In this document: positions 1-64,000 of the stretch, piece after piece
Numbering within the stretch: position 1 is the stretch's first letter
Layout of the letters: each line of letters begins with the position of its first letter
Assembly (NCBI GenBank): GCA_965202585.1
Contig: OZ241826.1
Location: 44,702,001-44,766,000, forward strand
Direction: 5' to 3'
Length of the DNA: 64,000 bases
From: Thalia democratica
Taxonomy: Eukaryota
Program-made: the position numbers and the translations under genes
The notes under the pieces: model-generated
Seen by the model: the letters and a program-made list of their open reading frames with translations, nothing else
Database searches by the model: none
Told to the model about the DNA's origin: nothing

Positions 1-1853
1 GTTGTACAAAGCAACAAGGTACCATTTTCCATCAAAACGCTTACAAAACAGAGATGTACCGGGATCTTGCTGTAGAAAATATAAATTAACAAACACTATT
101 AATTCTTTATTTAACAGCTTTATAACTTACAGCGAAAGAAGTGTCCTTTAGACTTTGATACCCACTCGTTAAAAAGTATTTTTTCACATCAGTACCTATT
201 TTTTATACTTAGTTTTACAAGTTTATACTAATGCTTTATATTTTCAACTAGTTTAATAAACACTAAATTGGACTTTTAAATTCTTTCTTTCATCAAAAAA
301 TTATTCTTATCTAGACAAAAGCTTCTTTTTTTACTTTATTATATAGATATTTATGGTTTGAAAAACATATAAACTTTTTTTTTAAATACATACCTAATTT
401 TTTAGTAATCTAATCCTATATTTAAACTGGTAAAACAATTATAGAAAAAATTTGAGTTCAATTTTCGTTAGTATTTTTTCAAAACAAATAAATCACACAA
501 AATTATAAAAATCAATAGTTTAAAATGCTGTTAGATAAAAAAAGTTTAACCTGAAGTATTATTCCATCTGTCTAAATCTTGAGTACATAGCCTTTCTTTC
601 ATTGCGTCTTGTACTTGAAGAGAGCACCAATGCTTCACCCAAGTGCTAAACGAAGACTTGACATTTATGTACTGCTCGTGTAGCTTCCAATTACTGATTT
701 CTCCTTCATCAAATCTTAAAAAGTTTGTTGTTCAAAAACAAACTAGATTAACTGTATTAGTTAAATGTACGTTTGTTAGTTTCAAATTATATTTTTTACT
801 TAAAGACTTAAAATAATATAGCTAAAACTCAATTCTTATACAAAAAAATCAGTGTTTTACTAAAATCATACTTACACTTGATGATGTCCGACGACTACAC
901 AGTTCGAACCGTCGCTTTCTCCAAAAAAGAACAAATCTGAATTTTCTTCAAACTTTCGATAGCTGTTCCTCACGCAGGCTACTTCTCTTTCCAGGTTTTC
1001 AAAGACGTTATTTTCAACGCTGTCGTACATCCAATAACCTTCTTCCTCGTAAAAATCCGAAAACTCGTCTTCGGTTACTTCAATCTCTTCAGAAGGCGCC
1101 AAAGCAGATTCGGTCGAGCGCATTTTCAGCTTGAGCAGCGCGACGTCGTGGGTCCATCGGTAAAAATGGTCGTCGTCTTTCAGGCCCCGGTCTTTCTTCT
1201 CGTGGTTGGGGTGCACCACCACGTTTTCCACGTCTATTTTCTCGTCCTCTTCGGTCTTCCCGGAGGCGAATGTGATGTAGTAGACAGGAGGTTCCTCTTC
1301 TTTTTTGTCGATTTTAACTTTTTCTCCTCCGACATTGTTTGAATCAGGAATTTCTACTCGTTGGCTGCCGATTGATTCTTCGTTTTTCTGAATTTGATTC
1401 AGTCTGCTGGATAAGTAGTCTGAAAGTTTTAAGTAATCTTTTTGAGTAAAAATCATTATTTGCATTAAAGCCTAAAAATACTTTAGTATTATAGTTTAAT
1501 TAAGTCCTTGTTGTATTAGAAATAATAAAACATTAAATAGAATAGTAGATACAGAATTGATCAGTGATATACATCTTAACAGAAAATAACTGAACTTAAG
1601 TTAATTTATTTTTAACAAGTATTTCATTATCGTGCTTAATAGTAAACTCACCATGTAAAGGGTACAAAGTATTCTCATTTTTTATTTGATTATGCTGCAT
1701 CAAGAATTCTGATTGGGCGAGGCAGTGAGCCGGGCAAATCACCCAATTAACATCGAGCAAAACCACAGTGCACAGAAACAAGGAAGAAAAACTTTCGTTT
1801 CCTTTCAAGAACAATTTACCGATCCAAGGCCAATTGGTTGGTGAAGTATGGTG
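1..1853 (-). other. Protease domain 2: catalytically dead serine protease homologue
   Basis: NWPWIG, LFLCTVVLLDVNWVICPAHC (His), HDVALLKL (Asp), but GDSGGPL reads QDPGTSL followed by FCKRFDGKWYLVAL. No R|IVGG activation site. Confidence 0.85.
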
Positions 1854-4800
1854 CTTAATAAAAAAAGATTAGACATGTTTTTTTTCCTTATTTATAAATT
1901 AACTAATACTTTATTAGTACTTCTAAAGAACAGTCTAACCCTGATTAGTTCAACTGCTTAAAATTTATTTTGACATTAAACTAAACAAAAATAATTCAAG
2001 CTAATACATTTGTAAAACTTTTCAAAAAAAAAAAAACTAAAGAACATTGTGAGTAAACTACATCAGGAGTAAAAAATGTTTTTGGTTTAAATACTTTTTA
2101 ATTAACTTTTGTCAAAAAATTACCGGAGCTACGTTAAGTTCTTCGTTTATGCTATCTAGTTCACTTCTACCACCACATTTTTCATTGAGGGTTTCAAACA
2201 AGCTTTCTTCTCTGTTTTTAAAAGTTGAACACTGACTTTCGTCAGCACCTCCAAAACAATCCACTTTACCATCGCATATTATGTCATCAAAACTTTTCAC
2301 GTGAGGTTTTACATTGCAAACTATGTGATGGCTCGTACATATAAAGTCTTTTACGTCTACGTTTTCCGTTGAAACTTCTGAAACGTTATTTAATACTATT
2401 AAATGAGTTTTAAGACTAAAAAGTTTTAACTTATAAGAATAAGTTATACTCATAATTGTGCTTTTCTTAAGAAAGTTGTTCATACAAAATTGTTTATAAT
2501 GCTTATAAAACACTTATTTCATTCGTTCTAGTACTTAAAAATGTGTAACCTTGATTACACAAATGCTGTTTTACTGAAATTCTTTCACCACACTCTATTC
2601 TATTGGCACATGTGTTTATTACTTCTCCACAAACTTCACTTGGATAACAGACTGTAATTATTTCATGTAAAGTAACTTTTATAAGAACTTTTATAACTTC
2701 AAAGCAAATTAAGAAAACTAAAACATTAAAGTATAAATACTTAATTTAAACAAAGATTGAGAAAGTTGAAGCTTAACTTTTGTATCTTTTTTATTTGTAC
2801 AAAAGTTATCAAAAGTAATTTTTAATTAAAAAGATGTTAAGATCTGATATTTTTTTACTAAGAAACTTAATTACTTTTACTATAGTTGCCTAGTTAATGG
2901 CATTATCATTTTAAACGATAAAAAGTCAAAGTTTATAAAAATATACGAAGATAAGACTAACAACCGTTTTCAGAAAATTGACTTTCACAAAATATTTGAC
3001 TGCTGCGTACGGTGCACTCTTCAGAACATTTTCCTTGCGTGATTTTTATGTCATCAATTGCAATATCACTATGAAAATCGTAACCTCTAACTCCCTCAAA
3101 AATAACCTAAAGTTGTAAGTTTAGAAAAGATACAAGAAAATTGTGTTTAAGTATTGTTAGGCAAGATATAATTTGTACTTTAAAGTTTTTGTGAGGTTGA
3201 ATCTCAACAGATGCCAGTTTCCATTTTCCGTCCGCATGTAGGCGCTGTGGTCCATACTTACTCCAAACCAAGTAAAGCTGATTGCTAAAAATATTGTGGT
3301 TGTTTAGTTTATGTAGTATTTTTTTAATTGAAGATTAACGATTTCTACATCTTAACGTGGGTATCACCAAATTAAAAGTTATGTCTATGTTTTGTTATAA
3401 GCAAAAGTCGGCGTAAATAGCAGGATTTAGTATTTTATTCTAACATTTTTTTCACATTATTCTATCGTTTGTTCAAATTTAGCTCCTTGAAAACTTTTTT
3501 TGTTTATCTTTCTAAAAAACTAATTTAAATTGTATCTTAAAAATAAAACTTAAATAACGTTATCTTTTATTTTTTGTACTTATTCTTATTTGTTGAACTT
3601 TCCATTGTAACTTGTTAAGTACATAAAGTAATTTTTATTCGACAGTTAACTTTAAAACTTCATTTTAAAAAGGTTAATGTATATAAAATTGAACAAAAAA
3701 ACAAATAAAGTTCTAATTAGATTATCCGAAAAAAAGTCACGCAAAAGAATCCAATTTTTTAGAATATTTTTCTTTTTCTGTTTTTTTATATCACTTTATG
3801 TATAAAAAAGTAACTGTAAAAATTTTTAAGACAAAAAGTACTGGGAGTTTTATTTATTTTAATGAAGAAGTTTATACCAACGTTAACATTTTAAACTTTC
3901 TTAAACTTTTTTGTATTTTTCGTAATTTCAATATTATCTTAACATAAAGCATAAAAAAATTTCAAGTACAAAAGTTAACTTTATCGAAAAATTTAAACTT
4001 ATGAAAAATACTATAGGTTTTTTAACCATTCTATTAAGAAAAATTTATTAAACTAATAATAAACTTACGTTTCTAAACTCAAAACAGATCAAAGTTGCAC
4101 GTAAAACCTCATCAAAAGTATACTTTTACGATAGGTTAAAAACCTCAGTAGTATAGCAACTATAGTATCAGTTTTATGTATTTAAGCCGCTTAAGCTTAA
4201 AGATAAAATTATAAAACAGCTGTGGACAACAGTATGTTTGAAGAAGTATGATTGATGTTGAATAAGTTTCAAAATAAAAGCAGACTTTAAAAGAATTAAA
4301 TATGTATTCAATTCAAACCCTAGATAAACGATTTCACTGTGCATACTAGTAAGTTTTTCAATAAGATTACTTCTTTGCAGCTTAAATAAATAAAGTGTCT
4401 GAAATTAATTAAAAATATTTTTTGTTTCCTTGACCAATTAGTATTTATTTTTAAAGGTTTTATGAATTGTAAAACTATTGAAAATATACTATAGCAGGCA
4501 TATATGAAACATTTTACTTAAAGTTCAATAAAAAAAAAAGAGAAGTATTAACATAAGGAAAATCACTTTCAAGTATTTGTGTAATGCTAAACTTTTTTCT
4601 TATTAAAATGCTAATTTAATTATTTAACATCAGTGCACTGCTACACAAGCTTAATTTATTGAACAAAATAAATATCGACGCTCATAAACCTATTTTGAGA
4701 TAAAGAAAATTGGCATTAAAAAACTAATCTTCAAAAAATAAAAACATGCAAAAAATGATAAAAAATAGTAACAATTGTTTTTATAAATCAAATAATGTTT

Positions 4801-7800
4801 GGCTAGCCTACATTTTACATATAATAAGTTGAAAAAAGAATACCTCCATAAGTAACGACATAGTAAACTTGTCGTTATTCTCATGAATCAATGTCAACAT
4901 TTTATAGATAGTTTTCTATATTATCCTACTAAGTAGTTTTTGTCCATAAACAGAAAAAAAATTTGTGAAAAGGACACTGTATCAGATTATAATAAAGATT
5001 GTTCATACTACATGCGATGAGTAGGAAAGCTTAACTATTTTTTGCTTTAGTACGATTGACAGTAAAAATATCTTTGCTAAACTTGGTAGTCTACAAGTTT
5101 TAAAAAGTATTTGTGGCTTATTACTGATGTGTATAAATTTAGTTGTTAAGTATTAGATTTGCTGCACAGTTGGAATTTTTATATTACATTTTTATTTATA
5201 TTTAGTTATTTATTTTATAATACACTTTAAATATAGTGTATTGACTAGAGCCTTGTAGACGTGCTGTTAAAGAACTGGTGTATTCCATGAATTTTTTTTT
5301 AGTTTTTTCGAGTTAAAAAGCTGTGTATATTTGTTTATTAATTTTTTTTAAATATAAAGTTTCAAACTTTTACTTATGACAGTATTCGTACTTTTTATTA
5401 GATATTTTTTTATTAATTTCGTGTTAACTTAATTTTTTTATATCTAGTTTAAATCAATTTTAAGCCTTTATTGTTTAAATTTTGTTTTAAACACAGAATT
5501 TACTATTTAAAACCATATAGTTTTTTTTTTTGCTTCAAAATACTATTATAACCGTCATATTTCTAAAATTCCCATCTACAATTAGATTAAGCTTAATAAA
5601 CAAATCAATCAAAGTGGCCACAGAAATACATACAAATTATAAAAATACAGCTGAAGTTTAAAAAATTACAACATGTGTATTTGATGAATTAAAAAAAGTT
5701 TAAGTTGCTGAAACTTTTAACTTGTTTTTACATCTAAATCAAACTTTTCAAGATGGATAAGCTGTGCATGTCGCATTTTAATAGAAAATTTTAAAGTCAA
5801 TTAATTTAACTTTGCGAAATAGGGTTTAGTAACAAAAAAACTTTTTTGTACCTTAATGTTAAAAGATTTTCTATATCATGTAAAGGTTGTCGATAGAACG
5901 TTATTCACTTGACGTCTACACTTTAGTAGTAGTTGTAAATTGGCAGTTAAGTTTCATTAAAAAAATACCTTTAAAAATGTTAAACAAAAACTCTAACTTT
6001 AAAATTATTAGGATAAAAAAAATTTAAAGCAAAGCTTGTATTTAATACAAAGTTCTCACTTCAAATCTTCGTTTGGCAGCGAAACCCCGAGACCGTGTCT
6101 GTTAACGAAATCAGCACCTTCGTACCAACCTTCTTCCGCTGTGAAGTTGTCACGTGACACCATTTGAACGAGCACGTTGAGGTAGCCGATGCTCCTCCCG
6201 TACATGTCGTACGCGAACGTGAGGCAGACCTTCTCACCGCTGTTGTGAGGTAACAGAGGGGTCGCGACGCGCGCGCTGTCCCCACTGTTCCAAGGGTAAG
6301 ACGTTTCCAAGTACAAGTAAGAACCTGCAGGTGTTTTATGTCCTATATATTAGTATTTCATATAAATAAAGCTTAGAGCTCAACACAAACAGCTTTTTGT
6401 TTTTGACTTGAACTACAAATAAGAACCGTTAGATCTCTTTTTTTTTCAAACGTAGTGAGTCAAAAAACCTTTGTTAAACATAAAGTCTAGTATTAATTTT
6501 TTAGACAAGTAATTTTTTTTTAGTAAAAAACAATTATACTGACGTATTGACTCAATAAAACTTAATACCTCTTTTTAAACTTGTCGTATAAGTCTTTAGA
6601 AAAGTCTACAGTTCTAAAACTAATTAACACCTCAAATGTTTGCAGCACTTGTAGACTAAATTATAAAAACTTTCTTTAGACCTGTTTTGTATCAAAAACT
6701 TCCATATAACCTTTTTCTTGTCCAGACGCGTCTCTCCTCGGTCCAGTGTTTTGAGTGAACGTGGGACCTTGATGAAGCCACCAAGTGTAGCCTCTTGTAG
6801 AATATTTGTCATTGTTTTCCTTCATGTCGCAAATTCCGTTGGAAAAGTCGCATTCAAACATTGACACTTGTTTCTCTTGGCGCTTAATACCTCTTACAGT
6901 TGCCAAAAACCCTAACAATTTCTTTATGTGAACAAAAAACTTTGATAACACAACATAAATACGAACCTTTTTTAGTAATGAGCTCGTCTGAAAAAAACTT
7001 TACGACAAGAATATTTTCTTCTGAAATGTAAACTGAGTCCATGACGTTAAGGTTGTCGCAGAACTTTCCATGTAGAATGGCAAAGTCGTCGTTGGACTTG
7101 TGACTGTACACTTGAATGTAGTCGTACTCGCAAGAAAGGTGTCGCTCAAGCTGCAGCACTTTAAACTCGAGATGAACCTGAAGTTTAACCCGAGGGTCAC
7201 GAAAAAAAAAGCTAATTTGTATTGTACAAATGGTTACTGTTTATTGAACGACAAAATAATTAGCTCTAAGTATTTGGTCCTAGGTCCTGGTAAATTAAAA
7301 GACCTTTCGGTCATGTAGTCGCGCACAACGATACCTTTTGACGTCTTGTCCAGGACCTTTATATTTGATACAAAACTAGATACACATACAAGTAAAATAG
7401 TAGTTCTTGAAATAATCACAAAGTGTTACTAATTAATAATACTATCTAATTATGATTGTGTTTCTAATGACTAACTTTGAAACCTTCAGGAGCAACTATT
7501 CTCCATGTGCATTTGGTTGCTAATGGATAGTTTTCAGGATAGCGTGGTGACTTAATGAAAACCTGGTTTTTAGAGTCGTGTACTTCAAAAGTGTCTTTGC
7601 ACGACGCCTCTATTGTTACGTCATTGACATCAGCGTCTTTATAGTCTTCGTAGTCATTAGAGCTTTTCAATTTTTCTATAAATGTAAAAAACGTATCTAA
7701 TTTAAAAAACAAAAAGTATAGTGTAGTGTAAGCATTTAAAAAGGACAATATTTATTACTATAAAGTAATTTTAGTGTTAAATATTTTTCTATACATACTT

Positions 7801-10800
7801 ATTTTGTGTAAATCGTTTGAGTTATGTTTCTTTTACATATAAAATACAAAACACTGCAACAATTAAACTGAAAAATGAAATAAAACATTAACATTATCTT
7901 TTTTTTAAATGACTGTAGATGAAAAATTCTAGAGTAAAAAAATATTATTAAAACAATCTACTACTATTTACTAGTTTAATTTCACAAACTTTGTGCAACA
8001 TTGTGTTTATTTCCCGCCATTTGTTCCGCTTTGTTTTCATTAGAAGTAAACCAATTAGGATAAAGAGATTGCAAGTTTGATACTGCATAGATAACTTGTC
8101 CGCTTGATGGCGTTGTTTCAGGCAAAACAACTTATAAAAGTTTAAAAGTTGGTATGGAGATCTTCGATTAGTTTTAAATAGAGTAACCTGATTACGAACT
8201 TAGACTACAATACAAAAATGAGAACTCGACAAACGCGAACTGTCAAGTAGGAAAGTTTTTATTTATAATACATTAAACCTTAACTTCCGCAAACAATTAT
8301 GTTTTTTAAACTCGTCAATCTTATTTAATTTTTATTAAAATTCATGTTATTCGGAAAGTTTCAACCCGTTTTGTTAACAACAAAAAGAACATGCTTGCCC
8401 CAAACGAGCTACTATAAGAAAAAAATTCAACACTATTTAGTTATGGTATTAAGTATTAAGTTTTAAAATAAACAATAAAAGTTCTCCGTTTTCGCAGATA
8501 AAGAGGGAGACAAATTATTAAGATTTCATTAATAATTCTAAATATAAAACGTTGATTTTGCCCCAACGGACTCTCCAGTTGTAATTTAAAGTTTATTAAT
8601 TAAATTAAGTGCTTAGTTCTAAATAAATTTGAATCGCGATGTTCTCTCATTTTTGTAAACAAATAAAAGTTAATATGATTTTTAGCATATTTATTTTTAA
8701 TTATGGTTTAGCTTGAAGGGACTCAATGATAAAAGAATCATATACATTTATAGGGCATTCAATATGGACATATTCATAACCAGTCACGAAGTGTTAAATA
8801 TATTTGAAGAACATACTATGTCTATTCATATTTTTACCTAATCTTGTTACATTTTGTTTATTCTACATTTAGAACCGTTCAACTCGGTTAAAGTATACAA
8901 ATTTTTTTTATTCATGTCAAGTTAGAAATTTTTAAAATGTTCAGATTAGAAGATAAAGCGCATTTTTATCACTAAGTTTTTGACTCAGAAGTGTAAATTC
9001 AACCGGCAACAAAGCTTAAGTTGTTAGCGATGAAATATAAAGCAATAATTTTGCAAAAATTAGAATATACCTTTTTAAATGAACAAAAGTACTTTAGAAT
9101 AAAACTTCGCTTACTTGGCATTATTTCTTGTTTTTTATAAGGCTTGTAATCTGAAGTTTTCTCGTCAAATTGCTCAATGAAACCTAAATCCTCTAATCCT
9201 GATGCTTCATCTTCAATTAAAGGTTTAGACATGTCAAATACCGAATCTAAAACAGTTTTTTAGTACTGATATTATTAAAAACATCACAGTTAAACATAAA
9301 TAAAAATGTTTGTACAAATAATACCCTCAGTTTTTAATACAATATAATTTTATTTGACTTATGCCTCAAACAACTCGTTTTAATTTTTGACTATAAACTT
9401 TTAACATCCAATAAAGAGTATTTAAGACTTATTTGTTACTCATAATCAACAAACCGTATACAGGTTGTATTTTGATGTCAAATTCGTCAGCTCCATTGTT
9501 GTTAATTACAAACCAGTATGTGAGTTGTATGTCGAACGGCGTGAGTGCCGTATCGTTGCAGTATATCCATACGTCGTTGGGTTTTTCCTCTTTACCATAA
9601 AAATTTGGTTTTTTAAATCTAATTGAACTCGTATAAAAATAAATTAAGGTTAGTCTTTAAGTTTAAGCTTCGTATATAAATATATATGTACTACTCTATA
9701 TACATTGCATATACTGTAGTATAGTAACTATACAAATGATATTTTTTTAAAACAAAAATATTGTACTTTTTCTGATTTCAACAATGAAAAATTACCTATT
9801 TTATAACAAAATTTTTTTTTCAGATTAAGATATTCCTAGACTACAAAAGAAGTTAAAAATAAATGGATTATCATGTTAAGAATATTAGATAAACTTTACC
9901 TAATTTTTGCCTCAAATTTATTTTGTAAAAATAAATGATCCTACGAAAAAACGCTTTACAAATACAAAAAAAAGTAAACATAGTACTATACCGTTGTCGC
10001 TAGTTCTAACTATTCTCCACTGGCCTGATGTTTCATGATAAAATAGTTTATGTTGAATATCAGTCTTGTTTGGTTTATTCTGTAGGCATACAAAATGTTG
10101 TGAAGTATATTATTATTTTGAACTTTTTCAGGTTTAACTAAAAAATAAAAATTACTTAAATCATTTAAATGTGAAAATACTTGGGTATAAGATGGTCGTT
10201 GCCCGAAGTTAGTTCCATCATAATCGTAAGTTCCGATAAATAGGTCTATTTTACTGTTAGTCGGGTAGTAAAACGAAATTAAATTTTCAGGTATGCTTTT
10301 TAGTCTGTGTTCCTCTAGCGTTATTGAATGGTCGGGACCTATCAATTACGTTTAAAGTATCAGCGTCAATTTATTTAAGTTAGTAGGTTTAGGAACTTTG
10401 AAAAACTGTGTATATTGATTGTATTTGAGAGTTGAAGAACATGGGGAAAACGTTTAACATGCTTTAAATTTTTTACGGTTTTTAAGATATTAAGAAAAAA
10501 TTATTAAGCTTTTTATATACTAAAAATTGTCATTAATAAAAAAAAAAATTGATAACTAATAATTTTTCTACTAAAGTTTAATAACTCTTATGTTTTAAAA
10601 TAAAATATTAACTAGACGAATTAAAACTCTTTCTTAATGTAAAAACGAAATATTAAAACATTAAACAGTAAAAAAAGGCGTCTTGTTAAGAAACCTTCGA
10701 AGTCGTAAGTTGCACCCGTAATACTAAAAGTAGCAAAAAATCCAGATGAAACGACACTCCAATTTGATTCAAAAATTATTACAGCCGAGCCAGTAATTCC

Positions 10801-13800
10801 TTTGATTATCTCTTGAAATATTAAATAATCAATTGTCATGTTTATTTAATTTATAAAATATTACTTCAAAACAGCTAAAATTAACACGAACAACTTTAAT
10901 AAACTGTATATAGTATTTAAAAACTGCCTTAACAAATGTTTTGATGCGTAACAGTTATGCGCTAAAAAATTAGACATTTAACAGCAACTTAAAAATTTTG
11001 TAAAAAGTATTAAACCGAACTTACTGTGGGAGTCTTCCCCAGTAAGTATTGCAAGAAGAGACTCATCGTTAACTCTTCCTTCGTAAACATGAACAAAATC
11101 TTCATCGTTTTCCAAAGAGTATGTTTCGAAATGCAGTTCTACGCTTTGACCAAGCAGACCCAGTATTCTATATTCACACCTTGAAAAAAAATAAAGAAAT
11201 AGTTAAAAAGTTTTAGAATAGTTTTTCATTAAGTTATTTTAAACCTGATGTCGTTATCATAAGGTTCTGGCCAACCAGGACTAGCAATATAGCCTTGGCT
11301 AACGTTGAAAAATGTTTTGCTACAGAATCCTTCTTTTTTCGGTAGAGATACAGGTACGTCTAGATTTAGTTTAACAAAAAAGCTTTAGATCATTTTAATA
11401 AAGCAAACAACATTGCTTTTAAAACAAGTATTTAAAAACTTTTCCTTAGTTTTTACTTGTACCACCTAACACGTTTTTAATTTATTAACAATAACAAAAC
11501 AATAATTTAAAAAATTAAATCAAGTCAATGTCAGGCATACTAAATGGTATTTAAAAGTTCAATAGAAACAAACCAATGTTTGTGTTTTGTGAAATCCAGC
11601 TCAGAAAGTAGCGAACGGAAGAGAACACATCCGGGCTGCTTTTCACCGCGCAACCGGTGCTCCAGCTGATGACTCCGGTCAGCTCGAACCTGCCGTCTTC
11701 AGTTCGGCAAATCAGTGGCCCTCCGCTGTCTCCCTGAGTTTTTAAATATGAAAAAGTATGTAGGCGTAATTAAAAAAGAGATTAATTTTTTTATGGCGTA
11801 AGCGGTGAAACAAAAAAAAATTAAAAATGTATGCTAAAACTAGTTGATCATTTAGACAATAGTTAGCAAAACTTTGAATTTTTCTCCCTAAGCAACGAGC
11901 ATGTAAACCCACGTGACAAATTCCAACTCCTCCAGTGTCCGGATAGCCAGCGCACAGCATTCTGGGAGTCACCATTCCGGCGTACCACTTTTCCTCACAT
12001 TCTCTGTAGTCGACGATTGGGACCGACGCCTCTTTGAGAACGTTGGACGGCTTACCGTTTTCCACAGTCCTTCCAAACCCCAGGATTGTGCACACTTGTC
12101 CTTTTTAAATAAGTGTATAAATAAAATCACAGCGCAAAAATATCAAGTATTGTCTAGCACAGTTTTTATTCTGATTTTCTTAGTACTGATTAGTATGTAC
12201 GAGAAATGCTTAAGGAAATAAATCTTCTATAATGTGCACAAAAAGTAAATTTTGAAGTAACAAACCTCTCAAAGGTTGGTTATCTACATCAGGAAGGCAA
12301 ATAGGGGAAATGTTGTTACTAAACTCAATGGTTTTCTTCAGTTCAACCAACGCAACATCCCAATCTGGTATGTGTTTCCAGCTCTTATACTCCCTGTTAA
12401 AAGTTAAAATTGAAATTTGATATATATGAAACTTTTAGGCTAAAAAGCATCTTTAAGAAATTAAATCATTTAAAATTTATATCATTTGAAATAAATATTC
12501 TTTACAAGTCAAAATTTACTTGTGTATTATAGTTCGCTTGATCTGATGTTTTTCTCTGTACATGTTCGCTTTCAAGCGAGTGTCGCCCATTATGACATAA
12601 AATAACGACGGATCCAACCCGTCAAAACAGTGGGCGACAGTTAGTACGAACTTGTTTGAAATCACAGTACCACCACATTGGTGCACGCCTTTCGCCTACA
12701 ATTTGTAGTGAGCTAATAACTAATTTATGACATAATACTGCGCATTCAAAAATTTATCCAAACTCACAAGTATTCAAGTTTTTTAATATATCAATTATTA
12801 AAAAAACGGTATATTATTTAAAATTATTTTTAATACTTTTAATTTTTTTTTTTTTTTTATAATAAACTTGTAATGAAGCCATCCAAGGCCAGTGTCTAGG
12901 TTTAGAGTCCTGTCCTCCAATAATTCGTAAAATAACGGAGTCTTCTTTTTCCACATCACTTGTTCTTGTTCCACATTGGTACGGCAAACATTTTGCCTCC
13001 CATACTTTATCTAAACAAATTAAAAGTTTTTTTTTGATTTTGTTTGCATTTATTAATATTTTTTGAAAAAAAAATTATTTCTTATTATAATCTTTGTAAT
13101 GTGATATATTAGTAAATGTTTGTAGTTTAACCAAAGTTTTAATTTTTTTATAACCTTTACCTTCTAAAGTTAGAACAAACGAGTCTTCATTGTTTAAAGA
13201 ATCTACAAGGCTTTGTGGAAACTCACTATTTTGACTACTTTCTGTTTATAAGTTTAAAAAATAAATGTAAACACAAGTTACAAGCTTTAATCAAGTATAG
13301 TACAAAAAGAAATTAGTAAATAGTAAGAAAAAAAAATTGTAGAGTTAAGAATAAATGCTTAACATCAAAGTATGAAATAAGAAAAAAGTATATTTATTGA
13401 CATATTTGGTTTGAATAAAAACAAACTTTTAATGTAATATACATTTTTTCATTATAAGTAACTTCAGCTAGTTAAGAAAATAAAAACTAATTTCAAACAA
13501 AAAAAATATACTTACTTTGCTTAAGAGTGTAAAACTGACGAAAGTAGTCTTTAAAAGACAAAGCAGGTAGTAGCTTTAATGGCAAAGTAGCTTTTTGAAA
13601 ACCTTGTTGTTGGCATGCAGAATTAGCAAAATCCTCACTTATGCTTTCCCCAACTACTATTCCAAAGTCCTTGTCGTGTAGTTTCAATTGGAACAACTGT
13701 AATTTCATTGGTAATTATTGATATTGAATATTTATTACAACTATTTAAGATATAAGTTTAATTAAAAGTATATAATTATATAGTTAATATATTAAGTATA

Positions 13801-16800
13801 ATAATATTATATAAAATATATAATACTGAAAATGTAGTTTTCTTTATTGCTTTTTATTTGTCAACTCTTAAAAACCTTATAACTTTTATACTACTCGGTT
13901 TTTTTATAAACAAAGCAATAGATTGTTAGTTTTTTGTAGCAAAATCTAAAAATCCGTAAAAATAAAAGCTATTTGTTTTTTACCATTAGTAAGCTTTAAA
14001 ATCGACCTGAGTGTTTCCAACGGTCACGAAAGACGTGCAGTTTTTTTCGTCGCTTCCGTCCAAACACCCCCGCTTTCCGTCGCACCTGTGGTTTCCACGG
14101 AGACACATGCTGTCCGGACACACGTGACCGCAAACCTCCTCGTCGATCAACGTCACTGTGATTTCTAAACGAGGCAGCTCTTTACTGTGATCCCGTAGTG
14201 TTTACGGTAATTTTTGAGCAACGAAACAATACTTAAACGAGTAACTTAGTAAACAACTGTATATAAACAGTTTTCTTATTAAAGTTTAAACTTCACTGAC
14301 TTTTGTGAGTTGAGTAGAAGAGACATTTGACTCTCTTCAAAGACAAAAGTAAACGTTTCTTGGCTTTCTGATAGAGCTTTGATGTTATCTAGTTCAAAAT
14401 AAGTGATTTCAGAAGAAATAGAAGTTTTAAAATTCCCGACTAAGCCATCGTACACAGTCAACTGAATAATGGGTAACATAAGTTATACTATTTATGAAAT
14501 TACTGATTGTTTTTATACTTCAGATAATTTTTTATAAAAACTCAATTCTTACCAATGATGAGCTGGAGTAATTGAACGCTTTTTCTCTGTCAATTCTCAA
14601 CACAACTTTTAAAAGACTTTTTGTTTGAGGATCAGGAGCGCTGCTTCTCAGTCTCCACAAGCAAGCTGAAGACTTCATGGGAGTTTCCAGGCTGCTCATT
14701 ATTGTCGTGGCGGTTTCACTCACCCACACGTCTGCCACGCCGCCACAACCCGAAGCACACCCGATTTCGTCGCTCCTGAAAAACCGTTCAAGTGTAATAA
14801 CGTATGGAATATTTGATTTATGTGGCTGTGAAATCACTTTGTTTTACTTAGTTTTAGGTTTTAAGTGTAGAGATAAATCTTGTTATGCATAAAATCTGTA
14901 GTAGAAAATACTCAATATCTTCTACAGTTTGAACTATATGCAAGAAATTTTTTTCATTTAAATATCAAATTTTAAACAGCTAACCAGTCACCACAGTCGT
15001 TGATGTCATCGCAGAGCTGTTCGGGAACAACGCATTTGTTTGAAAAGGAACATGTGAGTCCGTGACTGCAAACATTTTCTCCGTGTTTCGGACATCTTTT
15101 TGTATCCACCCTTATTTGCGATATTTGAATTCCTGGCTGAAGAATGAAGTCTGCAAAATTCATACTGATATTTTTTGTCGTATTTATAATGTACTTAAAT
15201 GTTCTTTATAAGTAAAAAAAGTCAACTTATTTAAAAGAGAAAGGAAAGCAATCTTTATAAAGTAAATAAGTTTAAAACCTGTTTCACACCAGATGTTTAA
15301 TTACGAACATATGCCAAAATATGTTGTTATTACATTTTTTAAGTAATCGTATATAATTAATGTGTATAACATGCACACTTGTTACCATTTTTTATCTTAA
15401 GTTTATATATTTTTATAGCTGTAGCTTAATTTAGTTTTAACTAAAATAGAAAGACGTTTAGTATAATACATACATTAAACGTAGTAATGTTGTCAATTTG
15501 TTTGTCATTATGTAAATGTTACCTAAAATAAATTCGTTGTAGGCGAGTAGTTGGGCTTCGTTAATTTCCTGAAACATTCTGACCCAAGGCTGAACTTCAG
15601 GTCCCAGTCTGTCTCTTATTGACTTGATTTCAAGGGCAGCATTTGACATGGGCGGTGATGCTCTGCCCCCGTCCAAATGGTCCATATACCGCTGGTCATT
15701 TTTCAACCTGATCAGAACTTCTATTTCAACTGATGTTGTCAGCCGCCTACAATTTTTATCAAAGTTTTTAATTTGCTTTAAGGCTGACACAATTAGGATA
15801 TTGTAGTAGTAGAAAATAACTTTGTTAACTAAAACTTATGTTAATCTTTTAAATATGGCTTTAGTAGTGAAAAATGTTACACAGTTAAACATCATAAATT
15901 TACAAAAAAAAAATGAGCGTTTCTGAATCCAGTAATGTGAAATAAAATATTCTGCTAAAGTTTTATTAGAACTGCACTTGAAAACACTTTTAATAACACG
16001 CCTGTATTCAACCATGACGCAGTAGCTCGGATAGTACAAGTTGACCGGAGGTAGAGAAGTTGCTGATATTTTTATTTGCTGCAAACCGCCCACTACGTTA
16101 CTTATCTGCGAGCAGTTAGAACAAACAGAAATATACGCGCAAGGCTCTGACAAGTTCCTCATAATTTCAGGAACAAAAACGTCATGCCTATCCAAGAGTG
16201 GTGACTCGTGATTTTCGTTGACGTGATGTTTTATCATGTGATCTACAAAACAAACAAGGTGTAAACTTTTAAGCTTAAATAAATTAGATATTTTTAAAAG
16301 CATAACCCGTATAAACTGTAAACAAAAATTTAAGCATAAGTTTTACCATTTATAATATCAAAGTGACAGTTTTTCCTCAAATTGTCTTCAAACGTGCAAA
16401 CTGTGCGGGATTTTCGTTTGACCGATGTAGTGGAAATTGTGATATCATCCACTAATGCGTAACTGCTGATTGCATTGCGCAACTTACCCGAGGCTAGTTT
16501 CAATTCATACCTGAAGAGTAAAGCAGATTTTTTTAGTTTCATGAGTTTGTTTACACTAAGTGTTAAAACTTGATAAATCATTAATAAAATTTAGTTTGCA
16601 GCTCTTATAGCGAAAGTTGTAAAGTTTATAAAGTAAAGTTTAAAGTTGGGACCGTTATAAAACTAAAACCTTATGGTATAAGCTCAGCTATAGCAAAAAA
16701 AATAAAAAGTTAAGCTAAGGTCAAAATTATACTCATATTAAAAAAACAGATTTAGAAGTTTTTTTTTTTTAATTTACTTCAAATCTTATCTTTTAGAGTT

Positions 16801-19800
16801 ACTAACAATCACATATACTATCATTTTTTACTGAACTAAACTGTTAAAGTTACTTTATGTGATTGTTAGGTATGGAAGCTGTTGCATTTCTCCAACCATT
16901 TGAATTTCTGTCTGTTTTCCATATTGTTTGGTCTCCATTCAACTTTACACTCAAATAAGTTCCGTGAGTCACGTAGCTGATAAATTTAAAGATGATTTCC
17001 ACTTTGCATAAAATAAACATTATGTTTTAAACAACTTAAAACTTAGCTCAAACTTTTATCTGAACCATTATAAAAACGGTTAATTTAAAAACGAACTTTG
17101 ATATTCCCACCTTCAATTTTAACCTAACATTTATCAAAAACATTTATCTTAGGTTTAATCTTTAAAAGTGTAAAACAAACCTAAAAGTGAGCAAAAAAGA
17201 TTGAGCTTCACTCGCTTCGTCGACATTGTCCTTACTATTTGTCTTTCGATAAGCCGGTATGATCAAAACTGCCTCAAAGTTTTCATCAGACGGAAGGAAA
17301 GCCATGACTTTATTTTTGTGCGCAATCGAGTCGTTGTTGCTGTTTATTGGATCGATTTGTAGAATTTTGTTTGGGAACACGAGGTCGCAAGAGTAGTATG
17401 ATGGGGAGAAGTACGAGGTTTGAGGGCCAAACTTGCCGTCTTCGACCTTTTCAAACCACAGTCTTCTCAAATACCCGCTGCTGCCTTAAAAGTGTATAGG
17501 AAGTTACAAAACTATACATTGAGGCCAATGAGTAGTAGATTGAAAAAGTTAAAAATGTCCACTTTGTATCGTAAATAGCAAGCAACATTATTATTAAACT
17601 ATTTTTATCGATAGTTATTTTATTTAACTAGCTTTATTATTAACCAAGTTTCTTTCTACTATAGTTTAGAAAAAAACTGAAACTTATTTTTTTAGTCTGA
17701 AATAACTAAATGAAAGACAATTGAAAAATTAGTTCACATGAAATTTCTAAATTAGATGTTCGTTGTTTATTTAATTTCATAAACAATTAATTTTTATTAC
17801 TTTTCTTGATTTTTTTTGAGAATTGTTTATAACACATAATCAAAACAAAATACTTTGATAAACTTCTTTAATTAAATAATAGTTATAAAAGTTAAAACTA
17901 AGAAAAACTTAAGAATAATTTATTATGTTATCCATCGTTCCTGTCAGAAGTAATTTATGTTTAAAACGAGAGTAATACTAATCCTCACATGTAAATTGTT
18001 CGTTCAATTTATAATAGCGATAACTACGCATTTAGTAACTTATCGTAGCTAGCAATCGCCAAAATTTTGAACACGCCAAGATTTAATACTTGACGTGTCG
18101 TCATGTTAAGTCAATTTTTTATAAAGAAAGTCTTGTTTTCCGAACTAGTTTAAGCTCTTACACTTTTGAACAGTGTTGTAATAAAAATTATTATCGTATT
18201 TTTGCCTGTTCTGATTCATCCTTATGTAAAGGCAATTTTCGCAATTAATCAGGTACAAAAACTCATTAATCTTTTTCCACGCACCTAATAACCAAGTATT
18301 TTTATGAATAATAACACTGTTATTTGATTAAATTTATCTTTAAAGATATTTTTAACAAATTCGAAATTAATTATAACTTGTTTACATTCTCGAAATGTAT
18401 ATGAATATAAAAACAATTGTTTGCTTAATGAAACTTTTAAATCATTTGCATAAAAAAATAAAAGACTGATAGTTTTTTTAATTAATAGCATCGTATTAAA
18501 AATAGCAGTTCTCGAATGTTTTTGAAAAATTTATAAAGCTATACATATAAAGCTGTATAAAAAAAAGTTGTTTGTATACAATTAGTTAAGTACTTTTACT
18601 TATCCAGTTACCTTTGCACTTCTGGTAGTTTCCCACGTCGTATGCAAATGAGCTTCCCCCGATGAACTCGCAATGATCTTCCCCGTTACCCGCTCCGTCG
18701 GCTATGTTCTTGAACTTGCTGTTAAGCGAGTCTCCCAAATATATTTTATACCTGAGTTTCAATAGTTTAAAAATTGGTAAGCATAAAATAAGCAAAAAAT
18801 AACCTGTAAAACAAATATATGTAATTATGATTTATACAATTAAATAAATTTCTGCTTTGTATAATAATCCGACTTGAAAAGGCTTTTATAAAAGCTTAAT
18901 GCGAAAATCAAAATTTAAAAGGTAGAACAATCACCTTCCACTTTTTTAGCTAACTAAAGTTTAAAATTAAAACACTCAAAACATGCAATGCAAAAGTAGA
19001 CAAATTATAGAATATACTTAGATATTAATTTCTACTATTATGTGTTTCTTATCACATTTTCTACTTGCCTCGATGCATCGCACAACACGACACCAGCCAG
19101 CCTCGCTTTCCCGCTCTTTTTTATTTCTCTGATCAATTTGGCGCCGTTGCAGTCGCTGCAACTCTCGCTGCTGTCGTCAAACTTGAAATCGTAGAAAAAC
19201 CAGTCGGACCCGAGGCCACCGAACGGATTCTATTAAAAACAAACAACTGTAACAGTATAGATTTATAATAATTGAATAAGTATTCTGTTGTGACCTTTTC
19301 ATTAGCTCGAACTTAAAATAAAGTGCTACTTTAGTTACTCTTTTATTTTTTATTGAAAATAATAATTTGTTTTGTACAGTCGAAACAACCTCTTCAACTA
19401 TGTTCGTCGGACCGCTAAAAAATTCATAGTTCTTAATTATGTCATCGTCTTCGGTATTTGTTGCCGCATCTAACTCTAAGGCTGTTCTCCAATTTTCTAA
19501 AATAAACAACTTAAACTTGAAAACTGAAAACATCAGTTTTCACAATTGAGTTAAAACTTACCTGTTTCGTAACCGCAGGAGTCCAAGTCGTCAAAGTCGC
19601 AACCCGTCGGCACATCGCACAGACCTGTTTTTATCGTGACGTCATCAATGGCGATGTCACCGCGGTGGTCCTCGCCGCGCGTCGCCTCCAAAATTATCTG
19701 CAGGCAACTCGACTCGTTAATTGGTTCGTAGCGGCACGATTCGGGAAATAACCGAAATTGACACGAGCGTGCGAAGAAATCGATTTCGCGCTTTTTATGT

Positions 19801-22800
19801 TTTGCAAGTTACAAGCACCACTTTGTATTTTAAGAGATTCAAGCCTATTTTTTATTTTTAGTTACCTAAGTTTGAATTATATAAAACCTGAAATGAGTAC
19901 ACCGCTAATATAAACTTTTATGGTTCGAAAAAGGCCTATAAAACTTAAGCACCTTAAGTTGTAAATTTTTAGAAGTCAAGCTTAAAATATAGTAAAGTTT
20001 TTTTTATTAAAATAAAAAATTACTTTATACAGTCCATGCTGTTTTATTGAGACACTAGCTTTGTTCCAAAAAAAGCCTTGATTCCCGCGTTTGTACCACA
20101 AAGTTTTAGACTTTCTCTCTAGACCCTCTGTTTTCAGGGACAGTGTACCCATGTTCTTACCAAACATGTGATAGAAGAAACTGAATTTGTTTTATGACGT
20201 ATAAGTGTTAGTGTTTTTTAGAGTACATATATCTACTTAAGTTTAGTTAGTTTTACAGCGTTCAAAATTTTTTATATTTAAACTAAAACTATTTAAAATT
20301 TACAGCTTAAGACAAGTAAATACTTTTTTTTTCTTCCAAACAATTACTAAATACACTTCCATCTCATTAAATTCGAATTAAGTTTTCTGCTGTAGAATAT
20401 AAATGTATAAGTTTACCTTACGCATGTTGGTGTTGTGAACCAAACCGATTCTATTTGCGCTTTTGAGTTCATTTCCCTGTTTGTTGCCTCGGCATATAAG
20501 TAAGATCCTTAAAAGTTTAGTGTTTAATTTTATTACACTTTAATTTTTATACTTATTTTAAACTAAGCAAAATTGTGAAGGATCAAGTATTTAAATTTTA
20601 TCATAGCTTTAACGAAAGTTTTTTATTTTGAAAAAGTACTAAACATGCTTTATTTTGAATTAATTGTGTAAAAACACTATAATTATGTTTGTATTACCAA
20701 TTATGTCATAAACTACGTAAAATATTTTGGTAATATTAACTGATACTATCATAATAAATAGTCGATCGGTGTGTTATTATTAAAAAAAACATGTTTAACT
20801 GTTGTTTATAAATCTTATATGCAGACGTACCGTTTGTAATTTTTAAATAGCAATTTTTCTCATAGTAATTACTTTTTTTTAAGTAGCAATAAAGTATTAT
20901 ATTTAACTTAAAGAAACTTTGCTGATTTATTAAATTAGCGGTAAAAACCAAATAATATTATCTATTTTTAGCGCCCTTAAAACAATATTTATTTTAGTAT
21001 AGTTGTAATAGTTTTAAATGAAATTAATTAACAAAGCTGAGCTCACAAAATACTGTTTCAACAGGTTGTTTTTATTGCTTATACATATTAATACAACACA
21101 CATTTTAGATGGTTTCATTGCGATGAATAATTTTTTAGCTTGAAAAGCTTAAATCAAGATTTTTTTAGTATTTACAATGTGTTGTATTCAAATATAAACC
21201 TGTTAAAATAAAAAAATTATTGAGCTATGATAATTTAAAGTGGTTTATCTTAATCAAAACATGAAATTAAGTTAAAAACAATCTTAAACTTTTTTTTTCT
21301 TGAAACTAGTAAACTCAATCCATAATAGTCAAATTAGTGCAACGACAAATCATCACCATTTGTTTGCTTGTTCGTGTGGTCGATACTTGGCCCTGTGTGA
21401 TTGGATGGCGTGTTTCTGCTTCCAATCATCCAATCAAAGTCGTCCACATCTACTTGCCTCCACAAGCAAAATCCGTCTTCGAAATTGCAAAACTGGCTGT
21501 TTTGAGGGCAACCATCTTCGTCAGAGCTGTTGAAGTTTACTGGTTTGTTGTTTATCTATTGTTTATCATTTCCACTAAAAACGGCCGCTAATTATCAATT
21601 AGTAGATATTGTCTTTTAAAATCATAATTAAATATATCACGATTTTTACTGGCAGTATAAACAGAAAGTAAAATTAAAAAGTAGACGAAAAAGTAAGGAT
21701 AAAATTGTATGAGTATAGCTTTTGTATGAAATGGTATTTAACACTGCTGTCAAACTTTACACTAGCACAACTTTGCACCGACTAAAATAATACCAAATTA
21801 TTTGTAAAAGTTACGAAAGTTTTCTATCAGAAAAACATTTAAGTAAGTTAACAAGTGTTTTGACAAATATAAAACTTTTTTAACCTCATTTGTAGTAAAA
21901 CTTTGCATAATTCATTTTAATAATTCACGTGATGTTTTGTAAAGTATTCTTTTTATAAATACTTAAATCTCATGATTGAAGTCTTTTTTTAATTTTTTTT
22001 TAGATTGAAATTTTTTTGACTAAACTTTGAAAATTTTTTTTATACAAAACGATAATCAAATGTATATCTAACATATGTAATATTTACATAACAAACTAGT
22101 AAAGTAAGTCGACTGATTTTCTTTCAAGTTTATAAGTAGTTACTTGATTAAAAGCATCTGACGGTTAACCACTAAAATTACGCATAACAAAAAAAACAAC
22201 AATAACCTACTTATAACTTAAAACGCTATTTTTATAGTGTATTAAAGTTAACAATATTATAATATTCTAACTAATCAACTAAATAAAACTTACCCGTCTC
22301 TACAATCGAGCCTTCCGTCGCAAATGTTTTCAAGCGGAATGCACTTCGCCGAAGAATCGCATTTGAACTGAAGCAAGGAATGACACTTCTCCCGCTGGTG
22401 ACAATTTTCCTCGTCCAAGCCCCCAGGACAGTCTTCCACGCCATCGCAAAACAACGCTTTGCTCACGCATTTGTAACTAACAATTTTTTTTGGTGTTTGT
22501 TATGATAAATAATTAATAACTAAATTTAAATTAGCATAGGAATGTTTGAAAACCTGTCGGGACAAAAACTTTCCCAGGGTTGGCAAGGCCCGCTGCAGAC
22601 GGTTGTGGAAGAAGCCATTGAAATACAAATGTCGTCACAAGCTTGCGGCAGGGAACACGGTGAAAACGTTTTGTACACAAGATCTTTAATTTGTTTATTT
22701 AAGCTTAATTGTTGAACTAAACATTTGTTAATGAAGTTAATTAGAATTTTTAAGGTTTTGCTCGAAAGTTAAGCTCCGAAGTTTATGAGTTTCTTTTAAA

Positions 22801-25800
22801 CTGAAGCAACTAAGTATTTTAAAAATTAAGGCGGTGTATTGCTTTATCGTGATAACTGACCTTCCAGAGCAACGTCAAACGAGCTTATCGAGGTTATTTC
22901 CGAAATTCCATGCAGCAATTTCTCAGTTTTAGTCTCCGACGCGGTGTCGAAAACAATCAAGCTGTTGTACATGGAGTTCAGCCAAATAAGCTTCTTACCG
23001 ATTGAAGTTATGAAAGTAGGTGACATTTCCGGCTGGTCAATTTCGCTTGACACTATAACTGTTTTATTACTTCCGTCTGACCTTTGAAATTTTAGCTTAA
23101 TAAGTAATTTTTTACGTTTTGGTTAATCTTAAAAAGTAGGAAGCTAAAAGCTTTTTCATAATGTTACAAGCGACTTAAAGCTGACAATATATATAAATAC
23201 CTATATAAAAAGTACGCTCTTTTAGCTTCTACAATAGCGTCATACTAGCTTAATAGTATATTTTTACCACTTTTTTAGGATTTCAATAAGATTAACTAAA
23301 AGAACTTTTTACAAAGTTTAAATTAAGGTAAACAAAAGTGCAATAAATTTATTTTTAACACTTTTTCATTTAATATTTGTTGTTGTACCTCATGGAATGA
23401 ACTTCACTTGTTTGAAAATCAATCCAATAAAGTTTTCTCAACTTGGAACAGAACGTCAGCGCAAAGTACCTTCTGTTTTTATTTTTCAACAAAATTACCC
23501 TGTTTTCTCCGTCAAGATCGCTTCTTTCTATTTTACCATTCATATCGCTCCAGAACAAATACCTAAAATGTTAAACACTGTAAACAATCATAACAACTAA
23601 AGTTTGTTAGGCTTTTCAATGAGAACCAAACAAAATATTTTTACTTGTAATTTACAAAAATAAATTAAATACTTTTCATAAAAGAAGCTAATTATATACT
23701 CAGTTAGTGTTTCTTAGTTTGCAGAGATATTAAAATGATACTTAAAATTTTTCATCTTTAAAACCTTCCAAAAGGATCTACAGCCAACGTAACAACGTTT
23801 TCCATGTCATTTTTAATCAAGTTTTTGTTGATGTACTTAGTTTTGATTTTGCTCGAGCTTTCAGTCAGTATTTTAAGACTCAAAACTCCGACAGTCTTGG
23901 CTTGCACGTCCGACCAGTAGAGGTTGTGGTCGAGACTGTCTATTGCAAGAGCCACTGGACGAAAAAGACCTAAATAAAATTTTCTTCGTGATACTCTTAA
24001 AACTGTTTGCTTAAATTAAAGAGTACAAAAGTTTACTGTGAACAAGTTTCTGTTTCTAAGAAATTTTTAAATGTGCTTTTAATATAGATTAAAATGACAT
24101 ATTTATCATGAGGTAATGAGAAAGTAAAACCACTTCAACACCATCAAAGTAAACGATAGCCACGAAAATTTATGAATTGACAATTATTTAATTGAGCTTG
24201 CGAAACTTACAAGTATATGATTTTTATTTGATAAATTAGTATAAAATTACTTTCAACTTTTTTTCATAACAGTAAATTTCAATGCTGTTTTCTATATTTT
24301 TAAAACTGCATATATATTCAGTAGTTATGTTTTATACCCTACTACTGTTTTTCGGTACTATTGAGATTTTTCTCAGCGTTATAAAGTTAACAAGATAAAA
24401 TTAAATGCTAGTTAGTTAAACGACTTCATTATTTTTCATTTCATTATAAACACTTTTACAGTTTTGAGAATCTCAGATTGTTTACAAACAAAGTGCATCT
24501 TTCGCACCTGACACGAGAAACATCGAAGAAGTTTCGTTTTTTTCGTCCAACGTAGTCGACCTTATGGAAGTCGTCGACCGATCGATCCAGATAATGAAGT
24601 TTTTTGTGCCGTCATTGTGCAAAACGGAGCTCACAACACCGCTCGGCACGTCCACCAGTTTCTGGAAAGTTTTCTTTGAATAAGTGTTTGTTTGCATTTA
24701 CTGTCATGATGCTTATAAGAAAGATGTGCAAAAAAAAAAAACTCAAAACGATTGCTTTTTGTGGTTTTACTTTAAAAAGGTAAAAGGTCACACTCGTTTA
24801 TTATTTGATGAAAATATAAGTAATGGGTTTATGTTGTTTAATTTTTCTAAGTATTTAAATTGTAAAAGCAAACTCCAAACTTTTTAGTAATTTCTGTATC
24901 TATTTTTACTTTAGTATGTCATGTTTATTTTTTTTTCATGTAACAAAAATAAAATTATTTTCAAAAGTATCAAAAGCGACAAATATTAATATTAAAAAAA
25001 ACATTAGAAATTATAAGTACATGAAAAATTATTTATTAGCCTTCTTACAACTCAGCTAATTTTTTACTTGGTTTTTAATCTGTAGCAGCTTTTGTTATGT
25101 AATTAAAAATAGTTTTTTCTAGTTATGTTGAAACAAAGAAAGTAATTTTATAAAAACTAAAAAAAAACAAACATTCAAGCCGCTTTCTTGGTCAAGTTCA
25201 AAAGGCTCAGTGAGGTTTTTATAAACAGTTTGTGTGTTCAAATTGTCAAGTTTATAAGAAAATATACCACCAGACCCAGATATTAACAGTGTTCCTAAAA
25301 CAAAAGCATAGTATAAGTTTCAATTATGTGTTAAGTACTTACAAATTTTTAATTTATGAGAACACCAACAAGATGTTTAGACTTTATACTGGTATTATGA
25401 TTTTTTAAATGTTAGTATATTTTTTTATTTTGATAGAAAATAAAGCTGTCTTATACTTTTAAGTTTGACATTTTAATTCAAAGCTATAAAAGTATTTCTA
25501 TGTTGTTCATAAAAGTCTTGTCAATCTGAAAAATAGGTTTTTAACCACAATGTTCTCACTTTCAAATGCTTTTAAATTGCTTATCATTGGTACAGAACTC
25601 TAAGCTTATTACCTGCGGAATTCCCTTCGCTCTGATTAACTCGAGTTTGCGGCGTCTCCATGCTGATGACGTTGAACGATGACGTGTGCACGAAAACTCG
25701 CATGTTGTGGGTTGCGTCATCAACCCGAAACGTACAGTTGTATTGCGAGGAAGTTTCGTCATCGGCTACGCTTTTTGCCTTCATGCGTTTGGTGATTGGT

Positions 25801-28800
25801 TTCCTTCAGAAAAAAATCATTTGTAAGTAGTATTTTTTGAAGCAATGTTTGTTAACGTTTAAAAAAAAGTAAACACATTTTGTTCTAAAACTAAAATATA
25901 AAAAATATTAAGTTTTAGAACAGTTTTTTGAAATAAATAAACGTTAAGCTTTAAAAACGTAAAAGAAACAGTTCTTAATAGTTTGAATATTTTAGGGAAA
26001 TAGCTGCGGTTTCAAAGTCGCTATGGAAAATTTATCAAATTACATTTCATTTCCGACTTGCTGACACCTGTCACTTAAATAACATATAAAAAACTTTGAT
26101 GTTTTACTCAGACTACTTTTAAACCAAAAAAAATTGAATGTTAAACTAGCTTTATTTATTGAATATATGTATAATAAAATAGATAACTTATAGATGTAAT
26201 TTAACTTTATTAAATGTGCTCTATGTTTTCAACGTACCTTTTTAGGTCATCTTTTAAAACTATGACAAATGAGTCGTATATTCCTGTTTTAGGTGCTTGC
26301 CACTCGACAAGTACAGTCAGTTCGTCAGTTTTAGATGCTTTCAGGTTTCGTACTGAATCTGGAGCTGTTGAATGAGCAACAGTTTAAATATTTAGTTATC
26401 TCATTACTTTTATCGTTTAAAATACTTTATAAAAAATTGCTCAAAAATCTATTTTACATATGTAGTGATTATTATCAGTTCTTTAAGAACAGTGTACAAG
26501 CTGCTTAATTATAACCATGTAATCAACAAAACCACTTAAGCTGAAATATATGTATTCAAACTATTTTTTAAGCTAACCAATAACTAGATTTGTTCTTGAC
26601 TTTTTTGATTTCAGTTGACGAGGTGCTTTAGATTCCACAAAAATCTGATACCGGTAACCTAGTTTCAAATTAGTCAAAAATCCGGATATTTCATGTTTGG
26701 AAGTAGTTGAAGCAGCTATTTGTACTGGTTTACTTTTGGGGTTTGTTGTAATCTTTAATTATTTTAAAACCAATAAGAAACATAAAGCATTACAGAAACT
26801 TTATAAAAGGTTTTAAGGAAAACTAACGTAATATGAAGTTATACTGTTATCTCCCAGCCAATTTACTTGAGCTATCTGAAAATTAAATAAAAATAAAATA
26901 AAATAAGACCAGCTTTTCTACATATTAACTTACATTTTTTCCATCTTTTAATTGGTTTGCTTTAACACTTTTCGGATTAGTAGACTCTGTTTTATACATT
27001 TGTTAAGCAAACAAAATCAAATCAGTTTTCTTTAAAAACAATTTGTAATAATTTCAAAACCTGTATTGATAACAAAACTTGTTGGTTGTAACTTTTTCGT
27101 CCTTGAGTACGGATGAATTGTAATTTTGTAAAACGTCGAAGGCTTTAGATTTCTGAAAATGTGCTGTCGACTTGTCGTTGAAATTGACAGAGAACTCCAA
27201 ATTTTTTCACCAACTGTCGGGTTGATTTCCAGTTTGTAGGTCCACCAAACAGTTGTAGAGTTTGCTACCCAAGGTGGAAACCAGTACAACTTTATGCTCG
27301 ATTGAGTGTTCCAAAACCTTATGAGTCTAAGCCTGGATGACTTTTCAGCTGAAATGTTTATAGCAAAATTTAAAAGCAATGTTTTATTTTTTAGTTTACA
27401 ATGTTTTCTAAAGTAAGAAGCAAAATATTATTACAATAATAATAACAACTGTTTATCAAAACTACTTTCATACTTTGTTTTAAGGTGTTTTGTATGAGCC
27501 CGTTAGATTTTTTTATAGCGTCAACATCCGATAGGAAATGTCTGTTTTGTGATTCTTCGCAAAGTGTCGCGGAAATGACGTTTTTACCTTCAACTTTCAT
27601 TTGCTCCAAGTTTTTGTACATCACTATATTTTGCTAAAAGTGTGTTTGCAAATATACTTAAGTACTTTGAGCTATAATCATTTTTTAAACTATCTTATTA
27701 CCTTGCAACTAAGATTGTTAGTATTTTATGGATATATATTTATATAAAAAAGTTTAGGAATTAGCAACTTACCAAGTACATAATTTTCTACACTATTACA
27801 CATTCACATCATCATTAAAATAATCAATAAATACATGAAAAGTTAATTATTTTAATTTTCGAGAATTAGAAACAAAAACATAAAAATACATATGTAAACT
27901 AAGAAAAATACTTATATGAAGTCAAAATAGATACTAAAATATAGTAATAATTAAAACTATCTTTTATCTGTCAGTTTAATTCATCTCTTTTTTATGGCTT
28001 CTTTTCAAAAGTTCAATAATAGAAAGAAGGGTAAAACGTAATGCTATAAAAATCAATTAAATGCTATCGCTTTTATTTCAAATTGTAACTCTTCTTATTA
28101 ACTGGAATAACTTTAGTCTAAAAATAAGTGAGATAGTATACTAAAAAGAGCAAACATAATAAATTTTCAAATGACATACTTAAAAGTATGAATACTAGCA
28201 ACTAATACCTTTTTGCAATTTGGTTGTTTTAATTTTGAATGACCCAGCAGTTTAAGATCTACTCTTATATTTCAGTTGTAAAAAAGATTAGATGATAAAG
28301 CCTAAGTTATACAATAAATAATAATAATAAGGATACATGAAATCGATTGAGAATAATAAACAGAAGTACAATATAAAAGAGTTATACCATGTATGGCGGA
28401 GACACGAACTTGGTGAGCTGCGATCTCGTTTTCGCCTTCCTCATTGACAATGACATCACTCTGATGTAGGAGTCTTGCAACTGTTTCGACTTGTATAAAT
28501 CTTGAGACTCTCCTCCATTTAAAATAATTAGAACTGAAGGCCTATCATTTTTTAATTAGGATTTGTTTAACAAATATAGTTGATTTTCAACTTTCAGCCT
28601 TTAAAATAAGCTGAATGCAAAGTCTAATAACTATAGATGTACTTTACAAATAAATGTACAATATGATGTATCTTTTTTTTTTACTATACAAATAGATGTA
28701 TATCAATTATGTTTACAAGTCTTTAATTGGAAAATATAAAAAGATACTATACAAAATAAAATAAAAAAATTAAATTTTTACGTTAAACATGGTAATCAAT

Positions 28801-30878
28801 ACAATATTTTTTGTTTTAATTTACACGAAGTATTTTTAAGTTATAGCATAATTAGTTTACTATGGTAATTTTGATTAGTCCTTTTAAATAACTTATTTAG
28901 ACTTACGTTTTATAAACTTGTATAAAAATTTTCAGTTTAAAGTTCTTAAACAAATTTCAAACATTACTTTAATTATTTTTCAACTATTTTTTAGTGTTAA
29001 ATAACTTTTTTCTCTACTTTTACCGCAAGTGTACATTACTATTTTTCAAAACGACTGAAGCAATTTATCTTGTAGGTATCATAACAGATCAATTTAGTTT
29101 TGATTATTAATACTAATTTGATAAATTTAGTTGTATATAAAGCATAATCTGTTTAAATTAGTCTTTTATAAACCACTAGTAACAAACTTTTTTGTATGTG
29201 TTAACTTGCTTCAATAGGATATTAGATATACTTACATTATACATAAATATGAATATCTTTGAGTTGTTTATAATAACATATATAAATATTATCAGTAGAT
29301 AAATAACTTTATTTCTACTTACATAGTTTACGAACTATAAAGAAATAAAACTTGCCTATCATTTGTTGAATTTAATTCTTTTGGAAAGTTTTTGAACTTT
29401 TGAAAAAATCTTCCTTTATTTTTGTTGTCAATTTTTAAACTGTTTATTTTATACACCAGTTCAATTTTACTGTAGTTAAACGTTTCAATGTCTAGATGTT
29501 TTGTGAGCTCATAACCATATCTAAAAACAGTTAATCTAATAGTTTAACTTTGTAACTGTTTTTAATTAGCTTTTATTTTTTAACTTTTTTTTTAGTTTTT
29601 TTTTTTAACAGAAAGTTTTACATAAACAACCTTGAAACAAAAGTTAGTGTAATATTAAAGGTAATAAGCCTTCTTGATTTAATAGTTTAAACTACATTCT
29701 TTTAACCAAAACTTAGCATTACACATGTTTTTATGCAGCAACTTTTCTATTAATTACCAAGTAGGTGGTTTAACAAGGTTACACCTTTAAAAGTTGCTTT
29801 TCTTGTTGCAAAAACAAACATGTGTAGACGGTGCGTAAACATTTATGCTATTACTAAATTAAAACGTTAATAACTAGAATACTAGATGGTGCGCTAATCT
29901 GTTTTTGACCATGTAGTTAACACAAAACAGTGCTAAAAAGTTCAACCCTAGCTTGCTCTTAAAGTAAAGACTTGTAAGTTCTTACTATAATTAAGATAAA
30001 GTTGAAAGACTAGTAGATTATGCATTGTAAAATTTTTTACAAGATGTTCTAATTTAACTGAAATCTTAAAACTAGTTTAAAGAATAACTAACGTGAAAAC
30101 GCATATTCGAGTTGATTGATAAACTGGAGTGGGCTTTACGAGATCTGAAGCTACACTTGCCAACAACTGCTTCAAATTTACAAAATCCTCGTTGGAAACA
30201 CTGTTGTCTATTGCAAACACAACCTCGAGGCTCAGGGATTGCAAGCAAGAGGACAACGTAAACTTCCCGCTGATGCGATCTACTAAGAAAAACGTTAGAA
30301 GGAACTGTAGAATGGTGTAAACTGATTTCATGTTTAAAAATAGTGATTCTAAGCTGTTTTAGTTTTGAAAATAACCATAAGTCTTCTTAAATTTTGAAAG
30401 TAATTGAGTTTTTCTGATGTTATTCAAAAAGTGTCATCTACACGACTACCTATTTATGTAAAAAAAAGTACAATTAAGTGTTCTATTCACACCCGAAAAA
30501 CTAAAATATAAGCACACATTATTGATTTCTATCATTATACCGTGAAATCAAAACGCTTAGAGCTTTCAGTAATTAACTTTTTTAAGTATGAGTGTTTATA
30601 TGGGTTGCTTTGGTGTAAAATTTTTTTAAAGAAGTTTATTAATTTTTTGTAGAAATAGCACATAAATTACTTTTTTACATAAAATCATTTCGTAATAAAC
30701 GTATAAAAACGTGAAGAAATTAAAAAAAGCTATATTAATTAGGGCTATAACAACAATAAATCTAACAAACTAATGCAATTGAGCAAACCATACTCAAATC
30801 AGTTTACAAGTGTCATAAATATAAAAATATTTGAATAAAACGTTTGCAGCAATAAACAAAACCAAGCAAACAAAACAT
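1..30878 (-). CDS. Giant multidomain mosaic serine protease (enteropeptidase/corin/nudel-like), about 63 exons, >3,400 aa, 3' end outside the window
   Basis: Hand-spliced exons with compatible phases, 5' to 3': 30878-30842, 30282-30093, 29520-29356, 28541-28388, 27633-27474, 27348-27061, 26986-26934, 26875-26828, 26752-26578, 26364-26238, 25803-25613, 25294-25173, 24673-24508, 23969-23765, 23562-23389, 23081-22861, 22683-22554, 22476-22294, 21526-21357, 20507-20417, 20180-20024, 19697-19562, 19496-19378 (or 19339), 19229-19069, 18751-18612, 17484-17181, 16976-16854, 16510-16347, 16242-16002, 15746-15523, 15150-14985, 14775-14553, 14461-14301, 14184-14007, 13696-13516, 13241-13161, 13010-12868, 12695-12520, 12393-12266, 12100-11913, 11733-11574, 11359-11245, 11179-11025, 10811-10695, 10338-10181, 10079-9987, 9940-9900, 9618-9455, 9246-9115, 8130-7990, 7675-7476, 7177-6967, 6911-6711, 6324-6060, 3284-3179, 3106-2965, 2651-2550, 2395-2124, 1853-1652, 1419-876, 714-551, 195-131, 69-<1. 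Sum is about 10,260 nt with no in-frame stop. The start exon (MFCLLGFVYCCK, signal-like) is tentative. Confidence 0.8.
2124..7675 (-). other. Second CUB, fifth MAM and LDLa modules
   Basis: IKSPRYPENYPLATKCTWRIVAP...CEYDYIQVY...FSDELITKKGF (CUB); CDFSNGIC...TGPRRD, GSYLYLETS, CLTFAYDMYGRSIG, VIFEGVRG..SDIAIDDI (MAM); CDGKVDCFGGADESQC (LDLa). Confidence 0.9.
7268..7358. repeat. Short dispersed repeat with hairpins (second copy 47858-47948)
   Basis: Shared AAGTATTTGGTCCT.GG..CTGGT and ACGT.TTGTCC. A 9-bp inverted repeat at 7282-7290 / 7350-7358 encloses the GACC-TTTC-GGTC hairpin. Confidence 0.5.
10695..11359 (-). other. CUB domain C-terminal to protease 1
   Basis: CSKTFFNVSQGYIASPGWPEPYDNDIRCEYRI...VELHFETYSLE..DFVHVYEG...FESNWSVVSSGFFATF. 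Confidence 0.9.
11574..13010 (-). other. Protease domain 1: S1 serine protease with intact triad
   Basis: CG...VILR|IIGGQDSKPRHWPWMASLQ; HQCGGTVISNKFVLTVAHC (His57); WDVALVEL (Asp102); PICLP; MLCAG; GDSGGPLIC (Ser195); SWSTGC; SWISQ. Confidence 0.95.
13161..14775 (-). other. CUB-like, LDLa and TMPRSS-type SRCR domains upstream of protease 1
   Basis: CGG...ACLWRL...LTVYDG (CUB-like); CDGKRGCLDGSDEKNC (LDLa); ISEDFANSACQQQGF (SRCR as in hepsin/TMPRSS/enteropeptidase). Confidence 0.7.
14985..19496 (-). other. Three divergent MAM-like domains and an LDLa repeat
   Basis: Each starts with CDF/CEF/CTF (CDFDDLDSC, HCEFIGG, VCTFED). Partial MAM motifs: YVTHGTYLSVKLN..IWKT..NGWRNA, ALVDDITI, CVMVEY, IQISQIRV..RCP. 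Then CVVPEQLCDDINDCGDWSDE. Confidence 0.6.
19562..22476 (-). other. Two LDLa repeats and a canonical MAM domain
   Basis: [59 protein letters not shown]...DFDW...TGPSIDHT, GSYLYAEAT, FFYHMFGKNMGTL, GNQGFFWNKA, IILEATRG...GDIAIDDV. Confidence 0.9.
22554..25294 (-). other. LDL-receptor YWTD beta-propeller followed by an EGF-like cysteine module
   Basis: Blades FIIWID, GLFRPVALAIDSLDHNLYWSD, LAVDPFGRYLFWSD...KIERSDLDGENR, KLYWID, KLIWLN; then CSLPQACDDICIS. Confidence 0.85.
25613..27348 (-). other. Three fibronectin type III repeats
   Basis: SIKLYWFPP...FRNLKPSTFYKITIHPY; AQVNWLGDNSITSYY...LTNLKLGYRYQIFVES; APDSVRNLKASKTDELTVLVEWQAPKTGIYDSFVI. Confidence 0.8.
27474..30282 (-). other. vWA domain exons of the mosaic protease
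   Basis: LEVVFAIDNSVS (DxSxS intact), TRICVFTYG, PSVLIILNGGESQD (TDG becomes LNG), IRVMSLS, FVSPPYMQNIVMYKNL...SATLC follow the vWA strand and helix order. Confidence 0.75.
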
Positions 30879-33823
30879 CAACACTCTGTGAATTGCGAAT
30901 TTTCGCCTCGAGATATCTGCAAAAACGCTTGTCGCACTAAACACTAACAAAAGCTCGAACTACATGCCAAATTCGCTTCTCACATAATTCAATTAACAAC
31001 ATCATTTTTGTTATTTGTAAAACAGCAACTGATCGAATAAAATTTCAGTTTCAAGAAGAAAAAAGTTTTGCGTACTTTAGAAACTTTTTCTGGTGTTCTC
31101 TTGCTAAATTCTATCAACTTTAATGTGTCGTAAATTTTTTTGATAAATAATGATGCTGTTTGATTACATCACAAATGTAAAAGGTGTGTTCGAACGTCGA
31201 CGAAATCAAAGAAAGTCGCAAATTATGTTTTCTTTGATCCACTATACATAAGTGGCTGTAAAAAAGAACACTAAATTGTTTTCCAGCAAAATAAAGTCAC
31301 GTATGTTTCTTGTAAGACACTTCAGTTGAACAAGTGTAAAGAGCAAATGATCAGAAGTAGAAACTAAGTTTGTAAAAAGACTATTTTTTATTACCTTACA
31401 GCAATTTTGCATTACGTTATAATTAAAAGTTTTGTTAGCAGTACCTTATCCGTAAAAAAACGAAGAATTTCACTTTTAAACAACTTTATAGTTTATAAAA
31501 AAGTTTGTTGAAAGTTTAGTTATATAATGACTAAAACAATGTTTCGAATAGTTTGAAACTATCTTTACTGTTTTTAAGCCAGTTTTTACTATTTTTAAGT
31601 CTTAATTAAGTAAAAGTATGTTCTAGAGTAATACTGCTTGTCTCAAGTTTTTTTACTTAAAACATTGTTATTTAGATACCTTTTTAAGCTAATAACAATC
31701 TAAATTTAAATTGTTAAAAACTTTACTGTCAGTCTTGTTTGGAGCTGTCAAAGAACAATTTTTACATCACATATGTTATATTCTCGCTAATACATTTAAA
31801 ATAAAGTTTTAATACTGTTTAAAGACCTTTTAGTTTTGTTAAACTTTTGTTTTGTAACTTCAGCAGTCATTATTACTTGCTTTGTTTAAAATTTAGGCGT
31901 TTCTTCCATTCAAGTTTAAAAATAGTTTTTATAGTTTATGATTCAAACTTCATACTGTTTTTTAACAATTTACATATTTCCAAAATTTACTTATTTTATT
32001 TATAATGCCTGTTTTTTGTGATTCAATGAAAATGACAAAAATATTAAACTCTAACCAAATGTTTTTGTTTAATAAAGAACGACCGTTTAGCAGATCTAAA
32101 AACTTTGGGTATTCGAGCTTTTAGTTCCATAATTAAATGTATTAGATACAGTTGCAAGAAGACTAAATTTGTAGTTAGTTGATTATATTACAACAGTTAA
32201 CTATTTTTTAAAATCTAAATCCAAAAGACTGTTGACATAGAGTATTTTTTATTACAATCTTATTTAGAGAACTACTGATCTCTAGATAAAAACATTAAAA
32301 CATTTGTTTAGTTTATTATTTAGCTTAATGCAATTCAAATTCCCATTATGCTACATTCAGCTGCTTGCTTTATTTTTGACTTTCCAAACATTTTATTTGT
32401 AAAGTTTTGTTTAGAGTTGTGGATTTAAATTTCATGTCTGACAAATTGGCAATGCTATTTTTCTTAAAATTTCGCAAATTTTGAAAATAGAAATAATCGC
32501 GAGCGACAATTATAGTTTTAGTTACTACTTTTCAAAACAAACCCCGAAATATCTAGTGCAAGTTTTAAATCTCCCTAAAGTTCTACCTGAGTCCTATTTT
32601 TACTGTTTATTTCAAACTCTAGAATATATTCAAATTTTATTTTGCGGGCAGATTTTCATGCTCGCGTGCCGTATTTTACATTTCGCGGGGTTCAGTTTAC
32701 CGGTTCCTGCTTAGACAAATAAAGCTATAAAGTTTCGTTTAGTTCTATCTCTGATGTTGCACTTTTTTATTTTAACTATCACGGTGTACTTTCTACTTAT
32801 AATAATACAACTTTTTTATTGTTGCTCACTGCTAACATTTTAGAGAATAGAGTTAATAAAATAATTATATAGTTGTTTGTAGTAGTTTGTTTAAACCTGA
32901 TAAATTATTCTTAAAACTCAGTAAATTTTTCTCACTACTTTTGCAAGAATCCGTTTTATTATACAGATTTCAGCACATCTTTTGCATTTATTATTTTCAT
33001 TTGGACACTTTTTAATGTTTTTGACCGCTTCAATTATTATTAACGCTTACTGCAAAACACTATTATTTCAAGTGAGGATTGTTTGCTTTCTGTAAATTTC
33101 GAGGATAGTTTTCTCATCTTTTTTTTAAAGTTATATAGCCTTCAAACTTCAATCATAAAAATTGGTTATTTACTTCCGGGTTTCCCCGTAATTACAAACC
33201 AATTCCTTAGTTAGATTCTTAATTGTTTACGTACAAACAAGAAGTTTTGTACTCTTTATTATATATACATTTGTTCTGCTTTTTAGCAGTTTATAAAATC
33301 TTTTGTTGGATTTTACACATTTTGTTTAGTTTTAGAAGTATAACAATTTATAAAGCCAGAGTTAGTTGAGCATTGTTTTAAATTTATACTTAATACAAAA
33401 CACGCTATGATTTCAGTATGCAACTTCTAAAAACTAAATAAATAGCTGTATTAAGTTTACAAATGAAAACAATTATAAATAGTTTGAAAAATGCTCAAAA
33501 AAAAAACAATTTCTCTAAAAGAAATACCCAGGTGGTTTTAACAAGTGTTTTTTCTGAATAATAGTAATAAAAAATAAATAGTTCATAAAGCTTTACACGT
33601 GTAATGTTGTATACAATTCATTACAAATCAAGTTTTGTACTTGAAATTAACTCTGTTTAAAAAAATATTAAGTTGAAAATAGATTGAAGAACATTTAACA
33701 ATCTTTTTATACAAAAAATAAATCCATACTTAACAAGCAATAGTATTATTCTTGATTCTGAAGTAAAAATATTATCTAAAAAAATTTAAATGCTTAATCC
33801 TCATGATATACACAATGCACAAA

Positions 33824-36800
33824 TCAAATAGTGTATTTGAAATTGACTCCGCTCCCCTCCAATTTTTCCTCCACCATTCTGTCCCACTCTTCCGACTGCC
33901 TGACTGTTAAGTGGTTCTTCCATCCGCCCACTCCGCCTGGTGTTAAAAAAAAAACTAAATTGTATTCAAGGATAAAGTTTGTTGGTTTGTCTGTTTAGTA
34001 TTTTAAAAGTTTGTGTTTAGACGACTTCTTTTATGAAAACTTTGAGTTTGGTTTACAGCGTCTTATTATGCCCGATGATAGTTAGATGCCTGCTTGACCG
34101 ATTTTAGATTATAACTAATGGTTGAATATAACATGTTCTTAGCATGTAATTAGTTGTGTAGTAATAAAACTTATGAATAATTTACTAAAACACGCGTTTT
34201 GATTTACATAAAACGTATTACCAGAATATTCATTTGTTTACACATAACATATGCAAAACACTAAAATCTTTAATTAGGCTTTTAAAAAAGATGGTGTTTA
34301 ATAGCTTGTTTGTGTTACAGTTTTTATTTTATTTTTAAAGTAAAATTTTTGAACTCGGTGTACTTTTGTTGTAAAGTTTAAATTACAATTTGTTAAAGTA
34401 ATTTATAAGCCTCATCTAAGTGCGAAGACATGTCACCTTAAAACACAAACATATCTGCTACTTAGCTTTGCTGTTAAGTTTTTTAAAAATTTAAAACTTA
34501 AAACTACTAGTGCAAAACTGTTTATACTCTATAAAAATGTTTAACAAACAATTGTGAACTATTTATCAGCCACCTTTGAACACGAACATGGGGGCCAGCT
34601 GCGCGTGAAACCCGACTCTCTTCTGATAATTCTTCCGCATGCTGGCGATGGTGCACTCATTTGCGATTTCCTCCAACTTGTCGTCGGAAACTTCAACTTG
34701 CAGATACTCAGCCAGCTTCCTCACTTCGCCCTTGAAATCCTGTGAAAAAATTTGAATGTTGAAACATTTTCAAGAAACAACAAGGTTGGGGTTTAACTAC
34801 TGTTTCGTAAAAATTGTCAAGAGTTGCGTTGAGGATAAGCTTCAGCTACTTTTTTCTTCGAAGTAAAAGTGATTAAATACTATTTCTAACAGTTTTTATC
34901 TTTAGTAAATTAAAAATGTGTTATTGTGACATGTACGAACTACTTTAAACTTCCATACAAGTTTATACTTGAAAAGGAATTAAATATGTTTTTAATAGCT
35001 TAACTTTTAAAGTATATTACACTTTATTGAGTATTCTAAAATCTTATCATATTAATAAAAAACAGCGTAACTTCAATATTAAAATTAAAGTTTAACTTTT
35101 ATTACAAGTTTCAAACAAACCACAAATCTTTACAACTTAAACCCGAATTAAACAGAAAAAAAATTTAGGTTCAGCTCTCAACATCTTTTTTTTTTCGAAA
35201 TCGATGATTTTCGTTATAACTAATGCAAACATTGTTTCAAATATTGTCAACAAACTTGTTGAAGGTTTTCGTAATAGACAATGTAAACATTATTTTGTTG
35301 CACATGCTTCATCCAATCAACGATGTGATCCAAATAGTTCTGATCCCTGTATCCGTCTATCGGGATTTCGTCTTAAATTTATTTTTTGTGTTTTACTGTG
35401 ATTCTATTTTCTTTTAACTACAGTGAAAAAAATTTAAACTTAAGAATCTTTAAACAGTTTAAAAATAATTACAATCGTTACTATTTGTTTATATAAAAAA
35501 AGAAATCAAATAGCTTAAGAAGCTTGTTTTTGTTTGATAACATTACATTTAAAGTTTAGAACTTACAAAAAAACTCTTAAATTTTTGAGATGTTCATATT
35601 AGTTTTTATTTTAAGCAAAAATTAAAAGACAGTTGTTGCGAAAAGTTTTTACTAAGTAGACACAAGTTGTCTACAACAAGCATGAATAGTTACTATAAAC
35701 GTTTTTTTTTAGTGTAACCAAGAAGGGTTGTTTAAGATTTCTTTGGTAAACATACAATTCATATAAGCTTCATAGAAACTCTGAAACCCGTTTGAAACTA
35801 GCCATTTCATTGGCTCAACTGAAAATGGCGGCAATTTCTTGCAAAAGTTGAACATTGAAACCATGACGTCTTTTGGGTTGCGAAGTACGTATACTATCTA
35901 AAATCGATTGACGAATTACCTTTCAATAGTTTTTAATTTCATAATGTGTCTAAAAAAACAAATAGGGCTCTATTTAGTTTCAGTTTAGTTTACTTACTTC
36001 ACTTTTTTTTACTGAAGTAGGAAATACAAAAAATTTTACAGTCTTTGTTTCAAAATTTGGTTAGAAAGAAATTTTTTTTGTAGGTTTTACAGAGTTATAG
36101 ATTGTAAAAACAATAGTGAACAGTAAGCCACTTAAGTAGCGTCTAGCAAAAATGGATTTACTGTATAAGTTTAAACACTGTTGAAGTAATAAATCGACAT
36201 ACTTTTAATTTATTTATACACATATATTTATACAAAATAAGTCAAAACTTTAAAATATATACCTTTACAAATAAATTACACTACAACTTGCTAATAAAAC
36301 ACAACTAGACAATCAAACGTACGATAACTAAAACAAACTTTGGTGTTCTTTTTTTTGAACATTTCCAGATCGAGATCGCCCGCTTGAAAGTGAGTAGAAA
36401 ATACTCGGCGTTTAAACGGCAGTTCGTTGAATATTTCCCATTTCTTTGCTGTCAAGAAAAAAAAAATACAAAGTATTTTATTTACCCATTGATTTACTAA
36501 ATTATTAGTTTTAAACGGCTTAGAATATCTTTTAAATACATAAACTTCATGGAAAGCTTTCATATTGTAAATCAAATAGTTATAAAGTATATAAAACAAC
36601 ATGAATTATTTAATAATGTGTATATTTATACTTGTGGTTAACTGAGTGTGAGAAGAAAAGTTCTAAGATTATAAAAATATTAAAACACTGATTGCAGTCT
36701 AATATGAACCTAGTGAAAAAATAGGACAATATAGCTTTTAAAATATATAATAGAATATTATTTAGAAGTAAAAAAAACCTTGTACATAAATTAATGTTAA

Positions 36801-37631
36801 GTTGACTTACGAGATCCAACTTCAAGTATGTTGAGATTCATTGGCATCAGCTTCCATTTGTTAAACTCTTCCGTATCTTGAAACATCAATCTGTTTATTA
36901 TTTCTAACGTCCAGTTTGTACCTAGCATAAATATCAGGATAAATTTATTTGACTTAAAACTTTTTAAATGGTTCAGCAACAAAAATTTTGTAAAAGTAGT
37001 GTTTCGTTTTTAAAAGTTATATTTTTGAAATGTTTTTATAATCTTAAAGTAGTTGTTATAATAATTTTAAATGAAAACTAACAAAAATTCTTTTTTAAAT
37101 TTACTTTTTTATGTTTTAATACGAGAAAATATAACCAAGTGATGTACGACTTGATAAGCGAAAGGTTTTTTCGTGCACCAAGTCCGTGGACCAAACACTT
37201 TGAGCACTTTTTTGTCGTTCAATAAATAATATTCAACAAAAAAAAGGGTATAAAATAAATGTGCATAAATAAATTATTAAAGTACATTATTTTTTCGGAA
37301 AGTTTTTTACAAAAAATGTCTACATAAACTTTTTAATGCAGCTGATTATTATTATCACAGCCAGCCTAGCATAACAGAAAAAGATTAAAAGTAATATTTT
37401 AAGTAAATTACCTGTTTTAGGGTAAGCAGCAAGCAGTACTTCCCCTTCGTTGAAAGTCATGTTTTTGTTGACCTGGTCCATTACCTTCAGCCCGTTCTGG
37501 TGGAACACGGAGAACATGTCCTTGGCCTTAGTTCCCTCTAACGTGTACTCCTTCAGCGAGTCGCTCTCTAAAACTTCTTTCAATATGGGGACTTTTTCCT
37601 CTGGTATCAGCTTCGTTAGCCCTTCCTCCAT
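33824..37631 (-). CDS. Cytosolic sulfotransferase (SULT1-like), 7 exons, 325 aa
   Basis: Exons 37631-37412, 36921-36811, 36448-36339, 35897-35756, 35371-35256, 34739-34574, 33936-33824 (978 nt, GT-AG, in phase). Motifs: YPKTGTNW (5'-PSB), STHF (catalytic His), YVLRNPKDVMVS (3'-PB), YYENL, KGGVGGWKNHLTVRQSE. Confidence 0.93.
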
Positions 37632-37916
37632 CGTTGTATAAGTGATAAAAAAAAAGTATCTGTTTTAATTTTATTGATTAAGAAGAAAAACGAGTTTTAG
37701 TAAATTAAATAAATTCAACACTTAACTTCACAAATTTTTATTTGTTACTAAAAGATATAAAAGTATGTTGTACTCTAGCAGAAAAATTTCTAGGTTTAAT
37801 AAACTAAAAAGAAAACTGTTTTAAAAAAATGCGCGTTAACTGTTTTTAATATTTTTTAAGTTGTTTCTAGGTTACTACAAGTTTAAACAATAACTTGAAC
37901 TAAAGATGCTTACAAC

Positions 37917-39668
37917 TAGTGATGTACCGGACTCACTATCCGGGTCCGGGTCCGGCCGGATATTGCCATTTTTGTCTGATATCCGGATCCGGCCGGATTC
38001 TAATTTGAAAAAAAAGTCCGGATCCGGTTCCGGCCGGACTCTAATTTGAAAAAAAAGTCCGGATCCGGTTCCGGCCGGATTCTAATTTGAAAAAAAAGTC
38101 CGGACCCGGATCTAGTTAGTAAAAAAGAGCATACTGAAAAGTATTTTTTCAAAAACAAACCCTGTGTAAATTAATAAGAGTCATTTTCGTCAGTTAAAAT
38201 TAAACACCTACCGTGATTGGCTCATTCATTACACGTGACTAATTTACATTTGTATACATTTGAACTATGAAATAAACATTTCGTAAATGCAACTCTTTAC
38301 ATATCTTATAAAATTAAGAGCTTTAGAATGAATACTTGCATTATTTATTGTTTTAAGTTGTGGTCAGAGAATATTTAGAGTTAATACGGTTGAATGTACG
38401 AGCAAATGAGAGTCATATGACAAAATGTTTCAAACTAAATATTGATGCAACAAAACATCAGAACATGACAGGCAGTTTATATGTAAGCAGTTAGTTAGTT
38501 TAGTGTGCAGCTTGAAGCAACAAAATATCTTGAACTTTTTTGTGAATACTTATTGTAAGTAGTGTTTTGTTTTAAAAGTGAATATTTCAACTGGTGTTTA
38601 ATTGTTTAAATATTTAAGCCAGGTTTATAGTTTAATAGTTTATTAAAAATTCTACAGTTTCTTGTTTACTAATAGTTTTATTTAATTTTTAGTTTGTTCT
38701 TTTAAGTCTTTTGATATAGATTTAAATAGCTTCCAGTTTTTAAAGTGTTACTAAATTAATTAATAATTTTGTATATGCTAGTATTTCTTGTTGTGTTTTA
38801 TATAAAAGATTCATCTCTCAAAACTGTCGTGTCTGATTATAGAAAGTAGTCTCAGTTAGAATTTAGTATTTGTTAGATATTAACTAAATAAGGTAGGATT
38901 TAATTATGATGGATAGTACTAATAAGTTAAGTGTACCACAATCAGTCCACAACTTTACTACCAAATTGTCAACCTTTGCTAGCTGTCTGATTGTTAGATT
39001 AAAGTAATTTTTTCAGTTTTTAAAAACCTCATTCTGACTCCGACTTGTTTATACAAACTCTAGCTAGTTAAATTGACTTAAACAATGGCAACCCTGCTGG
39101 TTTGAAAATTTTTGGGAATTTTAGAAAATCTTGGACTGCTTCAGGCTAGTTTAGTTTTTTATAAAAACTCAGGCTAGTTTTCTTTTAGATTTTGAATGAG
39201 TTTGAGCTAGTCCAGTTTTCAATATTTTGTATTTTTCTAGTGTATTTTGTTCCAGAACTTGATTTCAGATTTTTAATTGTAAATAAGACCTAAATTTGTA
39301 AACCTTGTGGCCAGCTGTTCTACTTATTATTATATTAAAGTTCTTTTTTTTTTCAGTTTTTAAAAACCACATTCTGACTTAGGCTAGTTTATACTAGTGA
39401 TGTACCGGACTCACTATCCGGGTCCGGGTCCGGCCGGATATTGCCATTTTTGTCTGATATCCGGATCCGGCCGGATTCTAGTTCGAAAAAAAAGTCCGGA
39501 TCCGGTTCCGGCCGGACTCTAATTTGAAAAAATAGTCCGGATCCGGTTCCGGCCGGATTCCAATTTGAAAAAAAAGTCCGGATCCGGTTCCGGCCGGATT
39601 CTAATTTGAAAAAAAAGTCCGGATCCGGGTCCGGCCGGACCCGAAATTGTGGGTCCGGTACATCACTA
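37917..39668. mobile_element. Composite non-autonomous hAT-type element with 16-bp TIRs and an 8-bp TSD
   Basis: Left TIR TAGTGATGTACCGGAC at 37917; right TIR GTCCGGTACATCACTA ending at 39668; direct repeat CTTACAAC at 37909-37916 and 39669-39676. A second left end begins at 39395. Confidence 0.9.
37975..38112. repeat. 41-bp subterminal tandem repeat of the hAT element
   Basis: Unit GTCCGGATCCGGTTCCGGCCGGA(C/T)TCTAATTTGAAAAAAAA starts at 38016, 38057 and 38098 (last copy partial). The same array recurs at about 39455-39640. Confidence 0.9.
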
Positions 39669-42600
39669 CTTACAACACATTTCATCATGTTTGTTTTACT
39701 TTTTTCATTTTATTTCTTTAACTACAAAATAAGAAGGTCACAACTCTAAGCGCTATTTTTTAAATTAATGTAGTTTTACAACATTAAGCTATTTAGCTTT
39801 TACATTGTAGCATAATGTGATGATTATATAATTTGAAACTTTTAAATTATTTTAAAATAAAGTAGCTTATAGTTTTACCCTAGATATTAGCTTAAAGCCT
39901 TTAATACTGTTTATTATATAAGTTGAATGATATATAACCTTTAAATAAATCTTGGTATAATGACATTAAAAAAACACAAAGAAAAGAGTAAATGCAACTG
40001 TAATCTACTACTTGTTTTCCAACAAGCTCTGTTTCAGTTTACTTAAAGACTAAATTTAAGCGTTTTGTTTACTTAAACATACCATTGAAATAGTTTAAAA
40101 CTCATAAAGCTACTAAAACTTAAAAGTAAACAAACAAAAGTATCGCGGTATGTATAAATGTATCAAAGACGAGTTGTCAAATAAATTTATTGAACAAAGT
40201 GTAAACTTTTTAAGATTTATCATTTTGTGCATCAAATTTAAAAATTTTTCAAAGTAATTTTTATAAATGGACTATACTTTTCATTTTTAGTTGAATTAAA
40301 AATAAAAGGTGCACTTTATGAAAAAAATATTTTCATTTTATAATGAAACAGCCAGATTTTTTGTAGAAAGTAAAATAAAACTACCTCATTTGTTGATGTT
40401 CTTAGAAAATTGTCTTAAAATCAGTTCTACGAAAGGTTTTGCAAACTTTTTACTTTAGCTAAACACAATTATTAGAAAAAAACTCTTCTTAACTGACTAA
40501 ATTAACGATAAGCTTTTTAGAAAAAAAATTTAATACAGTAGTATAACTTGATACTACTTTATAAAAACAACTGCTAATTACAGAAATTTAAATTAATAAT
40601 TTACCTATAAGCAAATAGCTTTGCGCCGATTTATTTGTTTTTTTCTTCCATGCCTAAATAATATTTGATTAGTAGTTTGCAGTTGAAACAGGTAAAAATC
40701 TTGAATATTGCAAATATAATATTATTTGAAAATAATTCTATCACTTATGGTAAATTAGTCGTATAATTTATTTTTTTAAATAGAAAATTAAGGTATTTAA
40801 ATTATAATTTATTAAGCATCAAAAACAAGTTTAACAAATAGTTTTTTGATGTCTTCAAAAAAATCAAAATTACTGTTTAGAAAAAATAGTAAACTTAAAG
40901 TAAGTATTTTTAATGAAACAAAATAAGTATGTATTTTTAAAATAGTGAATATTTTATATTTTACAACTCTGGTCATAGTAAAGCTGCTTTAAAACTGATT
41001 TAGTAAAATATCATTTGTATGTATTTCTTATGCAATTTTAAAGTAAGCTTTTATAAATAAATTATTAAACAAAAATTGTTAATACTAAAACGTTTAGTCT
41101 TATAAATATTGCTCTTACCTAGTTTCTTTTTTTTTTAATGTTGAGAATTTTTTTTTTTAATTCTCAGACACATTGTACTTTTTTTTTAATTTTAATTTTC
41201 TTGATACTTAAAACTCATAACTCCGAAACTTCAGTTCAGTGCGACTTTGGTTAACTGTAAAAAAGAACTTAAAACAAAACTTTCAAAAAATTTTGATAAA
41301 CAAACTCCTTTTAAAATCATTTTAAAAAACAATGCATACTTGTATTATTTCTTTTTATAATAAAAGCTTTTTACTAAAAAGTAATTAGCAAATTATTTCT
41401 TTTATACTTCTGTATAAAGATGTACTTAAAAAATTCCAATGCTTATTTTCTTTTTTTAGATCTACCACGGGCTTTAAAAACATTTAATAGCTTTCCCGAG
41501 TCCCGACTCGTACTCTACCTTTTTATTTTTTTTTTATTTAAAGCATTCACAACTGAAAAGGCCTTCAAAAGCACTCAATCTTGTAACAAGCTAATAAACC
41601 TACTTTTTGATAGTGAAAACATGAAACATAGTTAAGAATTTTTTATTCTACATCTATAACATATAGTAAAATATCAAACACTTTTAAATTCTTTAAAGTT
41701 AGTAATTAATAGACGTTTTTAAAAACAACTAGTTGAATCTATTTACTGGACTTCTAAATTTTTCTTAGTTTTAGTAATAAAATTTGTACTATTTATACTA
41801 AAAAACATATATATTGTTTCTAGGAAACATGAAACATACAGATAGGAACATTGTGTAATAATAAAAATTTTAACTCATAAGTTTGTGTATTAAGATTTTA
41901 AAGTAAATGCTTAAGATAAAGAAATTCAAGCAAAGAGATAAAACTGAAATAAACGAAGATCAAAACTAAACAGACTTATTTTTAAAAAAGTTTACCTCAT
42001 CACTAGATATTTTAGTATATTTAAACCTATTATTTTTTAAAATTACCACCAGATTATTTTGTTTAGCATCTAACCTAATAACTAAGTTAATAAATTGATT
42101 ACTTAAACAATAAATAGTAGTAATTTGTTGCGTAGTACATTTCAACTGTGAACAATACTAGCAAAATCTTGTTGATGTCGACTCTAATCTAATACTTTAT
42201 GAATGTTTTGTTTATTTTTTTGTTATCGTTGCCCAATTTTAACTTTTACTTAAGTAGTTTATGCAATGTAAAAACAATTAGTTTTCCGGCTACAATGAGT
42301 GTCAAAACCATGACTAATGCTAATTTAAAAAAGGTTTAAACCTTAAACTAAAAAGAAACTTGTCAAACTGCTTGAGACTGGCAGAGATGCCAGATTCTGA
42401 ACAAGTGTTTTTTGTTTTAACTTAAAATGTTATGCTCGAGTTCTGTAACAATTCTTATATAGAAATTTGACAGCTACTAATGTTAAATTGTAAGAAAAGA
42501 TCTTTTTTTAATATCACAAGTTAAATTTATATATTTTAATTTTAGTTCTACGAAGTTAATTTTTACTGTAGTCTAACGAAAATTTTTTGTCCAAGTTTTA

Positions 42601-43160
42601 AAAAAAAAACTTACTTGAATCGAACATTATCAAAAAAAATTTACCCGTTTTTGACTTTTAGAAGAAAGTTGCTTTGAAAATAACTATTTTTTGAACACTG
42701 AAGAAATGCACTAAACAAATTTCTGCTGCCTCTAAATATTAGTTGATATAAACAGCTAGTAGTATAGTCCCAACAAGGGAAAACTTATAACCTATTGTTG
42801 TATTGTTGGTATTTATACTTAATAAACTTCAATTTTATTTTAATAATGATTTAGTAATTCTTAAAAAAAGAAAAAATCTTCATGTTTATTTTCTGTCTCT
42901 CAAACTTGAAAAAAGTAATGCAATAAGACAAATAAAACATCAGATTTCTAATATTCCTTGTAAAATTTTACACTCTTTACATCAAGTTTAATAAAAGATA
43001 AAAATTAAAAAATTGCAATTCAACCTTGAGTATTTTTTTCTTAAAATTGTGTTTGTTGTAAATGATCTAAAAAAATAAGTACCTATTTTTTTACTAAGCT
43101 TTCTAATTTATATTTTCACTGAGATTTAGTATTTCATATTATTTCAATTAGCTGTTTAAA

Positions 43161-43295
43161 TTTTTCAACTTTACCCACAAACTGTCGCTTCAGTACTTTG
43201 TAATCCCTGCTTGGTTAGATCTCAACAGCAGTTTCAAGCAACTATGCCTGCTTGATGAGTCCTAATAAGGAAAAACTGGTAGTAGGTTGTCTTGG
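43161..43295 (+). repeat. Dispersed repeat carrying a decayed hammerhead-like core (second copy 47546-47640)
   Basis: Both copies read TTTTTCAACTT(T/A)ACCCACAAAC..GCTTCAGTACTT..ATCTCAACAGC.GTTTC..GCCTGC(T/C)TGATGAGT(C/T)CTAAT. Copy 1 continues AAGGAAAAAC. Confidence 0.55.
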
Positions 43296-43856
43296 ATGTT
43301 GTTGTTAATCTTGAAGTAAAGTTCATTAATTATATTATTTCACTATTAAAGTACCATTTTTTTCCTATGTCAAAAATGTAATAGTTTTATTTAACTTTTT
43401 TTAATAAATAAAGTCCTTGATATTACTGTGGTGTTGTACATATTACTAAATACTAGCTCTTTAATTTTAAAGTAAGTTATTGTATTTACTTGGCTGAAAT
43501 GACATTATTGTTAGAGTTATATAAGGCCTAAAAACCAACTTAATTTTTATAATTAATTCACAGCAGTATGTAACCTACATAAACCATAATACTAAAAAAA
43601 TAAAAAATAGTTTGAAAATTGCATTGTTGAAATGACACTGTTGTATACAGTTGAAGAGTCACCTAAAATTACATTGAGTAGTATAAGTACATAAGCAGGG
43701 CGAAGCTTATGTACTTATTTTCAAAATAAAACTGAAAACTATTTAAAATAAAGCTGAAAAATTCCTGTATATTGAATTACACCTCAAATTAGTTTTAAAT
43801 TATAAATAAGTCTGTATGGATCAGCTACAATAATTATCAAAACTATGATTAATTAA

Positions 43857-44542
43857 GGGCATAGGGGGGGGGGGGGGTAAACACCCTTTTTTGGTTTTTG
43901 ATCTTATTTAATATAGTTTTTACTAGGCTACAAGATGCTTTTTACAGATTTTAAAAATTCAAAATAATTTTTGAGATATAGCCGGTCAAAGTCAGAGCCA
44001 ACAATAGGTTCCTTATGGGAGGCGCAAACTAAAACGGCAAAAATAGACTATTTTACTAAAAATCTATCTTCTCCTACATTTTTTGAGATAACTACCTCAA
44101 ACTTTCAGGAAATGTTCCTTGATATATTTAGAAAATTCTGTCAGAAGGAATTTTGAAAAAAATAATAAATAAAAATTTTATATAAAAAATAAACAAAAAA
44201 ACAGTTTTTTTTTTTGTTTTTTTGTTATAAAATTTTTATTTTTTGATTTTTAAAAATTATGTTCCGACAGAATTTTCTAAATACTGCAAGGAACATTTCC
44301 TAAAAATTTGAGGTAGTTATCTCAAAAAACGTAGGAGGAGATAGATTTTTAATGATTTCTAGTTATTTGCCGTTTTAGTTTGTGCCTCCCATAAGGATCC
44401 TATTGTTGCCTCAGACTTTGACCGGCTATATCTCAAAAATTCTTTTGAATATTTTAAATCTGTAAAAAGCATCTTGTAGCTTAGTAAAAACTATATAAAA
44501 TAAGAACAAAAACCAAAAAAGGGTGTTTACCCCCCTATGCCC
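43857..44542. mobile_element. Foldback MITE, Kolobok-like (TTAA TSD, GG termini)
   Basis: TTAA|GGGCATAGGGGG ... CCCCCTATGCCC|TTAA. Arms of about 300 bp are near-perfect inverted copies. Confidence 0.85.
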
Positions 44543-44591
44543 TTAATACTCAAAAAATGCAATAATAAAGTCTTAAGTAGATGTACAATAA

Positions 44592-45228
44592 TGTCCATCT
44601 GTTGCCCGACCTTAGAATTTTGTTTAGTAAAATATTTTGACATTTGGAAATCACATAAATAGATAGTGTAAAAATAAATCACCTTCCTAGCCTTAAGCCT
44701 GCAGGAGCAAATAACCTTTGAAAATTCTGCTTTATATCGGTTTATTTAAAAAGGGAAAAAAAAACTATTTTACTAAAAAAATAATTTCTACTACGTTTTT
44801 TGAGATAATTATATGAAACAATTAGGAAATGTTCCTTTCCTTATTTAGAAAATTCTGAATTAAAAAAAAATATCAAAAAAATTAAAAGTAAAACTAATTT
44901 TTTCTCTTAATTTTTGAATAAAATTTTATTTTTGTTAAACTTTGTTTCTACAGAATTTTCTAAATATGTCAAGGAACATTTCCTAACTGTTTCAGGTAAT
45001 TATCTCAAAAAACGTAGTAGAAAATAAATTTTTAGAGAAATAGTCTTTATTCCCCTTTTTAACTATACAGATATAAAGCAATATTTTCAAAAGTAATTTG
45101 CTCCAGCAGGCTTAAAGCTAGGAAGCTAGTTTTTTTTGTGCTGTCTGTTTAATTAATTTCCAAACATCAAAAATTTTACAAAGCAAAATAACAAAATTTT
45201 CAATTTTTGAGGGGCAATAGATGCACCC
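44592..45228. mobile_element. Second foldback MITE related to the Kolobok-like family
   Basis: Inverted arms (GTCCATCTGTTGCCC / GGGCAATAGATGCAC; GCCTGCAGGAGCAAAT / ATTTGCTCCAGCAGGC) and a shared core (GAAAATTCTG, AAGGAACATTTCC) with 43857-44542. Confidence 0.7.
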
Positions 45229-45899
45229 TAATGTTCAACAAAACTGTACATCAGTATCTCTTAAACCAAGGGACAAATACAAAGGTAATCTTGAAATGAA
45301 GCTGAAATTTGATATAAGTGGTTTTCAAGCACTTAACATCTATAAAACTTTTTTCAGTTGGAGACTCTCTAGTGGACTTAGTTAAAAAAAGTTTTTCATC
45401 TTGATTTTATGTCTTAAACATCAATAAGCTCAAGCTTGAAAAATTTCCATTCAAAATGTTAACTATTGTCAAAATATTTTTTTTATAATAAGCATAACAG
45501 CCCTTTTTATTTTATATTTTTGTTCATATAGTTTTTATTAATTTTACAGTTTTCCCTCTATGCCCTTATTAACTAAGCTAATGGTTGCTTTTACCCTATA
45601 TATAACAAAAGTTGGTTGATTAATGTTCAAGAATTCAAAAGGTTTTCTTATACTTTATAGAGGGCTCAAGTTAAAAAGACAAAAAAGACTATTTCATTAC
45701 AAATCTATCTTTTAAGAGTTTTTGGTTAACTGTTTCTAAACATTTTAAGTCTAATCTTACAAACATAATTAATAATTTCTCAGAAAAAAAAAGAATGAAA
45801 TAAAGCTTTTTTTAGTGTCTAGAAATCCTTTCAAAAACTATTTTATTGTTAAATTTTTAAAATTGATATGTAAAAATTTGAAGTAAATTGTTCTATTTA

Positions 45900-46274
45900 C
45901 AGGGTTGCCAAAAAACTTATAAAAACCTGGGTTTTGACAATTTAGGCAAAAAAACCTGGAGTTTAAGATATTCTGAAAAAATAACTGAGAAAAACCTTAA
46001 ATTTTAAACTGTTTTTACATATAAAAAGATAGAATTTGGATTATACACAAAAAATCTAACATATAGATAAAAGTTTTTGTATCACAATATTTTTTTTTAA
46101 AGAAATTCAAAGTAGCTTTCGATATTTTATCAGTGTTGTTATACTATTTAAGACAGTTTTTCTACCTTTAGCTTAACTTTATACCAAAGATTAAATCAAA
46201 AACTAGTATTTAAAAAATCTGTAAGAAATTCAGTAAGCCTGGAAGAAATTTACAAAAAACATTTGGCAATCCTG
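45900..46274. mobile_element. CAGGGTTGCCA-ended MITE, copy 1
   Basis: CAGGGTTGCCAAA ... TTTGGCAATCCTG; internal AAAAACCTGG repeats; flanks TATTTA / TATTTG. Confidence 0.8.
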
Positions 46275-47998
46275 TATTTGTTCAATTTTTAAAATATGCA
46301 CAATTTATATCAGAAATGTTTTACTAAGCTAAATATAACTTGATGAAATTTGTTTTTTTTTTGTTCAAAAAAATTATCTTATAGTTATAGAATAAGCATC
46401 CAAATTAGAGCTGATTTTAATATTAAAAAAAAGTCTCTTATTGTTAATTTAATTTAGATAACTAGATGGTGTCAACTGACATTTAAAAATTTATTTATTT
46501 GGAGGTTATGAATTTTATCTAAAGCTCAAAACACTGGTAACCACCAATTAGAAAAATGAAATAGTTATACATATTCGTAATTTTTTCTCAAATGGGGACA
46601 ATATTGCTTGCTCTGTTATAAGAACAATAATGAAATTATTATTCCAATTAAATTGCAATTAACTACCGAAATAGAAATAAGCAGTTAAATGAAATGGTTT
46701 TATATACCTTTTAGATAAAAATAAACCTTTTCTTAAGTACTCTACTTCTTTAAGCAATTTTTTAGTTTGTATAATACACCTAAATTTTAATCATACGTTA
46801 GAACAAACATAAACTGGGTCTTTAAATTTTAATAGAAATATTATTACTTAGACCTTCTTTATTCTATTTAATATTACTATTTTTACCTTTAGTAATGTTT
46901 TTAATAGTTTTAACTGAAATTTTTTAATGTTGATAAGTGAATTGTTTTTTAATACTTGTAATACTTTACTTAAAAAATTATATATGTGTATACAAATATT
47001 TATTTATATTCCAGTGAACTTGTTTTGCTAGAATCTTTTGTTAGCAAACGATTAAATCTATAGTTTGAACAGTTATATGTGTATATATTAATCATTGTTT
47101 AGATGCTCAAATAATAACTATTGAAATTTATGCATTTTAATTAAAAGTTTTAGTTAAGGCTTTAAGGGAAGTCTTTATTGTTTTTTAAAAGTCGATCTTG
47201 TTTAATGGAGTTTTTTATGTTAGTTATCACATACTTTTTACCAGTTATCAAGTTTTAATTCATTTTTGAGATATAAGGGATTAAAGTTGGTGTGTTTATT
47301 AGGTTGCTAACACAAAAGGTATTATCTAAAAAGAAAAAAAAATATATTTAGTAATATACTAAACGTTAAACTAGCTTAGTTTCAAAATTTACAGTGAGTC
47401 TATTGCTAAAACTTAAATCATTCACTAGAGGGTATGTATTGGAAAAACAAATTATTGTTAAAAGGTTACCTTTTTTAAGTTTGAACTCTCTTGCTCAAAA
47501 ACCAAAAAGTAATTTAGTTTTTAACTATTATTTATAAATATATGATTTTTTCAACTTAACCCACAAACGTTTGCTTCAGTACTTAAGCCCACTTTGTAAT
47601 ATCTCAACAGCGGTTTCTTGCCTGCCTGATGAGTTCTAATTTCATTGTATATAAAAAGTTTAAAATATACTTCAACACTATAACGTTGAATTTATACTTA
47701 GCTGTATATAGGAAATGAATTATTTTTCAAGTAAAAAGATTATAATATATAAAAATTCTCTCACATTTGTTGTTTTTGGGACAAATTAACAATTCAAATT
47801 TTTAAACAAAATTGCTTTCTACAACTTGCATATAACAAAAAAACAAAAAAAAATTCAAAGTATTTGGTCCTCGGATCTGGTGTACAAAAAAACCTTTTGG
47901 TTATCGAGTTGTACATTACTCAGATAGATACAGTTTAACGTTTTGTCCTTAACAGACTATACAAGATGATGAACCAGAAAAAAAAAAATTAATATCAA

Positions 47999-48344
47999 CA
48001 TGGTTTCCAAAAATTCTGGAATCCTGAAAAAACCTGGAATTTGACAATTAAAAAAAACCTGGAATTTTGATCAAAAATCTCTAAAAAACCGGGAGTTATA
48101 AACTATTGTTACATGTAAAGTTGCTAAATTTCAATTAGATACAAAAATCTATCATAAACATATAAAAAATTTGTATCATTTAAAAAAATTTTCAATAAAA
48201 AAATTTAAAGTAGCTTTACAGTATTATTTCAACGTTTTTTTTAAGACAGTTTTTACCTAAAGTTTAAAATGATACTAAAAATTTACCAAAAACTATTGTT
48301 TTATATACCTAAAATAAATTGAAAGAAAACTTTTGGCAACCCTG
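47999..48344. mobile_element. CAGGGTTGCCA-ended MITE, copy 2 (left end decayed)
   Basis: Right end TTTTGGCAACCCTG; internal AAAACCTGGAATTT repeats; body similar to the other copies. Confidence 0.7.
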
Positions 48345-48829
48345 TACCAAGTAAAAATTATTTTTACCAACATGTAATTTCATACTAAGTGAGACATAAA
48401 TTTTTCTTTACAACATTGTTCATTGTGCTTTAATTTTGTTCTACTGTCTTGTGTTCAAAAATTTATCTAAAAATGGCCTGCATAAGTATTTAAATAAACG
48501 TTTGGTACAAGATTGGCATAAACATAGTTCCAACTCTAGAATACATACATAACTTATTTTTTTGAATATTATGTAATGTGTGTTGAATTATAAACTTAGC
48601 ACACTTAGCAATAAATGGAAGTGATGTTTTTTATATTTTTAGATACTACATATCTGCAGGCTTGAAAAAAAAATTCAGCTTTTATACATTAGCTTTAAAC
48701 ATAGTTGCCACACACTCAAGATGTTTTGAAATTTTAGAAAATCTCAAGTCAACTCTGGATGTTTTGATTTTTAAAAAACTAAGTTGGCTAACCTTCAAGT
48801 TGCTTTTTACTGTTTTAAAATACTAAAAT

Positions 48830-49373
48830 TAGTTTCTGATATATGACCGATCAAAGTTGGGCAACATAATAGGTTCCCTATAGGAAGGGAAAACTAAAAA
48901 AGCAAAAAAGGACTATTTTATTTAAAATCTATCTCCTAAATTTTTCAAGCAATCTTCTTCAAATTTTCACAGTCTAATCTTTACACAATAACAAAAAAAC
49001 ATTATTTTATACTTGAAAAATTTTAAGTAAAATTATTAGAAAAAAAAAATTTAATTATTAAAATCTATAAGTAAACTTTTTTTCTTATAATGTAAGAAAA
49101 ATTTCCTGAAAATTTGAAGAAGATTTCTTGAGAAAGGAAGTAGGAGATAGATTTTTAGTGATTTTTAATTTTCCGAGAAAATTGACTTCAAAACATTTGC
49201 GGCCCATACGTTTGTATTGGAAACTTATTACAATAATAAAAATATCTCAAAAGTCGAATGATAATTTTGAATTCTATATAAAACTGGCTTGTAGTTAGTA
49301 CTTAAATCTTTCATATAAATAGCAAAATTATTTTTTGTAAAAAAAATTGTTGGACCTCCTCCCCCCTATGGCC
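48830..49373. mobile_element. Degraded Kolobok-like MITE copy
   Basis: 48830-48970 resembles 43975-44105. The right end is CCCCCTATGGCC|TTAA. Similar isolated ends occur at about 45556, 50031-50052 and 50318-50333. Confidence 0.6.
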
Positions 49374-51245
49374 TTAATTTCAAACAAGTGTTCGTTTATA
49401 ACCAATTTTGTTAAATAACTTGATTTTATTAATTTTGAAAATTAAAAAAAAAAGTTTTTAAGGATTTAAAAAACTCTGGATGACTTAGGACAGTTTTTTG
49501 ACTAAAAGTTTGGCAAACATATTTGAAAGCATGAACTTGATGTCAATTTTTATAGAAATTATAAAAGTCAATTAATTTTTGAGGTATAGTAATTTTTGTA
49601 AAACATTTCTAATACAAACTTAGGGACCATATCTTTTAAAAAATTCAAAAAATCCTATATACTTTTTGAGCTAGAGACATAACATTTTTAGAAAAAGTTT
49701 GTTAAACAAGTTGAATTTGTTCAATTGATTATTTAATTTAAAAAATATTAAAGAGTAAAAAATTTAAATAAAAAATTGAAACAAAAAAAATATGTAATTA
49801 AAAATAATAAAAAATAAATTAAGTATTTTCCTATAACTATTTTTTATTTTTATTATATAATTATTTAAATACAGTAATAGACTTGCTAAGCAAGTTTTAA
49901 GAAGATTGCTTAACAATGAAAAATAAATGTTCTAATTGTTATCTTAAATCTACTACTTATATTTAAATCATTTCAATGTAGGATTTTTTTAGTTTTTTTT
50001 TTTTTTTTAATTTAAAATTTCAAAAAATAGTGTTTACCCCCTATGCCTTTAAACTATACAACAAATGGTTTTTGAAAGTCTTTAACTCATAGATAGATGG
50101 AAAATGTAGATGTTCAGTTATTAATCCAATTTTAAATAGAAATGAAAAAATAAGTTTTTTATCTATACATTTGAATCATTAAATTTTTACAAAAATTACT
50201 TTGTCTCAAAAGTTAATAAAATTTTTATATTCCTGTCTATAAAAACTTCCCTGTAGTTACACTTTAAGTTTTTATTCTAAACTAATGTTAAATTTTATAA
50301 AACAACTTCCATCAACCTCCCTATGCCCTTAAACATAAAACTATGCTTATAACATGGCTACAACGCATTTAAGCCACTCAGACTACTAGTTTGATATGTT
50401 ACAAAACTCAGGCCAACTCAAACTAGTTTGAAAAATTTCAGGTTGTTTGAGTAGGCGAATTTAAATTTCTTTTACAACTTAATAATCACTTTTTTCTTAA
50501 TGTATTTTAAATATTAAAGCTCTTTTGTTATCATATATATTTTCGTATGTATTTAGGCTTGAATGACTTAAAAGTTGTCTAGGTTTTAGGCTAACTTAAA
50601 TTAGTTTAATGTTACTCAAGCTCTTTTTTGCTTCAAAATGCAACTCTTTTATAATGATACATAATCAATTTATATCAAAATTTTTACTCCCCAATCATTT
50701 ATTATTTGTAGATTTCCCATTCAATTGATTTGAATTTTATTAACTAAAATACAAGTTCATCCCAATTTAATCATTTCTCATCTTAATGTACATATTAAAA
50801 ATAGATGGTTACCTAAAAGTGTTTTGTTGTTACATATGTTAAAACCTAATTTACTAATTTTAAGACTCTCCAAAAATATAGTTGTTTGTAAAATTTTTAA
50901 CTTGTATAACTGTTGGATCATTACTTAGTTATGATAATATTGTCTTCAGTTTTCTTCTTTCATATATAAATTCAGCCAGTGGTGAAATAGTTCTTATTGT
51001 TTCTTAATGAACTGTAGTTGAATAAAATCAAGGCTTTTTTCATTTTCTTTAAACAGTTGCAACTTTGTAAATGTTAAATTTTTATATTCTATTGAAGATA
51101 ATTTCTGTGTGTTTATACAACTTTAATCTGTTATAGTTTTATGATATAATTTAAATTAGTAGTAATTAAAAAAATTATCAAGATAGAGAAAAAAAAACAT
51201 AAAAAATATATGTATTTTTCAACTTAGTGTTTATAGTTTAATACC

Positions 51246-51255
51246 TTTTTTACAG
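51246..51255 (+). promoter_or_regulatory. Candidate 3' splice acceptor (5'-UTR intron or trans-splice site) 48 nt upstream of the RPB2 ATG
   Basis: TTTTTTACAG at 51246-51255 matches the acceptors used elsewhere in the window. Confidence 0.4.
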
Positions 51256-51303
51256 ATAATAAATCTTTAAGCTCTAAAGATAAAGAACAAACAATAACCT
51301 ACT

Positions 51304-54300
51304 ATGAGTATGTATGATATTCATGATCAGGATATTGATCCTGCAGAGGAATACAATGACAATGGCAATGAAATTTCTGTAGACATGTGGCAAGAGTCTT
51401 GCTGGATTGTCATCAGTTCTTACTTTGATGAAAAGGGGCTTGTAAGGCAGCAGCTGGACTCTTTTGATGAGTTTATTCAAATGAAAGTCCAAAGAATTGT
51501 GGAAGACTCTCCAACAATTGAACTTCAGGCTGAAGCTCAGCATACTACAATGGACATACAAGAGCCAACTAGATACCTCTTGAAATTTGAACAAATTTAT
51601 CTGTCCAAGCCTACGCATTGGGAAAAAGATGGTGCCCCAAGCCCAATGATGCCAAATGAAGCAAGATTGAGAAATTTGACTTACTCAGCTCCTCTCTATG
51701 TTGATATCACTAAGACTGTTATTAAACCTGATGAAGCTCCAAGAACTAGCCAAAACTTAAAAATGTTTATTGGTAAAATACCTATTATGTTAAGATCAAC
51801 GTATTGTTTATTGAGTAACATTACAGATCGTGATCTTACAGAATTAAATGAGTGCCCATTAGATCCTGGTGGTTACTTTATTATTAATGGATCAGAAAAA
51901 GTACTTATTGCCCAGGAAAAGATGGCAACTAATACTGTCTACGTTTTTAAGAAAAAAGATCACAAATACACATACACAAGTGAAATCCGAAGCTCTTTAG
52001 AGAACAGTTCTAGGCCAACAAGTTCTATGTGGGTAAATTTGCATGCAAAAGGTGGAGGTCAAGGTGCCAAAAAAAGTGCAGTTGGTCAAAGAATCACTGC
52101 AATTATTCCATACATTCGCCAAGAGATTCCAATAATGATTGTGTTCAGAGCATTGGGTTTTGTTGCAGACAGAGACATATTGGAACATATTATATATGAT
52201 TTTGATGATCCTGAGTTTATGGAAATGGTCAAACCTTCTCTTGATGAAGCTTTTGTTATCCAAGAACAAAATATCGCCTTGAACTTTATTGGTACAAGAG
52301 GTTCAAGAGCTGGCGTTACTAAAGACAAGCGTATTAAATATGCTAAAGATCTTCTTCAAAAAGAGATGTTACCTCATGTTGGAATAAGTGACTTTTGTGA
52401 AACCAAAAAAGCTTACTTTTTGGGTTATATGGTCAATAGACTTATGTTAGCTGCACTTGGTCGCAGAGAAGTTGATGATCGTGATCACTATGGTAACAAG
52501 CGTTTAGATCTTGCTGGACCACTTTTGGCATTTTTATTTAGAGGTCTGTTTAAAAAACTAATGGGAGAAGTTAGGTTGTATGCCCAAAAGTTTATAGACA
52601 AAAACAGAGACTTTAATGTTGAACTAGCAATTAAAACAAGGATTATAACTGATGGCTTAAAATATTCACTTGCTACTGGAAATTGGGGAGACCAAAAGAA
52701 AGCTCACCAGGCTCGTGCTGGGGTCTCTCAAGTTTTAAACAGACTAACCTATGCATCAACACTGTCTCACTTGAGAAGGTTAAACTCTCCTATTGGAAGA
52801 GATGGTAAGCTTGCTAAGCCACGTCAATTGCATAATTCACTATGGGGTATGATTTGTCCTGCAGAAACTCCTGAGGGTCATGCTGTAGGCCTTGTGAAAA
52901 ACTTAGCATTGATGGCATACATATCTGTTGGTTCTCAGCCAAGTCCTATTTTAGAGTTTCTTGAAGAATGGTCTATGGAAAATTTGGAAGAAATTTCACC
53001 TTCCACTATTGCTAATGCAACTAAAATATTTGTGAATGGATGTTGGGTAGGTATTCATCAGGATCCTGAGCAACTAATGACAACTTTAAGAAAACTCAGA
53101 CGTGATATGGATGTTATTGTGTCTGAAGTTTCTATGGTCAGGGATATTAGAGAACGTGAAATACGTATATACACTGATGCTGGAAGAATTTGTAGACCAC
53201 TGCTAATTGTAGAAAATCAAAAGCTTCTACTAAAGAAAAACCACATTGATCAACTAAAAGAAGAATATAATCCTATCAGGTGGCAGGACCTTGTTCAAAT
53301 GGGTGTGGTTGAGTATATTGACCCACTTGAAGAAGAAACAATTATGCTTGCTATGTTCCCTGAAGATTTGCAACAGAAAGGTGAACAATATTGTAGTACA
53401 TACACTCATTGTGAAATTCATCCTGCTATGATTCTTGGTGTGTGTGCTTCTATTATTCCATTTCCTGATCATAACCAATCACCACGTAACACATATCAAA
53501 GTGCTATGGGTAAGCAGGCTATGGGTGTGTACATCACAAATTTCCATGTTCGAATGGATACTTTGGCTCATGTTTTATACTATCCACAGAAGCCTCTGGT
53601 CACTACTAGATCTATGGAATACTTACGATTCAGAGAGTTGCCAGCAGGTATCAATGTTATTGTAGCAATTGCTTCATACACTGGTTACAACCAAGAAGAT
53701 TCTATTATTATAAACAAAAGTTCAATTGATCGTGGGCTCTTTAGGTCAGTCTTTTATCGCTCATACAAAGATGCTGAAAACAAAGGTTCTTATGAAATGG
53801 AAGAGACTTTTGAAAGGCCTTCCAGAGACAGCTGTGTTGGCATGAGGCATGCTTTGTACGACAAACTTGATGATGATGGTCTCATTGCTCCTGGTACTCG
53901 TGTGTCTGGAGATGATGTTGTTATTGGTAAGACTGTCAAACTTGAAGAGAAAGATGATGATGTTAGCAATGTTTCATCAAGGTTCAAGAAAAAAGATGGG
54001 TCCACATTTTTAAGGTCTAGTGAAACTGGTATTGTTGACCAGGTTATGGTCAGTATTAACTCTGATGGTTACAGATTCACAAAAGTAAGAGTGCGCTCTG
54101 TTCGTGTGCCTCAAATTGGAGATAAATTTGCTAGTCGCCACGGTCAGAAAGGTACTTGTGGAATTACATATTCTGCACAAGATATGCCTTTTACATGTGA
54201 AGGAGTTCAACCTGATTTGATTGTCAACCCTCACGCTATCCCATCCAGAATGACCATTGGTCACTTGATTGAGTGTCTTCAAGGTAAAGTTTCCGCTAAC

Positions 54301-54849
54301 AAAGGTGAAATTGGTGATGCCACACCTTTTAATGATGCTGTTAATGTGCAAAAGATATCTAACTTGTTGCGAGAGTATGGGTACCAGCAAAGAGGTAATG
54401 AGGTGCTTTACAATGGTCATACAGGGCAAAAGATGAACACCCAGATTTTCTTTGGACCTACTTACTACCAACGTTTGAAGCATATGGTAGAAGACAAAAT
54501 ACATTCTCGTGCTCGCGGCCCCGTCCAAATTCTCAATAGACAGCCTATGGAAGGTAGGTCTCGTGATGGAGGTTTGCGTTTTGGAGAGATGGAACGTGAT
54601 TGTCAAATTGCTCATGGAGCAGCCCAGTTCTTGAAAGAACGTTTGTTTGAAGCTTCAGATCCTTATGCTGTGCACGTTTGCAATATGTGTGGTCTGATTG
54701 CAATTGCAAACGAGCGCTCTAACACGTTTGAGTGCAGAGGTTGCAACAACAAAACTCGCATATCACAAGTCAAGATGCCCTACGCCTGCAAACTGCTGTT
54801 CCAAGAGTTAATGTCCATGTGTATTGCTCCTCGTATGGTGGTCAACTGA
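51304..54849 (+). CDS. POLR2B: DNA-directed RNA polymerase II subunit RPB2, 1181 aa, single coding exon
   Basis: Uninterrupted ORF with metazoan RPB2 motifs: [80 protein letters not shown], zinc ribbon [18 protein letters not shown]. Confidence 0.98.
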
Positions 54850-55445
54850 GTAGAAACATTACGTTGATTGTAAACGACAAAGTTTTTGAATGTGAACATA
54901 ATTTACCAAGTGTAATATAAGAATGTATAACTTTAATTTTGCTTTCAACTTTATTAGAGTTACTTTTTTAAACGAATTCATAAAGCGTTTTTGTTTGTAT
55001 TTACTACAATTCAATTTTAGAAAATTAAAAGTATTGGTTTACATTTAGAAAATATAAATTACTAATGTTTCATAGTATTTCTAGAAAATAATATCGTTTT
55101 CATATTTTTTAATAATGTAGTATTAAAGCAAAAAATAATATATATTTGTAATTTTACTGAGTTGAAAAATGTTTTAATTTGTGTATAACGTGTAAAATTT
55201 TACCTTGTTTTAATTTTTTATTTTTTAAAATATTTTATATGGTAGATAAAATACCAGATGAAGGTAACTAACTGAAAAGTTTTTTTTTTACAATAAGTTT
55301 CAAAATTTCTCTGAAAACCTCTTAAATTAAAAAAAAAATCAAAGTACCTTTCTAAGTCTGTTTTTATTATTGAATAGGATTTTTATGAGGCTAATTAATA
55401 TTTTCAATGTTTCGTTCAAATCTTGACCATGAAAGTCGGGGAAGT

Positions 55446-58400
55446 ATGTTAAATCTTCGCAAAAAGAAGAAAAATATTAGAAGCATTGTTGTTGACACAT
55501 TAGACGCTCGCCTTTATTTTGAGTGCGTTTAAAAAAAAAGTTTTAATTAAGTTTTGACCTAAATCTAATGTTTTAATGTATCTGCGGATAGCTGCAATAT
55601 ATACTTTGTTTATGAATTTCAAGCTTTGTAATTTTTATATTGAAATAAGTACTTTTGTTTAACTCTTTTATGATGAGTATTTAAGTACAAGTTATTGAAA
55701 TCAAATTTCTTTCAATAGTATTTCAATATCCTTTTTAATTATAAAAAATTATAATAAAAGTGAACATAAGTTATAAAGATTCAAATTTTATACTGTAGCA
55801 TTGAAATTGGATCAAAAGCGAGAGTTGTTTTTGATCTTGTCTGCCACACAATTGGACTGCGTGAAACAAACTTCTTCGGGCTGGCAATCGATCAGGACAC
55901 AAGCGAGTTTCCGTTTTGGTTAAAACTGGATAAAAAGGTTCACATATAAAATATTATTATGATATTATAACAACTTTAAAAATCTTAATGTTTCTTATTG
56001 TAATAATTAAAAGAAATCTTTAGCTGGTTAGTGTTCTTAAACTCTTACTAAGCTACAATTTATCATTCGAATTATATCAATATAGTTTTTAAAAGTTTTA
56101 TCACTTATATAAGTGTTTTAGTAATTTATTTTAAATATATAATCTACAGTTATTCGATCAAATAGCCCATATTTTCAAAGAAGATCAGAATGTAGTGCTG
56201 CAGTTTTATGCAAAGTATTTTCCCGAAAGCGCTGAAGACGAACTGTTGCAGGATGTCACTAAACATTATTTTGCACTTCAGGTTGATCATTTTTAGTTGG
56301 ATTAATTGTTTTTGATGGTATAGTAAAAATCTATTTTTAATTAAAATTTTTATAAGTTGTTATAAGAAACGCAGCATAAAATATTAATAAGCTTTAAGGT
56401 TACTAATATTAACTAATGTATACAGGGTTGCCAAAAAACTTGGAATTCTGGAAAAACCTGGAATTTGACAATTTAGGCTAAAAAATAACTGGAAAAACCT
56501 GGAATTGAAAAAAAATTGGAAAAAAAATTGGAATTTTGAAGCATAACCACTAAAAAACCTTGAATTTTAAAAAACAAAAATCACTAAAAAAAGCTGAAAA
56601 ATCCTGGAATTTTAAACAATTTTAACATCTTAAGTAGTAAGCTTTTAATTTGACACGAAAAATCTACCAATATATAAAAAAATTCCTTTATCATTGAAAT
56701 TTATTTATTAAAAAACACATTTAAAGTAGCTTTACAGTATCTTTTCAGTGTTATTATACTACTTAGCACAGTTTTTTACCTTAGACTTAGCTTTAAAAAA
56801 ATCAGGAATAAATTTCTCAAAAAAATTTGGCAACCCTGTGTATAATTTGGTAATTTTTTTTTTATTCAATAAAAAAATTGTAATTGTAAAAATATGTTAA
56901 ATTTTATTGGTTATAGTTGTCTCTTAACAGTATTGAATTATAAATGCCAATAAAACTAAAATTTAAATTTTTAAAGATATCCTCAATAATGTATTTATAT
57001 AATTGGTATAGATGTCTTTAAAGATTATAGTGTTTTAACGAACTTGACTTATTAATATTTTTAAAAAGTAAAGCAATTAGTTTTAAAAATATTGACCTTA
57101 CAGTTTAATGTAATGTTTTTACATATTTTATTTTTTACATATTTAAATTATAATTTTACCCTATTAACCACCCTGAACAGCAAAACTAATTTTGAAAATT
57201 TTAACAGTACCAGTTCTTAATACAGAAGAATTTTATAGAATGCACTTATGATGCTGGTGAACTGTTGGCAGCTTTTTCAGCTCAGATAAAAGTTAGTACA
57301 TTTTCATATGCCATTATAGTTATTTAAAGTGAAACTTTTAGCTAATATTATCTTGAAAATGTTAATCAACTTAAACTGAATAATATTTATTTGAGGCTCT
57401 AAAACTCATGGTATTTTGAATAATAAAAAATGTTTGTTAGTAAACAGTTTGCTGTAACTATAAATAATTTTAGTAAGCTTAATTTACTGTACATGTTTTA
57501 AAAACTTTCAGTTTCTAATGTAAATGATCTTTACAAAACTGTTGAAAAATATTTTACACGTTTAAAGTTTTTTTTGTACACAGTATGGAAACTTTAGTGT
57601 GATCGAGAACGAAAACCTGTGGGAAATGTATAAAGATTTTGTACCTCAGTCTACTTTAACCTACTACAACAATAATCAGGACGCAATAGTAAAAGCAGTA
57701 AGTATGTGGTAAGTATATCTGTATATGCTAAGTTTGTATATTAAATCTTAAATAACATGTTTATAAAGTATTCTTTATTATGATTAACAAGTCTAGTTAT
57801 TTGTGTAGTTTAATTTTTAAAACTGTCCACTTCTAATTTTAGTTTAGCTAGGTAAAAATCTATTTAAAGTAATACTATAAAGGCCACGACAAGTAAACCA
57901 CGATCAGTAACTTTGTTATGTGTGCAAATTATACACTCTTATATTCTGTCTCGTGCCAGAGAGCTCATTACGTAAGATGATTTTCACTATTGTTATCACT
58001 TAAACGTTTACAGGCACATAAAGCACAAGGGAATGTGCAGGGAGGCTGCAGAACACGAGTACGTTAACATTGTTCACGACTTTCCAATGTGTGGAGTCAA
58101 CTACTACGAAGTTCAGGTTGATGAGTTGTTCATTTAATTTTTGATTTTATAACTATCGAGCTACTATGTCAATTGCTTCCAATCTCAGGTTAATTAAATA
58201 GTTTGTTCGTCTAAATCGGTGATTACTTATTAGTTTTAAAAAATTAAAGTATCATAGTTCTTTTTACCTACAAAGGGTGTGTTTTCTATTTAAAATACAT
58301 ATAGCTTCCACTTTGACCAAGTCAAACACGTTACAGCAAATTTTAACTATCTTAAGTTTCTGCAAATTGAAATATTTAGCACAGCTTTGATTGTTCACCA

Positions 58401-61400
58401 AATGCTTAGTCATAGCAGATCTTTTTCTTGCAGATATAATTTTTACAGACTTCTTTCTTTTTCCTTTTCAGCTGATTTTAATAACTTATCAATTCAAGCG
58501 GGTATATGTTTTTTGACCCTAAGATTATATTAAAATTAACTGAAAAGTTTATCTTTATGTTAGTTTTTTAAGAATACTTTACTTTCTGATTCCATATACC
58601 GTTTTAGCCAATAAAACGGCATAACTAGATTTGTATTTATAAAGTTAAACAAAACATGATTCGTTTAACCGTAAAAAAACATAAAAAATCTACAAGCTGT
58701 TACAACAAAAAAAAGTAGGCTTATCTTGTTTCTTTTTTAGTATTAAAATAATCCTAATTTTAAAATAAATTTAAAAACAAAAAAAAAGTGCAAAAGCATT
58801 TTGTGAGCTACTACTTTAAGGCTTCTTACTTTTATTGTAATAGATTATTAATAATTCACTAGCTATAATTTTGGGTTACATCGAAACTTAGTTTTTAAAA
58901 AGATTAAAAGTAGTTTGTACAAGATTTTAATCCCTATTTCCACTTCAATGTGGTTTGGGTCCACTGTGTAATGGAGTTCTAACATTTCTTTTTATAAAAC
59001 TAAATTTACAAAACCTTATTACAAAAACTTAAACGAAAGCTTGAAGTATGATCTTCTAGTCATTTTTTATAGGATACAAAAGTTTTAATTTTATTTTGAG
59101 ATAAAATCAAATCAATATTTAAAAAAAAATAGTCAATTTTATAAAAATTTTCCGATAATAGCCTATGCAACGCAGTTTTTTATATCGTGAGTCTGGACGT
59201 TAAAATAATCAATAACATATTTTTTATACCCTTTTTTTCGGATTAGAGAACTCAAATTCTCAAAAAATGTTTCTTCAGTATTAAAAGAAATAAAAAATAA
59301 ATCAAAATGTATTTTTTTTTCCACAATTATTCAGTTTTTTTTTTGTATAAGTATTTTAAATGAAATTTAGAAATTCCGTATAACGGTTTTTATTTTTAAT
59401 AATTAAAACTGAGAAAGTTTGAAAACGATTGCTTAAAAATTTGAGGAGATTTTTAGTACAATATTTTTTTGCTTTTTAGTTTGCTAAAATGTTATATCAT
59501 AAACTAAATATCAAACTTTCACAGGGCAGCAACGGCATCCTAGAAATAAGTTTAAGTTTTGAAAAACGGTCAAAAGTAGAATATAATTAGCAGGCCACAA
59601 AACCTGGAAAAACCTAGAATTTGATATTATAGGCCAAAAGAACCTTGAAAAACATGGATTTTTAAAAAAACCTGGAATTTTGAACAAAAAAAAAACTAGA
59701 AAACCTGGAATTTTAAACAATGTTTACATGTTAAGTAGTAAAATTTTAATTTAACACAAAAAATCTACCATAAAATAAAAAATTTGTCATCAACAACAAA
59801 AAATTTATTGAAAAACACATTTAAAGTAGTTTTACAGTATTTTTCAATGTTATTATACTACTTAACATAGTTTACCTTTAACATAGCTCAAATCTAAAAA
59901 TAGACCCAAAAATGTTTACTTTTAAAACCCTTGAAGAAATTACTCAAACACCAGTGGCAACCTTGTATAATCATTAAAAAAAATGCTAAAAACAGGGTTT
60001 TACCCTTATAGCATATATTATATTATCCTCATATCAAAATATCTTATTATAAACAAAATATCAACACAGGACAGCAACGGGGTGAACGCGTTGTTGGGAG
60101 TGAAAGCGGATTCGGTGTCGACTTACCCGATGACCGACAAAATAAACCCCACCACCACCGTGGACTGGAACTCCTTGGTTGACATGAGCTACACGGAGCG
60201 CAAGTTCACCTTCAAGTACGCCGTTCCAATGCCAGGTAGTTGTTTCAAGCAAATTAAAAACCTTTACTTTTGTTGATTTGTATAAATTTATTACATTTTA
60301 AAGATAAACTACGTTTTTTGACTTTTGGTTTATTCACTCAATTTTATTAGTTCACGAGTTCTTTCATGAAACGGTGTTTCACTCACTTAATCAATAAGAT
60401 TGTTGAGATCCTCAGTTTCAATTAATTCTTATTTAAACAAAGAAGGTTTCTTCTCTAATAGTTGTTACTTGAGGAAAAATTATATTTATGATATACCGCG
60501 CAGAAAATGACAACAAAAAGAAAGAGTCGTCGCTGAAGAGGTCGTTGAAGCTGGGCAGCCAGTTGAACTTGTCCACTGTGAACTTGAACAAGCACAGCAA
60601 CCACTACTACCTGGACCTGACCATCAACGTGAAAAACACCGACATGTGCAAATACGTGAGTTGAAAGTGTTTTTGATTAAAGTGTGACCAGGCGAAGTAG
60701 CCTGTATGGGTAGTTGTACAACTGAATGCGTTTTTTGTAGTTGAAGTTTAAACTAAAGTTCGGCCCATGATAATAAAAGAAAACTGATTCCTAGTGGTTT
60801 TTGAGATGATTTCATAATTCTAGACCCTTGTTTGGAATTTTTTGGATATTTTTATAACCTTGTAACTATATATAGCAATATGAAATTCATTAAAATACAA
60901 AAAAAAAAACTAGTTTTGAGAAAAAGTTTGTGTACTAATAAAATTACACAAATGTAATTTTCTAGTTGTAAAATTTCTTATCCATTTAAAATATTTTTTA
61001 TTTATTCAAACTACAACGTAGTAATAATAAATAATTTTAGTTTTAACAAAAAGGTAACAAAGTTGTTGATCTACATAAAAATAATACTAAATGTATCAGT
61101 TATAAAGTAAACAGCGTCAAATATTTTAACCAAAACTTTATTGTTAGCTGATAGACATCTGTAGGGGAAACCATTCATTGTACATGGAAAGAAGAAAGCT
61201 GGGTAGAAACATGGAGCTTCAGCAAATGAAAAGTCTAGCGCTCGAAGAAAAGGGTAGAAGAGAAGTTAGTTAAAAACTTATACTGAATTAAATACTCTTA
61301 AAGAAACTTGCTGTGAACTTTAGAACTGTTCGAATTCTTTTAGTTTTTAGTGTTTTTCTAAGAGTAATATAAATATTTGTAAGATGTTTTTCAATACAGA

Positions 61401-62996
61401 GCTTCCCCGCTTATCTAGTTCCTCGCTTATCCCGTTGGTTTTTGTCGATAAGTAGGTTTATTTAATTTAGCTTAATTCAAAGCCTTACTATAAATACGTG
61501 TCTAATTTGATTTCAATAACTAAGCAAGCAGTTTATAGTAACGTGATGATAAAAAAAAAATTATAGTTCATGTTTTTCGCCCTATACTAAAACAGTATTA
61601 AACTGAGGGTTACTCCAAACATAAAATTTTTAATTGTGAAGAAACCAAGAAACCGGGTTGTATTTAACAATGTTGCCTGGAAATACTGAAGCATTAGTAC
61701 ACAATCAGCCGGATTAAACAACAAACCAGAAACCTTATTAGAAAGTGTTTCATAACTTATCCAATTCCGAGAATTTAATGCTAAGAAACAAGAAAATTAT
61801 GTCAAACAAACTTCCATTCTTTCTTTTTTCAGAAAGCGTCCCAATACTAGTTTAACTGTTTATGATGTGATTTGTTTTTGTTAAATTAATTCAAAACTTT
61901 ACAAAGTTTCGTTTCGTTTATTGTTTGTCTGTTTTAATTGTTTGGTTTGATGAAGAAAATTTAAATTAACTTTATTGGCAGATAAGTAATTGTACGTTTT
62001 GTTATATGCATTGAATAATATTAATGAGGTAAATTATGATGAAAAACCATATTTTATCCTTACCCGGCCAAAGGCTAATCAGGTCTAGTTTACATAAAAC
62101 GCATGCCGGGTAAGTAAGAAAGCACTGTACTTGCAATCACAGTTACTATTTTTATTTTTGTAAATCTAATGGTAGCGATCGTTATGCCTTCTTATGCTTA
62201 GATCGTCAAGCATTTAATCAACAGCAAAAAGTTTAGTTTATAAAACCAATAGATCTAAGAAAGCTACGTTAGAATAGTGCTGGCGAGAAAGCGAAAATTC
62301 GCAATAACTTTTAACCACAACCATATCACTGCAATTAATTTTTTTTGTGTTATTCAAAATGTATACATTTCAGAAAGAACGGGAGAGCAGCTTGAAGGAC
62401 GTGGACATAAAGCTGAAGTTTCACGAAGAAAAAATGGAGATGATAGCCAAGTACAAAGTGCTGGAAAAGAAGTACAACGAAACTCTGGTTTCACTGGTTG
62501 GTATTTATATTTATACTTGGAGAAACATAAATCAACAATTTTTTTCACCGTTTTATAGATTTAATTTAAAATCAAAACGGTGGAACTGATCGGTTCGCCT
62601 TTGTAAACCAAGGATACCTGCAACTAGTTTGCATATTTTCCGAGTCAGCATAACTTTTTAAATGTGTTTTTTATGTTGTTTCAAAAATGCTAATTAGTTT
62701 CAGGTTTAAGAAATTACCCGAAATATAATGCTAGAACATTTTTTTAATCGGCTGCCGACGAATTTTTTTAAACCGAGCCGTCTTTTTCAATCGGCTCACA
62801 ATTTTATCTCGACCAATCACGAGTCGTTATTTTCATTTTTTTCTCTTAACCAACCGCGAAGCGGGGATCGACGGAGATGTGCGGGTTGCAGCGGGAGAAG
62901 ACGGAGGCGCTGGAGGAGGAGGCGTCGCTGCTGAGGCTGAAGGCGAGGAGCATCCAGAACTCCATGCAGCAGGTGTCCATGGATTTCGAGGTTTGA
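55446..62996 (+). CDS. NF2: Divergent merlin (NF2)-like FERM protein, 11 exons, about 450 aa if it ends at the TGA at 62994-62996
   Basis: Exons 55446-55522, 55799-55937, 56150-56281, 57208-57291, 57584-57708, 58014-58116, 60070-60235, 60504-60655, 61148-61264, 62374-62496, 62862-62990 (or 62996), all in phase. Motifs: [86 protein letters not shown]. Several boundaries and exon sizes (28 aa and 41 aa) match human NF2 as I recall it. The 3' end is uncertain. Confidence 0.8.
56423..56838. mobile_element. CAGGGTTGCCA-ended MITE, copy 3, in intron 3 of the merlin-like gene
   Basis: Perfect TIR CAGGGTTGCCAAA / TTTGGCAACCCTG flanked by the direct repeat TGTATA (56417-56422 and 56839-56844). Confidence 0.85.
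59522..59965. mobile_element. CAGGGTTGCCA-family MITE, copy 4, in intron 6 of the merlin-like gene
   Basis: Decayed ends CAGGGCAGCAA / TGGCAACCTTG; AAAACCTGGAA repeats; shared body (ACACATTTAAAGTAG...TTACAGTA). Confidence 0.7.
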
Positions 62997-64000
62997 CTCG
63001 GTAGCAGTGAGAGAGAGGTGTTGCAATCAGAGTAGCCGTTTGTTTGATTGTGAATTATAAATATAGTGGGTTTTTTAGTGTTTGTATGTTGTGGTTAATT
63101 TCGATATGTATGTAACTCGTAGTGTACATCATATACTGTGCTCTAATAGTTTTTTTGTTGTTGTGAGCTAGCTTGTCGTATTGTTCGATTTGTTTTTTTT
63201 ATGCCTAAAAGTTTTGTAAAATAATGTATTTTTTTACTACAAGTTTTGTTACATAATTTACTCAAAGCAATTATTAATTAAACTTTTTTTTTGTATTTGC
63301 TATTTATAACTTACTCGTCTTTTTATTATTTTATGCTGTACTGAGTAATTCTTTAATTATATTTTATCATTAAAATATAATTTTATTTCTACTTTTGTTT
63401 TACTTAATTATAACTTTTTATTTTATAAAATTTCATTTATACAAGTATTATTCACGATAAAATTAAATAAGTTGAATCCTGCTTCAAGTTAATAAGATTT
63501 TTTGATTGTTCTGTATATAATTAACTTTTCAATATATTTGGTTTGATTAAAAATATATTAAGTTTAATTGACTGTAATTATTTTGTTCATAATTTTTAAA
63601 CATTAATTTCTATAAAGCAAAAGTTGAAAAAAAATAGTGTAGTTTTAAACCAAGATAAACTTTGTTTTATTTTATTTTTTTTTTATAGGTTTTTTTTTAT
63701 AAATTAAAGTGTGTTTCTCAAATGTTTTATTTTTATAATTAACATTTAATACTGACTAATTTGTTGAAAATAATTTAATGAAAATTTAATTTTGAAAAAT
63801 TAAAAAAGTGATATATTAGGTATTACATATATGACTTATTGTTGTAGATTTATAAAAAAATTATAAGCTTTTGATCATTTGATTTTTTAACTTGTTTAAT
63901 TTTTATACAAGTTTAACATTTCAAAGTTTATATAATTAGTCCTTTTTTTTTTGAAATATTTACCCTAAAAAATATTTTCCATAAAGACTGATTTATTTGT

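What the first reader, a model, noticed from the sequence alone, without database searches (positions are those of the whole stretch)
1..30878. A single >3,400-aa extracellular protein joining vWA, FN3, an LDLR propeller, five MAMs, CUBs, SRCR, an active protease and a dead protease
All ~62 junctions are phase-compatible, giving one continuous ORF. The MAM-LDLa-CUB-LDLa-SRCR-protease core resembles enteropeptidase/TMPRSS, and the central-active plus terminal-dead protease pair resembles Drosophila Nudel. I know of no characterised protein that adds vWA, 3xFN3 and a YWTD propeller in front. It could be a self-contained matrix-anchored proteolytic scaffold, for example in egg coat, tunic or gut (inference).
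Basis: partly seen in the sequence, partly recalled or inferred. Interest (0 to 1): 0.85.

Follow-up and report, generated by a model that had tools for sequence, protein, structure and literature searches.

The report
Giant secreted mosaic serine protease gene
A 30-kb, roughly 58-exon gene in this AT-rich marine animal genome most likely encodes one secreted protein of about 3,300 residues: sticky matrix-type modules, a working trypsin-like protease and a degenerate second protease; the combination is unusual but built from familiar parts, and it has not been confirmed by RNA.

Summary
The core observation holds. My curated minus-strand model runs from ATG 30331 to TAA 546-548. It has 58 exons, 57 introns (55 GT-AG, 2 GC-AG) and 3,303 codons, with no internal stop.

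Pfam on single-exon pieces confirms fn3, an LDLR YWTD repeat, LDLa, two canonical MAM domains, two CUBs, a complete active trypsin domain and the start of a second one.

- **Weakly supported:** vWA, SRCR and the CUB between two LDLa modules rest on weak hits or motifs only. I can support three MAMs, not five.
- **Gene end:** the gene ends inside the window rather than running off the left edge.
- **One gene (about 0.75):** many exons bridge neighbouring domains, domain-border introns match in phase, and no internal start with a signal peptide exists. Short contigs of a related species conserve four tested exons exactly between the predicted splice sites, under purifying selection. No RNA evidence could be obtained.
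- **Closest known:** the core matches the end of enteropeptidase (CUB-LDLa-SRCR-protease), but it is not an orthologue: no membrane anchor, Gly189, and a 1,150-residue C-terminal arm. Active-plus-degenerate protease pairs are known in Nudel and ascidian ovochymase.

Verdict: a new variant of a known kind, of moderate interest.

The parts
30272..30331 (-). Start codon (ATG at 30331) and a signal-peptide-like N-terminus (MKSVYTILQFLLTFFLV)
   Evidence: This is the first in-frame ATG after a stop. It is followed by a hydrophobic stretch and then the vWA-like DxSxS motif. The model has no other transmembrane-like segment.
27475..30226 (-). vWA-like domain, about 180 aa in 4 exons (30093-30331, 29356-29520 with a GC donor, 28460-28541, 27474-27633)
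   Evidence: It has the motif DNSVS (DxSxS) and LIILNGGESQD. Pfam VWA reaches only E 0.062, profile 102-154, on one exon. The frame was fixed by hand. Identity is probable but not proven.
25611..27346 (-). Three FN3 domains: FN3-1 in the single exon 27061-27348; FN3-2 in 26934-26959, 26828-26875 and 26578-26752; FN3-3 in 26238-26364 and 25613-25803
   Evidence: Pfam fn3 gives E 1.1e-6 for FN3-1 and E 0.026 for the first half of FN3-3. FN3-2 and the second half of FN3-3 are called by pattern only.
22862..25292 (-). YWTD (LDLR class B) beta-propeller, about 290 aa, six blade-like units
   Evidence: Pfam Ldl_recept_b gives E 1e-5 on 23373-23570. Five xW.D motifs (IWID, YWSD, FWSD, YWID, IWLN) recur at about 45-aa spacing.
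21508..22657 (-). Cys-rich EGF-like stretch followed by LDLa-1 and LDLa-2
   Evidence: Pfam Ldl_recept_a gives E 2.9e-12 with two stretches. Exons 22554-22716, 22294-22476 and 21357-21526 each carry parts of two neighbouring modules.
19617..21492 (-). MAM-1, canonical, in 4 exons
   Evidence: Pfam MAM profile positions 1-42, 75-134 and 123-157 fall on three successive exons. Against MAM-2 the pairwise z-score is 19.
17366..19604 (-). Short MAM-N-like motif (CDFDDLDSCGYE) followed by a TARSH_C domain (19069-19229, 18612-18751, and the start of 17181-17484)
Evidence: Pfam TARSH_C gives E 7e-15 (profile 39-80), 2e-4 (1-41) and 0.067 (92-126), colinear over three exons.
15092..17347 (-). Two divergent MAM-like modules: M3 (about 16423-17347) and M4 (about 15092-16401)
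   Evidence: M3 against MAM-1 gives z 4.6, reached by 1 of 400 shuffles. M4 shows no significant similarity and has only the CxFE...C start and a DDI-like end. Exon 16347-16510 carries the end of M3 and the start of M4.
12970..15070 (-). LDLa-3, CUB-like module, LDLa-4 and SRCR-like module (the enteropeptidase-type pre-protease core)
   Evidence: Ldl_recept_a gives E 2.3e-6 for LDLa-4 and E 0.084 for LDLa-3. SRCR_2 gives E 0.18, profile 14-66. The CUB-like module has motifs only and no hit. Bridging exons are 14985-15150, 14553-14775, 14007-14184 and 12868-13010.
11575..12927 (-). Active S1 (trypsin-fold) protease in 5 exons, with activation site VILR|IIGG
   Evidence: Pfam Trypsin hits four exons at E 1e-5 to 2e-12. 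The fifth, the activation-site exon 12868-13010, reaches only E 0.17 (profile 1-20). Motifs TVAHC, DVALVEL and GDSGGP are present, and PICLP holds the tether Cys. Residue 189 is Gly and residue 226 is Asp, by alignment to hepsin. In the relative this exon has omega 0.04.
10714..11327 (-). CUB-A in 3 exons, directly after the protease across a phase-1 intron (11574/11359)
   Evidence: Pfam CUB profile 1-25 (E 0.12) and 26-82 (E 1.6e-5) fall on successive exons. Against CUB-B the z-score is 9.
7602..10713 (-). Unknown beta-rich region and acidic linker (exons 10181-10338, 9992-10079, 9455-9589, 9115-9246, 7990-8130)
   Evidence: No family hit was found. Exons 9455-9589 (omega 0.04) and 9115-9246 (omega 0.43) lie side by side with conserved splice sites on a relative's contig. 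From the end of CUB-A (10695) to the start of CUB-B (7675) the frame is phase 1, and 9455-9589, 9115-9246 and 7990-8130 are each phase 1 to phase 1. Exons 9992-10079 and 7990-8130 are weak.
6889..7601 (-). CUB-B (7476-7675 and 6967-7177)
   Evidence: Pfam CUB gives E 1.6e-6 and 6.7e-11. The direct phase-0 join restores the CUB consensus.
3026..6858 (-). MAM-2, canonical, split by a 2.8-kb intron
   Evidence: Pfam MAM profile 1-51, 38-99 and 131-158 fall on exons 6711-6911, 6060-6342 and 2965-3106. Exon 6711-6911 carries the end of CUB-B and the start of this MAM.
2229..3025 (-). Cys-rich stretch and LDLa-5
   Evidence: Ldl_recept_a gives E 0.051 over profile 3-37. The motif CDGKVDCFGGADESQC is present.
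627..1853 (-). Second, degenerate S1-like domain (exons 1652-1853, 876-1419, 546-714) with a roughly 60-aa charged insert
   Evidence: Pfam Trypsin gives E 2.6e-5 on the first exon only. The second exon against protease 1 gives z of about 4; the third is not significant. There are no PDB hits. There is no R|IVGG (it reads NVAP|HHTS), and GDSGGP is replaced by GESDGS, or KESDGS in the relative. Omega is 0.14 and the splice sites are conserved.
335..626 (-). C-terminal tail, stop codon TAA 546-548 and polyadenylation-type signal AATAAA 335-340
   Evidence: Read directly from the sequence. No scoring exon lies further left.

Best explanation
This is one gene for a secreted modular serine-protease zymogen of about 3,300 residues with no membrane anchor.

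**Shown**
- A continuous 58-exon reading frame.
- A signal-peptide-like start.
- An intact catalytic triad and an Arg|Ile-Ile-Gly-Gly activation site in the central protease.
- Extracellular binding modules on both sides of that protease.
- A second protease-like domain that is conserved but strongly degenerate.

**Inferred mechanism**
1. The N-terminal arm (vWA-like, three FN3, YWTD propeller, LDLa, MAM, TARSH_C) fixes the protein to extracellular matrix or to a secreted structure.
2. An upstream trypsin-like enzyme, or the protein itself, cuts after the Arg. The heavy chain stays attached through the usual propeptide-to-Cys122 disulfide.
3. The CUB-like, LDLa and SRCR-like modules directly before the protease hold and present substrates, as they do in enteropeptidase.
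4. The C-terminal arm (CUB, unknown conserved domain, CUB, MAM, LDLa, pseudo-protease) stays in the same chain as the catalytic domain. It serves as a substrate- or inhibitor-binding exosite rather than a second enzyme.
5. The Gly189/Asp226 pocket suggests cleavage after basic residues, with altered selectivity.

The tissue and the substrate are unknown.
For: - **Continuous frame.** ATG 30331 to TAA 546-548 through 57 canonical introns. The exon set is stable to parameter changes, and the chain scores about 3 times the antisense or reversed controls.
- **Colinear Pfam coordinates across introns** for MAM-1, MAM-2, TARSH_C, CUB-A and Trypsin show that these introns lie inside domains.
- **Bridging exons.** At least ten exons carry the end of one module and the start of the next, from the EGF/LDLa region through the active protease and from CUB-B to the second protease.
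- **The three borders without a bridging exon.** Protease to CUB-A and CUB-A to the unknown region are phase-1 introns on both sides. Between the end of CUB-A and the start of CUB-B the frame stays phase 1 whichever of the intermediate exons 9455-9589, 9115-9246 and 7990-8130 (each phase 1 to phase 1) is included.
- **No alternative start.** No Met with a hydrophobic leader joins downstream exons without breaking a domain. There is no transmembrane segment.
- **Related species (TARA metagenome contigs).**
  - The active-protease exon is 89% identical (omega 0.04).
  - Conservation stops about 10 nt past the donor at 11573.
  - The read-through tails differ: 7 codons here, 28 there.
  - The pseudo-protease exon is conserved exactly from acceptor to donor, with omega 0.14.
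  - Two consecutive linker exons sit on one contig with conserved AG/GT borders and a diverged intron.
- **Nearest solved proteases:** hepsin, enteropeptidase, kallikrein and TMPRSS2.
- **Enteropeptidase clamp.** Its CUB2-LDLR2-SRCR modules clamp the peptidase domain (PMC9663175).
Against: - There is no RNA evidence of any kind. The public collections searched hold no transcript or annotated protein of this gene.
- Several exons in the N-terminal 500 residues and in the linker have weak coding scores and weak splice sites. I fixed some of them by domain logic, which is partly circular.
- vWA, SRCR, the central CUB and module M4 are not statistically supported.
- In most relatives the protease domain is the C-terminal end. 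The transcript could therefore end at 11554 by read-through (GLFLLNF, then stop), at least as an isoform.
- The function of each arm is inferred from what such modules do in other proteins.
- AlphaFold on the pseudo-protease exon gave no usable model (pLDDT 32).
Confidence: 0.62

Rival explanations
1. These are two or more neighbouring genes read as one. The first would encode a secreted protein that ends with the active protease (stop after read-through at 11551-11553). The second would encode the CUB...pseudo-protease part. Other possible breaks are after FN3-3 or after CUB-A. In tunicates the downstream unit could be an operon gene that receives a trans-spliced leader.
For: - In TTSP-type and enteropeptidase-type proteins the protease is C-terminal (PMC9663175).
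- No exon bridges protease to CUB-A, CUB-A to the unknown region, or FN3-3 to the propeller.
- Reading through the donor at 11573 reaches a stop after 7 codons.
- No RNA data exist.
Against: - The gap between protease and CUB-A is only 214 nt.
- The downstream part has no Met with a signal peptide that keeps its first domain intact. Its first in-model Met lies about 250 residues further on, yet all its modules are extracellular types.
- Both borders have matching phase-1 introns.
- The donor at 11573 is conserved in the relative, while the read-through tail is not.
Confidence: 0.2
2. This is one locus with alternative products. A short isoform would end at or near the active protease (enteropeptidase-like). 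A long isoform would include the C-terminal arm. Some weak symmetric exons (9992-10079, 7990-8130) would be cassette exons or not exons at all.
For: - Exons 9455-9589, 9115-9246 and 7990-8130 are each phase 1 to phase 1, and 10181-10338 with 9992-10079 are so as a pair. Skipping any of these units keeps the frame.
- Two of the linker exons have low coding and splice scores.
- A stop lies close behind the donor at 11573.
Against: - Nothing in the sequence requires this reading.
- The C-terminal exons are under purifying selection, so a long product is used.
- The question cannot be settled without RNA.
Confidence: 0.12
3. The model is partly an artefact. The exon chain would be forced through decaying or non-coding sequence, for example a degenerating C-terminal duplicate, or the region would be an assembly chimera.
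For: - A chain finder can repair the reading frame with spurious small exons. My first models did so.
- The second protease and several modules are very divergent.
Against: - With a penalty on short exons the chain needs no mini-exons.
- Controls score about 3-fold lower or worse: 433 antisense, 416 reversed and 89 shuffled, against 1315.
- Four tested exons, including the most divergent one, are conserved with omega 0.04-0.43 and intact frames in a second species.
- The window has no N runs.
Confidence: 0.05

Closest known systems
Enteropeptidase (TMPRSS15) and other type II transmembrane serine proteases (hepsin, TMPRSS2)
   Same: - The module order directly before the catalytic domain is CUB(-like), LDLa, SRCR(-like), S1 protease, with MAM-type modules further upstream.
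- The zymogen has an Arg/Lys|I-[IV]-G-G activation site and a Cys tether to the heavy chain.
- Enteropeptidase and hepsin are among the nearest solved protease sequences (PMC9663175).
   Different: - It has no N-terminal membrane anchor and no detected SEA domain; the start is signal-peptide-like instead.
- About 1,600 extra residues lie in front (vWA-like, FN3, YWTD propeller, TARSH_C).
- About 1,150 residues follow the protease.
- Residue 189 is Gly, with Asp at 226, instead of Asp189.
- The CUB and SRCR modules are too divergent for Pfam.
Drosophila Nudel (from my own knowledge of Hong and Hashimoto 1995; not checked in a paper here)
   Same: It is a very large secreted modular protein with LDLa repeats, a central active S1 protease and a second protease-like domain that is not expected to be catalytic.
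   Different: - As far as I recall, Nudel has no MAM, CUB, SRCR, vWA, FN3 or YWTD modules.
- No sequence relationship was tested.
- The resemblance is one of design, not of descent.
Ovochymase/oviductin polyproteases, including ascidian HrOvochymase
   Same: It is a secreted tunicate protein in which S1 protease domains are separated by CUB domains and the last protease domain lacks a typical catalytic triad (PMC9265791).
   Different: - HrOvochymase is described as signal peptide, protease, 2 CUB, protease, 3 CUB, degenerate protease.
- It has no MAM, LDLa, SRCR, vWA, FN3, propeller or TARSH_C.
- It has two active domains, whereas this protein has one.
MAM-plus-LDLa proteins (MALRD1/MAMDC4 type) and ABI3BP/TARSH (from my own knowledge)
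   Same: MAM modules alternate with LDLa modules, and FN3 domains occur together with a TARSH_C domain (Pfam PF21731 hit).
   Different: Those proteins carry no protease. Here these modules are only parts of a larger mosaic.

Membership tests
S1A chymotrypsin-fold serine proteases (central domain) | Trypsin-fold domain recognised by the family profile over its whole length | tested here: met
   Pfam Trypsin profile positions 70-220 fall on three successive exons at E 1e-5 to 2e-12. The His57 exon matches PDB proteases at E 2e-6. Profile positions 1-20 are hit at E 0.17.
S1A chymotrypsin-fold serine proteases (central domain) | Catalytic triad His57, Asp102, Ser195, and an activation cleavage site | tested here: met
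   The motifs TVAHC, DVALVEL, GDSGGP and VILR|IIGG are present in the spliced model. GDSGGP is conserved in the relative. Enzyme activity was not tested.
Enteropeptidase (TMPRSS15) orthologue | Type II membrane anchor followed by a SEA domain | tested here: not met
   The N-terminus is a short signal-peptide-like leader. No 19-residue hydrophobic segment lies outside the protease core. No SEA hit occurs on any exon piece.
Enteropeptidase (TMPRSS15) orthologue | Heavy chain LDLR-CUB-MAM-CUB-LDLR-SRCR ending in a C-terminal peptidase | tested here: not met
   Only the last three modules before the protease are in the same order, and two of them are weakly supported. The protease is followed by about 1,150 further residues.
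Enteropeptidase (TMPRSS15) orthologue | Asp189 at the base of the S1 pocket | tested here: not met
   Alignment to hepsin places Gly at 189. Asp is at 226 (PDVF), which is conserved in the relative.
Pseudo-protease (non-catalytic S1-like domain), C-terminal domain | Recognisable trypsin fold | tested here: inconclusive
   Pfam Trypsin gives E 2.6e-5 on the first exon only. The second exon against protease 1 gives z of about 4; the third is not significant. There are no PDB hits, and the AlphaFold model is unusable.
Pseudo-protease (non-catalytic S1-like domain), C-terminal domain | Loss of features needed for catalysis | tested here: inconclusive
   There is no R|IVGG site. GDSGGP is replaced by GESDGS (KESDGS in the relative), and Cys191 and Cys220 are absent. 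However, His57-type (PAHC) and Asp102-type (HDVALLKL) motifs and a possible Ser remain.
Nudel-like or ovochymase-like polyproteases | Common descent (orthology) with those proteins | not testable with these tools
   Full-length relatives could not be searched because a spliced protein cannot be handed to the search tools. The one exon searched against 1.84 billion proteins found only a close relative's exon.
MAM domain | Match to the family profile | tested here: met
   Two domains have colinear hits (E 1e-7 to 5e-11). The other three claimed copies give no hit. One of them is similar to MAM-1 (z 4.6).
von Willebrand factor type A domain | Match to the family profile, and a MIDAS motif | tested here: inconclusive
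   Pfam VWA gives E 0.062 (14 bits, cut-off 23.8) on one exon. DxSxS is present, but the TDG motif reads NGG.
TARSH_C (PF21731) | Match to the family profile | tested here: met
   E 7.1e-15 (56 bits, cut-off 27), with two weaker colinear pieces.

The most novel reading that the evidence does not exclude
A lineage-specific 'all-in-one' extracellular protease. An enteropeptidase-type clamp core with a relocated specificity acid sits in the middle of one 3,300-residue secreted chain. On one side is a matrix-anchoring arm and on the other a conserved pseudo-protease arm. It would act as the fixed initiator of an extracellular cleavage cascade in a pelagic tunicate, for example in gut, feeding mucus, tunic or egg coat. 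No counterpart of this architecture would exist in other animals.
Probability: 0.2. Interest if true: 0.6.

Novelty: new variant of a known kind. Interest (0 to 1): 0.4.

Why it matters
If the single transcript is real, the enteropeptidase-type pre-protease core (CUB-LDLa-SRCR-protease) exists outside vertebrates in a secreted protein without a membrane anchor, and it can carry large arms on both sides. That bears on how the vertebrate digestive-cascade initiator and the membrane-anchored proteases were assembled by exon shuffling.

It also adds a third, independent example of an active protease paired with a conserved degenerate one, after Nudel and ovochymase. This hints at a recurring use for pseudo-protease domains as binding modules.

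In practice it is a hard test case for annotating these AT-rich tunicate genomes: 58 exons, weak codon bias in places, and GC-AG introns. Without expression data or a substrate it remains a structural curiosity. Giant mosaic extracellular proteins are common in tunicates and other invertebrate deuterostomes.

Tried and rejected
1. **Full-length or annotated relatives.** An exhaustive HMMER search with the largest exon found only a 149-aa exon of a related species on TARA contigs, plus one low-complexity bacterial hit. Word-based searches are limited to 0.55-1.75 times the query length, so they returned only single exons. A JGI metagenome scan found nothing.
2. **Transcript evidence.** None of the hits spans a splice junction; all are genomic.
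3. **First gene models.** These contained spurious mini-exons that repaired the frame. I rejected them in favour of a model with a short-exon penalty and GC donors, followed by hand curation.
4. **Errors of the chain finder that I corrected:**
   - the wrong frame in the vWA exon;
   - a split FN3-1;
   - a truncated propeller exon;
   - a false exon at 7304-7356.
5. **Weak GBD_Hemicentin hit at 25587-25805.** Rejected; it is the second half of FN3-3.
6. **RAB3A-like_C, CoiA_C, BrxC and other hits at E 0.003-0.3.** Rejected as chance.
7. **PDB sequence searches.** Searches for the vWA exon, the central CUB-like exon and the last two pseudo-protease exons gave only chance hits.
8. **Protein-atlas look-ups.** Uninformative.
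9. **AlphaFold on the pseudo-protease exon.** Mean pLDDT 32, so no fold search was run.
10. **Salp transcriptome papers.** They mention none of the relevant protease names.
11. **Spliced protein.** I did not type it into any tool, so whole-domain Pfam and structure tests of vWA, SRCR, the central CUB and M4 were not possible.

Full report
**Setting.** The window is AT-rich (about 28% G+C) with no N runs. Earlier notes of this scan suggest a pelagic tunicate, probably a salp. I did not test that. The gene lies on the minus strand.

**Is the reading frame real?**

I built a splice-aware chain finder, using codon log-odds and donor and acceptor matrices retrained on confident exons.
- The first versions repaired the frame with tiny, implausible exons. 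I did not trust them.
- With GC donors allowed and a penalty on short exons, the best chain from ATG 30331 to TAA 546-548 has 59 exons and 3,231 codons, with no mini-exons.
- About 55 of these exons recur under all seven parameter sets.
- The same procedure scores 1315 on the sense strand, against 433 antisense, 416 reversed and 89 shuffled. Training on sense exons makes this control somewhat generous.

Domain logic exposed several errors, which I corrected by hand.
- vWA exon 2 ends in a GC donor (AG|GCAAGT) at 29356. This puts the next exon in the frame that reads RPSVLIILNGGESQD.
- FN3-1 is one exon, 27061-27348.
- A propeller exon extends to 23389.
- CUB-B is a direct phase-0 join of 7476-7675 to 6967-7177.

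The curated model has 58 exons, 57 introns (median 231 nt; 55 GT-AG and 2 GC-AG) and 3,303 codons, with no internal stop. The gene does not run off the left edge: it stops at 546-548, and AATAAA follows at 335-340.

**Which domains are really there?**

| Support | Domains | Evidence |
|---|---|---|
| Firm | fn3; Ldl_recept_b; Ldl_recept_a (three clear, two weak); two MAM domains; CUB-A and CUB-B; TARSH_C |. MAM profile coordinates are colinear across exons, in one case across a 2.8-kb intron.
| Firm | Central Trypsin domain | Four exons at E 1e-5 to 2e-12, plus the activation-site exon at E 0.17 |
| Firm | Start of a second Trypsin domain | First exon, E 2.6e-5 |
| Weak | VWA | E 0.062 plus a DxSxS motif |
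| Weak | SRCR_2 | E 0.18 |
| Weak | FN3-3 | E 0.026 |
| None | CUB-like module between LDLa-3 and LDLa-4 | Motifs only |
| None | Module M4 | Motifs only |
| Partial | Module M3 | Similar to MAM-1, z 4.6 |

So 'five MAMs' becomes two canonical, one divergent, one doubtful, and one short MAM-like motif in front of TARSH_C. Five xW.D motifs at regular spacing fit a six-bladed propeller. There is no transmembrane segment.

**The two proteases.**

The central protease:
- It has TVAHC, DVALVEL and GDSGGP, the site VILR|IIGG and the PICLP tether cysteine.
- Alignment to hepsin gives Gly189 and Asp226. This agrees with a separate note on this window.
- Its nearest solved relatives are hepsin, enteropeptidase, plasma kallikrein and TMPRSS2.

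The terminal domain:
- It keeps PAHC and HDVALLKL but has no activation site (it reads NVAP|HHTS).
- It has a charged insert of about 60 residues.
- GESDGS stands in place of GDSGGP (KESDGS in the relative).
- It lacks the 191-220 cysteines.
- Its last two exons match nothing in Pfam or the PDB.

'Degenerate and probably non-catalytic' is fair. 'Dead' is not proven.

**One gene or several?**

There is no RNA. The indirect evidence is as follows.
1. At least ten exons carry the end of one module and the start of the next. They tie together the EGF/LDLa region, MAM-1, TARSH_C, M3, M4, LDLa-3, the CUB-like module, LDLa-4, the SRCR-like module and the active protease. They likewise tie CUB-B, MAM-2, the Cys-rich stretch, LDLa-5 and protease 2.
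2. The borders without a bridging exon have matching phases. From the end of CUB-A to the start of CUB-B the frame is phase 1. Exons 9455-9589, 9115-9246 and 7990-8130 are each phase 1 to phase 1, and 10181-10338 with 9992-10079 are so as a pair. The frame therefore holds whichever of those units is used.
3. No Met with a hydrophobic leader can start a downstream protein without cutting a domain.
4. Short TARA Oceans metagenome contigs of a related species (dS about 1.4) support four exons.
   - The last exon of the active protease is 89% identical (omega 0.04). Conservation stops about 10 nt past the donor, and the read-through tails are unrelated: 7 codons here against 28 there.
   - The large pseudo-protease exon is conserved exactly from acceptor to donor (omega 0.14).
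   - One 928-nt contig holds two consecutive linker exons with conserved borders and a diverged, longer intron (omega 0.04 and 0.43).

The C-terminal arm is therefore functional coding sequence with no start of its own. I put a full-length transcript at about 0.75.

**Comparison with known proteins.**
- **Enteropeptidase** is TM-SEA-LDLR-CUB-MAM-CUB2-LDLR2-SRCR-peptidase, and CUB2-LDLR2-SRCR clamps the peptidase (PMC9663175). This protein shares that last stretch. It fails the defining anchor, the SEA domain, the C-terminal position of the protease and Asp189.
- **Ascidian ovochymase** is a polyprotease with CUB spacers and a last protease domain that lacks a typical triad (PMC9265791). It is a closer precedent than Nudel for the active-plus-degenerate pair.
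- **The front end.** I found no description of vWA, FN3, propeller and TARSH_C in front of such a core. An architecture search was not possible, so this is absence of evidence.

**Verdict.** This is a new variant of the known kind 'mosaic extracellular S1 protease'. Interest is moderate, because such mosaics are common in tunicates and nothing is known of expression or substrate.

Noticed in passing
window 28531-28552 and 29346-29367 (minus strand), the two ends of intron 2: The 814-nt intron 2 has the same 11 bases, AAATGATAG|GC, across both its donor and acceptor junctions, and it uses a GC donor. This looks like a target-site-type direct repeat, as left by intron gain through insertion, or like the junction copying that another note of this scan reported for this genome. 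It is the only intron of the 57 with such a repeat.
   Followed up: partly
window 19063-19068 and 29350-29355 (minus strand): Two of the 57 introns use GC-AG, each with the donor AG|GCAAGT. Gene finders that allow only GT donors put the vWA exons in the wrong frame.
   Followed up: partly
window 17366-19211 (minus strand): A TARSH_C domain (Pfam PF21731, E 7e-15), known from the matrix protein ABI3BP, sits inside this protease gene between MAM-type modules.
   Followed up: partly
window 9455-10338 (minus strand): An unknown beta-rich region of about 130 residues after CUB-A matches no family. Its exon 9455-9589 is among the two most conserved of the four tested against the relative (omega 0.04). 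It may be an undescribed domain.
   Followed up: partly
window 11574-12100 (minus strand): The active protease has Gly at 189 and Asp at 226. The PDVF motif is conserved in the related species. This agrees with a separate first-stage note on this window.
   Followed up: partly
window 37981-38109 and 39459-39639: There are two arrays of a 41-bp tandem repeat with a G+C-rich core (ATCCGGTTCCGGCCGG...), 3.1 and 4.4 copies, about 1.4 kb apart. They give long PDPD-rich open frames on both strands. They may be the ends of a mobile element.
   Followed up: no
window 51298-54846 (plus strand): A 1,183-codon open frame reads by eye (no search run) like RNA polymerase II subunit 2 and appears intronless, in a window where the neighbouring gene has 57 introns. 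Another first-stage note on this window also records it.
   Followed up: no
window about 33875-37664 (minus strand): Exons of what looks by eye (no search run) like a cytosolic sulfotransferase gene lie upstream of the protease gene on the same strand. About 3.5 kb separates its last exon from ATG 30331.
   Followed up: no
loci L001-L004 (TARA Oceans metagenome assemblies ERZ28655878 and ERZ27289397): Short contigs (0.6-0.9 kb) of a related species carry orthologous exons at 66-89% protein identity, with synonymous divergence near saturation. Such contigs can be used to check exon borders across this genome.
   Followed up: yes

What the first reader, a model, noticed from the sequence alone, without database searches (positions are those of the whole stretch)
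51304..54849. Core housekeeping gene RPB2 is intronless in an intron-dense genome
3.5 kb of CDS has no introns while neighbouring genes have one about every 150 coding bases; vertebrate POLR2B has over 20 exons. The ORF is intact with all catalytic motifs. This points to retroposition with replacement of the parent, or to a second expressed RPB2 paralogue, which would be unusual in animals. No poly(A) remnant or TSD is visible, so the event would be old.
Basis: partly seen in the sequence, partly recalled or inferred. Interest (0 to 1): 0.7.

Follow-up and report, generated by a model that had tools for sequence, protein, structure and literature searches.

The report
Intronless sole RPB2 gene, salp genome
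The only gene for the second-largest RNA polymerase II subunit in this pelagic tunicate (probably a salp) has lost all of the 20 or more introns that other chordates keep; it is a working, expressed gene, and the same wholesale loss happened separately in other tunicates, so it is a clear example of a known process, not a new kind of thing.

Summary
Window 51304-54849 (+) is one 1181-codon ORF encoding a complete RPB2 with intact catalytic motifs. The next gene, an ERM-like FERM gene, is cut into exons of roughly 70-140 nt.

It is the only RPB2 in the 802-Mb genome, so the "second paralogue" reading fails. It is not a cDNA artefact, because independent metagenome DNA contigs match it with their flanks. 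RNA-type contigs of close relatives carry the end of the tunicate spliced leader at an AG 47 nt before the ATG, and they end about 300 nt after the stop. Purifying selection is strong (dN/dS 0-0.017).

Ciona keeps 23 coding introns, and at least 17 sit at positions shared with lamprey or amphioxus. Their removal here was precise, which points to an mRNA-derived, reverse-transcribed copy. I found no poly(A) relic, target-site duplication, leader relic, parental remnant or informative synteny. In-situ cDNA conversion and retrogene replacement therefore cannot be separated.

The state is old and not unique. Styela clava has one RPB2 intron, at a non-ancestral position, and another tunicate contig has none. 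The intron-poor genes are not one clade (AU p = 0.008). RPA2 and RPC1 are also intron-poor here. This is a new member of a known kind, of moderate interest.

The parts
51245..51256 (+). Polypyrimidine tract plus AG (ccttttttacAG). This is the spliced-leader trans-splice acceptor, 47 nt upstream of the ATG.
   Evidence: Sequence. In close relatives the DNA-type contigs read ...TTTTACAG at this point (L025, L031). The RNA-type contigs read ...AAG or ...ATAAG instead, which is the 3' end of the tunicate SL ATTCTATTTGAATAAG. The SL sequence is given in PMC1488885 and occurs 1299 times in this genome. Trans-splicing is shown in relatives and inferred for the window copy.
51257..51303 (+). 5' UTR of 47 nt
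   Evidence: RNA-type contigs L026-L036 start 41-66 nt before the ATG and are colinear with this stretch.
51304..54849 (+). Uninterrupted RPB2 coding sequence (1181 codons plus TGA). It is the only RPB2 gene in the genome.
   Evidence: Comparisons with related contigs give dN/dS of 0-0.017.
54850..55146 (+). 3' UTR of about 300 nt. The poly(A) addition site lies near 55145. The hexamer ATTAAA at 55122-55127 is a weak candidate signal and is not conserved in one relative.
   Evidence: RNA-type contigs L026 and L027 end 301-303 nt after the stop in AAAAAA, where the window reads TTGTAA.
55407..60273 (+). Context only: the 5' part of the next gene on the same strand, an ERM-like FERM-domain gene split into many short exons. 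Pieces lie at about 55407-55519, 55797-55937, 56150-56290, 57976-58134 and 60070-60230.
   Evidence: FERM_N, FERM_M and FERM_C hits fall on separate ORF pieces. Its first ATG lies about 260 nt beyond the RPB2 poly(A) site.

Best explanation
This is the single, functional gene for the second-largest subunit of RNA polymerase II in a pelagic tunicate.

The ancestral chordate gene had at least 17 introns, probably 20-24. All were removed precisely, and the removal predates the split of relatives that now differ by dS of about 0.5. The most likely mechanism is replacement of the interrupted coding region by a reverse-transcribed copy of the spliced mRNA. That could have happened by gene conversion at the original locus (my estimate about 50%). 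It could also have happened by insertion of a retrocopy elsewhere, followed by loss of the parent (about 40%).

Today the gene is transcribed with an upstream outron and SL-trans-spliced at the AG at 51255-51256. It is translated from one exon and polyadenylated about 300 nt after the stop.

The same outcome arose separately in other tunicates, and it also affects other polymerase subunit genes.

Shown: single copy, intact ORF, precise intron absence, purifying selection, RNA contigs with SL ends in relatives, and non-monophyly of the intron-poor genes. Inferred: the reverse-transcriptase step and the route it took.
For: - Single copy: the only full hit in 802 Mb is the window itself.
- Ancestral introns: Ciona has 23, lamprey 24 and amphioxus at least 19. 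Seventeen Ciona positions match an outgroup in codon and phase.
- Precise removal: 20 of 23 Ciona intron sites align to the window without a gap within 6 residues.
- Real genomic DNA: metagenome contigs L012-L016 are colinear with window 50048-55843, flanks included. DNA-type runs hold 72-95% of the sampled words.
- Expression: four metatranscriptome runs hold 22-46% of the words. RNA-type contigs carry SL 3' ends and terminal A runs.
- Selection: 35-38 synonymous and 0 non-synonymous differences to the nearest contigs. dN/dS is 0.015-0.017 at dS 0.2-0.5.
- Conservation: 723 of 744 residues invariant in 19 other animals are kept.
- Recurrence: Styela clava RPB2 has 2 coding exons and L011 has 1. 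Holding window, L011 and Styela together as one clade is rejected (AU p = 0.008). Published phylogeny nests salps within ascidians (PMC13746493).
- Reverse transcription is plausible here: the SL 16-mer occurs 1299 times in the genome against 9 for the control, and some copies lie directly before ORFs.
Against: No direct trace of a reverse-transcription event survives. There is no poly(A) tract, target-site duplication or SL relic.

Under the recombination route, 5'-most introns are usually retained. Here even the ancestral intron at about codon 10 is gone. That would need a crossover within roughly 75-100 nt, or separate events.

Under the retroposition route one expects a new location, but synteny could not be assessed. 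The flanks of Ciona, Styela and L011 share nothing with each other either. Ciona's neighbour PARN lies on another chromosome here, which is weak evidence in scrambled tunicate genomes.

Confidence: 0.8

Rival explanations
1. Relocated retrogene that replaced its parent. A full-length processed mRNA was inserted at a new site, possibly into the outron or promoter region of the ERM-like gene just downstream. It became expressed, and the 20-plus-intron parent was then lost.
For: All introns are gone, including the one at about codon 10, which recombination seldom removes. There is no synteny with Ciona's RPB2 neighbours, and PARN lies on another chromosome. RPB2 is a single-exon gene lying about 260 nt upstream of a same-strand multi-exon gene. 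[quoted passage not shown] SL-tagged sequences followed by ORFs exist in this genome.
Against: There is no poly(A) relic, no target-site duplication, and no SL relic in front of the 5' UTR. Instead there is a normal polypyrimidine-AG acceptor. No parental remnant exists. Synteny is uninformative, because even Styela and Ciona share no flank genes.
Confidence: 0.4
2. In-situ loss: cDNA from the spliced mRNA recombined with the original locus, in one or several rounds, and erased the introns. The promoter, outron and trans-splice acceptor stayed in place.
For: A native-looking outron and acceptor lie directly before the 5' UTR, with no SL relic. Intron removal was precise. There is no second locus or remnant. 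Clavelina RPA2 shows the classic signature of this route, with one intron after codon 9 kept and the remaining 3.4 kb fused into one exon.
Against: The 5'-most ancestral intron is also lost. Styela's single intron sits at a non-ancestral position (window codon 45, phase 1), so it is not a retained 5' intron and gives no support.
Confidence: 0.5
3. Stepwise genomic deletions of individual introns, without an RNA intermediate.
For: Thaliaceans are reported to have lost some DNA-repair genes (PMC13746493 abstract). That could alter deletion spectra.
Against: Twenty or more independent exact deletions are required, yet 20 of 23 sites show no gap within 6 residues. The neighbouring genes keep dense introns.
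Confidence: 0.05
4. A second, specialised RPB2 paralogue, or a cDNA contaminant or misassembly.
For: None found.
Against: There is one RPB2 locus in the genome. Independent metagenome DNA contigs cover the gene plus 1.2 kb upstream and 1 kb downstream. The gene lies inside a 117-Mb chromosome-scale contig.
Confidence: 0.02

Closest known systems
mRNA-mediated (reverse-transcriptase) model of intron loss, as tested in PMC3652778
   Same: Introns were removed exactly and adjacent introns were lost together. The gene is a highly expressed housekeeping gene, and the genome shows signs of abundant reverse transcription.
   Different: The usual pattern is loss of a few 3'-side introns with 5' introns retained. 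Here every one of about 20 introns is gone, including one at codon 10.
'Orphan' retrogenes, meaning retrocopies whose parents were lost (PMC3548309)
   Same: An intronless sole copy of a gene that is intron-rich in relatives, with no parent in the genome.
   Different: Membership requires evidence of relocation. None could be obtained, and no poly(A), target-site duplication or SL relic remains.
Single-exon genes of Ciona operons (PMC2760879)
   Same: A tunicate, an SL-trans-spliced single-exon gene, and a same-strand gene starting a few hundred nt downstream.
   Different: Co-transcription with the FERM gene is untested. The gap of about 260 nt after the poly(A) site is longer than the near-zero spacers I recall for Ciona operons (from memory, not checked in the paper). 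Ciona's own RPB2 has 24 coding exons.
RPB2 of Styela clava (L010) and of the unidentified tunicate contig L011
   Same: Both are near-complete or complete losses of the ancestral introns in the same gene.
   Different: Styela has one 13.1-kb intron at a position not seen in Ciona, lamprey or amphioxus. The three genes are not a clade, so at least two losses were independent. Window plus L011 as sisters is not rejected (p = 0.29).

Membership tests
RPB2 (RNA polymerase II second-largest subunit) orthologue | Full set of Rpb2 domains 1-7 in order | tested here: met
   all seven Pfam domains, each covering the full or nearly full profile.
RPB2 (RNA polymerase II second-largest subunit) orthologue | Closer to Pol II than to the Pol I, III, IV or V second subunits | tested here: met
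   2317 bits to mammalian RPB2, against 835 for RPC2 and 381 for RPA2; it nests inside tunicate RPB2 with 100/100 support.
RPB2 (RNA polymerase II second-largest subunit) orthologue | Active-site and zinc motifs intact | tested here: met
   [19 protein letters not shown] and CxxC-x15-CxxC are all present; 723 of 744 pan-animal invariant residues are kept.
Processed retrogene (retroposed copy) | Lacks the introns of the ancestral gene | tested here: met
Processed retrogene (retroposed copy) | Poly(A) tract at the 3' end and flanking target-site duplications | tested here: not met
   the longest shared flank word is 8 nt, below the shuffle mean of 9.1, and there is only one run of six A.
Processed retrogene (retroposed copy) | Copy of the mature 5' end (here the spliced leader) in the DNA | tested here: not met
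   the DNA reads ttttttacag and not the SL, although SL copies occur 1299 times elsewhere.
Processed retrogene (retroposed copy) | Located away from the ancestral locus, or an intron-bearing parent exists | tested here: inconclusive
   There is no parent. No flank synteny exists between any pair of tunicate loci. PARN lies on another chromosome.
In-situ mRNA-mediated intron loss | Exact excision of introns, with neighbouring introns lost together | tested here: met
In-situ mRNA-mediated intron loss | Same locus as intron-bearing orthologues | tested here: inconclusive
In-situ mRNA-mediated intron loss | Bias towards keeping 5' introns | tested here: not met
   No coding intron is left, and the ancestral intron at about codon 10 is gone.
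SL-trans-spliced tunicate gene | mRNA 5' end carries the spliced leader, joined at a genomic AG | tested here: met
   Met in close relatives (ATAAG and AAG in place of the genomic ACAG). The window keeps the acceptor. The window's own RNA was not testable.

The most novel reading that the evidence does not exclude
RPB2, together with RPA2 and RPC1, may be a hotspot of recurrent, complete, mRNA-mediated intron erasure in tunicates. RPB2 alone would show at least two and perhaps three independent events. SL trans-splicing could be what lets intronless replacements be expressed at once, because any upstream transcription plus an AG suffices. That would make tunicates a natural system for watching essential multi-intron genes being swapped for processed copies.
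Probability: 0.35. Interest if true: 0.55.

Novelty: new member of a known kind. Interest (0 to 1): 0.4.

Why it matters
The locus shows that an essential, single-copy, 3.5-kb core transcription gene can lose more than 20 conserved introns completely and stay under strong constraint. Within tunicates this happened at least twice in the same gene. That is useful material for the debate on how introns are lost, by cDNA recombination or by retrogene replacement. It also bears on whether trans-splicing eases such replacements.

It does not reveal a new mechanism or a new gene. In passing, it gives the first evidence I know of, from metatranscriptome contigs, that a salp-like tunicate uses the same 16-nt spliced leader as Ciona.

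Tried and rejected
1. Read laying. No reads were therefore laid on the window. After, no letters of 55200-55241 were sent to any search tool. Later references stop at 55199 or start at 55250 or beyond. One local script aligned fetched contigs against the whole window file on the closed machine.

2. Synteny as a test of relocation. tblastx of the flanks of Ciona, Styela and L011 against the window and against each other gave nothing. An apparent bZIP-region hit was low-complexity noise. PARN lies on another chromosome. I judged all of this uninformative.

3. Styela's intron as a retained 5' intron. I first read it that way, as a signature of partial cDNA recombination. I rejected this because its position (codon 45, phase 1) matches no intron in Ciona, lamprey or amphioxus.

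4. A duplicated coding relic upstream of Styela exon 2. This was suggested by a tblastn overhang and turned out to be chance similarity.

5. Identity of the C7 gene. I first called the intronless gene on C7 RPC2. It is RPA2.

6. The SL+GT hits. I took them for SL RNA genes, but their downstream sequences differ and fall into repeat families, so I did not use them as SL genes.

7. The long branch. The window's branch of 0.23 in the tree is not matched by present-day relaxation (dN/dS about 0.016). I do not read it as decay of a retrogene.

Full report
**Observation**

Window 51304-54849 (+) is one ORF of 1181 codons. It carries all seven Pfam Rpb2 domains from end to end. It matches mammalian Pol II RPB2 structures at 2317 bits over residues 10-1179, far above the Pol III, Pol IV/V and Pol I second subunits. 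The [19 protein letters not shown] and C-terminal zinc motifs are present. Of 744 residues invariant in 19 other animals, 723 are kept.

The surrounding DNA is 22-35% GC. The next gene on the same strand is an ERM-like FERM gene. Its FERM_N, FERM_M and FERM_C matches lie on separate short ORF pieces spread over more than 4.9 kb. A published salp annotation gives a mean exon length of 160 bp, and about one gene in five is single-exon (PMC10686999).

**Whose genome**

The nearest proteins are tunicate RPB2s: Ciona and Phallusia at 89% identity and Styela at 88%. Vertebrates reach at most 84%. The same gene turns up in marine metagenome contigs; two record names point to Tara Oceans (L012's project code, recognised from memory, and L016's 'TARA ... 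METAG' label).

The genome is 802 Mb and very AT-rich. A comparative paper lists Thalia democratica at 790.7 Mb and 25.3% GC, and places salps inside the ascidians (PMC13746493). Earlier notes of this scan also guessed a salp. I treat "salp, possibly Thalia" as an inference.

**Copy number and reality of the locus**

A six-frame search of the whole assembly finds one RPB2, which is the window itself. The other hits are two different genes:
- A 1158-codon single ORF on C7, which is RPA2 and not RPC2 as I first thought.
- A multi-exon gene on C8, which I read as RPC2 (inferred; the locus itself was not classified).

No decayed RPB2 exons were found. Metagenome DNA contigs L012-L016 are colinear with window 50048-55843, non-coding flanks included, at 90-97% identity. 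DNA-type sequencing runs hold 72-95% of the sampled words. A cDNA misassembly and a second paralogue are both excluded.

**Ancestral gene structure**

I mapped annotated proteins exactly onto their genomic loci.

| Species | RPB2 coding structure |
|---|---|
| Ciona intestinalis | 24 coding exons, 23 introns |
| Lamprey | 25 coding exons, 24 introns |
| Amphioxus | at least 19 introns |

Seventeen of the 23 Ciona intron positions coincide in codon and phase with an intron in lamprey or amphioxus. Most of the rest lie within a few codons of one, in the same phase. The tunicate ancestor therefore had about 20 introns.

In the window, 20 of the 23 sites align without any gap within 6 residues. 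The removals were exact, which is the signature of an mRNA-derived copy and not of genomic deletions.

**Expression and transcript ends**

Indirect evidence is good all the same:
- Four metatranscriptome runs from two samples of one study hold 22-46% of the words of a 5.9-kb stretch.
- The protein's 90% cluster contains variants whose contigs are 3.6-3.9 kb long and begin 41-66 nt before the ATG.
- Contigs with longer upstream sequence (window, L025, L031) read ...TTTTACAG at the start of that leader. The short contigs read ...AAG (L026-L028) or ...ATAAG (L030, L032, L034) instead.
- ATAAG is the 3' end of the Ciona spliced leader ATTCTATTTGAATAAG (PMC1488885). That 16-mer occurs 1299 times in this genome against 9 for the reversed control.
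- Contigs L026 and L027 end 301-303 nt after the stop in AAAAAA, where the window reads TTGTAA.

The mRNA is therefore SL, then a 47-nt 5' UTR, a 3546-nt CDS, a 3' UTR of about 300 nt, and poly(A). The gene has an outron but no cis-intron in the mature region. This is shown in relatives at dS 0.2-0.5 and inferred for the window copy, which keeps the acceptor.

**Selection and age**

| Comparison with the window | Synonymous differences | Non-synonymous differences | dS | dN/dS |
|---|---|---|---|---|
| Nearest contigs | 35-38 | 0 (plus one in-frame 6-nt indel) | about 0.05 | 0 |
| More distant variants | 132-275 | 8.5-23 | 0.20 and 0.51 | 0.015-0.016 |

DNA-type contigs of those more distant variants are also uninterrupted. 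The intronless state therefore predates their divergence. The window's long branch in the protein tree (0.23, against 0.01-0.04 for ascidians) is not matched by present-day relaxation.

**Other tunicates**

Styela clava RPB2 has two coding exons of 115 and 3410 nt, separated by a 13,131-nt intron at window codon 45, phase 1. No other species examined has an intron at that position. Styela thus also lost all the ancestral introns.

Contig L011 comes from a 500-kb contig of an unidentified assembly with flank GC of 36%. It carries an uninterrupted 1181-codon RPB2 that is 89% identical in protein and 74% in DNA.

In the RPB2 tree the tunicates are monophyletic (100/100). Styela is sister to a group holding the window, L011 plus Phallusia (88/80), and Ciona.

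AU tests gave these results:
- Window, L011 and Styela held together as one clade: rejected (p = 0.008).
- Window plus L011 as sisters: not rejected (p = 0.29).

These groups were named after I had seen the tree, so the p values are indicative only. With the published species tree, and with Ciona's demonstrably ancestral introns, at least two of these wholesale losses were independent. A single old retrocopy sorted differentially among lineages is disfavoured.

**Other polymerase genes**

| Gene | State |
|---|---|
| RPA2, this genome | single exon |
| RPA2, Styela | single exon |
| RPA2, Clavelina | 27-nt first coding exon plus one 3402-nt exon |
| RPC1, this genome | two paralogues, each with a single ORF of more than 1260 codons |
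| RPB1, this genome | two loci, both multi-exon |
| RPA1, this genome | multi-exon |
| C8 gene read as RPC2, this genome | multi-exon |
| PRP8, this genome | the PROCN domain lies in a 744-codon ORF |

RPB2 is therefore not a lone oddity. It is one of several long housekeeping genes that have lost most or all of their introns.

**Route of the loss**

I looked for every hallmark that could separate a relocated retrogene from in-situ conversion by cDNA.
- There is no target-site duplication and no poly(A) relic.
- No SL relic lies upstream of the 5' UTR. A normal acceptor sits there instead.
- No parental remnant exists.
- There is no flank synteny between any pair of tunicate loci, and Ciona's neighbour PARN lies on another chromosome here.

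The native-looking outron, and the Clavelina RPA2 structure with its 5' intron retained, favour in-situ conversion.

Other points favour retroposition. One is the loss of the intron at about codon 10, only some 75-100 nt from the mRNA 5' end. Another is the gene's position just upstream of a same-strand gene. This resembles the single-exon 5' genes of Ciona operons (PMC2760879).

I put the reverse-transcription origin at about 0.8-0.9. Within it I put the two routes at roughly 50% in situ and 40% relocation.

**Verdict**

The "second paralogue" reading is refuted. The "retroposition with replacement" reading is possible but not demonstrated.

The case is a clear new example of a known process, made more interesting by its recurrence in tunicates. 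No paper held in the searched library combines the terms RPB2, intronless and retrogene, and two searches on tunicate or salp intron loss turned up no report of it. That library misses most subscription journals.

Noticed in passing
G000 genome-wide; examples L044-L073 (e.g. L063 = G000:C1:34989951-34992966, minus strand): The 16-nt Ciona spliced leader ATTCTATTTGAATAAG occurs 1299 times exactly, against 9 for the reversed control. The sequences that follow it fall into at least two repeat families, some with inverted SL-like ends. A few copies are followed within about 22 nt by an ATG and a long ORF (L063, at least 309 aa; L054 is a paralogue). These may be SL-tagged retrocopies or transposable elements that carry the SL.
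   Followed up: partly
L022 (G000:C5:37551001-37561000, minus strand) and L023 (G000:C9:8580001-8590000, plus strand): Two multi-exon RPB1-like loci (the largest Pol II subunit) share the same exon layout and are about 80% identical in domain 2, including NADFDGD. This may be a duplicated RPB1 beside the single RPB2. I did not check whether both are intact.
   Followed up: partly
L019 (G000:C7:21162001-21172000) and L020 (G000:C5:65261001-65271000): Two RPC1 (Pol III largest subunit) paralogues each lie in a single ORF of more than 1260 codons. The two loci differ strongly in GC content (27% and 37%).
   Followed up: partly
L024:3231-6704 (minus strand; G000:C7, about 17.806 Mb); also L074 (Styela) and L075 (Clavelina): RPA2 (Pol I second-largest subunit) is a single exon in this genome and in Styela clava. 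In Clavelina it has only one intron, after codon 9. RPA2 therefore looks intron-poor across tunicates.
   Followed up: partly
window 55146-55407: Only about 260 nt separate the RPB2 poly(A) site from the ATG of the same-strand ERM-like FERM gene. An acceptor-like ttattattgaatAG lies near 55376. This may be an operon-like pair, but it is untested.
   Followed up: no
L010:6116-19246 (Styela clava RPB2): The only intron of Styela RPB2 is 13.1 kb long and sits at a position not seen in Ciona, lamprey or amphioxus. It may have been gained after a complete loss.
   Followed up: partly
L017:6700-7600 (amphioxus RPB2 intron): An amphioxus RPB2 intron holds about ten tandem partial copies of the start of the following exon, about 20 codons each at 82-90% identity.
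   Followed up: no
window 11742-12095 and 27032-27379, minus strand: ORF pieces with a trypsin-domain match and a fibronectin type III match belong to multi-exon genes upstream. Window 40-51 kb has no ORF of 70 aa or more apart from one 71-aa ORF at 41420-41635 and is 22-26% GC.
   Followed up: no
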